NCBI GenBank assembly: GCA_965209055.1
Contig: OZ242374.1
Coordinates: 2,784,001-2,848,000, forward strand
DNA: 64,000 nucleotides
Source of the DNA: Acidobacteriota bacterium
GTDB lineage: Bacteria > Acidobacteriota > UBA6911 > RPQK01 > JAJDTT01
Reading direction: 5' to 3'
Under the pieces are notes generated by a model. It was not told where the DNA came from. It did no database searches and saw only the letters and a list, made by a program, of their open reading frames with translations. Both the position numbers and the translations under genes were made by a program. Positions 1 through 64,000 of the stretch are shown here, one piece after another. Within the stretch, counting starts at the first letter, position 1. Each line of letters starts with the position of its first letter.

Positions 1-508
1 CCATCAGTTCACCCTTACTTGTCTCTAGACGCTTAAGGAACTGGCGTACCTTCTTGCCTCGACCACCGCCGTCCCAAAGAACCGATACATCGGGGATATA
101 CTCGGGGTCCTTTACAACTGCGGCATCGGCGACCTCGAAGCTGCCGTCCCGGGGGCGAAACGCTATACGAATCCGCGAGGCGGTGTAGTCGCTACGGAGC
201 ACTTCTTTCCCCGTTAGCACTGTGTAGAGACTGGTCAAGCGCTGCTGTCCGTCTACGATCATGAGGCGCGGTGCAGCTTCGTGGGCATGCGTGCCGATTC
301 GACGGGCACCTATTTCGACGCCGGTTGCCCAGAAGAGCAGATTGCCAACGGGGAAACCACGGTACATCGAGTCAAAGAGGTCTCGGACCTTAGCCGGCTT
401 CCAGACAAACGGGCGTTGGATGTCCGGCAGAGCGATCTCGCCTCTGTCGATCTCCTCAATTAGGGTGGACAGGCTGTAAGAGCTATCCTTGAAGACGGTG
501 ATTGCCAT
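1..508 (-). CDS. DUF262 (GmrSD-type) protein, N-terminal part; runs off the window edge
   Basis: Manual translation from ATG at 508: MAITVFKDSSYSLSTLIEEIDRGEIALPDIQRPFVWK...LMIVDGQQRLTSLY, with the DUF262 QR and DGQQR motifs. Close paralog of 32143-34428. Confidence 0.85.
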   Translation of the reverse strand, partial: MAITVFKDSSYSLSTLIEEIDRGEIALPDIQRPFVWKPAKVRDLFDSMYRGFPVGNLLFWATGVEIGARRIGTHAHEAAPRLMIVDGQQRLTSLYTVLTGKEVLRSDYTASRIRIAFRPRDGSFEVADAAVVKDPEYIPDVSVLWDGGGRGKKVRQFLKRLETSKGELM

Positions 509-654
509 GTGGAAATTCGGGTAATGGTGGTCTCATTATCCAACTGGGACGCGCAGGGCAACCGAGAGTATACAGACTGCCTCGTTTGCTCCGCAAAACC
601 CTGAATTGACCTACAATAAAACGTCCTGAAGCGGATTCGTTATCTCAAAAGGAA

Positions 655-673
655 GCTAACTGTCCCCGTTTCC
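655..673 (+). repeat. GACYGTCCC junction motif, variant copy
   Basis: GCTAACTGTCCCCGTTTCC between the DUF262 and res genes. Confidence 0.5.
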
Positions 674-789
674 CAACGCACCGTACCTCCCGCTGGGTAA
701 CCGATGGCGACCACTTCGGTCAGGACTCGCTGCAAATTACCTTCGAATATGAGGTGCCGACGCACTCGCCGGCCCTATCCCTTTACGAC

Positions 790-3363
790 CTACCCCGGAA
801 ACAGCATCCCATTCAGCCGCGCCTGCCACTCGTCCTCATCCACGACCTCGAAGCGCATTACCTTGTTTCGCATCGCGGGCACGAACTCGGTCCAATCGGC
901 CTTGCGGGCGTGCTCTCCGCAGATGTCGAAAACGGACCGTTTGTATTCGGTGTCCTCCGACGCCTTCAGGTGAACGCCCTTGGTTTCCACGACGAACACC
1001 TGGCGGAATCCGTCGTCCGCCCCGGGCTCGTCATCCCGCAGCGTCACGATGAAGTCGGCGTAGATCCGCCGCGGCTTCCATCCCTGCACGTAATTGTCCT
1101 TGCGGGCGCGGTTGCGGTACCAGAAGAAGAGCCGCGCCTGCTGGTCCAAGTAGGTCGCGACCTTGTTCTCGAACTGGTTGAGATCGTCCTCCGTGATGGC
1201 GTCGAAGAGGTTGCGCTGGTAGGGGCTACCGTCCTCCCGGTTCGCCCTCTTCGCCTTCGAAACGTCGATCTCCTCGGGAAGACGATTGAAGTCGAGATCC
1301 TCCGCGACGACCAGAAAACGCATCGTCTCCGACTCCAGGAGATCTCGGAAGACCTCGCGCGACAGACGGTCGCGTTCCATCTCGACCGTTCGGCGCAGTT
1401 CTTCGAGTACGAAGACGTGATTGGCGGCCACGCGCTCGGCGGGATATTGCTCAAGCAGGGCCTCGAAGGTACGCCGGGCCAGATCACGTCCCCGCCACGG
1501 ATTGGGAACCAGGTCCAGGAGGTGGCTGGCCGCGAAAAAGTAGTCCACCGGATCCCCGCCATTGGCCGAGTCGGCGTCGTCATGGGCTGCCACGTTTCCG
1601 GGATAGCTGCCGCTCGCCACCTCCGGCTCAGGAACACGTATCTCGCCGGTCAGGTTCGTCCGCAGCAGGTCATCTTCGCGCTTCCCCTCGTCCAACTTCA
1701 GATTGCCCAGCGCCGAGAGGTCGATGTCGTCCCAGGGCAACCGCGAAAGGATGTCCGCTTCGTAGTGGACCAGACGCCAGCCGTCCACGTCCCAGATCAT
1801 GAAGGCGGGAAGGACGAGATCGCGTGCCGCCGCTCGATACTGCGGCGACTGCCGGGTCGCCAGTTTCTCCGTCGGGCCCGTCCGGCCGTCATCGGATACC
1901 ACCCTTCCTTCGAGGCCCTGCAGCCCTTCCATCCCGAATCCCTTCCGGACTTCCTTTAGGAGTTCGTTTCCCCGGCGGCTGAAGCAGAATACGTAGCTCT
2001 CGTCAAGAAAGGGCACTCCCGTCTTGCATGCGTAGGGCTGCCGCAGGATCCGGCCCACCAACTGCGTGATGCCCGTCTTGGACATCGGATTGGTGAGAAT
2101 GGTCAGGACGTAGGCGAACGGGCAGTCCCAGCCCTCCTGCAGCGCCTGTTTGGTGATGATGAAGCGGATTGGACAGTCGCGGGACATCAGGCCGCCAACG
2201 TCGTCCACCTCCTTGAGCTCGTCCTTCGAGCTGGTCTTGACCGCGATGTGCTCCGGGCTGATTCCCGGGTGCTGGAGCAGGTACTCGCGCACATCGTCGG
2301 TGTGAACGTACCCGGGCTTCCTTTGCTGTCTGCCGGTCCTCTCCACTTGAATCACGCAGATGGGCCGGATGTAGGTCCCGGACTCCGCTTCGTAAAGCTG
2401 TGCCTTGGCCTCAAGACTCTCGCGGTGTGCGACGGACTCCAGCAGGGTGTCGCTCCAGTCGCTGCTCGCCTTGTTGCGGATGTGCAGGTCGAGCTTGATC
2501 ATCTCCTCGGCGTTGAGTTCCCGGCCCAGGACCTCGACGAGCACGTTGGCACCTTTGGACGGAGTGGCTGACAGCTCGACGATCATGCAGGGGTTGAACC
2601 CTTCGAGCGTCGCCTTTGCGGTGGCGCTGTACGCCTTGTGGCCCTCGTCGAGAATGATCAGCGGCCGCAAGAGCCGAATCGTGTTGCCCAGGGAAGACTT
2701 GACGTACCGGCTCCAGAAGCCCGTGGTCTGCTCGAAGGTGTCCAGATTGGGGTGTTCCTCCAACATTTTGGTGTGCGCTGGAGGATCGTCGTCCGGGGGG
2801 AAGAACCGGTCGAAGCCGCCGCTGTCACGGAACATCCGGAGAGTGTCCTTCGTCTTCCGGGCGGCCGAGGGCAGCATGAGCAGGAGAACGCAGAGGTTCT
2901 CGGCCACATCGCGCGGGCCGAATGCCATGGTCTTCTCGAAGATGCGGGTGCGCTGACCCGACGACAGATCGAGTTGCTGGCGGTACGGGTGGTCCCGGTC
3001 CTTGAGCGCCTTGAGTGTCTGGTTGTAGATCTGCCTCGTGGGCACGATCCACAACACCAAGCCGCGCCGACTCTGCCGGAAGTGCGCGTTGACGAGATCG
3101 ATCACCCGCGTCGCGAGCAGCGTCTTGCCGCCACCGGTCGGGATCTTGAGGCAGAAGGCGGGAAGCCGCTCGCCAAGTCCGTTGTGGCGGGGCTGGTAGG
3201 GCCTCCCGGGCACAGTCCTGCTCCACGCCCGCTCCACCCAGTCGAATCCCCATTCGGGACCCTGGCTTCGCGCCGCCCTGTCGGTATCCCGCCACGTCGC
3301 GAGCCCTTCAAGGAAGCTGCGGATCGTCGCCAGCGTCCGCTTCTGGTATTCCTTCAGGATCAT
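790..3363 (-). CDS. Type III restriction enzyme Res subunit (SF2 helicase plus PD-(D/E)xK nuclease)
   Basis: Likely start MILKEYQKR at 3363; motifs PTGGGKT, ILDEGH, ELSATP, LQEGWD, QLVGRILR and C-terminal ADF...VVETKG. Confidence 0.9.
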   Translation of the reverse strand: MILKEYQKRTLATIRSFLEGLATWRDTDRAARSQGPEWGFDWVERAWSRTVPGRPYQPRHNGLGERLPAFCLKIPTGGGKTLLATRVIDLVNAHFRQSRRGLVLWIVPTRQIYNQTLKALKDRDHPYRQQLDLSSGQRTRIFEKTMAFGPRDVAENLCVLLLMLPSAARKTKDTLRMFRDSGGFDRFFPPDDDPPAHTKMLEEHPNLDTFEQTTGFWSRYVKSSLGNTIRLLRPLIILDEGHKAYSATAKATLEGFNPCMIVELSATPSKGANVLVEVLGRELNAEEMIKLDLHIRNKASSDWSDTLLESVAHRESLEAKAQLYEAESGTYIRPICVIQVERTGRQQRKPGYVHTDDVREYLLQHPGISPEHIAVKTSSKDELKEVDDVGGLMSRDCPIRFIITKQALQEGWDCPFAYVLTILTNPMSKTGITQLVGRILRQPYACKTGVPFLDESYVFCFSRRGNELLKEVRKGFGMEGLQGLEGRVVSDDGRTGPTEKLATRQSPQYRAAARDLVLPAFMIWDVDGWRLVHYEADILSRLPWDDIDLSALGNLKLDEGKREDDLLRTNLTGEIRVPEPEVASGSYPGNVAAHDDADSANGGDPVDYFFAASHLLDLVPNPWRGRDLARRTFEALLEQYPAERVAANHVFVLEELRRTVEMERDRLSREVFRDLLESETMRFLVVAEDLDFNRLPEEIDVSKAKRANREDGSPYQRNLFDAITEDDLNQFENKVATYLDQQARLFFWYRNRARKDNYVQGWKPRRIYADFIVTLRDDEPGADDGFRQVFVVETKGVHLKASEDTEYKRSVFDICGEHARKADWTEFVPAMRNKVMRFEVVDEDEWQARLNGMLFPG

Positions 3364-3500
3364 TGTTCCAGGCTCTCGATCGCCTTGTAGATCTGGAAGG
3401 GCAACTGCTGGAAGTCGATCTGGTACTTGTGGAGGAAATCGCGATCCAGGTATTTCGTGGGTGCGAAGACGAGCTTTCTTCTTGATCCGGCGCAGCGGAG
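3360..3500 (-). pseudogene. C-terminal remnant of a Type III Mod methyltransferase
   Basis: RKLVFAPTKYLDRDFLHKYQIDFQQLPFQIY resembles Mod C-termini and its stop overlaps the Res start. Resemblance ends at the motif at 3500-3526. Confidence 0.7.
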
Positions 3501-3502
3501 AG

Positions 3503-3526
3503 AAGGTGACCGTCCCCTTCTCACGT
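3503..3526 (+). repeat. GACYGTCCC junction motif
   Basis: AAGGTGACCGTCCCCTTCTCACGT, 23/24 identical to 11472-11495. Confidence 0.8.
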
Positions 3527-3661
3527 CCGGACTGTTGGTCGTGCGCGCTGACGATGAGCGCCGTCCGACCCAACATGCAAGCAGCCACGTAATCGGAGTT
3601 GTCGACCGCCGGACGCTCAACGCCCGATCATCGGCTTGGACACTCAAACGACGTTGTGGCG

Positions 3662-4581
3662 TCATCCAGGTTCCTGCCATTCATACCGCTCGTCCGACTC
3701 CGATTTGCCGCGAACATCCATAACCATCATGCGGCGTATGCCTAACTCTCGGAGCCGTTCTCCGTCGGACCGAAAGACCCGTTGACCTCCATCGCTCTCG
3801 GGCTCAAGCCTAGCCCTATCCTCTGCCGTTGTTTCCTCAACCCCCGTCCTATCGAAATTCCGTCTGGTGTCTTGATTAAGGTCATCGATCGTAGGGGCGT
3901 TCCACCCCGAGAACTCGGGTGGTACCACTACCTCATTGTCCGTAGCGACCGGCACATGGAGGCGTCCGACAGAAACAAACTGAACGAGATGCATATAGTC
4001 CACCTCGGCGATTTCCCACCTCCAGTGCATCGAGACGGATGGTTCGAACAGATAGTGCCAAGGTATGCACTTCTGCTCGACTTCGTCGAGCCTTCTGGTA
4101 AGAAGTGGCACGTCCGCCGCGTCGGCAAGCAAACAGCCAGTCTGGAAAGTCCTGTGACCTCGCCGTCCCTTGGGCTGTTTCCAGATCATTCGCTCTTGTT
4201 CGGTACTGTAGATGCAGTAGACCGGCTTCATTCTTGCAGTGCACGCCCCGGCAATAAGAAGGTCACGCTGTTGTCTGCCGGACGATTTCACTTTGTGTTT
4301 GACCTTCAGGACGCCGTTGCACTGCACCCGCTTTGCTTGTACCCGCATCTTAATTGTTCGCCTGTGCCCGACGATATGCCACTCCCAGTCCGCTCCGCTC
4401 TTCGCTTCCTCGCGCTTCGGGAACGTGCGGACACGTACGAGCTCTGGATGCCGCCGCCTGATTTCCAGAAGATTGCTCTCCGTAATGGTTTCTTCTCCGT
4501 AGCTCACCCAGACGTTGGACGGTGCGAGAATTCCAGATTGCGTGATGTCGAATCGCCCAGTCGGAGCAAGGTGGCAATCAT
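3662..4581 (-). CDS. DUF6615-like PD-(D/E)xK nuclease, probably frameshifted near 4513
   Basis: SYGEETITE...EAKSGADWEW...MRVQAKR. The upstream frame MIATLLRLGDSTSRNLEFSHRP joins to VWVSYGEETIT if one base is added. Confidence 0.6.
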
Positions 4582-4787
4582 GGTTGATTTCAGGTTCTTC
4601 CTCCTCCCGGCACCTGCGGATGAAACTCTGCGATTCCTTACACGGACAGCAATCCGATCCCTATCCAGACACGTATGCACCGTATCCTGCCACATAGACC
4701 TCTTAAACTTTGAGTATAGGCTCGGGCCTGCAAGGGACGCCGGCTACAGCCACCCCTGACTGTCCGAGAGTCTTGGAGGAGCAGGCA

Positions 4788-4805
4788 GGGGACTGTCCCT
4801 TTGTG
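4788..4805 (+). repeat. GACYGTCCC junction motif
   Basis: GGGGACTGTCCCTTTGTG between DUF6615 and the IIG RM gene. Confidence 0.6.
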
Positions 4806-5162
4806 GACAATCCCGGCGCGACGGAGGTGGGGGGCGAAGCGCAGAGTTTCCGGACCCAGGTCGTGGTTTTGCTGGGCGCTGCAGTGGACCCGGCGGCCTT
4901 TTCGGAGATCCTGGTCGAGAAGGGCATTTGGAGCCTGAGTCTCCTGCTGGTCAACCCCGTCCGCTACAGCGAGGATCTGGAACTTTTCTGCTTGGTGCTC
5001 AATCGTGAATTCGACTTGGAGCGCTTAATCCCCTTGGCCGAACCGGTCCAGGTGGAGCAACGCATCGAGTCATCGGATTCCGGAGAATGGCACTGCGGCA
5101 GGGACGGGAACCCCGTATACTGATTGCTCTCGTGCAATAAATAGTGAGGACGAAATTATAGA

Positions 5163-7910
5163 GTGCCCCACCTACGCGAAGAGGTTCTAAACTCCTACCT
5201 CGGCTTGCTTCTTGACAGCTTCGACGGCATCAGCGCAACAACCGAGATGCGTACGTCGAGGTCTGCCATCGATATCACGGTCACTCACTCCGGCGTGCCG
5301 GATCCAGTTCCGATCTTAGTTGAAGCAAAGATTGGAGACTCTCCCGCCAACCGACGGAAGGCTGCCGACCAGGCTCGCTCCCGCCTGCATGGTGCATCCC
5401 GTTCACTTGCATTCGGGCTCTGCTATCCTCGTAACCTGAGGGACGCCTCCGTCTCGGCACACGAGACGCAGGAAGCACTTGCAAGTGCCTCTATTGCCTT
5501 TGCCCCCGTGCGCCGCACGGACTCGAAAACAACGTGGAGAGAAGGAACTGTCGCAGACCTTGCGAACAGCCTTAGAAACACCGATCTGTCCAGGCAGCGG
5601 GTCGCCGATGAGATCGAATGGACTGTTCGTAAAGCGGCCAAATTACTCTACGTGCAGGATTGCGCCAAAGTCGTCGCAAACGCCCTGACGCTACCGAATG
5701 TCAAGGACAAGGATCTGCGTGCCGCCGCGCTTGTGGGGTCGCTGATCCTGTCGAACGCCGCGCTGATTCACCAGCGCCTGCGACTGGTACCGACTCTCTC
5801 GACAATCCCGCCCTTGGAGACGATTCTGGCAGACCAAGGCAATGCGTCCTCGCGTATTCGAGACGCGTGGGGCGCGATTCTCGATATCGACTACCATTCA
5901 GTTTTTTTGCCCGCGCTGACTGTCGTCAACACTCTTTCCGACCGCCAACTCTGGCCCGCCATGGGCTGGATTTGTGAGAATGCCGTTGCCGTCGCCGATG
6001 AGCTTGCCTCGCTCCGCTTCGACCACGCCGGCCCGCTTTACCATCGCCTATTGGCATCCGCGCAATTCGACGGATCTTTCTATACCAACCATGTTTCCGC
6101 GCTCCTACTGGCCCGGCTTGCCCTCCCTGATGACTTGGTGGACTGGTCGGATGTGGACCTCCTCGCACGTCTGAAGGTCATCGATCCCGCCTGCGGGACC
6201 GGCACGTTGCTCATGGCGGCCATGCATACCATCCGCGACCGCCACGACGAGTCGGCACCGGATGGCGCCGAGTCCGACCTCCTGCATCTCGCATTGGTCG
6301 AGGACGCGCTCTATGGATTGGACATCAACCGCCACGGTGTTCAGCTTGCCGCCTGCAACCTGACTCTGGGAAACCCCCGCATCGACTACCGGCGCATGAA
6401 CCTGTTCACGATGCAGCATGGACCGCAGTCCGACGGCGAGGCCAAGGCGGGATCGTTGGAATTCTTGGCCACGGCGAGGGACGAGCGAGACCTCACGAGC
6501 TTCATCAGGCCGCTTGCAACGACCGGAGAGCTGGACGCGGAGCGGGCAGAGCCCGGGGATGCTTCCACCGGCTCGCTTACCGAGCAGTTCGATCTCGTCA
6601 TCATGAATCCTCCGTTCACCCGCAATGACATCCGGAACCGCCAGTACAGCTATCGAGACCGCCGCCGATTGCAGAAACGGGAGATCGAGATTGCGCAGTT
6701 CCTGAAACACCGCAAACCACTCGCATTCAGGGCCATCGACCAGACTAGTGTTAGCACCTTCTTCTCGCCTCTGGCCGACGCATTGCTCAAGAAAGAAGAT
6801 GCAACTCTCGCCAAGGTTGTTCCAACGACAGCGTTGACAAATGCATCAGGTCACTCTGAACGTAAGTTCCTCGCCGATCGATTCCAGATCGAGACTGTCA
6901 TTACGAGCCACGACCCGAGTCGAGTCAATTTTTCGGAGAGCACGACCATCCATGAGTCGCTTCTGGTCGCTCGGCGGCCAGAGACCGAACGTCGTGCCAC
7001 GCGCTTCATCTCCCTCCGGAAAATGCCAACGGACGCGCACGAGGCGATCTTGCTCTCGGACCGAATCAACCTCGGCGAGCCGCTGGGCGAATGGGGAACG
7101 GAACACAGGTGGCCATGGCCGAGAGTGCGCGAAGGAGACTGGACGGCTGCGCTCTACTACCACGCCGAACTGGCGGAGGCGATGCACGATCTGGCGGCCT
7201 TGGCGGCAACCGACCTCGTTCGCGCGGGAAAGATTTGCAGTATCGAGCCGGAGGGGCGGAGAGTTCGAGATGCATTCGTCCGCTATCCAAGGCGGTCAGC
7301 GCCTTGGACCTCGCCTGTGCTTTGGGACCATCCCACGGGGATTCAGACTACGATGCAGGCCGCGGCCGATGTCATGGCGGCCCCGAAGCCTGACAAAGAA
7401 CGATACGCGCATTACACGCTCCTCCCGAAAGCGAGCCGGCTGCTTATCGTCAATCGGCTGCGGACCAACACGGTGCGAGTGGCTGCCTGCTACGCGGACA
7501 ACCCGCTCTTGGGGTCGGCTTGGGTTCCAGTCCGTCCAAAGGCGGCGACTCGAATGTTTGAGAAGGCGCTATGTGCGTGGTGGAACTCGACGCCGGGTGT
7601 CTTGACGCTGCTCCATGCCCGTGCGAAGGCGCTGAACTATTCGCGCTATGCTCTCGATTCGCTTCGTGCTCTCCTCGTGCCCGATCCCGAGTCAGTCGAC
7701 GTCGCGGTACTGGCAGATGCGTTCATCGCTCATCAATCCAGTCCGCTGCAGCCTTGGCCACGCATGAATGAATGTCCCACCCGAGTCGCCCTTGACCGAG
7801 CCGCAGCACGAGTGCTTCGGCTCGACGGACATACCGTAGCGAGGTGGCGCAAGCTGATTGCGAACGAGCCGACAGTGTCAGGTAGTCGTCCCGTATACCC
7901 CATGTCCTGA
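5163..7910 (+). CDS. Type IIG-like restriction-modification enzyme (nuclease plus N6-adenine MTase plus specificity region)
   Basis: N-terminal ID...LVEAK nuclease-like motif, FYT, VIDPACGTGTLL (motif I), YGLDIN, DLVIMNPPF (motif IV). Confidence 0.8.
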   Translation: MPHLREEVLNSYLGLLLDSFDGISATTEMRTSRSAIDITVTHSGVPDPVPILVEAKIGDSPANRRKAADQARSRLHGASRSLAFGLCYPRNLRDASVSAHETQEALASASIAFAPVRRTDSKTTWREGTVADLANSLRNTDLSRQRVADEIEWTVRKAAKLLYVQDCAKVVANALTLPNVKDKDLRAAALVGSLILSNAALIHQRLRLVPTLSTIPPLETILADQGNASSRIRDAWGAILDIDYHSVFLPALTVVNTLSDRQLWPAMGWICENAVAVADELASLRFDHAGPLYHRLLASAQFDGSFYTNHVSALLLARLALPDDLVDWSDVDLLARLKVIDPACGTGTLLMAAMHTIRDRHDESAPDGAESDLLHLALVEDALYGLDINRHGVQLAACNLTLGNPRIDYRRMNLFTMQHGPQSDGEAKAGSLEFLATARDERDLTSFIRPLATTGELDAERAEPGDASTGSLTEQFDLVIMNPPFTRNDIRNRQYSYRDRRRLQKREIEIAQFLKHRKPLAFRAIDQTSVSTFFSPLADALLKKEDATLAKVVPTTALTNASGHSERKFLADRFQIETVITSHDPSRVNFSESTTIHESLLVARRPETERRATRFISLRKMPTDAHEAILLSDRINLGEPLGEWGTEHRWPWPRVREGDWTAALYYHAELAEAMHDLAALAATDLVRAGKICSIEPEGRRVRDAFVRYPRRSAPWTSPVLWDHPTGIQTTMQAAADVMAAPKPDKERYAHYTLLPKASRLLIVNRLRTNTVRVAACYADNPLLGSAWVPVRPKAATRMFEKALCAWWNSTPGVLTLLHARAKALNYSRYALDSLRALLVPDPESVDVAVLADAFIAHQSSPLQPWPRMNECPTRVALDRAAARVLRLDGHTVARWRKLIANEPTVSGSRPVYPMS

Positions 7911-7921
7911 GCGGTCTCCAC

Positions 7922-7933
7922 GGGACCGTCCCC
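7922..7933 (+). repeat. GACYGTCCC junction motif, short copy
   Basis: GGGACCGTCCCC between the convergent IIG RM and herA ends. Confidence 0.5.
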
Positions 7934-8005
7934 AGTAGCGTTCAGCAATACCATTCCTCTTTGTCGCTTCGTCGCGTGTCGGACTTCTGCGAAGATGCCA
8001 GCTCG

Positions 8006-10033
8006 TCAAGGTTTCGTATCGGCCGACCACGTGCGCAATGGTTGGACAATGTCGAAGGGCTCGCTCTTGGGAGCCCACGCCACAAACGGACTCGACGTGC
8101 GTGAGGCGGGTGCTGGATCCGGTAATCGGATTCTCGCTCGCGTCGGGACGTTGAAGGCGCTGCCAACGACAACCGCTTCGCCGGGAGCCAGGATGGTAAT
8201 CTGATCCATCAACCTTCGAGATTGGGAGGGCACGATCTTGCGAAAGTGATCGATGTCTTCGGGGTTCTGGAGGCGGTGAACAACGAAGTTTGCGCACTGC
8301 GAAAGAACGGTCGCGCTAACGTCGCTCGGGCGTTGGCTTGCGGCAATGAGAGAAAGGCCGAACTTGCGGCCCTCCTTTGCAATCCGCTCAAAAGTCTCAC
8401 GGGACACCGCAGAGCCCTTCGACTCGTCTTGGCGACGGGGGCGCACGTAGTTGTGTGCCTCCTCCAGGACGACAACCCACGGCTCCTTGAAACGTGCGGT
8501 GGCCAGCGCGTGTTCACGTACTTCGAGAAGTACCCGACCGATCATGCCGCAAACGTAGGGGAGAACCTCGTGGCCTAGCATTGAGCAATCGACTACGACG
8601 GTCGGTGCTGATTTGTAGTCTCCAATACCGAGCATTGAAAGCCAGTCTCCGATCGAGGTTATACCCAGCGCGTCGTAGTTGTAGAAGGCGTGCCAACGAC
8701 GGTCGTTCCTCCGGTTCTGAATTCGGAGCTGTAGCCCCTGAAGAAACTGTTTGATGCCCCGATCGCCGGGCGCAAGCTCGGCGGCGGCTTCGAGGTTCTG
8801 AGCGTTATCGAGTGTGCTGACCGCGAAATGAACTGGCTTGTCTGCTGTTTGCTCAATCGTGGTGGGTGAGGCATCCAGCCGCCGTTCGGCAGATTCTTTC
8901 ACGCGAAGCAGGGCATCTCGGAACGGGACTTGATCGGGTCCGAAGGACCTTGAGTGGGCCCACTCATTGTCCTTGGCGGGAGCGAGGATGTCATCGATCT
9001 TGTCAACAATCTCCTGCAAGTCCGTTTCCTGTAGTATCCACGGCAGGTAACCGAGGGTTGCCTCCCAGGCCCCGAGGCAGGATTCACCTTTTCTCGCCAT
9101 GTTGGGGTCGTTAATCCAGGCGAGCATTGCACCGATTTGGTTGACTCCGTGCTGAAGGTCCCTGCGTTCCAAAGCGACGCTCGCTCTGGCACCCTTGGCA
9201 AGCGCCCAGAGATTTACGAGGGCAGGCTGTTGCGTTTGCTCGGCGGCGCTCAGCCACTGGCATACCTCGTGAGCATTCATGAGCCAAATCGGCACTGTAG
9301 CCTCGCGTCCGTTTACGTAGATGCGGTTCGGCTGTTTGCCACCCGTGGGTTCCGGCACATCCATGGCCTGGGAATACTCGCCGTTCAGGTCAAGTATGAA
9401 GAAACGAGGTCTTGGCCAAGACTTACCGTGGACCGCCGCCGCCGACTGTAGGAGCGTTGCAATCGTACAGGATTTGCCGGAGCCGGTGTTACCAACTATG
9501 GCGAGAGGCCGCGAAAACAGATCATTGTATGAAGCGACAACTGTGCGATTGGTCGCGGCGGTGGCGCTTCCAACTTCAAGCGCGGAATCGAATGGGTCTT
9601 TCGACAACCAGCCGGCTGGCCTATTCCGAATTGGTGCTCGTTCAAGAACCGTTTGCAGGGTGTTCGTCGTGGCTGGCTGTGCCGGCGTATCCAGGGTTGG
9701 AAGGACAGTTACGCCGGGATCAAAGGCCATCTCACCACCGTGGGTCGATCGGACGACCCCGAGAAGCTGAACCGTTGCGGTGCGTCTCGGACGGACCAGT
9801 TCAAGGGACAGCCGCTGATCTTCTGGCTCAAAAACCTCCCGTGCGTAAAGGTCAGTAATGATTCCCAAGACATCCTCGCCGGCACCGATCGCAAAGGTGA
9901 TGAAGGCGTTGACCTTGACCTGAGTTGCCGCCCCGTCAAGCCCCGCTCGAATCGGGCTTCGATGGTCACGATTCAACTCAACCTTGACTCTGAATCCGTG
10001 CACTTCTACAACGCGCCCGAGCGGCTCAGTCAA
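8006..10033 (-). CDS. herA: HerA/DUF87 ATPase of a Sir2-HerA defence system
   Basis: N-terminal HAS-barrel-like region, Walker A GNTGSGKS, LDLNGEY, Walker B LEEAHNY, KEGRKFG, SQRPS. Confidence 0.9.
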   Translation of the reverse strand: MTEPLGRVVEVHGFRVKVELNRDHRSPIRAGLDGAATQVKVNAFITFAIGAGEDVLGIITDLYAREVFEPEDQRLSLELVRPRRTATVQLLGVVRSTHGGEMAFDPGVTVLPTLDTPAQPATTNTLQTVLERAPIRNRPAGWLSKDPFDSALEVGSATAATNRTVVASYNDLFSRPLAIVGNTGSGKSCTIATLLQSAAAVHGKSWPRPRFFILDLNGEYSQAMDVPEPTGGKQPNRIYVNGREATVPIWLMNAHEVCQWLSAAEQTQQPALVNLWALAKGARASVALERRDLQHGVNQIGAMLAWINDPNMARKGESCLGAWEATLGYLPWILQETDLQEIVDKIDDILAPAKDNEWAHSRSFGPDQVPFRDALLRVKESAERRLDASPTTIEQTADKPVHFAVSTLDNAQNLEAAAELAPGDRGIKQFLQGLQLRIQNRRNDRRWHAFYNYDALGITSIGDWLSMLGIGDYKSAPTVVVDCSMLGHEVLPYVCGMIGRVLLEVREHALATARFKEPWVVVLEEAHNYVRPRRQDESKGSAVSRETFERIAKEGRKFGLSLIAASQRPSDVSATVLSQCANFVVHRLQNPEDIDHFRKIVPSQSRRLMDQITILAPGEAVVVGSAFNVPTRARIRLPDPAPASRTSSPFVAWAPKSEPFDIVQPLRTWSADTKP

Positions 10034-11397
10034 CGAATGTCTCCTTCATCGAATTCACCAGCCGACTTACCGCGCGGAGGTCCCTCGCGAACGAGATGTT
10101 CGACTCGGCGGAGACGAACGAAGTCATCTAGCCATCGGACGTGCGGCATGAGGTTCACTGCAAAGTCCTCGAAGGTGGCCCATTGAGGCGTTCCCTTGTT
10201 TTCTGAAGGGGCACTGGTTAGGAGAAAAGCGCGCTCGCCAGCGGTTTGATAGCGATCTAGACGTTTTTTCAACTGCGCAGGCGGCGTGGGATCAACGATC
10301 AGTACGACCAAGCTCGGGTTGGTTAGGGCCTCGTCGATGATTCGGTTGATGTGCTGATCTCCGAAGCCATAGCCAAGGATCAGAAAGAAAGTCTGAGGAG
10401 TCTTAAGGCGAACGTCGAGAGCTCGGAAGAGATGCGCGTATGGCATCCCGATCGACTGCAGGTACTTGCTCTCGGTCGGGAGAATGGCGGCAGCGTCCTC
10501 CGCATCGCTTCGAAGAAAGTCGAGTCTTTCATTTCGAGACCACCCCTGCCAATCTGTCCAGCGAGGAAGTGATCGAGAATCCGCACGTATAAGCTCACTC
10601 TGGGATTTCCGCCGCCAATCGACGGACCCGTGCAGCTTGTAGAGATGGAAGAACTTATCGAACCGCTGAACTCGACCCTCGGCTACCTCGCCCGGGTAGT
10701 ATAGATCTAGCGCATAGGCAGAGGAGTCGAACTTCGGCTCAACCGTTCCGATGAATCCGGTTGAGTAGCGAATTCGCAGATCGTCAGCTGCCGCCTCCAA
10801 GAGGAGATCGTAGTTGACTGTAAAGAGATGGGCTCTTCCAAGAGTAGGGTCGCGGGCGACGAGTTTCGCCACCAGAGCGTGATGACCTGACGGACCATCG
10901 GTTGAAAAACGTGGAAAAGGCAGTGAGCAGCGGGAGACTATGGTCCTTGAAATGGCCGCCATCAAGCTGGAAAGTTCGCCGGGCTTGAGTTGGACTCCCT
11001 TCGACCCGAAGCGTGCACCCACGGACCGAAACAGTGATCCTGACGCGTTAAGAGCATGTTCTGCGGTGGCAATGCTTGATAGCCACGTCTCAAATCCCAC
11101 AGCGGTGTTGCCTTGGTCCTTCCGAGCCCGCATTACGTCAAACGCCTTGCCGAGGTCGGGGATGCCAGGGCCCAGATCAAGAATGGTGTCCAAGACATGG
11201 TCCTGAAGTCCGGCAAGCGTGACACCGTTCTGTGAGATCGAACATCCAGCTCCAACGAGAATCACCATGTTCTCGATACGAAGCCAATCGGAGAGGAGAG
11301 CCTGGATCCGGTCGAGCGCGTCGGATCGGCTAAGTCCCTCAAGTAGGTCCCCTGATGATGCGTGAAGCTGGTAGACGTTGTCGCGTACCTCATGCAT
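10030..11397 (-). CDS. SIR2-like NADase of a Sir2-HerA defence system
   Basis: LVGAGCS, FTVNYDLLLE, LYKLHGSVDW, GYGFGDQHIN; its stop overlaps the herA start by 4 nt. Confidence 0.9.
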   Translation of the reverse strand: MHEVRDNVYQLHASSGDLLEGLSRSDALDRIQALLSDWLRIENMVILVGAGCSISQNGVTLAGLQDHVLDTILDLGPGIPDLGKAFDVMRARKDQGNTAVGFETWLSSIATAEHALNASGSLFRSVGARFGSKGVQLKPGELSSLMAAISRTIVSRCSLPFPRFSTDGPSGHHALVAKLVARDPTLGRAHLFTVNYDLLLEAAADDLRIRYSTGFIGTVEPKFDSSAYALDLYYPGEVAEGRVQRFDKFFHLYKLHGSVDWRRKSQSELIRADSRSLPRWTDWQGWSRNERLDFLRSDAEDAAAILPTESKYLQSIGMPYAHLFRALDVRLKTPQTFFLILGYGFGDQHINRIIDEALTNPSLVVLIVDPTPPAQLKKRLDRYQTAGERAFLLTSAPSENKGTPQWATFEDFAVNLMPHVRWLDDFVRLRRVEHLVREGPPRGKSAGEFDEGDIR

Positions 11398-11471
11398 GGC
11401 TGTTCCTTATGTCGCTCCACCGGCCAAGAGTCCGCGCTTTGTAAGACTTGGGACTAGTGGTATCAGCAGAA

Positions 11472-11495
11472 AAGGTGACTGTCCCCTTCTCACGT
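11472..11495 (+). repeat. GACYGTCCC junction motif
   Basis: AAGGTGACTGTCCCCTTCTCACGT at the truncation point of the IS transposase. Confidence 0.8.
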
Positions 11496-11894
11496 GCTGA
11501 GAGTCGTGCAAGAGGAACGCCAGTTGGCTGTAGGGCAGTTGCTGCCGGTGCTTGACGATGGCCGCGCGCAGGACCTGCTCCGCGGAGAGACCCGGAGCCC
11601 CTTGACCGGAGGTGGCGTTGTCACACAGATGGTGTAGAGCCAGATCCAGGATCGAGGGATTGCCGTCCAAGATCTTGGATACGGCTCTCAGTTCCTGGGC
11701 GAGTCGGTAATCGGGCCAGAGCCCGGGAAGCGGAAGCTGATTTTCCCGTTTTTGCCGCATTGTTCAATGCCTCGGTTTTGCGTAAGTCTTTTATTTGGCA
11801 CCGATAAACTAACAAACGACTGTGACAAAAACGGGGCATGAAAAGCCCCTTAGTCCTTATTTAACAATAACTTGCGGGTTTGCGGATGAGAACT
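11496..11894 (-). mobile_element. ISNCY-like IS remnant (left end plus truncated transposase 5' part, start at 11760)
   Basis: MRQKRENQL...ELRAVSKILD...GLSAEQVLRAAIVK...YSQLAFLLHDS, cut at the motif at 11472-11495. IS-end-like sequence near 11860-11894. Confidence 0.7.
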
Positions 11895-11939
11895 CGATAA
11901 TTTCTTGGTCTCCACGGGTTCGCGAGAAGGGAGTGAGCA

Positions 11940-12698
11940 ATGGGATTAGATCAATTGGATCGTCAGTTCGAAGTGGCGCTGTCCATCATGGAAACGACCG
12001 TCAACATGTTAGCCGCTCAGGTTCCTCAACCGCAGTTCATAACAGCCAAGAGAAGCTTTCGCTATCGGGAGAAGTCCATTCATCAAGCGATTGTTCAGAA
12101 AATCGCCCGGATGGTGAGCACCCTCCATTCCGCCCGCTTGCTACTAGAGCATGGATTTGTTCAAGAGGTTTGTGTCCTCCAGCGCGTCCTGGGCGAATTT
12201 CAGAGTGATGTGTTGTTCCTAATAATCGGCATCCAAAATCCGACTGATCTGCACAAGAGGTATCTGGAGAGTTTCTACCAGGAGGAGTTCGATACTGAAG
12301 ATCCACTACAATCGACCCACAAGCGACCGTCAATTCCACGAAGGAAGATCGATGCCATGATCGTCAAGTTTCTCAAGAGCGTTCAAGGTTTGGAACTGGA
12401 TCAGAGCACGGTATCTCACTCGTTTATAGCGGTGCATAAGACATACTCGGGGTATGTCCACGGTGCGTCGCCCCAAATCATGGACATGTATAGGGGCTTC
12501 CCTTCCATGTACCATATGAAAGGAATGCGCGAGACGCCTCTATTCCAGACTCATCGGGAAGACCTGACAAACTATTTTATTCGGGGCCTATTTACGGTGG
12601 CAATGTCGGCAGTAGCGTTCGGCATGCCCCGCGAGTGGTCAGCTGAACTGATGAGATATGCGACTTGGTTTTGCAACACATTCGAGTCGCAGAAGTAG
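11940..12698 (+). CDS. Hypothetical protein, DUF5677/HEPN-like
   Basis: 252-aa ORF with LQRVLGE and YSGYVHG motifs, lying in the defence island. Confidence 0.55.
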   Translation: MGLDQLDRQFEVALSIMETTVNMLAAQVPQPQFITAKRSFRYREKSIHQAIVQKIARMVSTLHSARLLLEHGFVQEVCVLQRVLGEFQSDVLFLIIGIQNPTDLHKRYLESFYQEEFDTEDPLQSTHKRPSIPRRKIDAMIVKFLKSVQGLELDQSTVSHSFIAVHKTYSGYVHGASPQIMDMYRGFPSMYHMKGMRETPLFQTHREDLTNYFIRGLFTVAMSAVAFGMPREWSAELMRYATWFCNTFESQK

Positions 12699-12908
12699 AG
12701 TACGCTTTCTACCTTGAGACTAGGATTCTGGCCTCCAGAAAAGTCCACCAAGCGGACTAGGACCTCGATGTGGAGCAGCTTACCGGCGTGGACGTTAGGC
12801 GTCGCGGGCCAGGCTGCCCGCGCCGCGGTCGTTAACTCTGAATCCAGCGCTTCCAGGGATGTCCCCTGCTCGTCCATGCTCTACTCGTGCCCGCTCTAAG
12901 CTGCGCGC

Positions 12909-13565
12909 CTAACCGTCGACTCCAGCACAACGAGCTAACGAGCTCGCCGTAATTCTCAGAAAGTTCAGCCCGGCCAGCACGACCAGGATGAAGATCGCGT
13001 GTAATGCATTCTTCGAGGCCTCATGCGCCACCGCCATCACGCTGACCTTCTGGTTCCCCACCCATTCATTCGAGAGCATGTAGTTCACTTGGAGATTCAG
13101 TAGCCGGACCCGATACGCGTCGCAGGTCTCACCGTCTTGTGGAACGATATCTTCAGGAGAAAGCTCCTGGTAGGACTTCCGCTCAAGACCGGCCAAGGTG
13201 GCTCGTAACAAGAACCAGAGCTGTAAGACCACATAAAGGACGAAGAACATAGCGACAATCTTGATTTCCTCCTCGACTGCGCCCAACACCGAGGAGGCGG
13301 CTAGACCTGCTATGAATGCGGCAGAGAGTACGGAGGTCAAAGTGAACAGGGACATTAGTTTGGATTCCACGCTCTGGACACGCTCTTCTACCTTGGCCAA
13401 GCGCGAGGCAAGGATGCGTTCCACATGGTCTAGGAGATGAGCTTGCTTAGCACTGAAGTAGTCCAAGTATCGGGGCTTGGGCTCTGCATCTCCGATAAGA
13501 TGCGGCCATATCCAGTCCGGGATTCGGTCACAGAATCTTCGCATGCGACTTAGTTGCTTAGCCAT
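12909..13565 (-). CDS. Membrane protein with about 3 TM helices, last gene of the graspetide operon
   Basis: Hydrophobic segments LMSLFTLTSVLSAAFIAGLAA, IVAMFFVLYVVLQLWFLL and ALHAIFILVVLAGLNFL. Start (13565 or 13544) is coupled to the ATP-grasp stop. Confidence 0.75.
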   Translation of the reverse strand: MAKQLSRMRRFCDRIPDWIWPHLIGDAEPKPRYLDYFSAKQAHLLDHVERILASRLAKVEERVQSVESKLMSLFTLTSVLSAAFIAGLAASSVLGAVEEEIKIVAMFFVLYVVLQLWFLLRATLAGLERKSYQELSPEDIVPQDGETCDAYRVRLLNLQVNYMLSNEWVGNQKVSVMAVAHEASKNALHAIFILVVLAGLNFLRITASSLARCAGVDG

Positions 13566-14506
13566 GCTGCAATCCTGTCTGAGATGGGTAGGCCCAGTTG
13601 GTCTTCGATCCAGAGCCATTCACCGTTGGGGTTGATCTCGAAGAACACATAGGTCCCGTCCGGCTTGAGAGCAAAGTCTATAGCGCCAAAGCTGATTCGG
13701 AGGTGGGAGACCAACCGGCGGCAGCGACGAGCGAGTGTTGAGGGTAACTTGTGCGCCCTGTGCTGCAGGTTCGGGTCGTCAGTTGCCCGCCAATCCACTC
13801 TGCTCGATTCTCGGTCCTGGGACAGAATTTCGGCAGCAAAGACCTCCTCCCCCACCACGGTCACACGGATGTCGGAGGATTTCTCCACCTTTTCTTGTAA
13901 AGTGACCGGAGCAACCGCTAATCCGTCGAGGTCATCGAGGTCATCTGGAGCCATCTCGCTGGTGAAGATCGCCTGGTTCCCGTGCGCGCCCGATATGTAG
14001 CCTGAGCTTAAGGCCTTGGCCACTAGCCGAGAGCGGGCTTGGGCAACGCTCCGTGCGGCTGCCGGGTCATTGGTCATTATTGTGAGCGGGAGCGTGAAAC
14101 CTAGTTGGGCAGCCACTGCGAGCTGGTAAGGCTTCCGTTCCGCCCTCCAGATTGCCTGGGGCGAACTCAACCAGCGCTGTGTTGGCAATGCTGCTAGGGA
14201 CCCCAACAGGAACGTGCGGGTCTCCCGTTCGCAGAACTCACGGGTGCCCGAGTCTAGGCATTCGGGCAGATTCGGGGCAACGTTACGTCGATACCAGACG
14301 GACTTGACTTGCCTACCAGAAATGCTCCGTTCTCCGTCAGAGATCGTGAGGGTCCCCTGCGGATCGAAGCTCGCTCGAATTTCCGAAGGGAATCGGTCGG
14401 TGTCCAGCCTGAAGAAGGGAACAGAGCGCCGCTCCAGACCTGCGATCACGTACTCGGGGGCAAGGTCATAGGAGGCCGTCACAAGAAGGACGGTGTCAGC
14501 TGTCAT
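13550..14506 (-). CDS. MvdC/MvdD-like ATP-grasp RiPP macrocyclase (graspetide synthetase)
   Basis: FRLDTDRFP, SVWYRR, AERKPYQL, QEKVEKSSDIRVTVVG, VDWR, FGAIDF, FFEINPNGEWLWIE. Confidence 0.9.
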   Translation of the reverse strand: MTADTVLLVTASYDLAPEYVIAGLERRSVPFFRLDTDRFPSEIRASFDPQGTLTISDGERSISGRQVKSVWYRRNVAPNLPECLDSGTREFCERETRTFLLGSLAALPTQRWLSSPQAIWRAERKPYQLAVAAQLGFTLPLTIMTNDPAAARSVAQARSRLVAKALSSGYISGAHGNQAIFTSEMAPDDLDDLDGLAVAPVTLQEKVEKSSDIRVTVVGEEVFAAEILSQDRESSRVDWRATDDPNLQHRAHKLPSTLARRCRRLVSHLRISFGAIDFALKPDGTYVFFEINPNGEWLWIEDQLGLPISDRIAAWLSN

Positions 14507-14636
14507 CCGTCGTTTCGCGAGAAACCTTGGTCACGAGGGTTCCTCTCTTCGAAAGCGCGGCATCCGTGTTGGACTTGTCCTTTTCCTTAGGGAGATGTAG
14601 TGCGAACTTTGCTAGGAATGGTACATTTGCAGGCAT
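14496..14636 (-). CDS. Graspetide precursor peptide, 46 aa (not in the ORF track)
   Basis: TAAGGAGG RBS, then MPANVPFLAKFALHLPKEKDKSNTDAALSKRGTLVTKVSRETTDDS*. It has a PFLxxFA leader motif and a TxxTKxxxExxDD core, and overlaps the ligase start. Confidence 0.88.
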   Translation of the reverse strand: MPANVPFLAKFALHLPKEKDKSNTDAALSKRGTLVTKVSRETTDDS

Positions 14637-15035
14637 CAAAATCCTCCTTATTCGTGCTTCCTCAAAGGCGATAGACTTGTCAGTTGTCGGCGCACTGGGT
14701 GCGCCCCTATTTGGCCGCCAATAGGCGTCTGAACCCTTGAGGTACCAATTCGCTTTGGCGAAAGGGATTATATACGAGTCTTCCCAGAATTTTCACAACG
14801 CTGCCGGTGGTTTCTTTGGCGCCGTGACCGCACGGGATGTTCACCAGATCAAACTTGGAAATGGACGTCGGCAGTCAGGTGTTTACGGCGTTTCCGATCG
14901 TGCCAAGTTCTGGAATACTGTCCCTGTGATCCTGTTCTACGATGACTTGTTGAGAATAGCTCGGAAAACGACCCTTCCCTGGAACCCCTTGGCCGACTGG
15001 AGGCGGCGATCCTCACAATCGCAGTGCGGGACAGG

Positions 15036-15058
15036 AAAGTGACCGTTTCCTTCTCGCG
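15036..15058 (+). repeat. Junction motif, degenerate copy
   Basis: AAAGTGACCGTTTCCTTCTCGCG. Confidence 0.55.
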
Positions 15059-15392
15059 ATGTTCATTTTCTGGCCGCTCACGCCCCCTTTTCGCGGTCGA
15101 GAAGGCATTCGTGCAAAGAGGTGGTTGCACACTTCTCATCTGAGTTCCTATTTAAGACTGAAGTCAATTTCGTTGCCGTTGCAGTGAGCAATGGAGGCGG
15201 CCGATAAACCGAAATCGTCCGCCACATCAGAAGCAATGGGTCCAACGCCGGGGAGAATCAGGAAATCCAGAAGGGCAGGACCTGGCTTAACGAGGGTCAG
15301 AATCAAGTCTGCCCTGATGGCTACGAAAAATATCAGACTGCGCCGCCGTTGGGCCGCGGATCTCGAATGCTGTAAAGGAAGAAACCCCGGAC

Positions 15393-15438
15393 GAGAAAGT
15401 GAATGTCCTTCTCCCAAGATAGGGACGGTCCACTTTCT
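15393..15438. repeat. Inverted pair of junction motifs at the right end of the defence island
   Basis: GAGAAAGTGAATGTCCTTCTCCC followed by AAGATAGGGACGGTCCACTTTCT (reverse complement AGAAAGTGGACCGTCCCTATCTT). Confidence 0.55.
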
Positions 15439-15598
15439 GCGCCCGTCCTTCTCCCAACATTCCTGCCGGAATTTCAGTGGCTCCTGGTTCCCCTGGATTG
15501 GTGGCCTTGGTCACCGTGATTCGGAGTAATCCGGCGCGGTTTGTTTTCAGACCTCTTCCTCCCAGTAAAGATCCAAATAATAATCTCGACTATGAATT

Positions 15599-16633
15599 CT
15601 ATGAAGTATCCCATACCTTCTTGGCACTCTTCTCGGTGGCCTTTCTTATCGCACTGTCCCCCTTGACCACGGGCCGCATCGCACTGATGTGCTCAGGCCC
15701 CGACGCACAGCAACCGCCGACAACCTGCGCTCCCATCCGCTTCCAGTTCCGTGCGAATTCAGCCATCCGCGAGGGATAGTATTCGGCGTTCTGCAGAATA
15801 TCGGGACCCGAGCTGACCCTCTGGTTGGTCAGCATGGGAGGGTTAACTATCGGGCCTGTGGGATTGTAGCCCAGGTTGGGATAGGCCCCGACCGGACCGG
15901 AGAAAGCCCTCCGGAGGCGCGGCAATCCGACTGAGATCGCCTTCGGGTTGCTGCACATCAGCAGGATCGCTCCCACGCGACGTCCCTCCAGAGCGTCAAC
16001 CAGATCCTCCAGTCGCTCGCCATATTGCATGGTGCCGTCCGGCCGGATATGCCGAATGCCCAGAAACACGGTTGCGCCCGCCTCGGTACAGGCGTCGACG
16101 GCGGTCACCGCGTCCTCGATGAAGCCCACGTACTCAGCCTGGATCAAATCCACTCCCATCTCGACCAGGAGCTTGGCGTGTTCCGCCCACTCCCGGAAAC
16201 AGGCCTCCCGCCCCATCTGCCGGGTGTCGGACACCGCGCCCGATTCCGGCCGCCCCTGCAAGGTGGGAGCCGCGATGCCACCGGCCACGTAGGCTGCAGG
16301 GTTGTGGTTGTCCCGGGCCTTCAGCGCAATCTCGGCGGCCGCCCGCGCGTAGCGTCTCCACTCCCGGCCCAGCCCGCACCGCTCCAGCCGGGTCGGCGAC
16401 GTCCAGAAGTTGTTGCTGGTGATGATGTCTGCTCCGACGCGCAGGTAATCCTGATGGACCTGCTGCACGACGTCGGCGAATTCGAGGTTCGCGGTGGCCG
16501 ACCAGGCCTTCAGGCCGTCCTTCGCGCCCACGAGGACATCGACGCCGCGTCTTTGCAGTTCGGAACCGGTGCCCCCGTCCAGGAGCAGCGATTGACCCTC
16601 GTTCAACCGGTCCAGGATGGGAGGTCTGGGCAT
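15599..16633 (-). CDS. Homocysteine S-methyltransferase family protein
   Basis: LLLDGGTGSELQRRG, HQDYLRVGADIIT, GAYPN, VGGCC zinc-binding motif. Confidence 0.9.
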   Translation of the reverse strand: MPRPPILDRLNEGQSLLLDGGTGSELQRRGVDVLVGAKDGLKAWSATANLEFADVVQQVHQDYLRVGADIITSNNFWTSPTRLERCGLGREWRRYARAAAEIALKARDNHNPAAYVAGGIAAPTLQGRPESGAVSDTRQMGREACFREWAEHAKLLVEMGVDLIQAEYVGFIEDAVTAVDACTEAGATVFLGIRHIRPDGTMQYGERLEDLVDALEGRRVGAILLMCSNPKAISVGLPRLRRAFSGPVGAYPNLGYNPTGPIVNPPMLTNQRVSSGPDILQNAEYYPSRMAEFARNWKRMGAQVVGGCCASGPEHISAMRPVVKGDSAIRKATEKSAKKVWDTS

Positions 16634-16777
16634 GGATCCAGTAGGGGACACGGTAGGCCTCAGAATATCATTGCGGCTTCAGGTGCGTTTGCCGGTACTT
16701 GGCGGGCAGGGCATAAACACTTTCCATTCAATCACGCCTCTGCGAAATAATGGGGGACAAACTAGGAGAGACACGCC

Positions 16778-19378
16778 ATGGAGACGAAGAGTCCTGTATT
16801 TGAGAATCTGGTCCGGATCGGCATCTGCGTCGGCATCGCCGCTTCACTGGCCACCGTTGTTCCCGCCCTGCCCCGCGCTCTGCTGCGTCAGGAGTTGGAG
16901 ACGTCGCTCCGGAAGTGGATCGTGCGGGACCGCCAGGGCAACTACCTCCTCTTGTCGCCACAGCATGGTTCCGGAAACCGCGGCGGATTCTCTCTGCGGA
17001 TGTCCCAAGGCTCGTCGCCTGAATCACTGGACGACTTCGGACCGCCTTATGCCCTGCAACCGCCGTTGAAAGAACGCGGTGTCCTCATCAGCGCCGGAAT
17101 CAGTCTGGATCGTCACGATCGCATCCATCTGGTCTGGAGCACCGTGACCGGACTCACCGGAGTTGCCGTCGTGGATTTTCCCGGCGCCGGCGGCACTGAC
17201 TTGGTCTGGCAAAACCCCCAGACCAACTCTCCCGGAGCCCTAATCCTGGCGGACGACTACTCCAGGATCGGGGACATCGCGACGGCAGCGGACGGAAGCG
17301 TCTGGTTCACCTGGACCGAGTCGATAACGGAACGCCAGGCCTCGATCCATCTGGGCCGTGTCCATGACGGCGGTTTGTCGTCTTGGCGCATCGCCCGCGG
17401 CGATGGCCTCTTTCCGGCCAGCCTGTTCCTGGATGAGCAGGAGCGTTTCCATCTGGGCTGGCACGACATTTACGAGGAGTCGTACTACGCTTCGGGGCGG
17501 TTGGCCCAGTTGGACGACCCCGAAGCGGTGACGGTCGTCCGCCTGCCGGGCCGCGCCTTCCAACCGGTCCTGACACGGACTCAAGGACGGACACTGGCCG
17601 TCTACGAGGACACCTATTCCCACCTGAGGACCGTTCTACCCCAAGAGGCGCCGCCGCGGGCCGTGCCCCTGACCGGGTCGCGGCCGCGCTTCGCCTGGCA
17701 CACCTTCCACTCGCCCCAATTCGTCCTGGACCGGTATGGCGTCGCCTGGTTGTTCTTCGTGGACAGCGCCCGCCAGCATGTCTTTCGCACCCGGTGGCTG
17801 GGCGAGGACTGGGGTCCCGTCCACAACACAGCCAAGCTGGTCCGGAACTCGCCCCGCATGGAAGACAACCACCTCTCCATCGAAAGTCTCGCCGTGGAGA
17901 CGGGCATGGGCGAGGGGGAGCCGGGAATCAAGATCCTGGTGACCCATGGGGACCAACAGGTCCTTCGTTCCGTTCCTGTTCCCTCGCTGGAGGCGTCTCC
18001 CGGGAAGAAGGTTCTCTTTCTGGATCTGGCGGAGGTGCAGGCGTTGGAGAATCTCCGCCTGCGGGTGAACCAAGCGCAGAAACACCCCGGGAATCCCGTC
18101 ATCCAGGCCGGCGAGGAGGGCGATCCGGATGTCCACGGAGCCGGGAACTTCCTGCGAGTACTGAAGGAAGATGGCGTCTATCGCATGTGGTATTCCACCA
18201 TGCGGCGGGATCGCAGCATTCCCTGGTGGGAGTGGTATGGAGCGGGCTACGCGGAGAGCACGGACGGTTACCGCTTCCGGAAAAAGGAACTCGTCCGGAA
18301 CACCCCCTATGTCCCCATGGTTCTCAAGGACGCGAACGCCCGGAATCCCAACCGCCGGTACAAGCTCCTCAATTTCCCGACCCACGGCAGCCGGGCCCAG
18401 GCCGCACGGGCCGGCCGCTACAATCCGTGGCAGGAGACCAACGCCGGAACATTGTCGACCTCGCGGGACGGGATCGAATGGGTTCCCGAACCGGCCATCA
18501 TGTTTTTCCCCGGGGGGCGGCCTTTTTCCGTCATACCCCAGTCGGTCCTCTACGATCCGGAGGAGAAAGATCCCGACAAACGATACAAGGCATACGGATT
18601 CTCGTCTCTGAACCTGGCCCGCCGAGGCGGCGGCTACGCCTACAGTTCGGACGCCTACCACTGGACCGCCCATCCCGACAACCCCATGCTCGATCCATTC
18701 GCCCGGGCGATTCCCGTGGTGAGGGGGGGCAAGGTCGAGCAGATTCACGACTGGGTGGTCTGGAAGGACGGAGACTACTACCTCTCCCTCTACCAGTATC
18801 AGCACAACGGACGGGAGCTGGACCTGGAGCTGGCAATCAGCCGCGATGGCGAGAACTTCGTCTTCGTGGATCCGGGACGGAAGGTGGTCCCTTCGGGTGC
18901 GGCCGGGGAATGGGACTGCGACCATATCGCCCCCTCTCTGCCTTTGGTGGACGACCGGGAGATCAGGGTCTACTACGGAGCGATCTGCGGCGAGGGAACG
19001 GGCGGGGAGAGGCGCTCGGGCGGAGTCGCGGTTTTGAGGCTCGACGGGTATACCCGCTTGGAGCTGAAAGAACCGGGAAGGGACGCCACGTTGACCACCA
19101 TCCCGGTGAGTCCGGCCGGGGCATCCCAGCTTCATGTCAATGCGGATTGCGGAGACGGAGGCACTCTTCTGGCCGAGTTGCTGGATCCCGAGAGTGGCAG
19201 GCCGCTAACCGGGTTCCACCGGTCCGACAGCGTCCCATTTCGGGGCAATACCGTGTCCCACCGGATGAGCTGGACGGGGGGCAGGAGTCTTTCCGACGTG
19301 GATCGCACGTTTCAGGTGCGCTTTCATCTCGTCGGGTCCGAGGGATATCCACACCTCTACTCCTTCAGCTTCAAGTAG
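16778..19378 (+). CDS. Exported multi-beta-propeller protein (GH32/43-like C-terminal propeller)
   Basis: N-terminal hydrophobic segment; KHPGNPV, YRMWY, YAESTDG, LAISRDG, RVYYG, LRLDGY motifs. Confidence 0.7.
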   Translation: METKSPVFENLVRIGICVGIAASLATVVPALPRALLRQELETSLRKWIVRDRQGNYLLLSPQHGSGNRGGFSLRMSQGSSPESLDDFGPPYALQPPLKERGVLISAGISLDRHDRIHLVWSTVTGLTGVAVVDFPGAGGTDLVWQNPQTNSPGALILADDYSRIGDIATAADGSVWFTWTESITERQASIHLGRVHDGGLSSWRIARGDGLFPASLFLDEQERFHLGWHDIYEESYYASGRLAQLDDPEAVTVVRLPGRAFQPVLTRTQGRTLAVYEDTYSHLRTVLPQEAPPRAVPLTGSRPRFAWHTFHSPQFVLDRYGVAWLFFVDSARQHVFRTRWLGEDWGPVHNTAKLVRNSPRMEDNHLSIESLAVETGMGEGEPGIKILVTHGDQQVLRSVPVPSLEASPGKKVLFLDLAEVQALENLRLRVNQAQKHPGNPVIQAGEEGDPDVHGAGNFLRVLKEDGVYRMWYSTMRRDRSIPWWEWYGAGYAESTDGYRFRKKELVRNTPYVPMVLKDANARNPNRRYKLLNFPTHGSRAQAARAGRYNPWQETNAGTLSTSRDGIEWVPEPAIMFFPGGRPFSVIPQSVLYDPEEKDPDKRYKAYGFSSLNLARRGGGYAYSSDAYHWTAHPDNPMLDPFARAIPVVRGGKVEQIHDWVVWKDGDYYLSLYQYQHNGRELDLELAISRDGENFVFVDPGRKVVPSGAAGEWDCDHIAPSLPLVDDREIRVYYGAICGEGTGGERRSGGVAVLRLDGYTRLELKEPGRDATLTTIPVSPAGASQLHVNADCGDGGTLLAELLDPESGRPLTGFHRSDSVPFRGNTVSHRMSWTGGRSLSDVDRTFQVRFHLVGSEGYPHLYSFSFK

Positions 19379-19442
19379 ATTTCCCCGAATCCGGCTTCCC
19401 GATCCCGTCCCTCCAAAGATTGGGGTTGGTATCCTTGCCCGC

Positions 19443-20477
19443 ATGATTTCCACTCCGTCCGCGGAAACGATCCTCCGAGACTCGATCGTCGTCGACGCCC
19501 ACGGCCATATGTTGGATATGGCCGCCAATTCGCGCCGGCGACTGCATGAGTCTCTCGGTGGGCTCACCGACGTGCCGCTGATGCGCGCCGGCGGCGTCAC
19601 CGCCCAGGTGACCGCCTGCTGGATGCCCGATGTCCGGATCGGCGGACCCCACGGCAGCCGGCAGCCCTTTCGGGACCTCATGAGGATGGTGGATTACGTG
19701 CATCGGGAGTTGGATGGTGAAGCGGGGGATCACGTGGTTCTGGCACGGACCGCCGGAGACATCGAGGGGGCGGCGGCGCAGTCGAAGGCCGCCCTGGTGT
19801 TGGGACTCGAGGGGGGCGACGCGCTCCGGGGCGATTTGGGACGGCTCCGGGAGCTTTACGAGGCCGGTCTGCGCCATGTCTGCCTCGTCCATGAGGGACG
19901 GAACGCGATGGGCACGGCGACGCAGGTCTGGAAGGATTCGACCATGCGGGTCTACGAGCCCGGGATCGATCCTCCGGGGGGGCTGAGTGACGCCGGCAGG
20001 CGGATCGTGCGTGAGATGAACCGGCTGGGCATGCTGGTGGACGTTACTCACATGGTGGAGGAGAGCTTCTGGGAGACGCTGGAGGTTTCGTCCGCGCCGG
20101 TAGTTGCTTCCCACGGGAATGCTCGTTCACTGCGGGATACCGTGAGGTACCTGACGGACGAGCAGATCGGGGCGGTGGCGGAAACCGGGGGGATGGTCTG
20201 TCCCAGTCCGTTTCCACTTGGGCCCACGCGGGAGCGGCCGAGTTTGGAGATGATGCTCCGGCATGTCGATCACGTGGTCGGTCTGGTTGGGCCGGACCAT
20301 GTTGGTTTCGGGACCGACTTTTTGGACCAGACGGGCGCGCGGCCTGCCGGGTTCGGGGATGTTGGTGAGACTCCGCGGGTTGTGGAGGGGCTGCTGGGGT
20401 TGGGATACGGAGCTACGGAGATTGGAAAGATTATGGGTGGGAATTTTTTGCGGGTGTTTGGGCAGGTGGCGGGGTAG
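19443..20477 (+). CDS. Membrane dipeptidase (peptidase M19)
   Basis: VDAHGH, LGLEGG, MNRLGMLVDVTH, VASHGN, HVGFGTDF, KIMGGNFLRV. Confidence 0.9.
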   Translation: MISTPSAETILRDSIVVDAHGHMLDMAANSRRRLHESLGGLTDVPLMRAGGVTAQVTACWMPDVRIGGPHGSRQPFRDLMRMVDYVHRELDGEAGDHVVLARTAGDIEGAAAQSKAALVLGLEGGDALRGDLGRLRELYEAGLRHVCLVHEGRNAMGTATQVWKDSTMRVYEPGIDPPGGLSDAGRRIVREMNRLGMLVDVTHMVEESFWETLEVSSAPVVASHGNARSLRDTVRYLTDEQIGAVAETGGMVCPSPFPLGPTRERPSLEMMLRHVDHVVGLVGPDHVGFGTDFLDQTGARPAGFGDVGETPRVVEGLLGLGYGATEIGKIMGGNFLRVFGQVAG

Positions 20478-20535
20478 GGGACTGTAGAGCCGGACTCTGT
20501 CCCAGTGATTTGCGGCGACAAAAAAGTCGCCGTTC

Positions 20536-21105
20536 CTACCGTGCCGAGAGAGTTATGTAGAGTTCACCGAATATTGGTATGGCCAAGAGTAGGATCAGAA
20601 GCCAGATCACGCGCAACATCACGACACGCTGATCGTCGATTCGGGTCGTATTCGCTGCGATTCGGGCAGCCTGAACGTCAATCGCGGCTCTTGTTTTTGC
20701 CGCCTGAGCCTCCATTCGGGCGCCCAGCTCCTCCGTCCTGACGTCGATCTTGGTATGGAGTTCCGCGCTCTGTTTGTCGATCTTGGTTTCCAGGGCCGTG
20801 GCCTGAGCGTCCATTCGGGCGCCAAGCTGCTCTGTCCTGACGTCGATCTTCGCATGGAGTTCTGCGCCCTGTTTGTCGATCTTGGCTTCCAGGACCGTGG
20901 CCTGAACGTCCATTCGGGTGCAAAGTTCCTTGGTCTTGGCGTCCATCTTGGCGCCGATGATGGAGATCACGTTCTGGCCGGCCCGATTTCGCACTTCGTC
21001 GTCGGCTCGGTAGGCCACTTCAGGTTCGACGCCCGCGCTCCGCAGGGCTTGGAACAGTGTTCCGCCCGATTCGGTCTTGGGGGAAGTCTCAGGGGATGTC
21101 ACCAT
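20536..21105 (-). CDS. Coiled-coil repeat protein with a C-terminal TM anchor (DUF1640/CCDC90-like)
   Basis: LFQALRSAGV head, two 33-aa repeats (RMDxQATxLExKIDKQxAELHxKIDVRTExLGA) and a hydrophobic C-terminus. Confidence 0.7.
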   Translation of the reverse strand: MVTSPETSPKTESGGTLFQALRSAGVEPEVAYRADDEVRNRAGQNVISIIGAKMDAKTKELCTRMDVQATVLEAKIDKQGAELHAKIDVRTEQLGARMDAQATALETKIDKQSAELHTKIDVRTEELGARMEAQAAKTRAAIDVQAARIAANTTRIDDQRVVMLRVIWLLILLLAIPIFGELYITLSAR

Positions 21106-21559
21106 TGCTTTTGTCCAGTCTAGCAGGCGTTCAAATCAAACCTGACCGCTGGCACGAAAGATCCTCCGCTGTTGGCGGAAGGCCATTTGCAACAAAGCAA
21201 TACTCGTTCCAGAAGAGATACCCATTCCAGACAGCGCTATTCCAGTGGCTTCGGGGCTTTCGACACGGGCGTCGAAGCAGTTTGTCGCGTCAATTGCGGG
21301 AAAGACGTCACGCTGCGGTGGAAAAAAACGAGGAACTGGGAGTGGGAGTTGGCACCTTGGGATGGGTCTCGGCAGACTGGGTTATTGGGGCGGCGGGTGA
21401 CGGGGCAGGGGGCTGTAGAGGGGGGACTGCTGTCCCCCTAACCCCCCTATTGGCGACAGGAAAGCCGCCGCTCAATCGAAATTCTGCCATGGGGGTGGTA
21501 CTCTCCGAATCACGTTTGGATACCCGGTTTCAGTGGGAGAGAGGCATAAGGAGCGAACC

Positions 21560-22690
21560 ATGAATCTGAGGAGACTGTTGTTGGCTGTTTGCGTTTGCGG
21601 ATTGGCGGCGGGCGTCGCCTTGGCCCAGGACTACGAGTCCATCGAGGGGGCCGTCGTCTATGACTACGATCCGGCTACGAAACTGGGGGGTGACGTGTTC
21701 GGGACCGTCACTTCCAACCTGGAGCGCGACTTTCCCGGCCGGAACTCTCACGGCGGACCGGTCTGCATGCAGTATCCCGACGGCCGCATCGTGGCCTTCA
21801 ACACCAACACCAGCGACCATAACCTGGATGGCTGGAGCGAGCATGCCGAGAGCCGCGACGGGGGCCAGACCTGGAAGATGTACAACCGGTTTCCCTATTC
21901 GTTCGAGGCCTACTCGAGAGACCCAAAGCGGCCGGCCTGGATCGAAGCGGGCCTGGTGACTTCCAGGGGAACCGTGGTCGTCTTCGTGACCCATTTCCTC
22001 ACGGGCGGCAGCCGGACCATGAGCGGCTTCATGAGGAGTTATGACCAGGGCGCCACCTGGACCGCATACGAGTCGGTCGACGGAGTCCACATCGGCTACC
22101 CCGTTGGCACGGCGGTGGACGGCGACACCAACTACATCATCTACGATACCGATGCCGGTTCCGATGGCCGGCGCCCCCATGTGCTGTATGTCAGCACCGA
22201 CGACGGGCGGTCCTGGCAGAAGCGGAGCACACTGCCGCTGCAGGACGACGTCTGGTATGGGGCCATTACCTTGATGCCGGATGGCGGATTGCTGGCCGGC
22301 GCCTACCACTCGGAGGACGAGTACCACTTCTACTACTGCATCAGCAAGGACCAGGGCCGCACCTGGACCGAGGAGAGGAAGGCAAAGGTCGACCAGAAGG
22401 TTCGGGACCCGGAGCTGGGCCAAATCGGAGGCCGGTACTATCTCCATGGGAGGTCCGGAAGCTACGGAGAGGGTGCGGACCGCTTCGTTCTCTACGAGTC
22501 CCCCGACGGGGAGAACTGGGGCAGCGCCATCGTGGTCAGCAAACAGACCGGCCGGGGGGACGGTTACAGTTCCAACTGCCTGATTGACACCGACGACGAC
22601 GGGAAGCCCGACGAGCTGATGGTCCTTTTCAGCATCCAGTACAAGGGAGTCGACACCAACGAGCATGTCTTCTTCATCAGGCCCCAGTAA
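21560..22690 (+). CDS. Secreted BNR/Asp-box (sialidase-like) protein, paralog 1
   Basis: Signal peptide; Asp-boxes SRDGGQTW, SYDQGATW, STDDGRSW, SKDQGRTW, SPDGENW. Confidence 0.85.
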   Translation: MNLRRLLLAVCVCGLAAGVALAQDYESIEGAVVYDYDPATKLGGDVFGTVTSNLERDFPGRNSHGGPVCMQYPDGRIVAFNTNTSDHNLDGWSEHAESRDGGQTWKMYNRFPYSFEAYSRDPKRPAWIEAGLVTSRGTVVVFVTHFLTGGSRTMSGFMRSYDQGATWTAYESVDGVHIGYPVGTAVDGDTNYIIYDTDAGSDGRRPHVLYVSTDDGRSWQKRSTLPLQDDVWYGAITLMPDGGLLAGAYHSEDEYHFYYCISKDQGRTWTEERKAKVDQKVRDPELGQIGGRYYLHGRSGSYGEGADRFVLYESPDGENWGSAIVVSKQTGRGDGYSSNCLIDTDDDGKPDELMVLFSIQYKGVDTNEHVFFIRPQ

Positions 22691-22695
22691 TAAAG

Positions 22696-22774
22696 GAGGG
22701 GCGATTTCAAATCGCCCGGTCTTCGGTGCCAAATTTGTCACACTGGAGTTCGGCGGTTAGGAAACCGTCGCTCC
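22696..22774. repeat. REP-like palindrome pair
   Basis: GGAGGGGCGATTTCAAATCGCCC and GGCGGTTAGGAAACCGTCGCTCC; related copies at 60347-60475 and 62271-62375. Confidence 0.7.
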
Positions 22775-22812
22775 TTTCCTTTGCCATTGGTAAGAGTCAA
22801 AGAGAGCGATCC

Positions 22813-23934
22813 ATGAACCTGAGGAAACCGTTGTTGGTCGTATGCGTCTTCGGGTTGGCCGCGGGCGCGGCGTTCCCGCAGGACTACGAGTCCATCGACG
22901 GGGCCGTCATCTACGACTACGACCCGTCGACGAAGCTGGGGGACGGCGTTTACGGAACCATCGTTTCCTATCTGGAGCGGGACTTTCCCGGCAGGAATTC
23001 CCACGGCGGACCGGTCTGCATGCAGTATCCCGACGGGCGCCTCGTGACCTTCAACACCAACACCAGCGATCACAACCTGGATGGCTGGAGCGAGCATGCC
23101 GAGAGCCGCGACGGCGGCAGGACCTGGGACATGTACCACCGGTTCCCCTATTCGTTTGAGGCCTACGTGAGAAATCCCAAGCGGCCGGCCTGGATCGAAG
23201 CGGGTTTGGTGACTTCCAAAGGAACCGCAGTCGTCTTCATGAGCCATTTCATCACGGGCGGCACCCGGACCATGAGCGGTTTTCTGAGGAGCTACGACCA
23301 GGGGGCCAGTTGGACCCACTACGAGTCCATTGACGGGGTCTACGCCGGCTATCCCGTGGGCACGGCAGTGGACGGCGACACCAACTACGTCATCTACGAC
23401 TCCGATGGCGGAGGTCCGCATGTCCTGTACGTCAGCACCGACGACGGGCGATCCTGGCGGAAACGGAGCACCCTGCCGCTGCAGGACGACGTCTCGTACG
23501 GGGCGGTGACCTTGATGGTGGACGGCGGGTTGCTGGCCGGCGCCTACCAATTGAAGGACGAGTACCACTTCTACTACTGCATCAGCAAGGACCAGGGGCG
23601 TACCTGGACCGGGCAGAGGAAAGCCCGCGTAGACCAGAAGGTTCGGGACCCGGAGCTGGGCCAAATCGGAGGCCGATACTATCTTCATGGGAGGTCCGGC
23701 AGCTACGGGGAAGGCGCGAACCGCTTCGTTCTCTACGAGTCCTCCGACGGGGAGAACTGGGGCAGCGCCATCGTCGTCAACAGCAATACCGGCCGGGGGG
23801 ACGGATACAGCGCGAACTGCCTGATCCATACCGACGAAGACGGTGCGCCCGACGAGCTGATGGTCGTCTACAGCATCAACTACAAGGGGAAGGACACCAA
23901 CGAATACGTCTTCTTCATCAGGCCCGGCAAATGA
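22813..23934 (+). CDS. Secreted BNR/Asp-box (sialidase-like) protein, paralog 2
   Basis: Tandem near-copy of 21560-22690 with the same Asp-boxes. Confidence 0.85.
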   Translation: MNLRKPLLVVCVFGLAAGAAFPQDYESIDGAVIYDYDPSTKLGDGVYGTIVSYLERDFPGRNSHGGPVCMQYPDGRLVTFNTNTSDHNLDGWSEHAESRDGGRTWDMYHRFPYSFEAYVRNPKRPAWIEAGLVTSKGTAVVFMSHFITGGTRTMSGFLRSYDQGASWTHYESIDGVYAGYPVGTAVDGDTNYVIYDSDGGGPHVLYVSTDDGRSWRKRSTLPLQDDVSYGAVTLMVDGGLLAGAYQLKDEYHFYYCISKDQGRTWTGQRKARVDQKVRDPELGQIGGRYYLHGRSGSYGEGANRFVLYESSDGENWGSAIVVNSNTGRGDGYSANCLIHTDEDGAPDELMVVYSINYKGKDTNEYVFFIRPGK

Positions 23935-23968
23935 GGGAAGAGGAGCCGGCGGGAGGCTCCTGACCACC

Positions 23969-26272
23969 ATGGGCAACGGCCGGTTCGAATCCGATCCAGT
24001 CCAGAAGGCCACAGCGAACGCTCCGCCGATGTCCCGTTTCCGGACTCGTGGACTGATTCCGGTTTTTCTTCTTTTCCTCCTGGTTCCAGCTTCACTGCCG
24101 CTGTCGGCTCAGGAATCTTTCCTGGGCGACTTGACCGGCCCCTGGCAACTCCTGGTGGACGACCACCTGATCGAGGAGAAGCGGGGGGTCGTCCGGACCT
24201 GGCATCCCCTGGAAAAGCATCCGGCCAATCCCGTCCTGGGCATGACAGGTTCCTGGGGCGAGCGGCGCACCACCCCCTACGGCACCGTCCTGCCGGGTGA
24301 GGGCGGCAGCGGTTACCGCATCTGGTATGACATCTGGGACGGGGACTGCCACAACTTCTACGCCACCAGCCGGGATGGCCTCCGCTGGATCCGGCCGCGC
24401 CTGGGCCTGGTCGAGCACCGGGGTTCCCGGGACAACAACCTCTTCTTTCACCGGACCCGGTTGGACCATATGCCCCAGATCATCCATACGCCCTGGGAAG
24501 AGGACGCCGCTCGACGGTACAAGATGGTCAATTTCGACTTCCGCGCCGACGTTCCCGGGCGCGCCGTCCGGGGCTACTGGGGGGCCACTTCTCCGGATGG
24601 CGTCCGTTGGACCGAGACTCCCAGGAATCCGGTCCTCCCTGATCCCGGAGATGTGGGGCACTTTCTCTGGGATCCCAACCGCCGGGCCTATGTGGGATAC
24701 ACGAAGCTCTACGCTCCGGTGCGAGGTTACCGGCGCCGTTCGGTGGCCATCAGCACCACGACTCGTTTCCAGCACTGGCCTCCGGCCGAGTTGATCCTGG
24801 TCGCGGACGAGTTCGATGACCGCTGGGTGACCGGGAGCGGGCAACACACCGACTTCTACGGCCTGTCGGCCTTTCCCTATCAGAGCCTGTACCTGGGGTT
24901 CCTCTGGATCTTTCGGATCGTGGACGGGAAAAACGACGGCCCCATCTTCTGTGAGCTGGTGAGCAGCCGGGACGGGGTCACCTGGGACCGCCAGGAGGGA
25001 GAGAGAACCCCGATTCTGGCGAACGGCCCGCCAGGCGCGTGGGACAGCGGTCAACTCCAGACCTTCAACCATCCGCAGATGGCCGGCGAGACGCTGCGCG
25101 TCTACTACGGGGCCTTCGACGCCACCCATGGGTTCCAGCGAGGGGATGGCGCCATCGGCTTGGCCACCTTGCGCAAGGACGGCTTCGTCTCGCTGGACGC
25201 CGGGTCCGAGGGCGGGGCGGTCACCACCCGCCTCCTGCTCGGCCTGGAGGGGGAGCTGCGGCTCAACGCAAACGCCGGCGGAGGAGAAATCCGGGTGGAG
25301 GTGCTGGACGGGGAGGGCCGGGTCCTGCCCGGTTATGCAAGGGAAGAGTGCCGGCCCATGACCGAAGACAGCGTGGACTTCGCTGTCAGGTGGAAGGCGC
25401 GGGACGAACTGCCCTATACGTCCGAACCCCGGCGGCTTCGTTTTTTCCTGACGCGCTCTTCGCTCTTCTCGTTCCGGGCCGGCGATTCGGTTCAGGTCGC
25501 CGGCCCGCCTGCGCCGCTGGAGGCTTTCTATACGTTCGAGTCGTCCCGCGGCGACGGATTCGACGACGTTGCGGCGGCGGATGGAGTCCAACCGGGACGC
25601 CGGCACGGCACCCTCTCCATCGTCCGGGATCCCGGGGCGGGAGCCGGAGGGTCGTCTACGCTGCTGTTTCCCGAGCCGGGACCGGGCGCGAACCGGCTCG
25701 AGGTGCCGGGCACCTTGCATCTCGGCCACCACTTTACGCTGGCGGCCCGGGTCAAGACGCAGAGTCGGAATCGGATGCGCCTCTTCAGCACCCAACGGGG
25801 CAGCGGCGCCGCAGCATTGGGGGAGCTGATCTTCGACTTCAGTCCCGGAACCGGGGTTCTGCGCCTGGTCGTCAACGGACAGGAGATCTCCTCCCAACCC
25901 GCTTCGTGGGCGGCCGGGATGTATCATCACCTGGTGGCCACCTATGATCGGGGCCGGGTCCATCTCTACCTGGATGGACGGATCGCGGGATCGGGCCAGA
26001 TCCTTTCCGGGGCCGCCCGCCTCGGCCGGGACGACACGGTCGTCGAGATGTTCGGTCCTCCGGATGCCGCGCCGCTGGCCGGCGTCCATTTGGCGGACAA
26101 TTTGCACCTGGGAGCAGACCAGGGCGGGACTTTCATCGGTCACGGGTGGCAGAGCGCGAGTTCGAATCGGCACCAGCTCACGGGCTGGGTGGACGATGTG
26201 CTGGTGGTGAAGAGAGTCTTGGACGCTGAGGAAATCCGGGACTTGAGCCGGCGCCCGCCGTTCGGGGATTGA
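23969..26272 (+). CDS. Secreted GH32-like beta-propeller protein with a C-terminal LamG-like domain
   Basis: LLVDDHLI, KHPANPVL, LVSSRDG, LRKDGFVS; C-terminal HHLVATYD...LYLDG...GWVDDV. Confidence 0.75.
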   Translation: MGNGRFESDPVQKATANAPPMSRFRTRGLIPVFLLFLLVPASLPLSAQESFLGDLTGPWQLLVDDHLIEEKRGVVRTWHPLEKHPANPVLGMTGSWGERRTTPYGTVLPGEGGSGYRIWYDIWDGDCHNFYATSRDGLRWIRPRLGLVEHRGSRDNNLFFHRTRLDHMPQIIHTPWEEDAARRYKMVNFDFRADVPGRAVRGYWGATSPDGVRWTETPRNPVLPDPGDVGHFLWDPNRRAYVGYTKLYAPVRGYRRRSVAISTTTRFQHWPPAELILVADEFDDRWVTGSGQHTDFYGLSAFPYQSLYLGFLWIFRIVDGKNDGPIFCELVSSRDGVTWDRQEGERTPILANGPPGAWDSGQLQTFNHPQMAGETLRVYYGAFDATHGFQRGDGAIGLATLRKDGFVSLDAGSEGGAVTTRLLLGLEGELRLNANAGGGEIRVEVLDGEGRVLPGYAREECRPMTEDSVDFAVRWKARDELPYTSEPRRLRFFLTRSSLFSFRAGDSVQVAGPPAPLEAFYTFESSRGDGFDDVAAADGVQPGRRHGTLSIVRDPGAGAGGSSTLLFPEPGPGANRLEVPGTLHLGHHFTLAARVKTQSRNRMRLFSTQRGSGAAALGELIFDFSPGTGVLRLVVNGQEISSQPASWAAGMYHHLVATYDRGRVHLYLDGRIAGSGQILSGAARLGRDDTVVEMFGPPDAAPLAGVHLADNLHLGADQGGTFIGHGWQSASSNRHQLTGWVDDVLVVKRVLDAEEIRDLSRRPPFGD

Positions 26273-26390
26273 GGCCGGCTGCACGCGCGGAGAAAAGAAG
26301 AAGTGGGGGTAGGAAATCCGTCGCTCGGTCCAAATGATCTACGATCTAGATCCTTAATTATCAACCGGTTATCCCAAATATCCCCTCCAT

Positions 26391-27476
26391 TCATTGTCCC
26401 TTCATTCCGACCCGTTGCCTGTTTGTTGCCTGTTGCGTTTGTGAGTCTTCGTTAGCCTGTGCCTCTCGAATGCTCTGGAGCGCATGCGAACTGACGTAGC
26501 CCGCGTAGCGCATCGTCGTGCTGATCGATGAGTGTCCCATCAGCTTCTGCACCGTTCTCACGTCCACACCCTGCATCAGCCAATGGCTACAGCGGAATCG
26601 CCTCAGATCGTGAAACCCAACCTTCAACCCCACCCGCTCGGCAGCGCGACGTAGAGACTTGTCTGGATTCACCCATCTTGTCCCGGTCCGGCTGTTGACG
26701 AACACATACGGTGTGTTCAGGTAACGAACCAGCCCCGCCAGATATCGGGCGGCGTACTTCGAGAGCGGAATCTCTCTCGGTTCGTCGTCCTTGGTGAACT
26801 CCACCCACAACATCCGGCGGCCCAAATCCACCCGACTCCATGTGAGCGACAATCCCTCTCCCTTGCGAATCCCCGTTTCACCGATCACTGCGATCATGGC
26901 TTGCAGGGAAGGGTTGTCCACCGCCTCGACCAGGTCGCGGAACTGTTGGACCGTCAAAGGCCGGAAGACCTTCTTGGGCTCCTTCAGTTTGGGGAATCGA
27001 ACCAGCGGATGCGTGTCCACTTCCCCGCACTCCAGCGCGTAGGAAAACAGCTTGCTGAGGGCCGCAATGTCTCGGTTCACCGTGGCTGGCTGGACCTGTC
27101 CCTTCCGTTTCGCGACGTAGCGGTGGAGGTCCTTGCGCTGGAACTCCTTCAGGGGAATGTTCCCCAGCATGGCGTTGAGGCTCTTGAACGAGAGTGCGTA
27201 GCGGCGCAAGCAGCGTAGACGAGGTTTGCAATACTCCTCGAAAAAACGCTCGTAGAAACTCCGGACCGTCCAGATCTTGCGTTTCCCACCGGCGAGTTCC
27301 TGCTTGAGCCGCTTCCAGGTGCCGTCCAGGATACTGGACTCGATTCGTGTTTGAAGCGCTTGCGCGCTCCGGTAGTTGGGGGCGTACATTCGGAGCCGAC
27401 CGGATCCGTTCGGCCAGTACTTGCTGACGACGTACCGTCGTCTCCCCCGGCGATCCTTCACCTTATAGATGCCCAT
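26391..27476 (-). CDS. int: Tyrosine recombinase/integrase of E1
   Basis: ATVNRDIAAL, ETGIRKGE (R), TKDDEPR (K), FHDLRR (HxxR), LMGHSS (H), TMRY (Y). Confidence 0.95.
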   Translation of the reverse strand: MGIYKVKDRRGRRRYVVSKYWPNGSGRLRMYAPNYRSAQALQTRIESSILDGTWKRLKQELAGGKRKIWTVRSFYERFFEEYCKPRLRCLRRYALSFKSLNAMLGNIPLKEFQRKDLHRYVAKRKGQVQPATVNRDIAALSKLFSYALECGEVDTHPLVRFPKLKEPKKVFRPLTVQQFRDLVEAVDNPSLQAMIAVIGETGIRKGEGLSLTWSRVDLGRRMLWVEFTKDDEPREIPLSKYAARYLAGLVRYLNTPYVFVNSRTGTRWVNPDKSLRRAAERVGLKVGFHDLRRFRCSHWLMQGVDVRTVQKLMGHSSISTTMRYAGYVSSHALQSIREAQANEDSQTQQATNRQRVGMKGQ

Positions 27477-27723
27477 GCATCTCCTCCTTTCTGGATCCGG
27501 GTTCTTCGCCGTGGGGCGAATCGTACCACGGCTCCAGAGAAACGGAGTAGGTGTTCAAATCCTCCAAGGCAAAGCCGCGGCGGCGGCGTCCAGTGGTATC
27601 GAGTACAACTCTTGCTTTGATGATGTTCAGATCGGCGTATTTGCGAATCGTGCCGATGGCCTTATCGCGGAAATCATCCCTAAATTTCTCCGATTCCCGC
27701 GTGTCCGGCGCGTGCCGGTTCAT
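27463..27723 (-). CDS. Putative excisionase (winged-HTH/MerR-like), possibly truncated at the N-terminus
   Basis: GTIRKYADLNIIKARV...GRRRRGFALEDLNTY; overlaps the int start. Confidence 0.55.
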   Translation of the reverse strand: MNRHAPDTRESEKFRDDFRDKAIGTIRKYADLNIIKARVVLDTTGRRRRGFALEDLNTYSVSLEPWYDSPHGEEPGSRKEEMHGHL

Positions 27724-27796
27724 AGGCTTCAGTCGGCAGCGGAACTCTCATCCCTCCTTCTCTGGGTGTCTGCCCCTCATGGGATACTGGTGAACT

Positions 27797-29425
27797 ATGG
27801 CATCCAACACTCTGTACTATGGCGACAATTTGGATATTCTCCGGCGCTACCTGCGGGACAAAAGCGTTGACCTCGTCTACCTAGATCCTCCTTTCAAAAG
27901 CAACCAGACCTACAACGTCCTGTTTCAAGAGAAAGACGGATCACAGTCGGCTTCCCAGATTAAGGCGTTCGAGGACACGTGGCAGTGGGACGAAACTGCG
28001 GCCAGGGCCTATCAAGAGACGGTAGAAACTGGCGGCAGAGTAGCCGAGGCATTAATCGCCTTCAGGAAGTTCATGGGGACCAACGACATGTTGGCCTACC
28101 TGTCGATGATGGCACCTCGTCTCTTGGAACTTCGAAGGGTGCTGAAACTGACGGGGAGTCTATACCTGCACTGCGACCCAACGGCGAGCCATTCTTTAAA
28201 ACTCTTGCTCGATGCCGTCTTCGGACCAGAACGTTTCTTGAGCGAAATTGTGTGGAAACGCACGAGCGCCCACAGCAGTGCGAAGCGATACGGACCTGTG
28301 CATGACGTGATCTTATTCTATGGGAAAACGAACAAGTACAAGTGGAATCGAGTCTTTCAGGAATACGACACTGATTACATAGAAACATTCTTCGATCAGA
28401 CTGACCCGGATGGCAGACGGTGGAAGCGGGCCGATATGACCGGCGCAGGCATCCGATATGGCGAAACAGGTCTGCCATGGCGCGGGATTGACGTCACGGC
28501 AAAGGGACGGCATTGGAGATCACCCCCGTCTACGCTAGATGAACTTGACCGAAAGGATCGTGTTCACTGGCCAAAGAAGAAGGGCGGGATGCCTCGATTG
28601 AAGCAATACCCGGAAGACTCGCCAGGCGTTCCCTTGCAAGACGTATGGACGGACATTCGTCCATTGCACAATCTCGCTGCCGAACGTCTGGGCTACCCGA
28701 CGCAAAAGCCTCAATTGTTGCTTGATCGAATTATTCTTTCGAGTACTGACGAGGGCGAAATTGTGCTCGACCCCTTCTGTGGTTGCGGGACGACCATTGC
28801 GGCGGCTCAGAAACTCGATAGACGCTGGATCGGGATCGACATCACCCATCTAGCCATCTCTCTGATTCGTCATCGACTCCAGGATTCCTTCGGCAAGAAC
28901 TGTCGATTTGACGTCATCGGTGAACCGATCAGTCTCCAAGATGCCGCCACTCTAGCGGGGCAGGACCCCTATCAGTTTCAGTGGTGGGCTCTCGGCTTGG
29001 CCGGTGCTCGTCCCATTGAGCAGAAAAAAGGAGCCGACCAGGGTATTGATGGTCGGCTCTATTTCCATGACGAGGGCCGGAATGGGAAGACGAAGCAGAT
29101 CATCTTCTCGGTGAAGGCCGGACACGTCACAGTGTCCCAGATCCGTGACCTCGTGGGTGTTGTGAACCGTGAGAAGGCCCAGATAGGAGTCTTCCTGTCC
29201 CTGAATCCTCCGACCGCACCGATGCGTCGAGAAGCAGCCTCGGCAGGTTTCTACAAATCTCCATGGGGGAATCACCCTCGCATTCAACTACTCACGATTG
29301 AGGATCTCTTGGGCGGAATGAGCGTGGATTACCCCCAAGCCGCCGACGTGACATTCAAGCGAGCAAAGCGAGTAAGACCCACTTCATCGAAGAAGCAGAA
29401 TCACCTGCCGATGAAGCCTGACTGA
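27797..29425 (+). CDS. N4/N6 DNA methyltransferase (beta class) with a C-terminal Mrr-like nuclease domain
   Basis: YYGDNL, VYLDPPF, GYPTQKP, VLDPFCGCGTT; C-terminal DQGIDG...SVKAG. Confidence 0.88.
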   Translation: MASNTLYYGDNLDILRRYLRDKSVDLVYLDPPFKSNQTYNVLFQEKDGSQSASQIKAFEDTWQWDETAARAYQETVETGGRVAEALIAFRKFMGTNDMLAYLSMMAPRLLELRRVLKLTGSLYLHCDPTASHSLKLLLDAVFGPERFLSEIVWKRTSAHSSAKRYGPVHDVILFYGKTNKYKWNRVFQEYDTDYIETFFDQTDPDGRRWKRADMTGAGIRYGETGLPWRGIDVTAKGRHWRSPPSTLDELDRKDRVHWPKKKGGMPRLKQYPEDSPGVPLQDVWTDIRPLHNLAAERLGYPTQKPQLLLDRIILSSTDEGEIVLDPFCGCGTTIAAAQKLDRRWIGIDITHLAISLIRHRLQDSFGKNCRFDVIGEPISLQDAATLAGQDPYQFQWWALGLAGARPIEQKKGADQGIDGRLYFHDEGRNGKTKQIIFSVKAGHVTVSQIRDLVGVVNREKAQIGVFLSLNPPTAPMRREAASAGFYKSPWGNHPRIQLLTIEDLLGGMSVDYPQAADVTFKRAKRVRPTSSKKQNHLPMKPD

Positions 29426-29463
29426 GCCACTTTTGTATCCTTGGCTTGGGGGCAGAAAGAAGC

Positions 29464-30363
29464 ATGTGCGACGAGCTTACGGATTCGCTGAGTAACTGGG
29501 AATCCTATAGTACGATCATCCGCAATTTGGGTCTGGTTATCGCAGCGGGAATTGCTCTGCCCCTTGCCATATGGCGCAGCAGGATAGCTGAACGCCAAGC
29601 CGAAACAGCGCAGCGTGGGCTTTTGAACGAGCGCTATCAGAAATGCTCGGAAATGCTGGGCAGTGAGAAACTCCCGGTCCGGCTCGGCGGCTTGTATGCT
29701 CTCGAACGCCTCTCCGGGGAACACCCAGAGCAATACCACATCGAGGTCATGCGCCTATTCTGCGCGTTCGCTCGTCATCCGGTCGGGAAATCCGTTGAGA
29801 ACATTGCTCTGACAAACGGCGGCATCCTAACGGATGACGCTCAATTTGCTAGCGGCTCTGAGGAAGCTGCCAAAGAGATTGCTGCGGAAAGAGGGGAAGA
29901 ACATGATCATCGGCAATGGGTGCGCGAAGACGTGCAGGCCGTCATGGACTTGCTCCGCAGACGCTCAGAGAAACGTATCGAGCTTGAACGGGACGCCAAT
30001 TTCAGACTGGACCTACGCGGCGTCCACCTTCGTTATGGATCTCTTGCAAAGATAAACCTTGATGGGGCGTTCCTCATGAAAACCGACCTATCTAACGCGA
30101 TCCTGTCCGGTGCGTCTCTCGTAGACGCGGACCTGTCAGGCTCTAACCTTGAGAACGCCAATCTTGATGGGACCAATCTGTCTGGCACCCGATTCGCCGA
30201 GCTCGACGAAGCGGATCCCCGTAGTAGGCCTCCCGCGACCAACTTAACCCAAAAGCAACTTGATGGGGCGTTTGCATCTCCAGACAAGCCGCCACGTTTG
30301 AAAAATTGCATCGATGCGACGACCGACAAGCAGTTGGTCTGGCGCGGGCACCATTCAGACTAG
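29464..30363 (+). CDS. Pentapeptide-repeat protein with an N-terminal TM segment
   Basis: ERYQKCSEMLGS...RLGGLYALERL; repeats LSNAILSGASLVDADLSGSNLENANLDGTNLSG. Confidence 0.85.
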   Translation: MCDELTDSLSNWESYSTIIRNLGLVIAAGIALPLAIWRSRIAERQAETAQRGLLNERYQKCSEMLGSEKLPVRLGGLYALERLSGEHPEQYHIEVMRLFCAFARHPVGKSVENIALTNGGILTDDAQFASGSEEAAKEIAAERGEEHDHRQWVREDVQAVMDLLRRRSEKRIELERDANFRLDLRGVHLRYGSLAKINLDGAFLMKTDLSNAILSGASLVDADLSGSNLENANLDGTNLSGTRFAELDEADPRSRPPATNLTQKQLDGAFASPDKPPRLKNCIDATTDKQLVWRGHHSD

Positions 30364-30599
30364 TAGAGAGGCTGCTTGAGAGCGTCTGAAATCCCGTAGG
30401 CGAAGGCAAGTATACGCCTCCAGATGTTTGTCCCCGTCATGCTGCGGTCCCGTTGTCCCACGGGAGGACTCCCAAGCGCTCAGCGCTCCCCGCTGTGGGT
30501 GCTAGTCCCTCATGGGAAACTGACAACATTAACCCTTCCAAGAAGCAGAAGATCGAGTACGGGAAGATGAAGGCCGCGTTCGGGTGGAACGCCTGGCAG

Positions 30600-30850
30600 T
30601 TACTACCGCCGCAGTCCTTCCGCCATTGGACCTCCGCTCGCCAGATCGATCATTTGGTCACGGGCCGCAAGGCGGAACTGGACCTCGGTTGGGTGGCCCG
30701 GCTACGGGCGCTGTCTACTCTACCGCGCACCAACCCACGCCGACGGAAGGAGTACAAGCGGGTCAATGGGCCATTCACGCACTATGTGATCGCGGGTGGC
30801 GGCAACCGTTTCCCGTACGGAAATCTTCCCCTGTTGCTTGTGGCATGCGT
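30600..30850 (+). pseudogene. Degenerate plasmid RepA (RepA_C/IncW-like) fragment
   Basis: LPRTNPRRRKEYKRVNGPFTHYVIAGGGNRFPYGNLPLLL resembles the RepA_C N-terminal LPY(G)xxPRL region; truncated. Confidence 0.6.
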
Positions 30851-30945
30851 CTTCGGCAACCAAGAAAGTAAATCCCGGCCGGACCAAGCAGCGTCGCGAT
30901 CCATGAGTTCTAGGGCATGCACGGTCTGGCACTCGATGGGACTAA

Positions 30946-32134
30946 GGAAGGTCTGATTAAGTCGAGTCAGCGTTCTGCACGATAATTCTTCCATCATCAC
31001 TGCATGGAGGATAGATGATGTCGCAACGAACGTTCGCAGATCTGGAATACGACGGCAAGAAGCGGGTGACCCGTCGGGAGAGATTTCTGGCCCGGATGGA
31101 CCGGTTGATTCCATGGGAGCAGTTGGAAGCCCGGATTCGGCCCGTTTACCCGAAAGCGGGACGGGGACGGCGTCCCTACCCGCTCTCGACGATGCTTCGG
31201 ATCCACTGCGTGCAGCTGTTTTACAACCTGAGCGATCCGGGGATGGAGGATCTGCTCTATGAGGTGGAGTCGGTGCGGCGGTTCGTGGGCCTGAAGCTCA
31301 CGGGGCCGCTGCCGGACGAGACGACGATTCTGAAATTCCGTCATCGGCTGGAGGAGCATGGTCTGGGGGAGGCGCTGTTCGAGGAGATCGGTTCTCACCT
31401 GCAGCGGCAAGGCCTGCGGCTGAGCCGGGGGACGATCGTGGACGCGAGTATCCTGGCGGCGCCTTCCTCGACCAAGAACAGGGAGGGGGCGCGGGACCCG
31501 GAGATGCATCAGACGAAGAAGGGAAAACAGTGGTATTTCGGAATGAAGGCCCACCTGGGGGTGGACGCCCAGACGGGGGTGGCGCACACGGTGGTGACGG
31601 CGCCGGCTAACGAGCATGACGTGACGCGAGCCGGTGAGTTGCTGCACGGCTCGGAGTCTCAAGTTTGGGGGGATTCGGGATACCAGGGAGTGGGAAAGCG
31701 GTCGGAGAATCGAGATCGGCCGGTGGATTGGCAGGTGATGATGAAGCCGGGGAAGCGTTGGCGGCTGCCACCGGAGAGTGAGGCGGCGTTGGCCGAGCGG
31801 CGCAAAGCGTCGGTTCGGGCCAAGGCAGAACATGTATTCGGGTACCTGAAACGGCATTTCGGCTACGCGAAGGTGCGCTACCGGGGGCTGGCGAAAAACA
31901 CCCAACGGATCTATTTGCTGGTGGGGTTCGCCAATCTGATGATCGCCGAGCGCTCTGGCGTGAACGCCTGATCCGGGCGCGGGAGAGGTGCGTCGAGATT
32001 CGGGGAATCAGTCTGAGAATGGGGGCACCCAGAGCCTTGCCAGGGTGGTACTCCTCATAATGAAGGTTTGGACACCGCAAAGCCGAAACAATAACGGCTC
32101 TCACGTCCCTTGAATCGACTTGTTCAGACCTTCC
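30946..32134 (+). mobile_element. IS5-family insertion sequence, intact
   Basis: TIRs GGAAGGTCTGATTAAGTC and GACTTGTTCAGACCTTCC; CTAA target duplication at 30942-30945 and 32135-32138. Confidence 0.95.
31015..31971 (+). CDS. IS5-family DDE transposase
   Basis: PDETTILKFRH, IVDAS, RDPEMHQTKKGKQWYFGMKAH, WGDSGYQG, KASVRAKAEH, VRYRGLAKN. Confidence 0.95.
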   Translation: MMSQRTFADLEYDGKKRVTRRERFLARMDRLIPWEQLEARIRPVYPKAGRGRRPYPLSTMLRIHCVQLFYNLSDPGMEDLLYEVESVRRFVGLKLTGPLPDETTILKFRHRLEEHGLGEALFEEIGSHLQRQGLRLSRGTIVDASILAAPSSTKNREGARDPEMHQTKKGKQWYFGMKAHLGVDAQTGVAHTVVTAPANEHDVTRAGELLHGSESQVWGDSGYQGVGKRSENRDRPVDWQVMMKPGKRWRLPPESEAALAERRKASVRAKAEHVFGYLKRHFGYAKVRYRGLAKNTQRIYLLVGFANLMIAERSGVNA

Positions 32135-32142
32135 CTAAGTGC

Positions 32143-34428
32143 CTAGGCCCAGCGTTGTCTGACATATCCGACAAGATCGGCCCCTTCAAGGATCCGGGTC
32201 GAGTTGTTCACCCGAACGAAGAAGGCCCGGTCACGTTTGGAGACCTTGGCATAGATCGGCTCAGGAGATGGGGTCACGTGTACCATGGCGACTTGCACGC
32301 CATCGACAGCCTGCAACTGAATCTTCGCCATCGTGGAAGCAAGTGGTCCGAGCGAGCGCTCGATCAGGTTTGTGAGTGAGTTCACATACCGGTCCCCGTC
32401 CATGTTCTTCATGTCCAGGTCCGGTTGGATGCCGAGGATCTCGCCGTCATCCGCAATGCCGACCGCGAGAATGCCACCTCCGGCGTTCAGGAAGCCCGCG
32501 ATGGTCTTGAGCACGGACTCCGTGATTACTCTCTCCGGTACGTTCGGCTTGTAGCTGTAGTAGGCAGACGACTTGAACTCGACCCGCTCGGTTTCCATTT
32601 CGGCGAGGAGATCGTCAATGGACCATGCGTGGCCACCAGGCGGCAGCGGCAGCGGTTCCTCCTCCTCGGGAGGCTCGCCGGTCCGGAGCCTGTTGAATGC
32701 CGCTCGCACGACATCAGCGATGAGCACCCGCCGTTGCTGAAGGAACTCCCGATAATCCATCTGTTCCCAACCCTCCGGCAGCGCATGCCAGAACCGTGCT
32801 CGTTCTCGCTGCCGCGCCGTAAGCTTGGCGAAGAGGGGAGGGAAATACTCACTTGGCCGTGAGTCGCCGATCTCCGCGTTGTCGGGCCATTCGACGAAGG
32901 CGTAGTTGGCGATCTGATTTCGCTGTACTGTGCGATCGATGCCAATCCGTGTCAGGTACGCTTTGGGAAAAAGATGGTGACGCTCGACGGCCGAGCGAGG
33001 AGCGTGCGTCGATGGATCCAAAAGCTCACTCAATTGCAGCGGGGAAAACAGCGGCTGCGCATTGAGGAGAACAAGGCTTGCGTGGTATCCGAACACCGTC
33101 GGACCGAAGGCTGAGGAAGTCTCAAGCGAACTGGGGAGTTGGATCGTCCAATAGTCCATGGTGAGCGTCGTGTCGATGATCCCGTTCAGCATTGCCACAA
33201 ACTCATCACCGGACCTCGCCTCGGCGACACGGCGGAGATCCTGCTCAACTCGGCTCTCGAAGTTGCCCGTGTATCGGCCAGTAAGTGAGGTCATGAAGAA
33301 CCATTGAGCGATGGCTTCGCGAAGGGTCCTGCGGTTGATCCGGTAGTCTCGATGGCCAATCAGGTACATCAGGTAGGAGAACATCAGATTGTTCTCCGAA
33401 CTGATCATGGCTCGGCTTCGGTAGCCGGCCCGACGGACTGCCTTAAGAAACTCGTGCCAATTAGTCAGCGAAAGGGTCTCCGCCTGAGCCTCCCGCAATG
33501 TGGCGAACTGCTTCTCCCGGATCTGAGCCGAAATCTCGCCGGTCTCAAGGTCTTTGCCCCGAAGCACCTGATAGACGTATCGAAGGCGGGCGCGCCGGAG
33601 GGCAAGTCCCGAAACCACGCGTAGCATCTGGTCCGCGGACGGGTCGATGAACGGATTTGCGGGAGACGGCCCAGGAGGCCGGAGCCTAGCGTTCCGGGCG
33701 AATTTCTCCAGTTGCTTGCGGCCCTCCTCCCACCAGACGGACATCAGTGTGAGAATGAAGTCGGCTTGGCCGAGTCTATCCCCCTTGCTATTGATGCGCA
33801 CGAAGATGTCCGCGACCTGTTCCTCACCTGCCGTTGAAGCCACCTCCATGGCCTTAAAAGGATAGTTTCGGAGGTTGTAGAGTCTTTCAATGGCCGATTC
33901 AATGCGGACGCGCCGGTCCTCGCCAAGATCACCCTTGCTTTCTTCCAGGCGCATGAGGAACTCCCGCACCTTCTTTAGCAAACTGCCGCCAGCCCATAGA
34001 ATCGAGATGTCGGCGATGAACTCCGGGTTCCTTACCACTGCGGCATCGGCTACCTCGAAGCTGCCGTCTCGGGGGCGAAACGCGATACGAATCCGCGAAG
34101 CAGTGTAATCCTCACGGAGCACTTCGCTCCCCGTGAGCACGGCGTAGAGGCTGGTGAGCCGCTGCTGGCCATCCACGATCATGAGGCGCGGCGCGGCCTC
34201 GTGGGCATGCGTGCCGATTCGGCGGGCACCCATCTCGGCACCGGTTGCCCAGAAGATCAGGTGGCCAACGGGGAAGCCACGGTACATCGAGTCGAAGAGG
34301 TCTCGGACCTTGGTCGCCTTCCAGCGGAAGGGTCGCTGGATGTCGGGCAGAGCAATCTCGCCCCTACCGATCGCCTCGACCAAGGCAGACAGGCTGTACG
34401 AGCTGTCGTTAAAGACTGTGATGGCCAT
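32143..34428 (-). CDS. GmrSD-like (DUF262 plus HNH-like DUF1524) protein with a C-terminal AlbA_2/Schlafen domain
   Basis: PDIQR, DGQQR, FVRINSKG; ERHHLFPK...NQIAN; ETERVEFKSS...IAGFLNAGGGILAVGIADDG...FFVRVNNST. Confidence 0.85.
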   Translation of the reverse strand: MAITVFNDSSYSLSALVEAIGRGEIALPDIQRPFRWKATKVRDLFDSMYRGFPVGHLIFWATGAEMGARRIGTHAHEAAPRLMIVDGQQRLTSLYAVLTGSEVLREDYTASRIRIAFRPRDGSFEVADAAVVRNPEFIADISILWAGGSLLKKVREFLMRLEESKGDLGEDRRVRIESAIERLYNLRNYPFKAMEVASTAGEEQVADIFVRINSKGDRLGQADFILTLMSVWWEEGRKQLEKFARNARLRPPGPSPANPFIDPSADQMLRVVSGLALRRARLRYVYQVLRGKDLETGEISAQIREKQFATLREAQAETLSLTNWHEFLKAVRRAGYRSRAMISSENNLMFSYLMYLIGHRDYRINRRTLREAIAQWFFMTSLTGRYTGNFESRVEQDLRRVAEARSGDEFVAMLNGIIDTTLTMDYWTIQLPSSLETSSAFGPTVFGYHASLVLLNAQPLFSPLQLSELLDPSTHAPRSAVERHHLFPKAYLTRIGIDRTVQRNQIANYAFVEWPDNAEIGDSRPSEYFPPLFAKLTARQRERARFWHALPEGWEQMDYREFLQQRRVLIADVVRAAFNRLRTGEPPEEEEPLPLPPGGHAWSIDDLLAEMETERVEFKSSAYYSYKPNVPERVITESVLKTIAGFLNAGGGILAVGIADDGEILGIQPDLDMKNMDGDRYVNSLTNLIERSLGPLASTMAKIQLQAVDGVQVAMVHVTPSPEPIYAKVSKRDRAFFVRVNNSTRILEGADLVGYVRQRWA

Positions 34429-35011
34429 GTGGATATGCGGGCAATGGTTTTCTGAGGCGCTGACCGGGATGCGGAGTGCGGTGCAGAAGTGTGCAGGCTG
34501 CCTCGGTTGGTCTGCAACTCCTTTTTGACAAACACATCCGGCTATGCGAGCGGATCGTACTCCGATGCACGATGTCTTGCCAGAACCCCCAGTCCTGAAA
34601 GATCAGCATTCAGTATAGAGGCACCACTCGGGAATGAAAAACCAAGAGAGTTGAGAGACTTCCTACGGCTTCGCCGGATGGTGCGCTTCGCCGACGACGA
34701 TCTAACGGAACCGGGTCGGCCACGTAAGCAGGATCCTTCGATCTATCGACCTGCGGTTCATTTGGACATAGACGCGTCAGACGGACAAGCAATTTTGCCC
34801 ACCGAGCAGGACGGCGATATCGGGAGCCATAGAGTGCCAAATCCGGGTCACCGTATACCCGGCACGATCGTGAACGGCGATCAGGTCCAGCACCGGATGG
34901 TCTCCAGGCCGGAATATGGGATCGTATTCGGCTCGCCAGACAATGTCCGCCTAATCCGCCGGAATGATACCTGCATAACGCCACTTCATGGCTTCATGGG
35001 ATCATCTTACT

Positions 35012-35348
35012 GCCTTCCCGCCAGGGATAATTTGGACGGGAGCGACCCCCCCAGGGGGTGCTGCGCAAATGTGAATTGCGCAACACCCCCGCGCCCGCAC
35101 CGGGCAGGAAAAAGGGGGGGTCGCTCCCGTCCACCTCCATTTTCCCCGTGCGGCCACCCGGTGGCCAGAAATGGGGCCGTAACTGACTGAAAGGAAAAAA
35201 GATCGGGGACAGCGCGTTTGTGAATCACCGGGACCGCTTTTTGTGAATCCACCCCCCTTGTCCCATTCACATCCCGGATCGGGCGCGAGACCCCCTTGAG
35301 GCACAGCCGAAACGAGCCTCCAAAGGCCCTTGCGATTGCCGAGTGCGT
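35012..35348. other. Conserved structured non-coding block, copy 1 (candidate origin or ncRNA)
   Basis: Homologous to 46391-46726; 20-bp perfect inverted repeat (35033-35052 and 35114-35133) enclosing a second hairpin. Confidence 0.75.
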
Positions 35349-35537
35349 TCACCGTCAATCACGACCTGGAAGGAGCGACTTTCCGCCGCTGGTTGCAACT
35401 CGACCGCCCGCTTCAGTGCTGCCGTCACCCCTCCGTAGGGGTTGAGCAGGGCCGTATCCCCCGTTGGAACGGCGCGTTTGAATCGGACGGCGACAATCGT
35501 GTAGCTTGATGAGCCGATTGAGATATCGGACGCAGAA

Positions 35538-36593
35538 ATGACTGAGGAACTGTGTATCTGGGCGGTCGACGGGTCGGGGACGGTGGCGCCCCTGTCACCG
35601 CTCAAGCAGATGCAAACCGAGTTGGGCTTGGAGGAGCTTTTGGTTCGCAACCCGGAAATGCTCGAACCGGGCCTCCGTCTCGTGGGACGACAGACGCCCA
35701 CCCAAACCGGTTGGCTGGATCTGCTCGCCGTTGACGCGGACGGCCGTCTGGTCGTCTACGAGTTGAAGCGAGGGATGCTTGCCCGCGAGGCTGTGACCCA
35801 AGTCTTGGACTACGCTTCGGACTTGGACGCCATGAGTACCGGCGACCTCGCGAAGCACATTTCCGAACGTAGCGGGAACGACGGTATCGAACAGATCGAT
35901 GACTTCGAGCAATGGTACGCCGACAACTTCGGCGGGGACGACCTGTCACGCCTCCTGCCGCCCCGCATGGTACTCGTCGGATTGGGTGTGGACGCTGTAG
36001 CCGAACGGATGGCACGATTCATTTCTGCTGGGCCAGTGGATATTTCCGTGGTGACATTCCACGGGTTTCAACGTGAAGGGGAGCGACTCCTAGCTCGACA
36101 ACTGGAGGTGGAGTCAGGACGAACAGAAATCATCCGAAAGCGTCCTTCCGCAACCACCGCCGAAAAGCGTCGGGCTCTGGAAAAATACCTGGTTGACAAT
36201 GGATACAAGGAACTCTTTGACCGAGTCCATGCCGACCTTCGCCGACATCTGCCAGAGCAGGGCGTTTGGGAGCAGGTAGGGAGCACGAGCGTCGGATTTG
36301 TGCTCAGCGAGCCTGGGGATTCCAACGTCACGAGAACCTACTTTGGCGTGCAAGCCGGATATCTGGGAACGGAAGTGTGCAGCGTCAGCGTATTGCCGCA
36401 GGCGATTACATGGGGCGGTGACGGTGCATTTGCCAGGCTCAGTGGTTCCGTCAATCTCGAAGAATGGACACACGGTGGCTATGCTCTCTCCTTCAAGACC
36501 CTGGAAGAGTGGGACGAGATTCGACCAGAAGTGCTTGAGTACGTACGCGCCGTCTCGGCGAATCGCACGAACGTGGAAGGGCCAAAAAACTGA
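35538..36593 (+). CDS. NucS/EndoMS-like PD-(D/E)xK endonuclease domain protein
   Basis: ELGLEELL, LVGRQ, LDLLAVD, VVYELKRG, QVLDYA. Confidence 0.8.
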   Translation: MTEELCIWAVDGSGTVAPLSPLKQMQTELGLEELLVRNPEMLEPGLRLVGRQTPTQTGWLDLLAVDADGRLVVYELKRGMLAREAVTQVLDYASDLDAMSTGDLAKHISERSGNDGIEQIDDFEQWYADNFGGDDLSRLLPPRMVLVGLGVDAVAERMARFISAGPVDISVVTFHGFQREGERLLARQLEVESGRTEIIRKRPSATTAEKRRALEKYLVDNGYKELFDRVHADLRRHLPEQGVWEQVGSTSVGFVLSEPGDSNVTRTYFGVQAGYLGTEVCSVSVLPQAITWGGDGAFARLSGSVNLEEWTHGGYALSFKTLEEWDEIRPEVLEYVRAVSANRTNVEGPKN

Positions 36594-36860
36594 GTCCGAC
36601 TGCCCGACCTTCGTCACAGCGGATCTGGTGACGGCGGGCCTATATCGCAGAGGAAATAGTACCAGACCGGCATCGCAGGCTCGAATACTGCTGCCTGTTT
36701 GTTGCCTGTTCAGGATGTCAAACATAGGGAGTCAACCACGCTACCGATTCGGCGAAGAACCCGGTAATCCATTGAAAACGTTAATGTTTGGTAGTTGTTG
36801 ACTGTGGGGCTATCGGGATAGGAAAACCCCCACTCCTACCATGCGGAGAGGAGGATTGTC

Positions 36861-38198
36861 GTGATAAAGACACTGGATCGTCGCCAGTTCCTGGGAGGGT
36901 CGGCCGCTGCGGCGGTGGCGCTGGGGTCCCCGCGTTCCCTGGTTTCAGGGGCACAGGCCGGATCGGCTCTGGACCGGCTCAACATTGCCTCCATCGGCGT
37001 CCACAATCGGGCGGCGGGTAATCTGAAAGGCGTCGCCAGCGAGAATATCGTTGCCATTTGCGACATCGATCAGGAGTTTCTCGACGCCGCGGGAGAGACT
37101 TATCCCAACGCGCGCCGTTACCGCGACTTCAGGGTCATGTTGGAGAAGGAGGCGGAGAAGATCGACGCCGTCCTGGTCAGCACGCCCGACCATACCCATG
37201 CCCCGGCGGCGTCGATGGCCCTTCAGATGAAGAAGCACGTCTATTGCGAGAAGCCGCTCACCCACACCATCTACGAAGCGCGGAGACTGGCCGAACTGGC
37301 GGCAGAGCACAACCTGGTCACCCAGATGGGGACACAGATCCACGCCGAGGAGAACTATCGCCTCGTGGTCGAGCTGGTCCGAAGCGGCGCCATCGGCGAG
37401 ATCCGGGAAGTCCACGTCTGGGTCAACGTCGACTATTCGGGCCGGCGGATGATTACCGGAAAACCGCGTCCCGGCCACGTCGACTGGGATCTCTGGCTGG
37501 GTCCCGCGGCGGCCCGGCCCTACTGCGAGAGCGTCGCCGAGGATGGTTCGGTCAGCGTGGTTCACCCCTTCAACTGGCGTTGGTTCTGGGACTACGGCAC
37601 GGGCGCCCTGGGGGACTTCGCCTGCCACTGGATGGACCTCCCCCACTGGGCGTTGGATCTCAAGCACCCGGCCCGGGTGTCGACGGCCGGTCCCCCGCCG
37701 CTCCTGGAGAGTGCGACATCCGGCCTGGTCGTGACCTACGAATATCCGGCCCGGGGCTCCCTGCCGCCGGTGACGTTGAAGTGGTACGACGGCGGGAAGA
37801 AGCCGGACCTCCTGGCGGGGTTCAAGGACGCCGAGGGCCAGCCCCTGAACCCGCACCGCGGGCAGCTCTTCGTCGGATCCGAAGGGATGATCCTCTCGAA
37901 CTACTCGGAGCACATGCTGCTTCCGGTGGCGAGGTTCGCCGGTTTCAAGCGCCCGGACCCCACCATTCCCCGGTCGCCCGGGCACCATCAGGAATGGATC
38001 CAGGCCATCAAGACCGGCGGGACCGCCAACTGCAACTTCGACTATTCGGGCGCCCTCACCGAGGCGGTCCTGCTGGGGGTCGTGGCCTACCGAACCGGCC
38101 GGACCATCGAGTGGGACGCGTCTTCGCTGCGAGTCACCAACTCGGCGGCCGCCCAACAGCTCGTCCACAAGGAATACCGCAAGGGCTGGACGCTGTAG
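36861..38198 (+). CDS. Gfo/Idh/MocA oxidoreductase, Tat-exported
   Basis: DRRQFL Tat motif, VAICD, STPDHTHA, HVYCEKP, WDLWLGPA. Confidence 0.92.
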   Translation: MIKTLDRRQFLGGSAAAAVALGSPRSLVSGAQAGSALDRLNIASIGVHNRAAGNLKGVASENIVAICDIDQEFLDAAGETYPNARRYRDFRVMLEKEAEKIDAVLVSTPDHTHAPAASMALQMKKHVYCEKPLTHTIYEARRLAELAAEHNLVTQMGTQIHAEENYRLVVELVRSGAIGEIREVHVWVNVDYSGRRMITGKPRPGHVDWDLWLGPAAARPYCESVAEDGSVSVVHPFNWRWFWDYGTGALGDFACHWMDLPHWALDLKHPARVSTAGPPPLLESATSGLVVTYEYPARGSLPPVTLKWYDGGKKPDLLAGFKDAEGQPLNPHRGQLFVGSEGMILSNYSEHMLLPVARFAGFKRPDPTIPRSPGHHQEWIQAIKTGGTANCNFDYSGALTEAVLLGVVAYRTGRTIEWDASSLRVTNSAAAQQLVHKEYRKGWTL

Positions 38199-38267
38199 CT
38201 GGGGGGGGACTGTTAGTCCCCCCGTGCCCCGGATTCGGGGGTAGGAAAACCCCCGCTCCGCTCCTAT
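38195..38267. repeat. Intact REP doublet containing both target hairpin types
   Basis: GGGGGGACTGTTAGTCCCCCC (38203-38223) and CGGGGGTAGGAAAACCCCCG (38236-38255), with GTAG/ATAG feet. Confidence 0.8.
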
Positions 38268-38335
38268 CTTTCGCCAGGGCTTTTGGGTCCCATGGCGGCG
38301 TATTGCTCGAAGAATCGCTGGCAAGGAGGCAACAG

Positions 38336-39658
38336 ATGGCGAAAATACTTGTAGCCCGCACACTCCTCGTGTCGGTGGGTCTGACGCTCGGACTGCAAGC
38401 CCAGCCGCTCCCCGGAATTCTCGAACTTGATCATGCCATCGAGCTCGCACTCTCGCGTCACGCCGACTTGGACGCCGCCCGGGCGGCAATCGATGCGCGC
38501 GCCGGCTCGACGCGTCAAGCCGGTCTCTCGCCGAACCCGGTTCTCTCTTTACAGACCGAGAACTGGCGTTTCTACGGCAATCCAGGCTTTTCGGCCTCCC
38601 GCGATCTCGATCTCTTCGCGTGGGTGAGCGTGCCCATCGAGACCGCGCGCAAGCGGACGCGGCGGGTCGAGCTCGCGGAGGCCGATGAGCGCATCGCGGA
38701 GTACGAACGCCAACTGGCGGCCTGGAGGATTCGCCAGAACGTCAAGAAGGCCTATTGGAACGCTCTGGCAACCGTGAGCGACGTGAAGATGCTGGAGCGC
38801 AGCCGCGAAACCTTGGAACGCCTGGAGGATTATCACGAGGTGCGGGTTCGGCTGGGCGCGACGGCCGAAGTGGACCTGATCAAGGTTCGAGTCGAAGTTG
38901 GACGTTCCGCACTGGCCCTCTCCGGTGCCGAAATGGAGGTCAGCCGTGCGAAGATCGCCGTGCTGGAGGCGATGGGGATCGCGGAGTTGAGCACCGGCTT
39001 TGAGCTGCGACAGCCGGACGCATGGCCGGTCGACGTGAGTTGGGACAATTCCGAGGCCACCCGGCAGACCGCGGAGAAGGCTTTGGCCCATCGCGTGGAG
39101 ATTCTGCTGGGCCGGGCTCGGGTGGAGCGCGCCCGCGCGGCCGCAGAGTTGCAACGGTCGCTGGCGCGGCCCGACGTGAGACCCTATGTTGGTTACAAGC
39201 GGACCAACGAGTTCAACACGCTCGTCGGCGGGATCTCGATTCCGTTGCCGGTCCGCGACGATAACGCGGGCCGGATCGCGGAGGCCCTGGCCCAGGTCCG
39301 CCGGCGGGAAGCGGCCCTGCGGGCAGCGGAAGCGCGCATTTCCGCCCAGGTGGCCACCGCGGTGGAGACGGTGCGGCGGCGATCGGAAATGTTGCGCTCG
39401 ATGGAGACCGGGGTCCTTGACCGTGCGCGGGAGACTTCCCGGATCGCGCTCGCCGCCTACCAGGAAGGAGGGGTCGATCTGCTCGACGTGCTCGACGCCC
39501 AGCGCGCCCAGAACGAGCTCGACCTGTTCCACTCGCGATTGGTGTTCGACTACCAATTGAGCTGGGTGGATCTGGAAACCGCCTCGGGGACTCCGAATCT
39601 TGCTCTGTCCCCGGATGGGACCCAAACGGCGGCTTATTTTGGCACCATGGTCGAGTGA
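38336..39658 (+). CDS. czcC: TolC/CzcC-family outer-membrane efflux protein
   Basis: AAGGAGG RBS and signal peptide; QAGLSPNP, AYQEGGVDLLDVLDAQR; first gene of the RND operon. Confidence 0.85.
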   Translation: MAKILVARTLLVSVGLTLGLQAQPLPGILELDHAIELALSRHADLDAARAAIDARAGSTRQAGLSPNPVLSLQTENWRFYGNPGFSASRDLDLFAWVSVPIETARKRTRRVELAEADERIAEYERQLAAWRIRQNVKKAYWNALATVSDVKMLERSRETLERLEDYHEVRVRLGATAEVDLIKVRVEVGRSALALSGAEMEVSRAKIAVLEAMGIAELSTGFELRQPDAWPVDVSWDNSEATRQTAEKALAHRVEILLGRARVERARAAAELQRSLARPDVRPYVGYKRTNEFNTLVGGISIPLPVRDDNAGRIAEALAQVRRREAALRAAEARISAQVATAVETVRRRSEMLRSMETGVLDRARETSRIALAAYQEGGVDLLDVLDAQRAQNELDLFHSRLVFDYQLSWVDLETASGTPNLALSPDGTQTAAYFGTMVE

Positions 39659-40932
39659 AGCTGGTGACCATGCGAACTCCGGAACCTGAGCTCAGGCGAA
39701 TCTCCTGGTCTGTGGCCGCATTTCTGATGCTGGCGGGGGCCGGATGCACGACACCGGCCGCCGAAGCAGAGCCGGCTGCCGAAACGGAACCGGCCGAAGC
39801 CGACGCGGAACACGACCCGGGTTTGATTCGTCTGGACGAGGAGGCGATCCGAATTGCCGGCATCACCCTCGCCGAAGCGGAAACCGGAAAACTCGAAATA
39901 GAATTGCAGGTCCCGGGACGGATCACCATCAACCAGGACGCCACGGCGCGCGTGGGCACATTTGCCGAAGGCGTCGTTGTCGCGTGTTGCGAGTCGGTCG
40001 GCACGGACGTCGAAAAAGGACACGTGCTCGCGAGCCTTCACAGCCACGAGGTCCATGACGGTGAGGCTTCCTATTGGGAAGCCCGGGCCGAGTTGGAACG
40101 ACGGAAGACGGAACTGCAGTTCGCCCGGGAGACCTACAATCGGGCTTCCCGTCTGCATGAGCTGAAAGCCGGCTCGCTGCAGAAGGTGCAAGAGGCCGAA
40201 TCGAAGTTGCGCAGCGCCGAGATGTTTCTCGAAATCGCCAGGGCCGGAGTGAAGCGTACCGAGATCCACCTGCGCTACTTGGGCCTTTCCCCGGAGCGGC
40301 TGCCGAGCGCGCCTGGCGAGCACCATCTCGCACACGAAGAGCAGCACTTGATCGAGGTGCGTTCGCCGGTGCCGGGCACCATTATCGAGCGTATGATCAC
40401 TCCGGGCGCCGTGGTCGCCCCTTCGGATTCGCTCTACGTCATCAGCGACCTGACGAGCCTGTGGGTGATCGCCCAGGTCCCGGAGCAGCACCTCTCTTCG
40501 CTGCGCAACGGACAGGCAGTAAAAGTGTCGGTGCGGGCTTATCCCGGCAGGACATTTCCCGCTCGCATCACCTACATCGGCGACGCGCTCGATCCGGAAA
40601 CGCGAACCGTCGAGGTGCGTTGCGAGCTGAACAACCCCGGCCGACGGCTCAAGAGAGAGATGTTCGCCACCATCGCCATCGACACCGGCACTCGTCGGGA
40701 AGCGGTCGTCGCACCCCTTGCCGCACTGCAAAACGTGGACGGCGAGGAAGTCCTGTTCGTGCCCGAGGGAGAGGCTTCCTATCGAGTCCGCCCGGTCCAG
40801 GCCGGACGGCGATCCGGATCCATCGTGGAAATCGTGAGCGGCGTGCAGGCAGGCGAGGCGGTGGTGGTCAATGGCGCCTTCCACCTCAAATCCCAGCTGC
40901 TGAAGGCCCGGATGGTCGGACATCATCATTAG
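39655..40932 (+). CDS. czcB: RND membrane-fusion protein (CzcB/CusB family)
   Basis: Lipoprotein-like N-terminus, VRSPVPGTIIER, LDPETRT, His-rich segments. Confidence 0.88.
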   Translation: MKLVTMRTPEPELRRISWSVAAFLMLAGAGCTTPAAEAEPAAETEPAEADAEHDPGLIRLDEEAIRIAGITLAEAETGKLEIELQVPGRITINQDATARVGTFAEGVVVACCESVGTDVEKGHVLASLHSHEVHDGEASYWEARAELERRKTELQFARETYNRASRLHELKAGSLQKVQEAESKLRSAEMFLEIARAGVKRTEIHLRYLGLSPERLPSAPGEHHLAHEEQHLIEVRSPVPGTIIERMITPGAVVAPSDSLYVISDLTSLWVIAQVPEQHLSSLRNGQAVKVSVRAYPGRTFPARITYIGDALDPETRTVEVRCELNNPGRRLKREMFATIAIDTGTRREAVVAPLAALQNVDGEEVLFVPEGEASYRVRPVQAGRRSGSIVEIVSGVQAGEAVVVNGAFHLKSQLLKARMVGHHH

Positions 40933-40983
40933 CAGCCCGGCGGCCGCGCCGGTCGAGCCGCAATGGCCGCCGGCATCTGGAAC

Positions 40984-43900
40984 ATGCTCAAGCGCATCAT
41001 CGACTACCACCTGGATCACCGTTGGGTTGTCCTGATCGGCTTGGCGATGCTCCTGGCGGCCGGCCTCAACGCCCTCTACCAGATTCCCATCGACGCGTTT
41101 CCGGACCTGACCAACAACCAGGTCACCGTCATCACCGAAGCGCCGGGCATGGCTCCGGTGGAGGTCGAGCAACTGCTGACCTTCCCCATCGAGTCGTCCA
41201 TGATGGGTCTTCCCAGCACCGAAGAAGTCCGCTCCATTTCCAAATTGGGCCTTTCCATCGTCACCGTCGTCTTTGCCGACGGCGTGGACAACTATTTCGC
41301 GCGGCAGCTTGTCAACGAACGGCTGAACGAAGCGCGCGGCCGGATTCCCGACGGCCTCGAGCCGGCGTTGGGGCCCGTGGCGACGGCCTTCGGCGAGGTG
41401 TACCAGTACACGCTCGAAGGGGAAGGCTACAGCGCCATGGAGCTGAAGACGCTCCATGACTGGGAGATCAAATACCAACTGCGGGCCGTGCCGGGCGTGG
41501 CCGACATCAGCACCTGGGGCGGCTACACGCGGCAGTACGAAATCGAGGTGGATCCCTACCAACTACGTGCGCACGGGCTGACGCTCCGTGACGTGTTCGA
41601 GCGGGTTCGGGACAACAACGACAACTTCGGCGGCGGGTTCGTGGAGCACGCCTCCGAGCAGTACACCGTGCGCGGGCTGGGCCGCGTCGGGAGCGAGCAG
41701 GACTTGGAGACCATCGTCCTGGAGGCCCATGAGGGAACCGCGGTCTACCTGCGTGACGTCGCCGAGGTCAAGGTTGGGCATTTCCCTCGTCAAGGGGCGG
41801 TGACGCGCGACGGCCGGGGGGAGACCGTCTCCGGCACGGTGATCATGCTCCGGGGCCAGAACAGCAAGACGGTCATCGAGCGGGTCAAGGAGGCGTTGGA
41901 AGGAGTTCGCCGTTCGCTTCCCGAGGGCGTGAACATCGTTCCGTTCTACGACCAGTCGGTGGTGATCGACGGGACGATCCGCACGGTTCGCAACAATCTG
42001 CTGCTCGGCGGAGCGTTGGTGGTGGCGATCCTGTTCCTGTTTCTCGGCAATTTTCGCGCCGCACTGCTCGTGGCGGCCGTGATTCCCCTGTCCATGCTCT
42101 TTGCGTTCATCGGAATGCGATGGTTCGGCATCACCGCCAATCTCATGAGCTTGGGAGCCATCGACTTCGGCATGATCGTCGACGGCGCCGTGATCATGAT
42201 CGAGAACCATGTGCGGCGCCTGAAAGGACGTCCCGACCCCGATGTGCCGCTGACCGGAGCCGAGAGCGTCGAGCTGGTGCGCTCGGCGGCTCACCAGGTG
42301 TCTCGGCCGATCCTGACAGGTGTCGGCATCATCATTGCGGTTTACGTTCCGATCCTGAGCTTGCAGGGGCTCGAAGGCCGAATGTACCGTCCCATGGCCT
42401 TCACCGTGTGCGCGGCGTTGCTGGGCTCGCTGGTCTTGACCCTGGCATTGCTCCCGGCCGCGTCCCGCCTCTTGCTGGGCCGCCGGCCGAAGAAATCCCG
42501 AGAGCCGGTCATGGACCGCGCGCGGGCGGTCTACGGGCGCGTCGTGAACTTCGCGCTCGACCACCGGGCGCTGGTGGTTTCCGGCGGATTCCTGCTCGTC
42601 GCCGCTCCCCTGGGCTCACTGCGTTTTATAGGAACTGAATTCATGCCCCGCCTCGATGAGGGGTCCGTGCTGGTTCAGGTCCTTCGGCTTCCCAGCATCT
42701 CCTTGTCCGAATCGGTGGACATCGGGCTCGAAGTCGAAAAGACCTTGTTGGAATTCCCCGAGGTGACGGGCACGGTCGGCAAGACGGGCCGGCCCGACCT
42801 CGCCACCGAGGCTATGGGGATCTACGAAACCGACCTGTACGTCGACCTGAAGCCGCGCGAGCAATGGAGGACGGCCGACACCAAGGAAGGACTGCTGGAA
42901 GCCATGGCGGCGGAACTGTCGAAGATTCCGGGCGTCGTCTACAACTTCACACAACCCATGGCGATGCGCCTGGACGAGACCATCTCCGGCGTGGAGGCTG
43001 ACGTCGCGGTCAAGATTTTCGGGCCCGACGAGGGAGTGCTCGACCGGACGGCCGACGAAGTGCTGCGGGTGATCGGGCAGGTGCGCGGCGCCGCCGACGC
43101 GCAGAAGCAGGTCTTTTCCGGCGCGGCCGAGTGGCAGGTGGTGGTGGACCGGGACGAACTGGCGCGCTACGGCCTCAATATTTCCGACGTGCGCGACGTG
43201 GTGCAAGCCGCGGTGGGCGGCAAGGGGGTGACGGAATTCATCGAGGGCCGCCGCCGGTTTCAGGTCGCCGTCCGGTTGCCTGAGACCTATCGCAGGGACC
43301 GGGCGGCCCTCGGCAGCATTCTGCTGGCGGCGCCGGAGGGAGAGCAGGTTCCGTTGGACCGGGTGGCCGAGATTCGACGCGCCAGCGGGCCGGAAGTCGT
43401 CCATCGCGAAGACAGCCAGCGCCGTATCGTGGTGCAGTGCAACGTCCGCGGGCGCGACATGGGCAGCTTCGTGGCCGAGGCCCAACACCGGATCCAAGCG
43501 GACTTGGATCTGCCGACCGGCTACTACATCACCTGGGGTGGCCAGTTCGAAAATCAACAGCGGGCCATGCAGCGGCTGATGCTGGTCCTGCCGGCGGTCC
43601 TGCTGGTGATCTTCATGCTGTTGTACGTCACGTTCCGATCCGCCAAACAGTCGTTTCTGGTGCTGCTCATCGTTCCGTTCGCCACGGTCGGCGGGATTGC
43701 CGCGCTGTGGCTGCGGGAAATGAACTTGAATGTTTCGGCATCGATCGGGTTCATCGCGGTGTTCGGCGTGGCGGTGCTGGACGGACTGGTGATGGTCTCG
43801 ACGACCAACTCCCTGCTGGAACGGGGCCGTCCGCTGCGCCAGGCCATCGTCGAAGGCGCCGTGACGAGGCTGCGCCCGGTCCTGATGACATCGTTGGTGG

Positions 43901-44073
43901 CCAGTCTGGGGTTCCTGCCCATGGCGCTGGCAACTTCCACCGGCGCCGAAGTTCAGCGCCCGCTGGCCACCGTGGTGATCGGCGGACTGGCCAGCTCCAC
44001 CATCCTGACGCTGCTGTTGCTGCCGGCTCTCTACAGTTGGTTCCTGCCCCGGAACAGGAGGGGGGACTGTTAG
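40984..44073 (+). CDS. czcA: Heavy-metal RND efflux pump (CzcA/CusA family)
   Basis: IDAFPDLT, SLGAIDFGMIVD, RLRPVLMT, GAEVQRPLATVVIGG. Confidence 0.93.
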   Translation: MLKRIIDYHLDHRWVVLIGLAMLLAAGLNALYQIPIDAFPDLTNNQVTVITEAPGMAPVEVEQLLTFPIESSMMGLPSTEEVRSISKLGLSIVTVVFADGVDNYFARQLVNERLNEARGRIPDGLEPALGPVATAFGEVYQYTLEGEGYSAMELKTLHDWEIKYQLRAVPGVADISTWGGYTRQYEIEVDPYQLRAHGLTLRDVFERVRDNNDNFGGGFVEHASEQYTVRGLGRVGSEQDLETIVLEAHEGTAVYLRDVAEVKVGHFPRQGAVTRDGRGETVSGTVIMLRGQNSKTVIERVKEALEGVRRSLPEGVNIVPFYDQSVVIDGTIRTVRNNLLLGGALVVAILFLFLGNFRAALLVAAVIPLSMLFAFIGMRWFGITANLMSLGAIDFGMIVDGAVIMIENHVRRLKGRPDPDVPLTGAESVELVRSAAHQVSRPILTGVGIIIAVYVPILSLQGLEGRMYRPMAFTVCAALLGSLVLTLALLPAASRLLLGRRPKKSREPVMDRARAVYGRVVNFALDHRALVVSGGFLLVAAPLGSLRFIGTEFMPRLDEGSVLVQVLRLPSISLSESVDIGLEVEKTLLEFPEVTGTVGKTGRPDLATEAMGIYETDLYVDLKPREQWRTADTKEGLLEAMAAELSKIPGVVYNFTQPMAMRLDETISGVEADVAVKIFGPDEGVLDRTADEVLRVIGQVRGAADAQKQVFSGAAEWQVVVDRDELARYGLNISDVRDVVQAAVGGKGVTEFIEGRRRFQVAVRLPETYRRDRAALGSILLAAPEGEQVPLDRVAEIRRASGPEVVHREDSQRRIVVQCNVRGRDMGSFVAEAQHRIQADLDLPTGYYITWGGQFENQQRAMQRLMLVLPAVLLVIFMLLYVTFRSAKQSFLVLLIVPFATVGGIAALWLREMNLNVSASIGFIAVFGVAVLDGLVMVSTTNSLLERGRPLRQAIVEGAVTRLRPVLMTSLVASLGFLPMALATSTGAEVQRPLATVVIGGLASSTILTLLLLPALYSWFLPRNRRGDC

Positions 44074-44103
44074 TCCGGTGCTCTGTCCAACTGAGCTACG
44101 GGA
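44067..44103 (-). other. tRNA 5'-half remnant in the att arm (not a complete tRNA)
   Basis: Minus strand reads CCCGTAGCTCAGTTGGACAGAGCACCGGA-CTAACAG (D-arm plus anticodon stem 5' strand). A degenerate equivalent lies at 26310-26346. Confidence 0.7.
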
Positions 44104-44125
44104 TTGATCCTTTCCTTTCAACAGG

Positions 44126-45232
44126 TTATCCCGATGCTCCTCTCAAATCGTTCGTCCTATTTCCTCCCCGTTGCCTGTTTGTTGCCGGTCTCATTTGTGA
44201 GTCTTCGGTAGCCTGTGCCTCCCGAATGCATGCGAGTGCATGAGAACTGACGTAACCCGCGTAGCGCATGGTCGTGCTGATCGACGAGTGCCCCATCAGC
44301 TTCTGCACCGTCCTCACGTCCACCCCCTGCATCAGCCAATGGCTGCAGCGGAATCGTCTCAGGTCGTGAAATCCGACCTTCAACCCCACCCGCTCGGCGG
44401 CCCGGCGCAACGGCTTGTCCGGATTCACCCATCTCGTGCCGGTCCGGATGTTGACGAAGACGTATGGCGTGTTCAGGTAACGAACCAGCCCGACCAGGTA
44501 TCCGGTGGCGTACTTCGAGAGCGGAATCTCCCTCGGCTCGTCGTCCTTGGTGAACTCCACCCATAGCAGCCTCCGGACCAGGTCCACCCGTTTCCAGGTG
44601 AGCGACAACGCTTCGCCTTTCCGTATCCCCGTCTCGCCGATCACCGCAACCATGGCTTGCAGGTAAGGGTTGTCCATCGCCTCGACCAGGTCGCGGAACT
44701 GTTGAACCGTCAAAGGCCGGAAGACCTTCTTGGGTTCTTTGAGTTTGGGGAACCGAACCAGCGGGTGCGTGTCCACTTCCCCGCACTCCAGCGCGTAGGA
44801 AAACAGCTTGCTGATGGCGGCAATGTCGCGGTTCACCGTGGCCGGCTGCACTTGCTTCTTCCTCCGGGCGACGTAGCGGTACAGGTCCTTGCGTTGGAAC
44901 TCCTTCAGGGGAATGTTCCCCAGCACGGCGTTGAGGCTCTTGAACGAGAGCGCGTAGCGACGGCGGGAGCGCATGCGAGGTTTGCAATACTCCTCGAAGA
45001 AACGCTCGTAGAAGCTCCGTACCGTCCAGACGGTGCGATTCCCGCCGGCGAGCTCCTCCTTGAGCTGCTTCCAGGTGCCGTCCAGGATGCTGGACTCGAT
45101 TCGTGTTTGAAGCGCCTGCGCGCTCCGGTAGTTGGGGGCGTACATTCGGAGCCGACCGGATCCGTTCGGCCAGTACTTGCTGACGACGTACCGTCGTCTC
45201 CCCCGGCGATCCTTCACCTTGTAGATGCCCAT
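44126..45232 (-). CDS. int: Tyrosine recombinase/integrase of E2
   Basis: Starts MGIYKVKD like the E1 integrase; highly similar, with the R-K-HxxR-H-Y residues intact. Confidence 0.95.
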   Translation of the reverse strand: MGIYKVKDRRGRRRYVVSKYWPNGSGRLRMYAPNYRSAQALQTRIESSILDGTWKQLKEELAGGNRTVWTVRSFYERFFEEYCKPRMRSRRRYALSFKSLNAVLGNIPLKEFQRKDLYRYVARRKKQVQPATVNRDIAAISKLFSYALECGEVDTHPLVRFPKLKEPKKVFRPLTVQQFRDLVEAMDNPYLQAMVAVIGETGIRKGEALSLTWKRVDLVRRLLWVEFTKDDEPREIPLSKYATGYLVGLVRYLNTPYVFVNIRTGTRWVNPDKPLRRAAERVGLKVGFHDLRRFRCSHWLMQGVDVRTVQKLMGHSSISTTMRYAGYVSSHALACIREAQATEDSQMRPATNRQRGGNRTNDLRGASG

Positions 45233-45821
45233 GCATCTCCTCCTTTCTGGATCCGGGTTCTTCGCCGTGGGGCGAATCGTACCACGGCTCCAGAGAACGG
45301 ACCGGTGGGACCTGTCCCCCCAGACCCCCCAGTGGCGCCAGAACCCGCGCCGGATCACCATTCCGGCGCTGAACCGGGCGCTTTTATTTGTCGCGTCCCA
45401 TAAGAATGGGTCCCTCGCGCAGGATTCCCGCCGCGTCTCTCGCAGGCTTCCCGGTCGGAGCAAATCTGTCCCCGGCCGAGGTGTCGCTTGAAACCCCCTC
45501 AGGCGGGAATTCTCGTGAGATCGTGAAAAAACAAGCCCGCCATCGGGCCTGTGTTGGCCCGCCGCAGCCGGACGAAGGGTTAGGTATAGGCCCCGGAGCG
45601 TCGTCCAGAAGCCTCCGGCGCGGCGCGGGGAAACAGGCAATTCTCAGCACGGGCGCAGCCCGTTAGGTAGTCCGTGAGATCCGGAGCTCGGGCGATCGGC
45701 AAGACGCGATCCTGCTTCCGGAACTCAGCCTGATGGTGAAGACGGCTGACGTCATCCGATCTTCGTGAGTAGAATCTGATGGAAGTGGGTCAATCGAAAG
45801 CAGGCCAAGGAGGCAAAGCAG

Positions 45822-45950
45822 ATGCGCTCAGACCACACCCCCCCCACCATGCTCAGGATGGTCGTTGCCGTCGTCATCGGACTGATTGTGTTCGAGGTGG
45901 TGGCGGCGCTGTATCAGGTCGTCGCCGGGTTCTTTCTGGCGGCTTTCTGA
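45822..45950 (+). CDS. Small hydrophobic protein, 42 aa
   Basis: AAGGAGG RBS; MRSDHTPPTMLRMVVAVVIGLIVFEVVAALYQVVAGFFLAAF. Confidence 0.45.
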   Translation: MRSDHTPPTMLRMVVAVVIGLIVFEVVAALYQVVAGFFLAAF

Positions 45951-46390
45951 CGTCTTGCCGGGTTTTCGGCCCCAAGAGCAATCCAAAATCACGGCGATGG
46001 TAGCCGGTCGGGCCAAGGGTTCCACCTCGATGGCCAGGCCGACATGGAAAGCGTCCTCGGTTCTGGCGATCCAGGGGAGAAAGTAAATTGCACCGGTGGG
46101 GCTGGGGGCTTGAGAGATCGGTGGCAACACTGAACTGGAGGCAAAACGACGCACCCTGTGGGAAATCTCTGATTTTCCACAGGGTGGGGAGGTTCGTTGA
46201 GACGAAGCTCGATCCCTCTTTGGAGAGTTCTTTGGTGGGTATGTGTCTCTTCGCATCCGGGGGGTTCGGGGGGGCTGGCCCCACCGCTACGAGCGTCAGG
46301 TTCACGGTCGGCTTGGTGTGCCGAACGGGGTTCAGGCGCACCAGGGGGGTCTGGGGGGACAGGTCCACCCGGTCCTCGGTCTTCTTCCGG

Positions 46391-46726
46391 GCCTTCCCGC
46401 AGGGAGAATTGAGACGGGAGCGACCCCCCCAGGGGGTGTTGCGCAAATGTGAATTGCGCAACGCCCCCGCGCCCGCACCGGGCAGCAAAAAGGGGGGGTC
46501 GCTCCCGTCCACCTCCGATTTCCCCGAGCGGCCACCCTGTGGCCGGCAATATGGCCGTAACTGATTGAGACGACAAAGGATCAGGAAAGCGGTTTTGTGA
46601 ATCACCGGGACTGCTTTTTGTGAATCCACCCCCCGTGTCCCATTCACACTCCCGGATCGGGCGCGAGACCCTCTTTTCGCCCACCCGAAACAAGTCGCCG
46701 TAAACCTTTGCGACTGCCAAGTGCGG
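46391..46726. other. Conserved structured non-coding block, copy 2
   Basis: Homologous to 35012-35348 with the same nested inverted repeats. Confidence 0.75.
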
Positions 46727-47361
46727 AACTGTCTCGGCGACCGTCCCGCAGCGTTCGCAATACTGCTCACCTGGCCCAACCTGTTAGTCTCGGCCTCCAT
46801 GTGTCCATCCTGCGAGCCGGCTCGGTGGAGGACGAACAATTGTCGGTACAGTCCGTTACCAGGGATGCTCCACTGACTCGGCCAAGGCTGCATTGAAGAG
46901 GGAGGAGCGCGACCGTGAGGGGACCGAACGGAGGGGTTCAAGTAGTCTTCTCCGGGGGAGAGTTTGCAATCTACCGGGCGGAGTCGGTGAACTGGGACCG
47001 GCGGACCGGAACATTGACCTTGGAGCATTCCGGCCGATCCTCCGTGTTCGAGCATTGGGGCGCGAGCCTCCAGGTCATCGCCTGGCGGTGGGTTGATGGG
47101 TCGATTCAGGACCGGACCTGGAGAGTGAAGACCGAATACGGCGGGCGCCTCTAAGGCACGATAAGTTGATCTTATTGGACCCTGTGCCGTCCTAGAGTGG
47201 CTTGGGCAGCTTCTCTCGGACCACGTTACCGGATGGCTCAGGGCGGATCCCCGCCCCCGGGAGAACCGGAGAAACCCGCTTCTTTCCCTCAGGATGTCCA
47301 TTAATTTCAGTGAACGGACCTCCTTGGTGGCTCCCCCTTCCGAATCTCTGAGCGTGGGACT

Positions 47362-47877
47362 CTAAGGAGTTGCGGGAGCTTTGTAGAGCACGGTGTCCTC
47401 GGTTTCCGTCGCGGCATCGACAGCGATCCCTAGGCCGACTCCAATTCCTGTTAAAAGAGCACCGAGTATCAACCCCTGAAAGGCGGTATCGGTCTTTGTT
47501 GACTCTTCAACTGTGGCAATTCCAATCAAGGTCAGTCCACCGCCGACTGCGGCTCCAACAGCGGCTCCTTTCCATGCTCCGTCTCCCAACCCATCCTTGG
47601 AAGGAAGGTTAACTGTCTGGATGTCCGTTTTCGGAATCACTGCACGGCCGGCGGGGTTCAGGAGTTCCAGGGCTGACGCCGACAGGCCTCGGAATTGGCC
47701 GTGGATTCGATCCCCGTTTTTGAGTTCCACCGTGATGGATGATGCCATTTCCAAGGCGGAGACCTTCTCCCAGCGGCCGGGGATCACCTCCGCCCGTGCT
47801 GGCATGGAGGCCAATCCGGCAAGAATCAAGGCAAGTAATCGAATCCGGCATGTCTTCATCGTTTGGGTTTTCTTCAT
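47362..47877 (-). CDS. Hypothetical exported protein with a glycine-zipper TM region
   Basis: AAGGAGG RBS, signal peptide ending ARA, GAAVGAAVGGG motif. Confidence 0.7.
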   Translation of the reverse strand: MKKTQTMKTCRIRLLALILAGLASMPARAEVIPGRWEKVSALEMASSITVELKNGDRIHGQFRGLSASALELLNPAGRAVIPKTDIQTVNLPSKDGLGDGAWKGAAVGAAVGGGLTLIGIATVEESTKTDTAFQGLILGALLTGIGVGLGIAVDAATETEDTVLYKAPATP

Positions 47878-48381
47878 GGCACCTCCTTCTACCTTGGAGT
47901 AACATCGCTTCTTGTTAGCGACTCCTCATCAGAAAATGTGATTTTTTCGTCGGAAGTGGCTCACCGAGGCGAGCAGACGGTGATCGATTCCAGGTAGTCC
48001 CCGACGAAGAACGGCATGGAGCCGCCAGGTGGGGAACAGCGAGTCGATTTTCAGGATCTGGCTATGCTGCCTGTATGTTGCCTGTTCAGCACGTCAAATA
48101 TTGGCAGTCAAGCACTATACCGATTGGGCGAAGAACCCGGTAAATAAATGAAAACGTTAATGTTCGGTAGTCTTTGACTTTCGAACAGTTGGGACTGTTA
48201 GTCCCCCCGTCTTCATTGCCTGCTTCGGTGTCGACCGTACCCGAACCGGAAGAGCGGGGGCAGAAAAACCCCCGCTCTTGGGCCATGCTGGTTTTTCTCT
48301 GGACTTCGCCGACCCGCGGCCGGTGGGGCAATGGTGAGAAAAGCAGTGGCGATCCTTGTGTGTGGGCGTCCTCTTTCGTCT

Positions 48382-48453
48382 TCAGCCGACAGGTTCCGAT
48401 CCTCGCGGAAAATCCAGATCCGCCCACCACACCTCTCCGCGCGCAACTACCAT
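48382..48453 (-). pseudogene. Truncated MazF/PemK-like toxin
   Basis: MVVARGEVWWADLDFPRGSEPVG* matches the typical PemK N-terminus, stops after 23 aa and overlaps the antitoxin stop. Confidence 0.75.
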
Positions 48454-48683
48454 TCGCTGGAACTGACGCTCCGAGCCTGGGCGGCTCTCAACAAGGGATC
48501 GAGGCCGCTCGTTTCATTGGCGAGCACCTCGTTTAGCTTTGATGTCACATCCTCGTCACGGTGTTTCGCTAAGTATTCAGAAACTGCGGTGGCGTACAAT
48601 TCGCTCCTCGACACTCCTTGCCGCTCCGCCAACTCGTTGGCCGAAAGGAACAGTTCTTCCGGTAGTGAGATTGCTGTTTTCAT
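48447..48683 (-). CDS. Ribbon-helix-helix antitoxin (ChpI/MazE-like)
   Basis: MKTAISLPEELF...GVSRSELYATAVSEYL, directly upstream of the mazF remnant. Confidence 0.8.
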   Translation of the reverse strand: MKTAISLPEELFLSANELAERQGVSRSELYATAVSEYLAKHRDEDVTSKLNEVLANETSGLDPLLRAAQARSVSSSEW

Positions 48684-48868
48684 GCAGCAGATTATAGGTG
48701 GCTTCTCCTTAGCGAAACGGAGGAAAGAGTGAAGACAGGCGACAGGTTTGCGCGCAGCAGGCCGCAAAATAGAAAATGATCTTGTCGAGGATGGCTGAGC
48801 CGGATTGGTTCGGATCTCTGTTCCTCCTATGAATCCGACGGGCCCCGGCCCGTGAGGGAGCGCCTCCT

Positions 48869-51031
48869 ATGAATCGCAGAAAATTCCTTGCCCTCTCTGG
48901 TACCGCCATGACCGCGGGGACCTGGCCCGCGGTTTCCGCGCCGGCGGCTCGGGAGCAGCGCCCCGGCTTGTCCGAGGAGTTCCTGCTCGGAGTCGAGTAC
49001 TACCGGGCTCCCATGCCTCCCCAGGAGTTCTGGGACCAGGACTTCGCGGACATCCGGCGCGCCGGGCTGCGCATCATCCGGACCTTCTCCTACTGGAACT
49101 GGATGGAGCCTCAGCCCGGAAAATACGAGCTGGACGATTTCGACCGGCTCTTCGAGCTGGCCCTCAAGCACGACCTCCTGGTCTGGTTCGACATGACGCT
49201 GGCCACCCATGGGGCCGCGCCTGAGTGGATGAGGCGCCGCCATCCCGACATGCGCGTGGTTTCGAGCGAGGGAGTGGTCGCGGTGCCCCGGGCCGGCAAC
49301 GCCGCTCCCCAGGGCCGGCAGTGGCACTGCTACAACCACCCCAAGTGGCGGGAGTACGGGGGCGCCATTCTGAAAACGGTGGTGGACCGCTACAAGGACG
49401 CGCCGAACCTGATCATGTGGAGCGTCTGGGACGGGGTGGCGCCGGCGGCCGCGCACTACGGGTTTCCCAAGGGCTGCTATTGCCAGCACTCCATCGCTGC
49501 CTACCGCGATTGGCTGAAGCGGCGTTTCAGCCTGGATCAACTCAACCGGAAGCTGCACCGCCGCTACCGGGACTGGGCGGACGTGGAGCCGGCCCGGTCC
49601 AATTCGGCCATCGTCGAGATGATGTTGTGGCAGGAATTCCAGAACGAAGACCTGCGGGACCAGGTCCGGTGGCAGGTGGAAGTGGTCCGCAGCCTGGACG
49701 ACCGTCACGAGGTCCGGGGACACGGGGCGTACTTTCCTCGAATCTGGGACGAGATCAGCGCCCGGGAGTTCGATTCGTGGGGGTTCTCCTCCCGCAGCAA
49801 CGACTTTCTCAGTGGCGACGACCCCTACCGTTTCGCCGAGACCTGTTTCGCCACCGACTGGTCGCGCAGCATCGGTACGGGCGGCCGCTGGTGGTACGAG
49901 GAGATCTACGCCGGGATGAACCCGGGCGGCATACACCATAAACGGCAGACGACTCCCGAGGAGATCAGCGTCAACATGTGGCTGGCGCTGGCGCGGGGAG
50001 GCTCCGGCGCCCTGTTTTGGCAATACCGTCCCGAGTACATGAGCTTCGAGGCTCCGGGTCTGAACCTGGTCTCTCTGGGCGGCGTCCGGCTGCCGCGGCT
50101 GGAAGCCGCGGAAAAGACGATCCGGCAGATGGAGCGGGTGCGGCCCCACCTTCCGCTCCGGGTTCCCAAAGCCGAGATGGCTATCGTCTACCACGAGAAG
50201 AGCGACCTGCTGCACCGGTTCGGCAAGGCCGGAACGGACTATCGGGAGAGCCTCAGGGGCACGTACCGGACGCTGTGGGAGCACAACATCCCCGTGGACG
50301 TGGTCAGCCCCCGCATGGATTGGGACGGTTACAAGCTGGTCTATCTCCCGCGGACGGCCGTCCTCGATGAGGATCTCCTGGCGAAGATCAGGCGCACCGT
50401 CAGGGGCGGCGAGGGTCCCCGCCTGGTGGCCGACGGACCGTTCGGAACCAACGCCGAAAACGGCCGCTTCAGTTTCGATCCGCCCGAGGGATTGTCCGAG
50501 CTGTTGGGCGTCAAGACCCTGGATCACAGCCGGATCACGGCCAAGGAAATCCGCGACCGGACGAATCGCTTGCGGCTGGAAGGGGACGAGCTTGCCATCG
50601 GCCGGGAGTGCAACTTCATCGGACTGCAGGTGTCGGATCCGGCCCGGGCGATCGCCTGGTACGGCGATGAGGTGGTCGGGATTCAGACTTCCGGCCGGCG
50701 CTTCACCTGGATCACCATTTCGCTTTGGGAAGGAATCGAGAATTCCGTGAGAGGCAAGTTGCTGGTTCCGCTGGTGCAGTCATTGGGCGTCGATTCCCCG
50801 GTCCGCTCGGAGGGCGATCGGATCATCGTGCAACTGGCCCAAGCCAGGGAGGAAGGCGTGCTGATGTTCCTCTTCAACGTGGAGCCACAGCCCGCCGAAA
50901 CCGAACTGGCGCCCATGTGGAGCTTTTCGAAGGTTCAGGATCTGATCGGCGGGCAGGCCGTGCCGGTGCGGGAAGGACGGTTCAGCGTCCAGGTTCCGCG
51001 CCAAGAGGTGAGGGTCCTGCATCTCAGCTAG
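48869..51031 (+). CDS. GH42 beta-galactosidase-like protein, Tat-exported
   Basis: NRRKFL; GVEYY, WNWMEPQPGKY, CYCQHS, ALFWQYR; trimerisation-like C-terminal region. The canonical NE motif appears replaced by WDG. Confidence 0.8.
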   Translation: MNRRKFLALSGTAMTAGTWPAVSAPAAREQRPGLSEEFLLGVEYYRAPMPPQEFWDQDFADIRRAGLRIIRTFSYWNWMEPQPGKYELDDFDRLFELALKHDLLVWFDMTLATHGAAPEWMRRRHPDMRVVSSEGVVAVPRAGNAAPQGRQWHCYNHPKWREYGGAILKTVVDRYKDAPNLIMWSVWDGVAPAAAHYGFPKGCYCQHSIAAYRDWLKRRFSLDQLNRKLHRRYRDWADVEPARSNSAIVEMMLWQEFQNEDLRDQVRWQVEVVRSLDDRHEVRGHGAYFPRIWDEISAREFDSWGFSSRSNDFLSGDDPYRFAETCFATDWSRSIGTGGRWWYEEIYAGMNPGGIHHKRQTTPEEISVNMWLALARGGSGALFWQYRPEYMSFEAPGLNLVSLGGVRLPRLEAAEKTIRQMERVRPHLPLRVPKAEMAIVYHEKSDLLHRFGKAGTDYRESLRGTYRTLWEHNIPVDVVSPRMDWDGYKLVYLPRTAVLDEDLLAKIRRTVRGGEGPRLVADGPFGTNAENGRFSFDPPEGLSELLGVKTLDHSRITAKEIRDRTNRLRLEGDELAIGRECNFIGLQVSDPARAIAWYGDEVVGIQTSGRRFTWITISLWEGIENSVRGKLLVPLVQSLGVDSPVRSEGDRIIVQLAQAREEGVLMFLFNVEPQPAETELAPMWSFSKVQDLIGGQAVPVREGRFSVQVPRQEVRVLHLS

Positions 51032-51054
51032 AGGTGCCTTTTGGGGAAGTGTCC

Positions 51055-52707
51055 ATGCCATCCGATCCCGAAACGGAATCTCCTTCCAGCCTGAATCGCC
51101 GCGAGTTCATCGGCGCAGGTGCAATGGGAACAGCCGTAGCGGCGGCGCCCGCCGCGTGCCGGACGGAACCTCCTCAGGAGGCCGGGGCGAATCCTGCATC
51201 CGTCGCTCCCTTCGAGCTGGACGAGGTCTCCATCCTGGAACTCCAGCGAAGGATGGACTCGGGACAGGAGACGGCTCGCTCCATTGCCGGGAAATACCTG
51301 CTCCGCATCGAGGAGATCGATGGCCAGGGACCGGCGCTCCGTTCCGTCATCGAGGTCAATCCTGAAGCCCTCGCCATCGCCGATTCCCTGGATCGGGAAC
51401 GGCGGGAGTCCGGCGCCCGGGGACCACTGCACGGCATTCCCATCCTGATCAAGGACAACATCGACACGGCCGACCGGATGACGACCACCGCCGGTTCGCT
51501 GGCGCTCGAGGGTTCCATTGCAGCACAGGACTCGTTCGTGGCGCGAAAACTGCGGGAAGCGGGGGCGGTCCTGCTGGGGAAGACCAACCTCAGCGAGTGG
51601 GCCAACTTCCGATCGACCCGCTCCACCAGCGGCTGGAGCGGACGCGGCGGCCTCACCCGGAATCCCTACGCCCTGAATCGGAATCCCTGCGGCTCCAGCT
51701 CCGGTTCGGGTGTGGCCGTCTCGGCCAATCTCTGCTCGGCCGCCATCGGAACCGAGACCGACGGGTCCATCGTCTGTCCCTCGACGGCCAACGGGATCGT
51801 GGGAATCAAGCCGACGGTGGGACTGGCCAGCCGGACCGGGATCATTCCCATTTCCCACAGTCAGGATACGGCCGGACCCATGGCCCGGACGGTGGCGGAC
51901 GCCGTGGCGGTCCTGGGAGCCCTGACCGGAGTCGATCCCGCCGACCCCCACACGGCGGCGAGCCAGGGACGGTCGCACGCCGACTACAGCCGGTTTCTGG
52001 ACCCTTCCGGGCTTCGCGGAGCCCGAGTCGGACTGGTCCGCCGGCTTCTGGGCTTTCATCCGGACGTGGACCGCATCGTCGAAGAGGCGGTGGCGGCCAT
52101 GCGGGACCAGGGAGCGGTGGTCGTCGATCCCGTAGACATTCCGACCTGGGGACAGTGGAGCGAGTCGGAACTGGAGGTCATGCTCTACGAGTTCAAGGCC
52201 GGGCTGAACGCCTATCTGGCCGGACTGGGAGGGTCGCGGCGGGTCACGTCACTGAAGGATCTCATCCGGTTCAACGAAGAGAATGCGGATCGGGAGATGC
52301 CCTACTTCGGCCAGGAACATTTCATTCAGGCCCAGGCGAAGGGGCCCCTGACCGACAGGAGATACCGGGACGCCCTGGCCAGAAATCATCGTCTGAGCCG
52401 GGAAGAGGGCATCGACCGGGTGATGGACGAGCATCGGTTGGATGCCCTGCTGGCGCCCACCGGGGGTCCGGCCTGGGTCACCGACCTCGTGAACGGCGAC
52501 AGCTACGGTGGCGGCAGTTCCGGCGCCGCGGCGGTGTCGGGCTATCCCAACATTACCGTTCCGGCGGGCTTCGTCCACGGCCTTCCGGTGGGGATCTCCT
52601 TTTTCGGGCGTGCCTGGAGCGAAGGAAAGCTCCTCCGGCTGGCGTACGCGTTCGAGCAGGCGACGCAGGTGCGCCGAGCGCCTCAATTCCGTCCAGCTGC
52701 GGGTTAG
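51055..52707 (+). CDS. Amidase-signature family enzyme, Tat-exported
   Basis: NRREF; [27 protein letters not shown]. Confidence 0.92.
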
Positions 52708-52735
52708 CATCCCCTTGGCCTGGGGGCGAGGGTGT

Positions 52736-52812
52736 GTAGTCCCGTGGGAGGGGGTTTTTGACCCCCGATTCCGGAGCTGGGATGAAGAGGGGGACTAACA
52801 ATCCTCCCTTCT
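52736..52812. repeat. REP doublet
   Basis: GTAG...GGGGGTTTTTGACCCCCG...GGGGGACTAACAATCCTCCC; similar to 55327-55440. Confidence 0.7.
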
Positions 52813-53398
52813 ATCAATGGCCGTTGAAAATTGCACACTTTTGGCCTTCGAAAATTGCACACTTTTGGCCACTGAAAATTGCACAGGTCGCGGGAGCCCC
52901 CGTGAAGGGAGCGTAGCGACCGCCACGGGGGCTCCCGCGGCCGGACCTGGTCCCCTCATGCCGCCCTCCTCCCCAAGCCCGATTCCTGGGCACTGACGGC
53001 TCGGGCGGCGGTCGGATGGATCGCCTTCGAGAGTTCCGCGTGGTGCCTCAGCCGGTAGCTATTCCCCCGGATGTTGACGATGTGGCACCGGTGCAGGACC
53101 CGGTCCAGAAGCGCCGCCGCCATCACCTCGTCCCCCAAGATCTGGCCCCATTCCTCGAAGCCCTTGTTCGAGGTCAATACCGTCGAGGCCCGCTCGTAGC
53201 GCCGGTTCACCAGTTGGAAGAACAGGACCGCTCCGCTCTGGCTCACCGGTAGGTAGCCGATCTCATCCACCACCAGGAGCGCCGGATGGGTCAGGGTCTT
53301 GAGCCGGTGGTTGAGCCGGCCCGCCGCTTTCGCTTCCTCCAACGAGTCAATCAGATCCAGCAACGTGCCATAGTAGACCCGCCGTCCACGCTCGGCCG
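52812..53398 (-). mobile_element. IS21-family remnant (3' part of istB plus right end)
   Basis: istB: RRVYYGT...LLVVDEIGY...FQLVNRRYE...LTSNK...LLDRVLH...GNSYRL. Three GAAAATTGCACA repeats at a 24-bp period (52826, 52850, 52874). Confidence 0.88.
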
Positions 53399-53587
53399 CG
53401 AGAGGTTGCCGGCGTCCGGAGGGGTACGGACCGGTCCTTTCCGTGTCTGCAAGTCTCCGGTCTCCTTCGCCGATTGGTTTTCATTCGGCCGTGCGCAGGC
53501 TCCACCGAACACCGCCAGGACGGCTGCCAACAGAATTTCGGGAAGCGACCTGCGGATGAACGATGTCTTCCGGATCGTCCCGGCCAA
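53399..53587 (-). pseudogene. 5' fragment duplicate of gene 55438-56883, cut by the IS21 remnant
   Basis: MAGTIRKTSFIRRSLPEILL... matches MAGTIRKTPFIRRSFPGILL... Confidence 0.8.
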
Positions 53588-53622
53588 TTCCTATTCCCCT
53601 CTAACTGACCGGACTCGTCGGC

Positions 53623-55098
53623 TTACCTGAACTTCAGCGAGAACAGATCGGCGTCTTTCATGACGAAGCGGAGCCGCACCGGTTTCCCGGAGATCCGTCT
53701 CAGGGGCTCGTCAGTGGTGGCCCGGGAATGCGAACGCTCCCAGCGGACGGTGTGCTCGATTTCATCCCCCCAGATCAGAGGCGATTCCTCCAAGGCAAAG
53801 CCCGGAAGCGGATTGCCATCGGCATCCTGAATCTCCAGGTGAATGCTTCCGGCGGCCGACGTGGCGAAATTGAGGACCAGATTGTTCCCTTGGAAGACGA
53901 GGGGCTTGGTCAGCAGCTCCCCGCCGCCGTAGCCGGCAGAAGCGGACGCGAAACCGTCGGTGCGCAGGGCCATCCGCTCCAAGTGAGCGCTGGGAGAGGT
54001 GTAATGGCGGGCCACGTAGATCGATATCTCATCGTTGGCAGTGGGCAGCACTCCGGCCGCGATCATGTTGGTGCGATGGACCCAGCTCTTGGGATCCCGC
54101 CCCGGCCGCACGAAAGCCTCCATGAAGCGCCGGTCCCAGTGCACTCCGTCCCGGCTGCTCATGAAGACACCTTCCGATACGCCTGAACTGGAGACGTCGG
54201 GGTGAAACGTCCTCCACAGAACGAAACGCTTGGGAAAGGCCAGGTAGATGTGCGGCGCCCTGAAATAAGGCCGGGTGGCGTTGGTGTAGAGCTGTTCCCG
54301 GGGAGTGTTTCCGTAGTCGGCATACGTGCCCGGTGGCCAGTCGACGAAGTTCTGGGAATGAGAGAACTTGATGGTTCGGACACCGTCCTGACCGATTCGG
54401 TAGATGGCCGAGTAACGCTGCCGCACCGAATCCCAGAAGACCACGTTCAGGGAATCGAATTTTCCGTCGGTGATGATGGGCTCGTCCCGGACCTTGCTCC
54501 AGTGGATTCCGTCGGGAGAAACGAAGCCCAGCAGGACCGGTTTGCCGTCGATGTAGCCCGAGCCCACCGCCTTGTATCGCTGCGAATCGGGAGCATCGGG
54601 ATTGCCGTCCTTGAAGGGGGAGAAGTTGTGGGCCCCGGCCCGGTTTCCGCTCCAGACGATGTTGTTGTCCTTGGACCCTTCGAACTCGATCAGCCCCAGA
54701 GAGGGACGGGACCAGTGGATGCCGTCCCGGCTCTCGGCGTAGCAGGCCACCTGCTCATGTTCGGGAACAGGCTTCTCGCCCGGTTTCATCAGCGACTGGA
54801 TCGTATATCCGGCGTGGCTGCTCCCCCGGTAGTACATGCGGAAGAGGTCTCCGTCCTGGAAGACCGTGTGGAAGGCACTGGTGGTGCCTTCCCAGGGCTT
54901 GTCGTGATTCATGACGATGCCCGCCGGCTGTGGCGTCTGAAGCCGGAGGCGAACTCCGTCCATGGACTCGATGACGTAGTCGTCCACGAACAGTTCCAGC
55001 CGGGAACCGATTTTGAGCGGAGAAGTGGAATCCGCTTCCGCCGGGACCTGCCCGAATGACACCAGAACCAATACGGTCGCACCTATCGCTCGTTGCAT
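53623..55098 (-). CDS. Secreted GH32-like beta-propeller protein, paralog 1
   Basis: ELFVDDY, FRMYYRG, YAESRDG, SSRDG, LRTDGFAS. Confidence 0.8.
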   Translation of the reverse strand: MQRAIGATVLVLVSFGQVPAEADSTSPLKIGSRLELFVDDYVIESMDGVRLRLQTPQPAGIVMNHDKPWEGTTSAFHTVFQDGDLFRMYYRGSSHAGYTIQSLMKPGEKPVPEHEQVACYAESRDGIHWSRPSLGLIEFEGSKDNNIVWSGNRAGAHNFSPFKDGNPDAPDSQRYKAVGSGYIDGKPVLLGFVSPDGIHWSKVRDEPIITDGKFDSLNVVFWDSVRQRYSAIYRIGQDGVRTIKFSHSQNFVDWPPGTYADYGNTPREQLYTNATRPYFRAPHIYLAFPKRFVLWRTFHPDVSSSGVSEGVFMSSRDGVHWDRRFMEAFVRPGRDPKSWVHRTNMIAAGVLPTANDEISIYVARHYTSPSAHLERMALRTDGFASASAGYGGGELLTKPLVFQGNNLVLNFATSAAGSIHLEIQDADGNPLPGFALEESPLIWGDEIEHTVRWERSHSRATTDEPLRRISGKPVRLRFVMKDADLFSLKFR

Positions 55099-55326
55099 TT
55101 CAGGATTCCTCCTCACGTTCAATTGCAATTCCCGATTCTCTTACGCGCTTGAGACCCCCAGCATGACACGGGGAGGAAAAAATGGCCGCACCTGTTCCAA
55201 AGCGAAAAAGATCCCGCTTCGCCGTCATCTGCGTCGCTCTCGGTCTCGTAACCGGATCGTTGACCCTGGCGAAACCTGGAAATCGAGACTGTCCCTTTCA
55301 GTTTCCTTGAGTAGGGGCATTGGTTT

Positions 55327-55440
55327 GTAGCCCCGTGGGGGCGGGGGATAACTCCCGATTCCGGAGCGGCGATGAAGAGGGGGGACTAGCAGTCCCTCCT
55401 CCCAGGGGACGAAGAGGGGGATTAACAGTCCCCCCTCCTA
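55327..55440. repeat. REP cluster
   Basis: GAAGAGGGGGGACTAGCAGTCCCTCC and GAAGAGGGGGATTAACAGTCCCCCCTCC hairpins. Confidence 0.7.
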
Positions 55441-56883
55441 GTTCGTGGGTTGGGGTCGGCGGACGGTTCCGTCGCGCTTGATGGGAATCGGCTGGGCGGC
55501 TGGCGTCGTGCCGGGTTCGTGGACGATCCAATCGCCGACGCTCGCTCCTTTCGGCCGCGAACGCGACGGCCTCCTGGCTCCTTTTCCCGGTTGGTACCGG
55601 ATAGTGGAGAGGTGCGGAGTCTGCACCCGTGTCCCGCCCTGGCTGCGGGAGATCATGGCCGCCTCCAGGATGCCCGTGGTCAGAAGGGTTCGTTCCACGG
55701 GGTTTGGGGCAGTGCCCGAAACGAAGAAGTCCTCGATGTTGAGACCCAAATAACCGAACGCGGCTCGGGCGGGACCGCCGGCGATGTGGTACTCGAGCGA
55801 GTCGGTCGATGCTCCGCGTTGCTGGGCGTAGGCGAATTTGCGGACGTAGCCGTCTCCCAGCATCAGGACCGCGGCCTCCAGTCCGTCGACGTAGTCCACG
55901 AGAAAAACATGGGGGTCGTAGACCTGCGCCGGGTCCAACTGGCCCGGTCCATCCTCGATCCGGCTCAGTGCCTCATTGGCCAGCGGGATTGACCATCGGC
56001 CCTCATTGCCGGCCTGCCACACTTTGTCGCCCGATAGGCATTGAACGGAGCGGACTCCGGTCTCGCCGCCGCGCCGCCGTTCGACGTTGGACTGGAGGAC
56101 CTCCAGGGCGTGAAAGCCGTACCTCTCCACCATGTGGAAACCGATGACGAGAGCCCGGTCCACCGGCTGACCCAAGGGATGTTCCCAGTTGGGGTTGCGC
56201 CAGACGACGGGCAGAGCCGACGCGGCCCAGAGGGGGATATTCTTTGCCTTGGCCGTTTCGTACATCCAGGCGGCATCGTCCCACCGGTAGGAGAGGTGCT
56301 TGTCGTTGAAGACCGGGATGGGCCGGTCCGCTTCGCCGATGACGCCGGCGATCTGTTCGAAGAAGTAGCGCCGCGGCAACATCTCCTGGCCCAGTTCCGA
56401 CCGCGGGTAGTCGCCGTGCTCCCCGATCAGCAGCACCGCATCCACCGCCAGTTCATCTCCTCCCAGGGTCAGCGCCGCCCGGATGCTCTCGTACAAGGGG
56501 ATGTCGAATTCGTAGGCGATCTGGCGGCCGACGTCTCGCTCGTGAATCTGGTCGATGTACAGCGAGACGATCGTGGACCGGGGTGGAATGACGCCCTCGT
56601 CGGTGGGAAATCCGCGGAGGAACTTATCGACGATGACCCCGGCATGGCTGTTGGGAAAGAAGGTGGTCACGACGGCGGCGATCCGGAGCGGCCGCGAGCG
56701 GTTGCCGGCGTCCGGAGGCATAGGGACCGATTCTGTCCGTGGCTGCAAATATCCGGTCTCGATCGCCGATTCGTTTGCGTCCGGTCCCGAACAGGCTGCG
56801 CCGAACGCCGCCAGGACGGCTGCCAACAGAATTCCGGGAAACGACCTGCGGATGAACGGTGTCTTCCGGATCGTCCCGGCCAA
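55438..56883 (-). CDS. Hypothetical lipoprotein, oxidoreductase-like
   Basis: AACSG lipobox-like motif; SLYIDQ, VLLIGEHGDYP, VFNDKHLS, YGFHALE. Confidence 0.7.
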   Translation of the reverse strand: MAGTIRKTPFIRRSFPGILLAAVLAAFGAACSGPDANESAIETGYLQPRTESVPMPPDAGNRSRPLRIAAVVTTFFPNSHAGVIVDKFLRGFPTDEGVIPPRSTIVSLYIDQIHERDVGRQIAYEFDIPLYESIRAALTLGGDELAVDAVLLIGEHGDYPRSELGQEMLPRRYFFEQIAGVIGEADRPIPVFNDKHLSYRWDDAAWMYETAKAKNIPLWAASALPVVWRNPNWEHPLGQPVDRALVIGFHMVERYGFHALEVLQSNVERRRGGETGVRSVQCLSGDKVWQAGNEGRWSIPLANEALSRIEDGPGQLDPAQVYDPHVFLVDYVDGLEAAVLMLGDGYVRKFAYAQQRGASTDSLEYHIAGGPARAAFGYLGLNIEDFFVSGTAPNPVERTLLTTGILEAAMISRSQGGTRVQTPHLSTIRYQPGKGARRPSRSRPKGASVGDWIVHEPGTTPAAQPIPIKRDGTVRRPQPTN

Positions 56884-56917
56884 TTCCTCTCCCCTTTTTC
56901 CGACCGGACTCGGCAGC

Positions 56918-58393
56918 CTACCTGAACTTCAGCGAATACAGGTCGGCGTCCTTCATGACGAAGCGGAGCCGCACTGCTTTCCCGGTGATCCGTCTCAGGG
57001 GCTTGTCAGTGGTGGCCATGGAATGGGAACGCTCCCAGCGGACGGTGTGCTCGATTTCATCCCCCCAGATCAGAGGCGATTCCTCCAGAGCGAAGCCGGG
57101 GAGCGGTCTGCCCTCGGCATCCTGAATCTCCAGGTGAATGCTTCCGGCGGCCGACGTGGCGAAGTTGAGGATCAGGTTGGTCCCCTGGAAGATCAGGGGT
57201 TTGGTCAGCAGCTCCCCGCCGCCGTAGCCGGCAGAAGCGGAGGCGAAGCCGTCGGTGCGAAGGACCATCCGCTCCAAGTGGGCGCTGGGAGAGGTGTAGT
57301 GGCGGGACACGTAGATCGATATCTCGTCGTCGGCCGTAGGCAGCACCCCGGCCGCGATCATGTTGGTGCGATGGACCCAACTCCTGGGGTCCCGCCCCGG
57401 CCGCACGAATGCCTCCATGAAGCTCCGGTCCCAGTGCACTCCGTCCCGGCTGCTGATGAAGACCCCTTCCGATACCCCCGATCCGGAAACGTCGGGGTGC
57501 ATCGTCCTCCACTGAACGAAACGCTTGGGAAAGGCCACGTAGATGTGAGGCGCCCGAAAATAGGGAGAGGTGCCGTTGGTGTAGAGCTGCTCCCGCGGAG
57601 TGTCTCCGTAGTCGGCAAACGTGCCTGGCGGCCAGTCGACGAAGTTGTCGGTATGAGAGTGCTTGAAAGACCGGACGCCTTCATGACCGGCCCGGTAGAT
57701 GGCCGAGTAACGCTGCCGCACCGAATCCCAGAAGGCCACGTTCAGTGAATCGAAGGCGCCGTCGGTGATGATGGGCTCGTCCCGGACCTTGCTCCAGTGG
57801 ATTCCGTCGGGAGAGACGAAGCCCAACAGGACCGGTTTGCCGCCGATATTGCTCGATCCCACGGCCTTGTAGCGCTGCGAATCCGGAGCGTCGGGGTTTC
57901 CGTCCTTGAAGGGGGCGAAGTTGTGGCCCCCGTCCCGGTTTCCAATCCAGACGATGTTGTTGTCCTTGGACCCCTCGAACTCGATCAGCCCCAGGGTGGG
58001 ACGGGTCCAGTGGATCCCGTCCCGGCTCTCGGCGTAGCAGGCCACCTGCTCATGTTCGGGAATGGGCGTCTCGCCCGGTTTCATCAGCGACGGAATTGTG
58101 TAACCGGCATGACTGCTGCCCCGGTAGTACATGCGGAAGATTTCCCCGTCCTGGAAGACCGTGTGGTAGGCGCTGGTGGTGCCCTCCCAGGGTTTGTCGT
58201 GGTTCATGACGATGCCCGCCGGCCGCGGCGTGTGAAGCCGGAGGCGAACTCCGTCCATGGACTCGATGAGGTAGTCGTCCACGAACAGCTCGAGCCGCGA
58301 TCCAACTTGGACCGGAGAAGCAGAATCCGCTCCCGCCAGAACCTGCCCGAATGACACCAGAATCAAGACGGCTGCACCTGTCGCTCGTTGCAT
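56918..58393 (-). CDS. Secreted GH32-like beta-propeller protein, paralog 2
   Basis: Near-copy of 53623-55098. Confidence 0.8.
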   Translation of the reverse strand: MQRATGAAVLILVSFGQVLAGADSASPVQVGSRLELFVDDYLIESMDGVRLRLHTPRPAGIVMNHDKPWEGTTSAYHTVFQDGEIFRMYYRGSSHAGYTIPSLMKPGETPIPEHEQVACYAESRDGIHWTRPTLGLIEFEGSKDNNIVWIGNRDGGHNFAPFKDGNPDAPDSQRYKAVGSSNIGGKPVLLGFVSPDGIHWSKVRDEPIITDGAFDSLNVAFWDSVRQRYSAIYRAGHEGVRSFKHSHTDNFVDWPPGTFADYGDTPREQLYTNGTSPYFRAPHIYVAFPKRFVQWRTMHPDVSGSGVSEGVFISSRDGVHWDRSFMEAFVRPGRDPRSWVHRTNMIAAGVLPTADDEISIYVSRHYTSPSAHLERMVLRTDGFASASAGYGGGELLTKPLIFQGTNLILNFATSAAGSIHLEIQDAEGRPLPGFALEESPLIWGDEIEHTVRWERSHSMATTDKPLRRITGKAVRLRFVMKDADLYSLKFR

Positions 58394-58476
58394 TTCAGGA
58401 TTTCCCCTCGCTTTCATTTGCAATTCCCGATTCTCTTATGCGCTTGAGACCCCTATCATGACACGGGGAGGAAAAA

Positions 58477-64000: not shown

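What the first reader, a model, noticed from the sequence alone, without database searches (positions are those of the whole stretch)
12909..14650. Minimal graspetide operon with a membrane effector inside a defence island: candidate RiPP-based anti-phage system
Seen: a strong RBS precedes an unannotated 46-aa precursor (PFLAKFA leader, single core TLVTKVSRETTDDS). It overlaps an MvdD-like ATP-grasp ligase, which is coupled to a ~3-TM protein. No protease, ABC exporter or acetyltransferase is nearby; the neighbours are Sir2-HerA, RM and GmrSD-like genes. Established: graspetide ligases link Thr/Ser/Lys to Asp/Glu and give protease-inhibiting peptides. Inference: the TM protein layout (TM pair after ...VESK, then ...N..NQK..MAVA before the last helix) recalls Pycsar-type membrane effectors. 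The cyclised peptide may therefore stay intracellular as a sensor, plug or antitoxin controlling a death effector instead of being a secreted metabolite.
Basis: partly seen in the sequence, partly recalled or inferred. Interest (0 to 1): 0.85.

Follow-up and report, generated by a model that had tools for sequence, protein, structure and literature searches.

The report
Graspetide operon with obligate membrane partner
A real three-gene cassette (small peptide, the enzyme that ties it into rings, and a three-helix membrane protein that always travels with them) sits in a variable island full of anti-phage genes, which makes a role in phage defence a fair but unproven idea.

Summary
On the minus strand lie a 46-aa precursor (14496-14636, AAGGAGG 6 nt upstream), an MvdD/MvdC-type ATP-grasp ligase (13550-14506) and a 218-aa three-helix membrane protein (12909-13565), with 11- and 16-nt overlaps. 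The membrane gene is an obligate partner: the ligase lies directly upstream of it in 33 of 34 homologous loci that have upstream DNA. These come from Chloroflexota, Gallionella and two proteobacterial plasmids. The core T-x-x-T-[KR]-V-x-R-E-T-T-D-D is exact in 20 of 25 precursors, although the membrane protein falls to 26% identity. The cassette lies at the edge of a ~30 kb hypervariable hotspot that also holds GmrSD, a type III-like RM system and SIR2-HerA. It was not found in 60 related genomes. Known defence genes flank the cassette in at least 9 of 22 non-redundant loci, but I had no matched control. The PycTM resemblance is one of layout only; homology is marginal (hhalign probability 7-10%, no Pfam hit). 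"Precursor + ligase + membrane protein of unknown function" is already described for plesiocin and thuringinin clusters. Best reading: a mobile graspetide module whose membrane partner handles or releases the peptide (~0.45). The RiPP-based abortive-infection reading stays open (~0.3).

The parts
14643..14649 (-). Shine-Dalgarno AAGGAGG, 6 nt before the precursor ATG
   Evidence: read directly
14496..14636 (-). Graspetide precursor, 46 aa: leader helix motif PFLAKF, variable linker, Gly-Thr junction, C-terminal 14-aa core T-L-V-T-K-V-S-R-E-T-T-D-D-S
   Evidence: Homologous precursors found in 19 of 27 related loci plus 2 plasmids
13550..14506 (-). ATP-grasp graspetide ligase (MvdD/MvdC-like), 318 aa; start overlaps the precursor stop by 11 nt
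   Evidence: The best solved relatives are the microviridin-type ligases 5ig8 (5.7e-57) and 5ig9 (5.8e-54)
12909..13565 (-). Obligate membrane partner, 218 aa, with no Pfam or NCBIfam family. Predicted N-in. A cytoplasmic N-terminal ~68 aa is followed by a TM hairpin, a ~60-aa cytoplasmic helical segment and a third TM helix. Its start overlaps the ligase stop by 16 nt.
14767..14796 (-). Promoter-like site about 130 nt upstream of the precursor (GTGAAA-18-TATAAT); not above chance
   Evidence: 2 sites found against 1.0 +/- 1.0 in shuffles
1..15656 (.). Window part of a ~29.7 kb hypervariable hotspot; the island starts about 14 kb left of the window. Cargo: GmrSD-like gene, type III REase, DUF6615, large MTase, HerA, SIR2, two ORFs without a family, and the graspetide operon at the right edge. 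GC is 0.53-0.56 at 10-16 kb against 0.63-0.65 in the conserved flank.

Best explanation
This is a horizontally mobile, minimal graspetide (RiPP) cassette.

Shown:
- A short precursor, a microviridin-type ATP-grasp ligase and a three-helix membrane protein are translationally coupled.
- They are inherited as one unit across phyla.
- The cassette is accessory cargo of a variable genomic hotspot.

Inferred from the family:
- The PFLAKF leader helix docks on the ligase's pre-ATP-grasp domain.
- The ligase uses ATP to esterify Thr1/Thr4 of the C-terminal core to Glu9 and Asp12/13. Lys5 is often Arg, so it is probably not a cross-linking residue.
- The product is a small bicyclic hairpin that displays a basic [KR]-V-x-R loop, the shape of a trypsin-type protease inhibitor.

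Inferred, weakest step:
- The conserved polar motifs of the membrane partner all sit at the cytoplasmic face of the membrane. It receives the modified peptide there and lets it out or processes it, acting as a small oligomeric conduit or release protein. This is the role already guessed for the uncharacterised membrane proteins of thuringinin loci.
- The defence-island address then reflects that such cassettes ride in the same variable hotspots as defence genes.
For: - Ligase identity.
- Leader and core: the Phhx(1,2)h-type leader and donors-before-acceptors core match the published graspetide rules (Makarova 2022 section 5; passages).
- Coupling and co-inheritance: (33 of 34 loci).
- Core conservation: 20 of 25 precursors match T-x-x-T-[KR]-V-x-R-E-T-T-D-D exactly. 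A Gly precedes the core in many precursors, read by eye from the listing and not counted, which would suit a cleavage site.
- Several precursor variants per locus, and four-core precursors on the proteobacterial plasmids, are typical of secreted multi-domain inhibitors.
[quoted passage not shown] Makarova's cluster 18 membrane proteins are specific to thuringinin loci that lack transporters, and were guessed to act in peptide transport (passages).
- Accessory status: 0 of 60 related genomes, 7 of 401 phylum genomes, hotspot boundaries, GC dip.
Against: - No export function is shown. A 3-TM protein without an ATPase or MFS fold is not a known RiPP exporter type.
- The core is far more conserved than the enzymes. 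This is unusual for secreted inhibitors and fits a conserved partner or target better.
- Defence genes directly flank the cassette in several non-syntenic loci.
- The TM protein has a PycTM-like layout and recurrent sub-threshold hits to PycTM and CBASS 2TM effector models.
- I could not test whether the thuringinin or plesiocin membrane proteins belong to this family.
Confidence: 0.45

Rival explanations
1. RiPP-based abortive-infection or defence module. The membrane protein is a PycTM/SLATT-like pore-forming death effector. The ligase-made graspetide is its intracellular ligand: an activator made or released on infection, or an inhibitor of a phage protease working beside the effector.
For: - Hotspot cargo in the window is otherwise almost all defence: GmrSD, type III RM, SIR2-HerA.
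- In non-syntenic relatives the cassette directly abuts other defence genes. L001: PDC-S35. L005: HmaB/HmaC plus a GmrSD-like gene. L003: a large MTase upstream, with CBASS CapV and a CD-NTase 155 nt downstream. L023: a type II RM pair. L026: DrmA 3 kb away. L002, L003, L008, L015, L016, L018 and the window: a homologous Eco57I-like MTase.
- The pooled 145 neighbours also hit dGTPase, HEC-05, PDC-M55C and PDC-S51.
- Layout matches PycTM. Median segments are 70/14/65/13 aa against 31/11/74/5 aa, and the AlphaFold helix order is the same.
- Weak model hits: 32 of 59 family members hit the CBASS 2TM model and 23 of 59 hit a PycTM model at E<=1, best about 1e-4.
- A PycTM HMM scores above 10 bits on 7 of 103 members, against 0 of 103 reversed controls.
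- 9 of 30 language-model neighbours are clusters labelled PycTM in 11% of members.
- hhalign aligns the family's E-x-K before helix 1 with PycTM's invariant D-x-K.
- There is no exporter or protease in the operon, and the core is highly conserved.
Against: - hhalign probability is only 10% and 7%.
- The window protein has no PADLOC or Pfam PycTM hit even at E<=1.
- The reverse HMM test equals its control, 8.7 against 8.4 bits.
- Foldseek finds nothing at E<=0.001 in PDB or BFVD.
- The nearest neighbours scanned in L004, L009, L011, L013, L019, L021, L022, L024, L027 and L030 had no PADLOC hit. The two plasmid loci carry no named defence gene.
- There is no control for background defence density.
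- RiPP clusters are reported to co-localise with defence and mobile genes anyway (PMC12715929, title and abstract start only).
- All characterised graspetides are protease inhibitors (passages).
- Multi-core precursors are odd for a signal or antitoxin.
Confidence: 0.3
2. The membrane protein is a biosynthetic partner, not a conduit or killer. It would be a membrane scaffold or activator that the ligase needs, or the leader peptidase that cuts at the conserved Gly-Thr junction.
For: - Translational coupling with a 16-nt overlap kept in L001-L005 and L008.
- TM and ligase identities fall together, from 58% with 82% down to 26% with 38%.
- Partner-protein-dependent graspetide ligases are now known (abstract and passages).
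- A membrane-protein scaffold was proposed for microviridin (reference title seen).
- The conserved His, Glu, Ser, Lys and Asp residues cluster at the cytoplasmic membrane face.
Against: - There is no similarity to any peptidase or chaperone family.
- Characterised single-ligase graspetide systems work without such a partner. That statement is recalled and not checked here.
Confidence: 0.15
3. Peptide-antitoxin model. The TM protein is constitutively toxic, and the cyclised peptide plugs or neutralises it. Decay of the peptide after phage shut-off then kills the cell.
For: - Gene order with the small, strongly translated gene first.
- Two or three precursor copies in some loci.
Against: - In L004 the precursor and all but the last 52 codons of the ligase are gone, replaced by an IS, yet the TM ORF is intact at 226 aa.
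- The ligase is apparently frameshifted in L003 and L007 while the TM ORF stays intact. These could be assembly errors; L007's break lies in a homopolymer-rich stretch.
Confidence: 0.05

Closest known systems
Microviridin-type graspetide clusters (MdnA-E)
   Same: - The leader motif PFLAKF resembles PFFARFL.
- The ligase's best solved relatives are 5ig8 and 5ig9 at 5.7e-57 and 5.8e-54. The table calls them only 'ATP grasp ligase'; that they are MdnB and MdnC is my recollection. 7m4s 'AMdnB' follows at 1.2e-48.
   Different: - One ligase, not two.
- The core has no TxKxPSD motif (for the motif).
- No acetyltransferase or ABC transporter-peptidase.
- An obligate 3-TM partner instead.
[quoted passage not shown]
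   Same: - The same three-part layout of precursor, single ester-forming ligase and membrane protein (legend).
- No dedicated transporter.
- The proteobacterial plasmid members carry multi-core precursors, like those families.
   Different: - The ligase is only distantly similar to 7drm at 3.4e-14. That 7drm is plesiocin PsnB is my recollection.
- Members of the Chloroflexota clade have one core at the very C-terminus.
- Whether their membrane proteins are homologous to this family was not tested. I had no sequence, supplements were closed, and Ramesh 2021 is not held.
Pycsar membrane effector PycTM (PF18967, former DUF5706)
   Same: - Three-helix layout with an N-terminal cytoplasmic helix running into a TM hairpin.
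- A 65-74-aa cytoplasmic segment, then a last TM helix.
- An acid-x-Lys motif before helix 1 and a conserved Lys before helix 3.
   Different: - No PF18967 match.
- The partner is an ATP-grasp ligase plus a peptide, not a pyrimidine cyclase. The typical system is a TM protein plus the cyclase PycC.
- Profile-profile probability is 7-10%.
CBASS 2TM / SLATT-type effectors
   Same: Recurrent weak hits of family members to PADLOC 'Effector 2TM' (32 of 59 at E<=1) and RTasSLATT (4 of 59).
   Different: The hits are sub-threshold and probably carried by the TM hairpin. There is no nucleotide-signal enzyme in the operon.

Membership tests
Graspetide (ATP-grasp-modified RiPP) cluster | MvdD/MvdC-type ATP-grasp peptide maturase | tested here: met
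   PF21068 1.8e-20 (73.6 bits, cut-off 27). TIGR04187 5.5e-81, though its 272 bits are below the subfamily cut-off of 350. PDB 5ig8 5.7e-57.
Graspetide (ATP-grasp-modified RiPP) cluster | Adjacent short precursor with a Pro-hydrophobic leader helix motif and a core in which Thr/Ser/Lys donors precede Asp/Glu acceptors | tested here: met
   PFLAKF leader and T..TK...E..DD core.
Graspetide (ATP-grasp-modified RiPP) cluster | Side-chain ester or amide macrocycles on the mature peptide (water losses) | not testable with these tools
   Needs co-expression and LC-MS.
Microviridin (group 1) cluster | Two paralogous ligases, a TxKxPSD-type core, and an acetyltransferase and ABC transporter | tested here: not met
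   There is one ligase, and the core lacks the motif. Pfam scans of the island neighbours show no GNAT or ABC protein.
Thuringinin/plesiocin-type minimal cluster with membrane protein | Three-gene layout: precursor, single ligase, membrane protein of unknown function | tested here: met
   Layout, compared with the figure legend.
Thuringinin/plesiocin-type minimal cluster with membrane protein | Membrane protein and ligase homologous to those of the named clusters | not tested
   I held no thuringinin or plesiocin membrane-protein sequence. The ligase matches 7drm only at 3.4e-14.
PycTM / Pycsar effector (PF18967) | Match to the PF18967 profile above its cut-off | tested here: not met
   No hit at E<=1 for the window protein. 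The own genome has no match at E<=0.001. One of 59 relatives (P0035) carries a precomputed PF18967 label.
PycTM / Pycsar effector (PF18967) | Encoded next to a pyrimidine cyclase (PycC) | tested here: not met
   The upstream gene is an ATP-grasp ligase. None of the ten island proteins scanned hit a cyclase model. The typical system is described.
PycTM / Pycsar effector (PF18967) | Remote homology by profile-profile comparison | tested here: inconclusive
   hhalign probability 10% (E 0.0031, 135 columns) and 7% (E 0.005, 58 columns). The HMM test beats reversed controls in one direction only.
PycTM / Pycsar effector (PF18967) | Three-helix membrane layout with cytoplasmic N-terminus and long TM2-TM3 segment | tested here: met
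   91 of 103 family members have three hydrophobic segments, with medians of 70/14/65/13 aa. Among PycTM proteins, 17 of 33 have three, with medians of 31/11/74/5 aa. The models show the same helix order.
Anti-phage defence system (generic) | Enriched next to known defence genes compared with background | tested here: inconclusive
   Defence genes lie within 7 kb in at least 9 of 22 non-redundant loci, plus one ambiguous.
Anti-phage defence system (generic) | Protects a host against phage | not testable with these tools
   Bench test.

The most novel reading that the evidence does not exclude
The cassette is a ribosomal-peptide-based anti-phage system. An ATP-grasp ligase turns a genetically encoded peptide into a cyclised ligand that controls a PycTM-like membrane effector, or that blocks a phage protease while the effector executes the cell. 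It would be a peptide counterpart of the nucleotide-signal systems Pycsar and CBASS, spread across Chloroflexota and Proteobacteria (517 family representatives).
Probability: 0.27. Interest if true: 0.88.

Novelty: new variant of a known kind. Interest (0 to 1): 0.55.

Why it matters
Graspetides are known only as protease inhibitors, and the small membrane proteins in their minimal clusters have never been explained. This work defines a large family of such partners: 517 representatives at 50% identity, with no Pfam entry. It shows that the family is strictly tied to one ligase clade and one near-invariant core. It also shows that the cassette repeatedly lands beside restriction, CBASS, Hma, DISARM and SIR2-HerA genes. 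That gives a concrete three-gene construct with which to ask whether a RiPP can act in phage defence, or to learn how minimal graspetide clusters release their product. Either answer fills a gap.

Tried and rejected
- Pfam and NCBIfam on the TM protein and the precursor gave nothing significant.
- Foldseek of the TM model (pLDDT 74.9) found no match at E<=0.001 in PDB or BFVD, only generic long-helix proteins. A PDB sequence-profile search with the family found nothing meaningful.
- Complex prediction with ligase and TM protein returned no verdict (score 0.00, controls not run). It is not evidence either way.
- The look-up of sequencing runs listed no RNA holder, so I did not use read laying.
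- A tblastn of the TM protein against the plasmid collection found no match. Two plasmid members surfaced only through the ligase search and were then confirmed with a family HMM.
- There is no tRNA in window 1-22000 and no Rfam family in 11000-17000. No terminator-like site follows the TM gene, and promoter-like sites are at chance level.
- I looked for a conserved small gene upstream of the recurrent MTase and found none. The small ORFs there are unrelated to each other.
- I first read the 117-aa ORF at 11407-11760 as a transposase fragment. Pfam gives no family for it, so I dropped that label.
- I considered filing the cassette as thuringinin-like, but could not verify the group motifs. Ramesh 2021 is not held, and the supplements of Makarova 2022 and Carter 2026, which may already list this partner family and its group number, are closed.
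- I wanted a control for defence enrichment using random loci of the same genomes.
- Literature searches for a published link: graspetide + 'phage defense' found 3 papers, none on such a module. ATP-grasp + PycTM found 0 papers. With graspetide plus defence terms, 20 of the 2,542 papers were listed, and the only listed one that holds the word graspetide is a P. gingivalis ICE preprint on grasp-with-SPASM clusters that have type I secretion genes.
Full report
**The observation**

The minus strand of 12909-14650 carries three tightly packed genes.
- **Precursor.** A 46-codon ORF starts at the ATG at 14636, with AAGGAGG 6 nt upstream. It encodes a peptide with the leader motif PFLAKF and a C-terminal 14-residue core.
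- **Ligase.** The precursor's stop overlaps by 11 nt the start of a 318-aa ATP-grasp protein (13550-14506). This protein matches the MvdD pre-ATP-grasp domain (PF21068, 1.8e-20). It also matches the ribosomal-peptide maturase models TIGR04187, MvdC and MvdD (5.5e-81 to 5.9e-68). All three scores are below the curated cut-offs, so it is not an equivalog of any named subfamily. Its closest solved relatives are microviridin-type ligases (5ig8 5.7e-57, 5ig9 5.8e-54). 7drm is far weaker at 3.4e-14.
- **Membrane protein.** The ligase stop overlaps by 16 nt the start of a 218-aa protein (12909-13565). Homologues show that the MAK start is the real one, not the upstream ATG at 13619. It has three hydrophobic segments at about 70-94, 100-127 and 187-209. 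It matches no Pfam or NCBIfam family.

- SIR2 and HerA (PADLOC 2.2e-130 and 7.5e-217);
- a type III restriction enzyme (1.2e-168);
- a 915-aa N6-methyltransferase;
- GmrSD-like genes at the left window edge and at 33751-34383.

**Are the genes real, and do they belong together?**

The membrane protein has 59 relatives in the 90%-clustered collection. A profile of them finds 517 representatives at E<=0.001, of which 302 are at E<=1e-10, in the 50%-clustered library.

I fetched 9 genome loci and 20 metagenome loci that encode a relative. The genome loci come from Dehalococcoidia and other Chloroflexota, plus one Gallionella. In all 27 loci that have DNA upstream of the membrane gene, an ATP-grasp homologue lies directly in front of it. 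L025 and L028 begin inside the membrane gene. In L004 only the last 52 codons of the ligase remain.

Two proteobacterial plasmids show the same layout: Croceicoccus pCME4A9I and a P. aeruginosa RW109 plasmid. The family HMM scores their downstream proteins at 1.1e-15 and 1.4e-17.

A phylum-wide scan found the family in 7 of 401 genomes. Of the six new loci, five have upstream DNA, and four of those five carry the ligase. The fifth, L051, is a 67-residue partial match.

Together that is 33 of 34 loci. Ligase and membrane-protein identities fall together, from 82% with 58% down to 38% with 26%.

**The peptide**

My core pattern found precursors in 19 of the 27 loci and on both plasmids.
- Four of the eight misses have under 200 nt upstream.
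- L004 has an IS at that position.
- L026, L029 and L030 may have divergent cores.

Of 25 single-core precursors, 20 match T-x-x-T-[KR]-V-x-R-E-T-T-D-D exactly. All 22 full-length precursors, that is all but the three cut at contig ends (L013, L014, L022), match the broad P-h-h leader pattern I scanned for. Most are close to P-F-L-x-[KR]-F; L009 and L023 depart from it. The linker between leader and core varies freely in length and sequence. A Gly precedes the core in many precursors.

The leader fits the published Phhx(1,2)h rule and resembles the microviridin motif PFFARFL. The order of donors before acceptors fits the rule quoted. Lys5 alternates with Arg, so it is unlikely to be a cross-linking residue. 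I infer two esters from Thr1 and Thr4 to Glu9 and Asp12/13, enclosing a basic loop. Only mass spectrometry can show this.

The core is much better conserved than either protein. This is the opposite of most secreted RiPPs and suggests a fixed partner or target.

**Genomic setting**

The operon was not found in any of 60 related genomes: 8 of the same genus, 6 of the same family and 46 of the same order.

All five same-genus genomes tested align to the right flank starting at window position ~15656, the 3' end of the homocysteine S-methyltransferase gene. Left of that gene they carry different DNA. The conserved left flank of G002 matches the own genome about 14 kb left of the window. The hotspot in this genome is therefore ~29.7 kb long, and the graspetide operon sits at its right edge. 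GC is 0.53-0.56 at 10-16 kb, against 0.63-0.65 in the flank.

The island cargo in the window, from left to right:
- a GmrSD-like gene;
- a type III REase;
- DUF6615;
- the MTase;
- HerA and SIR2;
- two ORFs without any family;
- the operon.

**Defence neighbourhood in relatives**

The flanks of the loci are not syntenic, so the contexts are largely independent. Loci where defence genes lie next to the cassette:
- **L001:** PDC-S35 lies directly upstream (3.5e-17).
- **L005:** HmaB and HmaC lie directly upstream (about 1e-94 to 1e-96), with a GmrSD-like gene beside them.
- **L003:** a large MTase lies upstream. A CapV-like phospholipase (1.2e-37 to solved CBASS phospholipases) and a CD-NTase start 155 nt downstream. 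A GmrSD-like gene follows further on.
- **L023:** a type II MTase/REase pair lies downstream (5e-201, 1.7e-61).
- **L026:** DrmA lies 3 kb away (2.3e-87).
- **L002, L003, L008, L015, L016, L018 and the window:** a homologue of the window's 915-aa MTase (26-28% identity) sits beside the cassette. It is upstream in the first three loci, downstream and convergent in the next three, and 5 kb away in the window.

I also pooled 145 neighbour ORFs: those of at least 100 aa within 7 kb, from 151 after I dropped six duplicates or very short ones. These additionally hit dGTPase, HEC-05, PDC-M55C, PDC-S51, E1-E2 and two GmrSD_N models. They also hit at least nine transposase-type models and many housekeeping families.

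Against this:
- The nearest neighbours I scanned singly in L004, L009, L011, L013, L019, L021, L022, L024, L027 and L030 had no PADLOC hit.
- L007 is ambiguous, with an MTase-like protein and a radical-SAM protein.
- The two plasmid loci carry no named defence gene.

Counting non-redundant loci, at least 9 of 22 have a recognised defence gene within 7 kb. I could not run a matched control, so this is suggestive and not a measured enrichment.

**Is the membrane protein PycTM-like?**

PF18967 is the PycTM profile. It does not match the window protein, even at E<=1, and it finds nothing in the own genome at E<=0.001.

Sub-threshold signals:
- One of 59 relatives carries a precomputed PF18967 label.
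- In PADLOC scans at E<=1, 32 of 59 members hit a CBASS '2TM effector' model. The three PycTM models were hit by 23, 21 and 12 of 59 members, best E about 1e-4.
- In the more diverse set, 8 and 5 of 103 members hit PycTM models at E<=0.01.
- The window protein itself hit none.

Direct tests:
- I built PycTM alignments from six genomic PycTM proteins, and from those six plus 27 relatives.
- hhalign gave probability 10% (E 0.0031, 135 columns) and 7% (E 0.005, 58 columns). The alignments are in register. The family's E67-x-K69 falls on PycTM's invariant D-x-K before helix 1, and K173 falls on the conserved Lys before the last helix.
- A local test with reversed-sequence controls was one-sided. 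The PycTM HMM scored above 10 bits on 7 of 103 members, against 0 of 103 reversed. The family HMM on PycTM proteins did no better than on reversed ones (8.7 against 8.4 bits).
- In a protein-language-model search, 9 of 30 neighbours were clusters in which 11% of members carry PF18967 (score 0.93). The other 21 were unnamed.

Layout is clearly shared:
- Median segment lengths are 70/14/65/13 aa for the family (91 of 103 members with three segments). For PycTM they are 31/11/74/5 aa (17 of 33 with three segments).
- The AlphaFold models show the same helix order. The family model has helices 39-93, 99-127 and 148-213 (pLDDT 74.9). The PycTM model has 22-64, 69-90 and 138-190 (pLDDT 85.3).

My reading: the protein works like a PycTM-type small membrane protein in shape, but membership is not shown.

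**What is already known**

- Makarova et al. 2022 list an uncharacterised membrane-protein family (cluster 18, 198 occurrences). It is specific to thuringinin loci that lack transporters, and they guess a role in peptide transport. They leave another family (cluster 40) unexplained.
- Carter et al. 2026 report graspetide groups whose co-occurring proteins match no Pfam model, and the first partner-dependent ligases.

The three-gene layout is therefore a known kind. I could not decide whether this membrane family is theirs, because I had no sequences, supplements were closed, and Ramesh 2021 is not held. I found no paper that links a graspetide ligase to a PycTM-like protein or to phage defence.

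**Mechanism and odds**

Shown: a co-inherited, translationally coupled cassette of precursor, ligase and membrane protein, carried as accessory cargo in a defence-rich hotspot. The rest is inference.

- **Best reading (0.45).** This is a graspetide biosynthetic cassette. Its membrane partner takes the cyclised peptide at the cytoplasmic face and releases or processes it.
- **Main rival (0.3).** This is an abortive-infection-type module in which the membrane protein is the effector.
- **Biosynthetic scaffold or leader peptidase (0.15).** This remains possible.
- **Peptide-antitoxin variant (0.05).** This is disfavoured by L004, where an IS removed the precursor and ligase but left the membrane ORF intact, flanked by two copies of the same transposase.

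Some longer family members carry C-terminal extensions. Some have extra hydrophobic segments plus a block that looks to me like an OmpA/MotB-type peptidoglycan-binding motif. Others have collagen-like Gly-Pro repeats. I read these by eye and did not test them. They point to an envelope-facing C-terminus but do not settle the function.

**Verdict**

This is a new variant of a known kind of cluster.

Noticed in passing
window 4805-5089 (inside ORF 4710-5123); also G000 C1 2769618-2769954, 2772221-2772571 and 2772625-2772940 (left of the window): A repeat of about 300 bp occurs four times in the island (76-82% identity to the G002 flank). It also sits at the hotspot edges in G001 (L048 7753-7997) and G002 (L047 573-962). 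It may be a hotspot-associated repeat or a small paralogous gene.
   Followed up: partly
window 11940-12698 (+): A 252-aa ORF convergent with the membrane gene has no Pfam or PADLOC family. A 69%-identical DNA stretch lies in the different hotspot cargo of same-genus genome G001 (L048 4112-4657). It therefore moves independently of the graspetide operon.
   Followed up: partly
L002 6032-8911, L003 5787-8642, L008 3779-6685, L015 3392-5680, L016 4469-6757, L018 1325-3613; window 5163-7910: A large (760-970 aa) Eco57I/N6-type methyltransferase family, 26-28% identical to the window's copy, recurs next to the cassette in seven loci and in two orientations. In L002 and L003 it ends 22 nt before the precursor. 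A functional link is not excluded.
   Followed up: partly
L003 10755-12684: A CBASS pair starts 155 nt after the membrane gene: a CapV-like patatin phospholipase (1.2e-37 to solved structures) and a CD-NTase (6.9e-10). A HigB/HigA-like pair, judged by eye, lies upstream of the MTase in the same locus.
   Followed up: partly
L004 8263-12199: The membrane gene is intact, but the ligase is cut to its last 52 codons and the precursor is absent. The gene is flanked by two copies of one transposase family (441 and 478 aa). This is a natural 'ligase knock-out'.
   Followed up: partly
proteins P0146, P0160, P0191; P0158, P0175, P0197: Longer family members carry C-terminal extensions. Three have extra hydrophobic segments and a conserved block resembling an OmpA/MotB peptidoglycan-binding motif. 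Three have collagen-like Gly-Pro-x repeats. This was read by eye only.
   Followed up: no
protein P0060 (3544 aa): A giant protein matched the family profile in 34 short stretches (profile positions 41-72). This is probably a coiled-coil repeat artefact rather than a relative.
   Followed up: no
window 32143-34428 (-): A second GmrSD-like gene (GmrSD_N 3.2e-28, 819-aa open frame) has an identical-scoring copy elsewhere in the genome at C1 3701191-3701823, which suggests a duplicated element.
   Followed up: no
window 3662-4507 (-): A DUF6615 protein (5.9e-09) lies between the type III REase and the divergent MTase. It has no PADLOC model and may be an uncharacterised component of that restriction-like system.
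   Followed up: no

What the first reader, a model, noticed from the sequence alone, without database searches (positions are those of the whole stretch)
26300..48210. Tyrosine-integrase elements that target REP hairpins through a tRNA-derived att site with a variable 7-bp core
Seen: two elements (E1 26310-36825, E2 44067-48201) have near-identical integrases and homologous ends. Their geometry matches: tandem GTTGCCTGTTT arm repeats lie 97 or 96 bp inside the left core and exactly 108 bp inside the right core. Excising each one in silico rebuilds a clean REP palindrome, and intact empty copies of both exist at 38203-38255. The duplicated cores differ at 5 of 7 positions (TAGGAAA vs CTGTTAG). 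Both reconstructed attP sites read, on the minus strand, tRNA-like D-arm...CGGA-[7 nt]-TCCC, so the core sits where the anticodon loop would be. Established: many integrases cross over at the 7-nt tRNA anticodon loop and normally need core identity; REP targeting is known for IS110 and IS3 elements such as IS621 and IS1397. Inference: a tRNA-targeting integrase lineage has switched to multicopy REP stem-loops that mimic an anticodon arm and can change its core, giving it many neutral landing sites for defence cargo.
Basis: partly seen in the sequence, partly recalled or inferred. Interest (0 to 1): 0.9.

Follow-up and report, generated by a model that had tools for sequence, protein, structure and literature searches.

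The report
Integrase islands that hop between REP hairpins
A family of lambda-type integrase elements, descended from ones that insert into the anticodon loop of a tRNA-Arg gene, now inserts into the loops of small repeated hairpins scattered through this Acidobacteriota genome, has reached 26 copies, and mostly carries anti-phage defence genes.

Summary
E1 (26310-36825) and E2 (44067-48201) are two of 26 elements in this 6.08-Mb Acidobacteriota genome. All share an 88-100% identical tyrosine integrase, homologous arms with tandem arm-type repeats, and a 7-bp core. In 25 of 25 resolvable elements the core is duplicated identically at both ends, and each end abuts half of a GC-rich hairpin.

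Empty alleles exist. The intact hairpin sits at the E1 insertion point in 6 of 8 same-genus genomes. At the E2 point it is exact in 1 of 8 and has the same loop with one stem base changed in another.

The integrase-proximal arm is a decayed 5' half of tRNA-Arg. The best match is tRNA-Arg(UCU) in 23 of 25 elements and tRNA-Arg(UCG) in 2. Relatives at 85% and 72% identity, and one 90%-identical partial copy, sit in real tRNA-Arg genes with the anticodon loop where the core lies. REP targeting is therefore derived.

At least 11 different cores occur on near-identical integrases. Exact twin copies at different hairpins show recent movement. Cargo is dominated by restriction-modification and other defence genes.

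Mechanism (inferred): lambda-like recombination in which the hairpin stem mimics the anticodon stem and the loop serves as the overlap. Four literature searches found no prior description. I rate it a new variant of a known kind.

The parts
26310..36825 (.). Element E1, core to core, 10,516 bp
   Evidence: An exact twin lies at genome position about 3.70 Mb. It is 100% identical over 10,516 bp apart from a 1,912-bp group II intron.
26310..26316 (+). E1 left core TAGGAAA (attL overlap). It is preceded by the hairpin half GTGGGGG.
26317..26350 (-). Decayed 5' half of tRNA-Arg (D arm and 5' anticodon stem), read on the minus strand toward the core
   Evidence: local score 19 against tRNA-Arg(tct), versus shuffle mean 11.1 and maximum 16. 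One search gives per-position conservation. Rfam gave no tRNA hit here.
26414..26435 (+). Left tandem arm-type repeats (GTTGCCTGTTT GTTGCCTGTT). They overlap the last codons of int (QATNRQ).
26391..27476 (-). E1 tyrosine integrase, 361 aa
   Evidence: Pfam Phage_integrase 1.9e-26. R204, K229, R292, H315 and Y324 are invariant and H289 is nearly invariant (at least 90% of rows) in the 20-row alignment. The AF2 model has pLDDT 85.4, with an N-terminal three-strand sheet plus helix. It aligns to full-length lambda Int over 350 columns.
27797..29425 (+). Cargo: N6/N4 DNA methyltransferase fused to an Mrr-like nuclease domain
29446..30363 (+). Cargo: pentapeptide-repeat protein
30972..32383 (+). 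Multicopy IS inside E1 (DDE_Tnp_1/DUF772 transposase ORF at 31015-31971). The limits are taken from contig break points.
   Evidence: contigs stop at 30971 and start at 32384, and depth is 4-8 times that of the neighbours.
32143..34428 (-). Cargo: GmrSD_N plus Schlafen/AlbA_2 protein (PADLOC HEC-05-like)
35011..35446 (.). Module M: a conserved, non-coding, strongly structured backbone segment. It was aligned in 20 of the genome's elements, and BLAST finds it inside all 26.
35538..36593 (+). Cargo: NucS_C-like nuclease (PADLOC candidate PDC-S11)
36685..36818 (+). E1 right arm, including tandem arm-type repeats at 36690-36711
36819..36825 (+). E1 right core TAGGAAA (attR overlap). It is followed by the hairpin half ACCCCCAC.
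38203..38255 (.). Two intact, unoccupied target hairpins side by side, one of E2's type and one of E1's type
44067..48201 (.). Element E2, core to core, 4,135 bp. It is close to a minimal element.
   Evidence: A twin lies at about 0.78 Mb. It is 100% identical over 2,978 bp and 97% over the first 1,158 bp, and carries the same intron.
44067..44073 (+). E2 left core CTGTTAG
44074..44105 (-). Decayed 5' half of tRNA-Arg
   Evidence: score 27 versus shuffle maximum 16; truncated Rfam tRNA hit of 12.6 bits with E = 4, which is weak on its own.
44126..45232 (-). E2 tyrosine integrase, 368 aa from the ATG that aligns with E1's start
44170..44188 (+). E2 left arm-type repeats
46391..46725 (.). Module M in E2
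   Evidence: element positions 2327-2661
48061..48194 (+). E2 right arm with arm-type repeats at about 48066-48087
48195..48201 (+). E2 right core CTGTTAG

Best explanation
E1 and E2 belong to a family of integrative elements moved by a lambda-type (heterobivalent) tyrosine integrase. The ancestral target was the 7-nt anticodon loop of tRNA-Arg(UCU/UCG). In that ancestor the element carried the 5' half of the tRNA.

In one Acidobacteriota genus a sublineage moved to REP-like extragenic hairpins. Inferred steps: the GC-rich stem plays the part of the anticodon stem and supplies the two inverted core-binding half-sites. The 7-nt loop plays the part of the overlap, where strands are exchanged. 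The integrase N-domain binds the tandem repeats in both arms to build the intasome.

The protein does not read the overlap, so changing those 7 bp in attP re-addresses the element to another hairpin family or to the same hairpin in the opposite orientation. The tRNA half is now a decaying relic. The result is a site-specific integrase that behaves like a multicopy transposon and ferries mostly defence genes into intergenic hairpins.

Shown here: the anatomy, the boundaries, the empty sites, the tRNA-Arg ancestry, the diversity of cores and the recent duplication. Inferred: overlap-identity dependence, which bases the enzyme contacts, and double-stranded lambda-like chemistry.
For: Copy number: tblastn finds 26 full-length integrase copies at 88-100% identity in the genome. 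They pair with 26 right ends, giving elements of 2.5-25 kb.

Junctions: in 25 of 25 resolvable elements the same core is at attL and attR, each flanked by half of a palindrome. Spacing is 91-97 bp on the left and 105-109 bp on the right.

Empty alleles at E1's point: the intact hairpin is present in 6 of 8 same-genus genomes. The other 2 have no hairpin there.

Empty alleles at E2's point: 1 of 8 has the exact hairpin, 1 of 8 has the same loop with one stem base changed, 5 of 8 have a hairpin with a different loop, and 1 of 8 has none.

The hairpins exist independently of the elements. G001 has no integrase match at E <= 1e-30, yet it has 17 copies of E1's target and 5 of E2's. G004 has 275 copies of E1's target. 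The reversed-pattern controls gave 0.

tRNA ancestry: the integrase-proximal arm best matches tRNA-Arg(tct) in 23 of 25 elements and tRNA-Arg(tcg) in 2, out of 68 ARAGORN calls. Scores are 19-29 against shuffle means of about 11 and a maximum of 17. The likeness stops 3 bp past the loop.

Relatives in real tRNA genes: L036 (85%), L038, L039 and L057 (72%), and L017 (90%, partial) have int, then the arm repeats, then a complete tRNA-Arg gene in the same geometry. In G003 the other end of a roughly 47-kb element carries the right arm, then GGA-TTAGAAG, then the displaced tRNA 5' half. This places the crossover at the anticodon loop.

Tree: the tRNA-Arg rows form the basal ladder below a clade that holds every REP row.

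Cores: 5 in this genome and 6 more at left ends in relatives, with further variants at G004 right ends.

Recent movement: E1 and its twin are 100% identical over 10,516 bp but sit at different hairpins. Elements e15 and e23 are 100% identical over 2,776 bp. Contig depth over E1's unique cargo is about twice that of the flank in three runs.

Enzyme: catalytic residues, an N-terminal arm-binding-like fold and a full-length match to lambda Int.

Cargo: of 76 ORFs of at least 200 aa from 18 elements, HSDR_N matched 5, ResIII 5, N6_Mtase 4, HsdM_N 4, Methylase_S 3, SWI2_SNF2 4 and Eco57I 4. NotI, AbiTii, Cas1 and RVT_1 matched 1 each.
Against: No excision product was seen. Logan contigs of 4 runs showed no attB or attP joint. 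Contigs drop rare variants, so this says little either way.

No excisionase was recognised. Small ORFs of a minimal element and one upstream of E2's int had no Pfam hit.

L017, which sits in a tRNA-Arg gene, falls inside the REP clade. It has only 45% of the columns, and support is SH-aLRT 80-90, none starred. The switch may therefore have happened more than once or been reversed, or the placement may be wrong.

Core classes are scattered on the integrase tree: 5 changes each for CTGTTAG and CTAACAG. At least E2's twin differs from E2 only in its first 1,158 bp. Recombination between elements therefore blurs any history of core change.

E1's target has an 8-nt loop, and its half-sites (GGG/ACC) differ from attP's (GGA/TCC). 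Recognition rules are therefore looser than a simple anticodon-stem mimic.

The genome is a metagenome-assembled single contig with 7.4% estimated contamination.
Confidence: 0.85

Rival explanations
1. Integration uses a folded single-stranded or cruciform hairpin, recognised by shape. This is how integron integrases use attC and XerCD uses the CTX phage attP. It would replace duplex lambda-type recombination.
For: All targets are perfect hairpins with very different stem sequences (GGGGGGA, GGGCGA, GTGGGGG) and different loops. This suits recognition by shape. Integron integrase IntI4 is among the structural matches (rank 15).
Against: The elements have long conserved arms with tandem arm-type repeats on both sides and a lambda-like N-domain. 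Close relatives use ordinary tRNA genes with a standard displaced-fragment signature. The NCBIfam integron-integrase model scores 61 bits against a cut-off of 265. The stems have no extrahelical bases.
Confidence: 0.05
2. The hairpins are not pre-existing host repeats. They are made or spread by the elements themselves as solo att scars, so 'REP targeting' would be circular.
For: In this genome most copies of E2's and E1's hairpin types are occupied: 16 occupied against 7 empty, and 4 against 1.
Against: G001 has no integrase match at E <= 1e-30 but has 17 and 5 copies of the two hairpins. G004 has 275 copies of E1's hairpin against 14 integrase matches. The hairpins belong to a broad family of several hundred related extragenic palindromes. 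Orthologous empty sites exist.
Confidence: 0.04
3. The copies are fossils multiplied by segmental duplication or homologous recombination, not by integrase-mediated insertion. The clean palindromes would reflect a single old event.
For: No circle or empty-site reads were found. There is mosaicism between elements. Three integrase genes are interrupted by an intron.
Against: There are 25 different flanks, each with precise core duplication and no shared flanking DNA. Twins at 100% identity lie at unrelated loci. 26 open integrase frames have intact catalytic residues. The intron is in the sense orientation and could splice out.
Confidence: 0.03

Closest known systems
Genomic islands and prophages whose tyrosine integrase crosses over at the tRNA anticodon loop (Islander class 'A'; Williams 2002 as cited in PMC4383910)
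   Same: A tyrosine integrase sits next to the att site. A 7-nt overlap is flanked by a symmetric stem. attP carries a tRNA fragment. Relatives at 72-85% identity are ordinary members sitting in tRNA-Arg genes.
   Different: The 26 elements here sit in no tRNA gene. The fragment they carry is the 5' half, a rare arrangement: 159 of 3,919 Islander islands have a 5' fragment, against 3,760 with a 3' fragment (passage read). That fragment is decaying and restores nothing. The elements are multicopy, with many alternative cores.
REP-targeting insertion sequences: ISPpu9, ISPpu10, ISPsy8, ISPa11, ISRm19, ISRm22 (PMC1525189, abstract read), IS621 bridge-RNA elements (PMC11208160, listing only), and IS1397 (recalled)
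   Same: They insert specifically into extragenic palindromes and use them as abundant, harmless landing sites.
   Different: Those are IS elements with their own transposases (by recall, IS110- or IS3-family enzymes). Some use a guide RNA, and they carry no cargo. Here the enzyme is a lambda-type tyrosine integrase with arm sites, the address is the attP overlap, and the elements carry up to about 25 kb of cargo.
Retargeting of lambda-family integrases through the overlap: HK022 overlap promiscuity (PMC7736782, abstract start in listing), mv4 Int with a 7-bp strand-exchange region between two 7-bp inverted repeats (10.1101/2023.11.06.565760, abstract read), and lambda 'saf' site-affinity mutants (recalled)
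   Same: Site choice depends on a 7-bp overlap that the protein does not read, so changing it changes the site.
   Different: Those are laboratory manipulations or rare secondary sites. Here the same principle appears to have been used repeatedly in nature, across at least 11 cores, to colonise repeat families.
Integron integrase with attC hairpins
   Same: A tyrosine recombinase acts on small imperfect palindromes of variable sequence and gathers adaptive cargo.
   Different: Integrons use folded single strands with extrahelical bases and have no arm sites. The integron-integrase models score far below their cut-offs here.

Membership tests
Heterobivalent (lambda-type) tyrosine integrase element | Catalytic R-K-H-R-H/W-Y set | tested here: met
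   R204, K229, R292, H315 and Y324 are invariant and H289 is nearly invariant (at least 90% of rows) in a 20-row alignment down to 34% identity. Pfam Phage_integrase scores 93 bits against a cut-off of 27.
Heterobivalent (lambda-type) tyrosine integrase element | Separate N-terminal arm-binding domain | tested here: met
   This rests on a predicted structure only. Strands 2-7, 13-20 and 27-32 are followed by helix 35-51, with pLDDT 79-88. Foldseek aligns 350 columns to full-length lambda Int 1z1b_A, E = 6.5e-14. No Pfam arm-domain hit reached its cut-off.
Heterobivalent (lambda-type) tyrosine integrase element | Arm-type repeats in both attP arms at fixed distance from the core | tested here: met
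   Tandem GTTGCCTGTTT-type repeats lie 91-97 bp from the core on the left and 105-109 bp on the right in 25 of 25 elements. They are also present in the tRNA-targeting relatives.
Heterobivalent (lambda-type) tyrosine integrase element | Identical 6-8 bp overlap in both partners, flanked by inverted half-sites | tested here: met
   The duplicated core is identical in 25 of 25 elements. attP reads GGGA-[7]-TCC and the targets are palindromes. The cleavage positions themselves were not mapped.
Heterobivalent (lambda-type) tyrosine integrase element | Excisionase or directionality factor | tested here: inconclusive
   Pfam found nothing for 4 small ORFs of a minimal element and 1 upstream of E2's int. 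Small factors of this kind are often missed.
tRNA-gene-targeting island, anticodon-loop class | Inserted in a tRNA gene that it regenerates | tested here: not met
   ARAGORN finds no tRNA in the window, and all 25 junctions abut hairpin halves. The feature is met only by relatives L017, L036, L038, L039 and L057.
tRNA-gene-targeting island, anticodon-loop class | attP carries a tRNA fragment ending at the crossover | tested here: met
   The arm matches tRNA-Arg index 4-32 plus TCC after the loop, and the match stops there: 0-1 of 24 match at index 43-45. The D stem is broken in several copies, for example E1.
REP-targeting IS (IS110 or IS3 type) | DEDD or DDE transposase, or a guide RNA that covaries with the target | tested here: not met
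   The only conserved gene is a tyrosine recombinase. Conserved module M is nearly invariant between elements with different cores.
REP (repetitive extragenic palindrome) | Short GC-rich palindrome, many copies, between genes | tested here: met
   Hairpin families have 79, 58, 51, 49 and 48 or fewer perfect copies. There are 6-275 copies of E1's target in five sister genomes, with 0 in the reversed controls. The E1 and E2 sites lie between genes. A systematic intergenic census was not done.
REP (repetitive extragenic palindrome) | Associated RAYT (Y1 transposase) | tested here: inconclusive
   There are two weak PF01797 matches of 30.8 and 23.6 bits against a cut-off of 23. No link to these hairpins was examined.
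Integron-type single-strand hairpin recombination | Integron-integrase signature and attC-like extrahelical bases | tested here: not met
   TIGR02249 scores 61 bits against a cut-off of 265. The target stems are perfectly paired.

The most novel reading that the evidence does not exclude
This is a naturally re-addressable site-specific integration system. A nearly invariant integrase and arm scaffold treat the 7 bp of the attP overlap as an exchangeable address. Nature has rewritten that address at least 11 times, including to its own reverse complement. This has turned a one-site tRNA island into a genome-wide, transposon-like carrier of defence genes that lands only in hairpin loops. A further corollary is that passage of elements through mismatched hairpins may rewrite REP loops, which would help explain why orthologous hairpins carry different loops in sister species.
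Probability: 0.4. Interest if true: 0.85.

Novelty: new variant of a known kind. Interest (0 to 1): 0.78.

Why it matters
Site-specific integrases are regarded as one-address enzymes, and REP hairpins as targets of insertion sequences. Here a lambda-type integrase lineage can be followed step by step. It starts as ordinary tRNA-Arg islands at 72-85% identity, and one of these is in the same genus. It ends as a 26-copy family in hairpin loops with many alternative overlaps.

This gives a natural experiment on three questions: how integrases acquire new sites, how far a 7-bp overlap alone can set the address, and why anticodon stem-loops are favoured targets, namely a symmetric stem with an asymmetric 7-nt loop.

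The finding also identifies a vehicle that spreads restriction-modification and other defence systems within and between genomes of uncultured, possibly sponge- or reef-associated Acidobacteriota. It also suggests a compact scaffold of integrase, two arms and a swappable 7-mer for programmable insertion.

Tried and rejected
Rfam on the attL regions gave nothing for E1. For E2 it gave only a truncated tRNA hit of 12.6 bits with E = 4. Alignment to the genome's own tRNAs was needed instead.

Rfam on module M gave only sub-threshold hairpin look-alikes: a plastid 3'UTR and microRNAs.

I tested whether the short conserved stretch after module M is a remnant of the second (P4-like) integrase. BLASTP gave no similarity, so I rejected the idea.

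I looked for the right end of the tRNA-sited elements within 20-40 kb and did not find it. A whole-genome DNA search then located it in G003 about 47 kb away. In G035 the two integrases and two right ends do not pair by orientation, and I left this unresolved.

I laid Logan contigs of 4 runs on 28500-48499. No joint corresponded to an empty site or a circle. The listed joints match other element copies. Contigs cannot show rare forms, so this is not evidence against excision.

The protein atlas and NCBIfam gave nothing for E2's ORFs.

The phage and plasmid collections hold no integrase above 31% identity.

Supplementary files of papers were not consulted.

Rows left out of the tree: the fragmentary loci L012, L014-L016 and L018-L028, and the roughly 35-45% homologs L045-L053 and L060. 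L040 and L041 were also not used.

Cargo census: twins e1, e13, e23 and e25, the window's own E1 and E2, minimal elements e9, e10 and e15, and e24 were not included. ORFs under 200 aa or with GC2 of at least 0.56 were dropped: 76 of 172 called ORFs were scanned.

Full report
WHAT IS IN THE WINDOW

The stated coordinates are exact.
- E1 runs from the core TAGGAAA at 26310-26316 to the same 7-mer at 36819-36825.
- E2 runs from CTGTTAG at 44067-44073 to 48195-48201.
- Each element has a tyrosine integrase on the minus strand next to its left end: 26391-27476 for E1 and 44126-45232 for E2. They are 325/357 (91%) identical. My first comparison used the wrong frame.
- The left ends align at 85% and the right ends at 80% column identity.
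- Tandem GTTGCCTGTTT-type repeats lie 97 and 96 bp inside the left cores and 108 bp inside both right cores, counted.
- Outside the cores, the flanks are the two halves of a perfect hairpin: GTGGGGG...ACCCCCAC for E1 and GGGGGGA...TCCCCCC for E2.
- Both hairpins occur intact and adjacent at 38203-38255.

THE FAMILY IN THE GENOME

The window lies in a single-contig genome of 6,077,182 bp with 62.8% GC. Related public records are labelled Acidobacteriota MAGs.

tblastn finds 26 full-length copies of the integrase at 88-100% identity, plus about eight fragments. BLAST of the two ends finds 28 left and 30 right ends. The 26 integrases pair with 26 right ends, giving elements of 2.5-25 kb, and 4 right ends are left over.

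In 25 of 25 elements that my script could resolve, the same core is present at both ends and the outer flanks form a palindrome. The 26th element spans the start of the record.

There are five cores, written in E1's orientation:
- CTGTTAG in 7 elements.
- CTAACAG in 9 elements, counting the 26th from its right end only. This is the same hairpin entered in the opposite orientation.
- TAGGAAA in 4 elements.
- TTGGAAA in 5 elements. Four are in GGGCGA/TCGCCC stems and one is in a GTGGGGG/ACCCCCAC stem.
- TTAGAAA in 1 element.

ARE THE TARGETS REAL, INDEPENDENT REPEATS?

A census of perfect hairpins with a 6-bp stem and a 7-8 nt loop shows families with 79, 58, 51, 49 and 48 or fewer copies. Their stems are CGGCGG, GGGCGA or GGGGGA, and their loops include TTAGGAAA and TTGGAAA.

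Intact against occupied sites in this genome:

| Hairpin | Intact | Occupied |
|---|---|---|
| E2's type | 7 | 16 |
| E1's type | 1 | 4 |
| GGCGATTGGAAATCGCC | 79 | 4 |
| GCGATTAGAAATCGC | 15 | 1 |

Sister genomes hold E1's 18-mer in 17, 14, 24, 275 and 6 copies (G001, G002, G003, G004, G008). E2's 19-mer occurs 5 times in G001 and 7 times in G008. The reversed-pattern controls gave 0. G001 has no integrase match at E <= 1e-30. The hairpins therefore do not depend on the elements.

EMPTY ALLELES

In all 8 same-genus genomes the left and right flanks of E1 are adjacent.
- In 6 of 8 (G008, G001, G004, G002, G003, G006) the intact hairpin GTGGGGGTAGGAAAACCCCCAC sits exactly at the insertion point. 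G001 has it twice in tandem.
- In 2 of 8 (G007, G005) there is no hairpin at that point.

For E2:
- G008 has the exact intact hairpin.
- G001 has the same loop with one stem base changed.
- 5 of 8 have a hairpin with a different loop (CATTCCTG).
- G005 has none.

THE tRNA ANCESTRY

ARAGORN finds no tRNA in the window. Read on the minus strand, however, the 45 nt between the integrase stop and the core resemble a tRNA 5' half.

Against the 68 ARAGORN calls of the genome, the best match is tRNA-Arg(tct) in 23 of 25 elements and tRNA-Arg(tcg) in the other 2. Local scores are 19-29, against shuffle means of about 11 and a maximum of 17.

Per-position agreement is at least 20 of 24 distinct arms at index 4-6, index 9, index 11-14, index 18-25 and index 30-32. 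It falls to 0-1 of 24 three bases after the loop.

The decisive evidence comes from relatives:
- Integrases at 85% identity (L036, genome G003, same genus) and 72% identity (L038 in G010; L039 and L057 in G035) are followed by the same arm repeats and then a complete tRNA-Arg(tct or tcg) gene in the same direction. So is a 90%-identical partial copy (L017). The anticodon loop lies where the core lies in E1 and E2.
- In G003 the right arm lies about 47 kb away. It is followed by GGA-TTAGAAG and the displaced tRNA 5' half. This is the classical signature of crossover at the anticodon loop with the element supplying the 5' half.
- The Islander survey reports that arrangement for only 159 islands, against 3,760 with a 3' fragment. 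It lists 2,083 islands with anticodon-centred sites (PMC4383910, passages read).
- Homologs at about 50% identity (L042, L044) sit beside a complete tRNA-Arg(tct) gene in the commoner, opposite orientation, and L043 beside a tRNA-Arg(tct) fragment in that orientation. Homologs at about 35-45% identity sit beside tRNA-Leu, tRNA-Arg or tRNA-Asp.
- Of the 20 loci scanned, 16 have an adjacent tRNA. L043 and L048 have only a tRNA fragment.

TREE

I built a maximum-likelihood tree of 46 integrase rows. They were the 26 from this genome, 12 REP-sited and 5 tRNA-sited relatives, and 3 outgroup rows. It was a quick search with SH-aLRT support only.
- The 72% tRNA-Arg rows come first (support 99), then L036, then a clade of 39 rows holding every REP-sited row (support 82).
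- L017, which is tRNA-sited but covers only 45% of the columns, falls inside that clade next to TAGGAAA elements (support 80-90, unstarred). The switch may therefore not be a single irreversible event.
- Equally, the same enzyme may serve either kind of site according to its attP.
- Core labels are scattered: 5 changes each for CTGTTAG and CTAACAG.
- E2 and its twin differ only in the first 1,158 bp (34 mismatches), so elements recombine with each other.

MORE CORES

Left ends in relatives add CAGGAAAG (8 nt), CTAGAAA, CTGGAAG, CTAAAAG, CTGAAAG and CAGGAAA. Each abuts a hairpin half.

Right ends in G004 show these and further variants: AGGAAAG, AGGGACG and CAGGAAGG. One junction (L082) has a right arm, a core and a tRNA-like left arm in direct succession, as expected for tandem elements.

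Cores seen at only one end are inferred from position.

THE ENZYME

Pfam gives Phage_integrase. R204, K229, R292, H315 and Y324 are invariant and H289 is nearly invariant (at least 90% of rows) in 20 rows down to 34% identity.

An AlphaFold2 model (pLDDT 85.4) has three N-terminal strands and a helix, then helical and catalytic domains. Foldseek aligns it to full-length lambda integrase over 350 columns (E = 6.5e-14), and also to Tn1549 Int and to XerA.

The last codons of int (QATNRQ) are themselves the left arm repeats.

No phage or plasmid record holds a relative above 31% identity.

BACKBONE, CARGO AND RECENCY

The shared backbone has three parts:
- the left arm plus int, about 1.28 kb;
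- a non-coding module M of 335-435 bp;
- the right arm of about 160 bp.

Minimal elements of 2.7 kb contain little else.

E1 carries a methyltransferase-nuclease fusion, a pentapeptide protein, an IS, a GmrSD/Schlafen-type protein (PADLOC HEC-05) and a NucS-like protein (PDC-S11). E2 has no recognisable cargo.

I scanned 76 ORFs of at least 200 aa from 18 other elements. Pfam matches, by number of ORFs:
- HSDR_N 5, ResIII 5, Phage_integrase 5;
- N6_Mtase 4, HsdM_N 4, SWI2_SNF2 4, Eco57I 4, DDE_Tnp_1 4;
- Methylase_S 3;
- NotI, AbiTii, Cas1 and RVT_1 1 each.

E1 and its twin at about 3.70 Mb are 100% identical over 10,516 bp, apart from a 1,912-bp insertion in the twin. Elements e15 and e23 are 100% identical over 2,776 bp. 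Contig depth over E1's unique cargo is about twice the chromosomal flank in three runs: 100 against about 50, 36 against about 20, and 45 against about 22. This supports two real copies rather than an assembly artefact.

HOW IT MOST LIKELY WORKS

These steps are inferred.
- Int binds the tandem repeats in both arms through its N-domain.
- It binds the inverted half-sites GGGA and TCC around the overlap through its core-binding and catalytic domains.
- The host hairpin offers the same layout as an anticodon arm: a symmetric stem around an asymmetric 7-nt loop.
- Strand exchange across the loop requires the two overlaps to match. This is why 25 of 25 elements have identical cores at both ends, and why each attP subfamily is found only in hairpins with its own loop.
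- The loop is the only asymmetric part, so inverting the overlap (CTGTTAG to CTAACAG) inverts the direction of insertion into the same hairpin.
- New addresses could arise by mutation of the overlap, or by excision after rare integration at an imperfect site. The latter is known for lambda site-affinity mutants (recalled, not read).

Published work on HK022 and on mv4 Int fits an overlap that the protein does not read. I saw only the abstract start of PMC7736782 in a listing, and I read the abstract of 10.1101/2023.11.06.565760.

COMPARISON AND NOVELTY

REP hairpins are known targets of insertion sequences (PMC1525189, abstract read; ISPpu9 papers and the bridge-RNA paper seen in listings only).

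Four full-text searches combined REP or palindrome terms with integrase, tyrosine recombinase, attB, overlap and anticodon-loop terms. None returned a description of a tyrosine integrase family that uses REP hairpins as attB. A fifth search, on Acidobacteriota, sponge and mobile elements, also returned none. The library lacks most subscription journals, so this is not proof of absence.

The chemistry and the parts are those of a known kind. The target class, the multicopy lifestyle, the series of natural overlap changes and the traceable descent from a tRNA-Arg island are new. I therefore rate it a new variant of a known kind, with high interest.

LIMITS

- No excision or integration event was observed directly (one search was uninformative).
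- No directionality factor was found.
- Cleavage sites are inferred.
- The genome is a MAG.
- The role of module M is unknown.

Noticed in passing
window 35011-35446 and 46391-46725; genome-wide: Module M is a conserved non-coding segment with a long nested hairpin. BLAST gives 65 hits in the genome, about half of them outside the integrase elements. Of 22 outside copies examined, 16 lie just 3' of a second, P4-like integrase of about 431 aa, for example L029:2103-3398(-). Across 59 copies (54 distinct), several predicted pairs show changes on both sides. Examples are CG 40 / AU 6 / UA 3 at one pair and GC 43 / CG 6 at another. There is no Rfam family. It could be a shared transfer or packaging site, or an RNA. 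ARAGORN miscalls two copies as tRNA-Val.
   Followed up: partly
genome ~3.71 Mb (twin of E1), ~0.78 Mb (twin of E2), ~5.31 Mb (locus L155:1215-2714): A 1,912-bp group II intron (RVT_1 plus a weak GIIM match) is inserted at the same point in 3 of 26 elements. The point is between element positions 1158 and 1159, about codon 3 of the integrase gene, and the intron is in the sense orientation. It appears to home into this integrase gene.
   Followed up: partly
loci L119, L120, L122, L123, L125 versus L121, L118 (orthologues of window ~44060-44080): At the orthologous position of E2's target, sister species carry hairpins with different loops: CTGTTAG in 2 genomes, CATTCCTG in 5, and none in 1. 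At E1's position the hairpin is single, doubled or absent. These hairpins turn over quickly between species.
   Followed up: partly
genome G004 (sister species): E1's target hairpin (18-mer) occurs 275 times in G004, against 6-24 times in four other sister genomes and once intact in this genome. G004 also has 14 integrase matches and 27 right ends.
   Followed up: no
locus L082 (G004:C1 ~410.8 kb): A right arm, the core CTGGAAA and a tRNA-like left arm follow each other directly. This is an attP-like junction in the chromosome, as expected between two elements inserted in tandem.
   Followed up: no
genome 2104898-2104985 and five other places: There are six tRNA-Leu(taa) calls in the genome. 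One lies inside an integrase element (e5, 2095929-2106501). One other (477237) is near leftover right ends and module M copies. The extra tRNA-Leu genes may travel on mobile elements.
   Followed up: no
genome 1142970-1143203(-) and 3750831-3751106(-): Two weak Y1 transposase (RAYT-like, PF01797) matches of 30.8 and 23.6 bits. The first lies immediately beside the left end of an integrase element.
   Followed up: no
window 44050-44073: The upstream 1,036-aa gene (40963-44073) ends with the TAG inside E2's core. In G008 the orthologue stops five codons earlier, at a TAG just before the hairpin.
   Followed up: no
genome G035: Two 72%-identical integrases sit at tRNA-Arg(tct) and tRNA-Arg(tcg), and there are two right ends. 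Their orientations do not pair, which suggests an inversion between the two elements.
   Followed up: no
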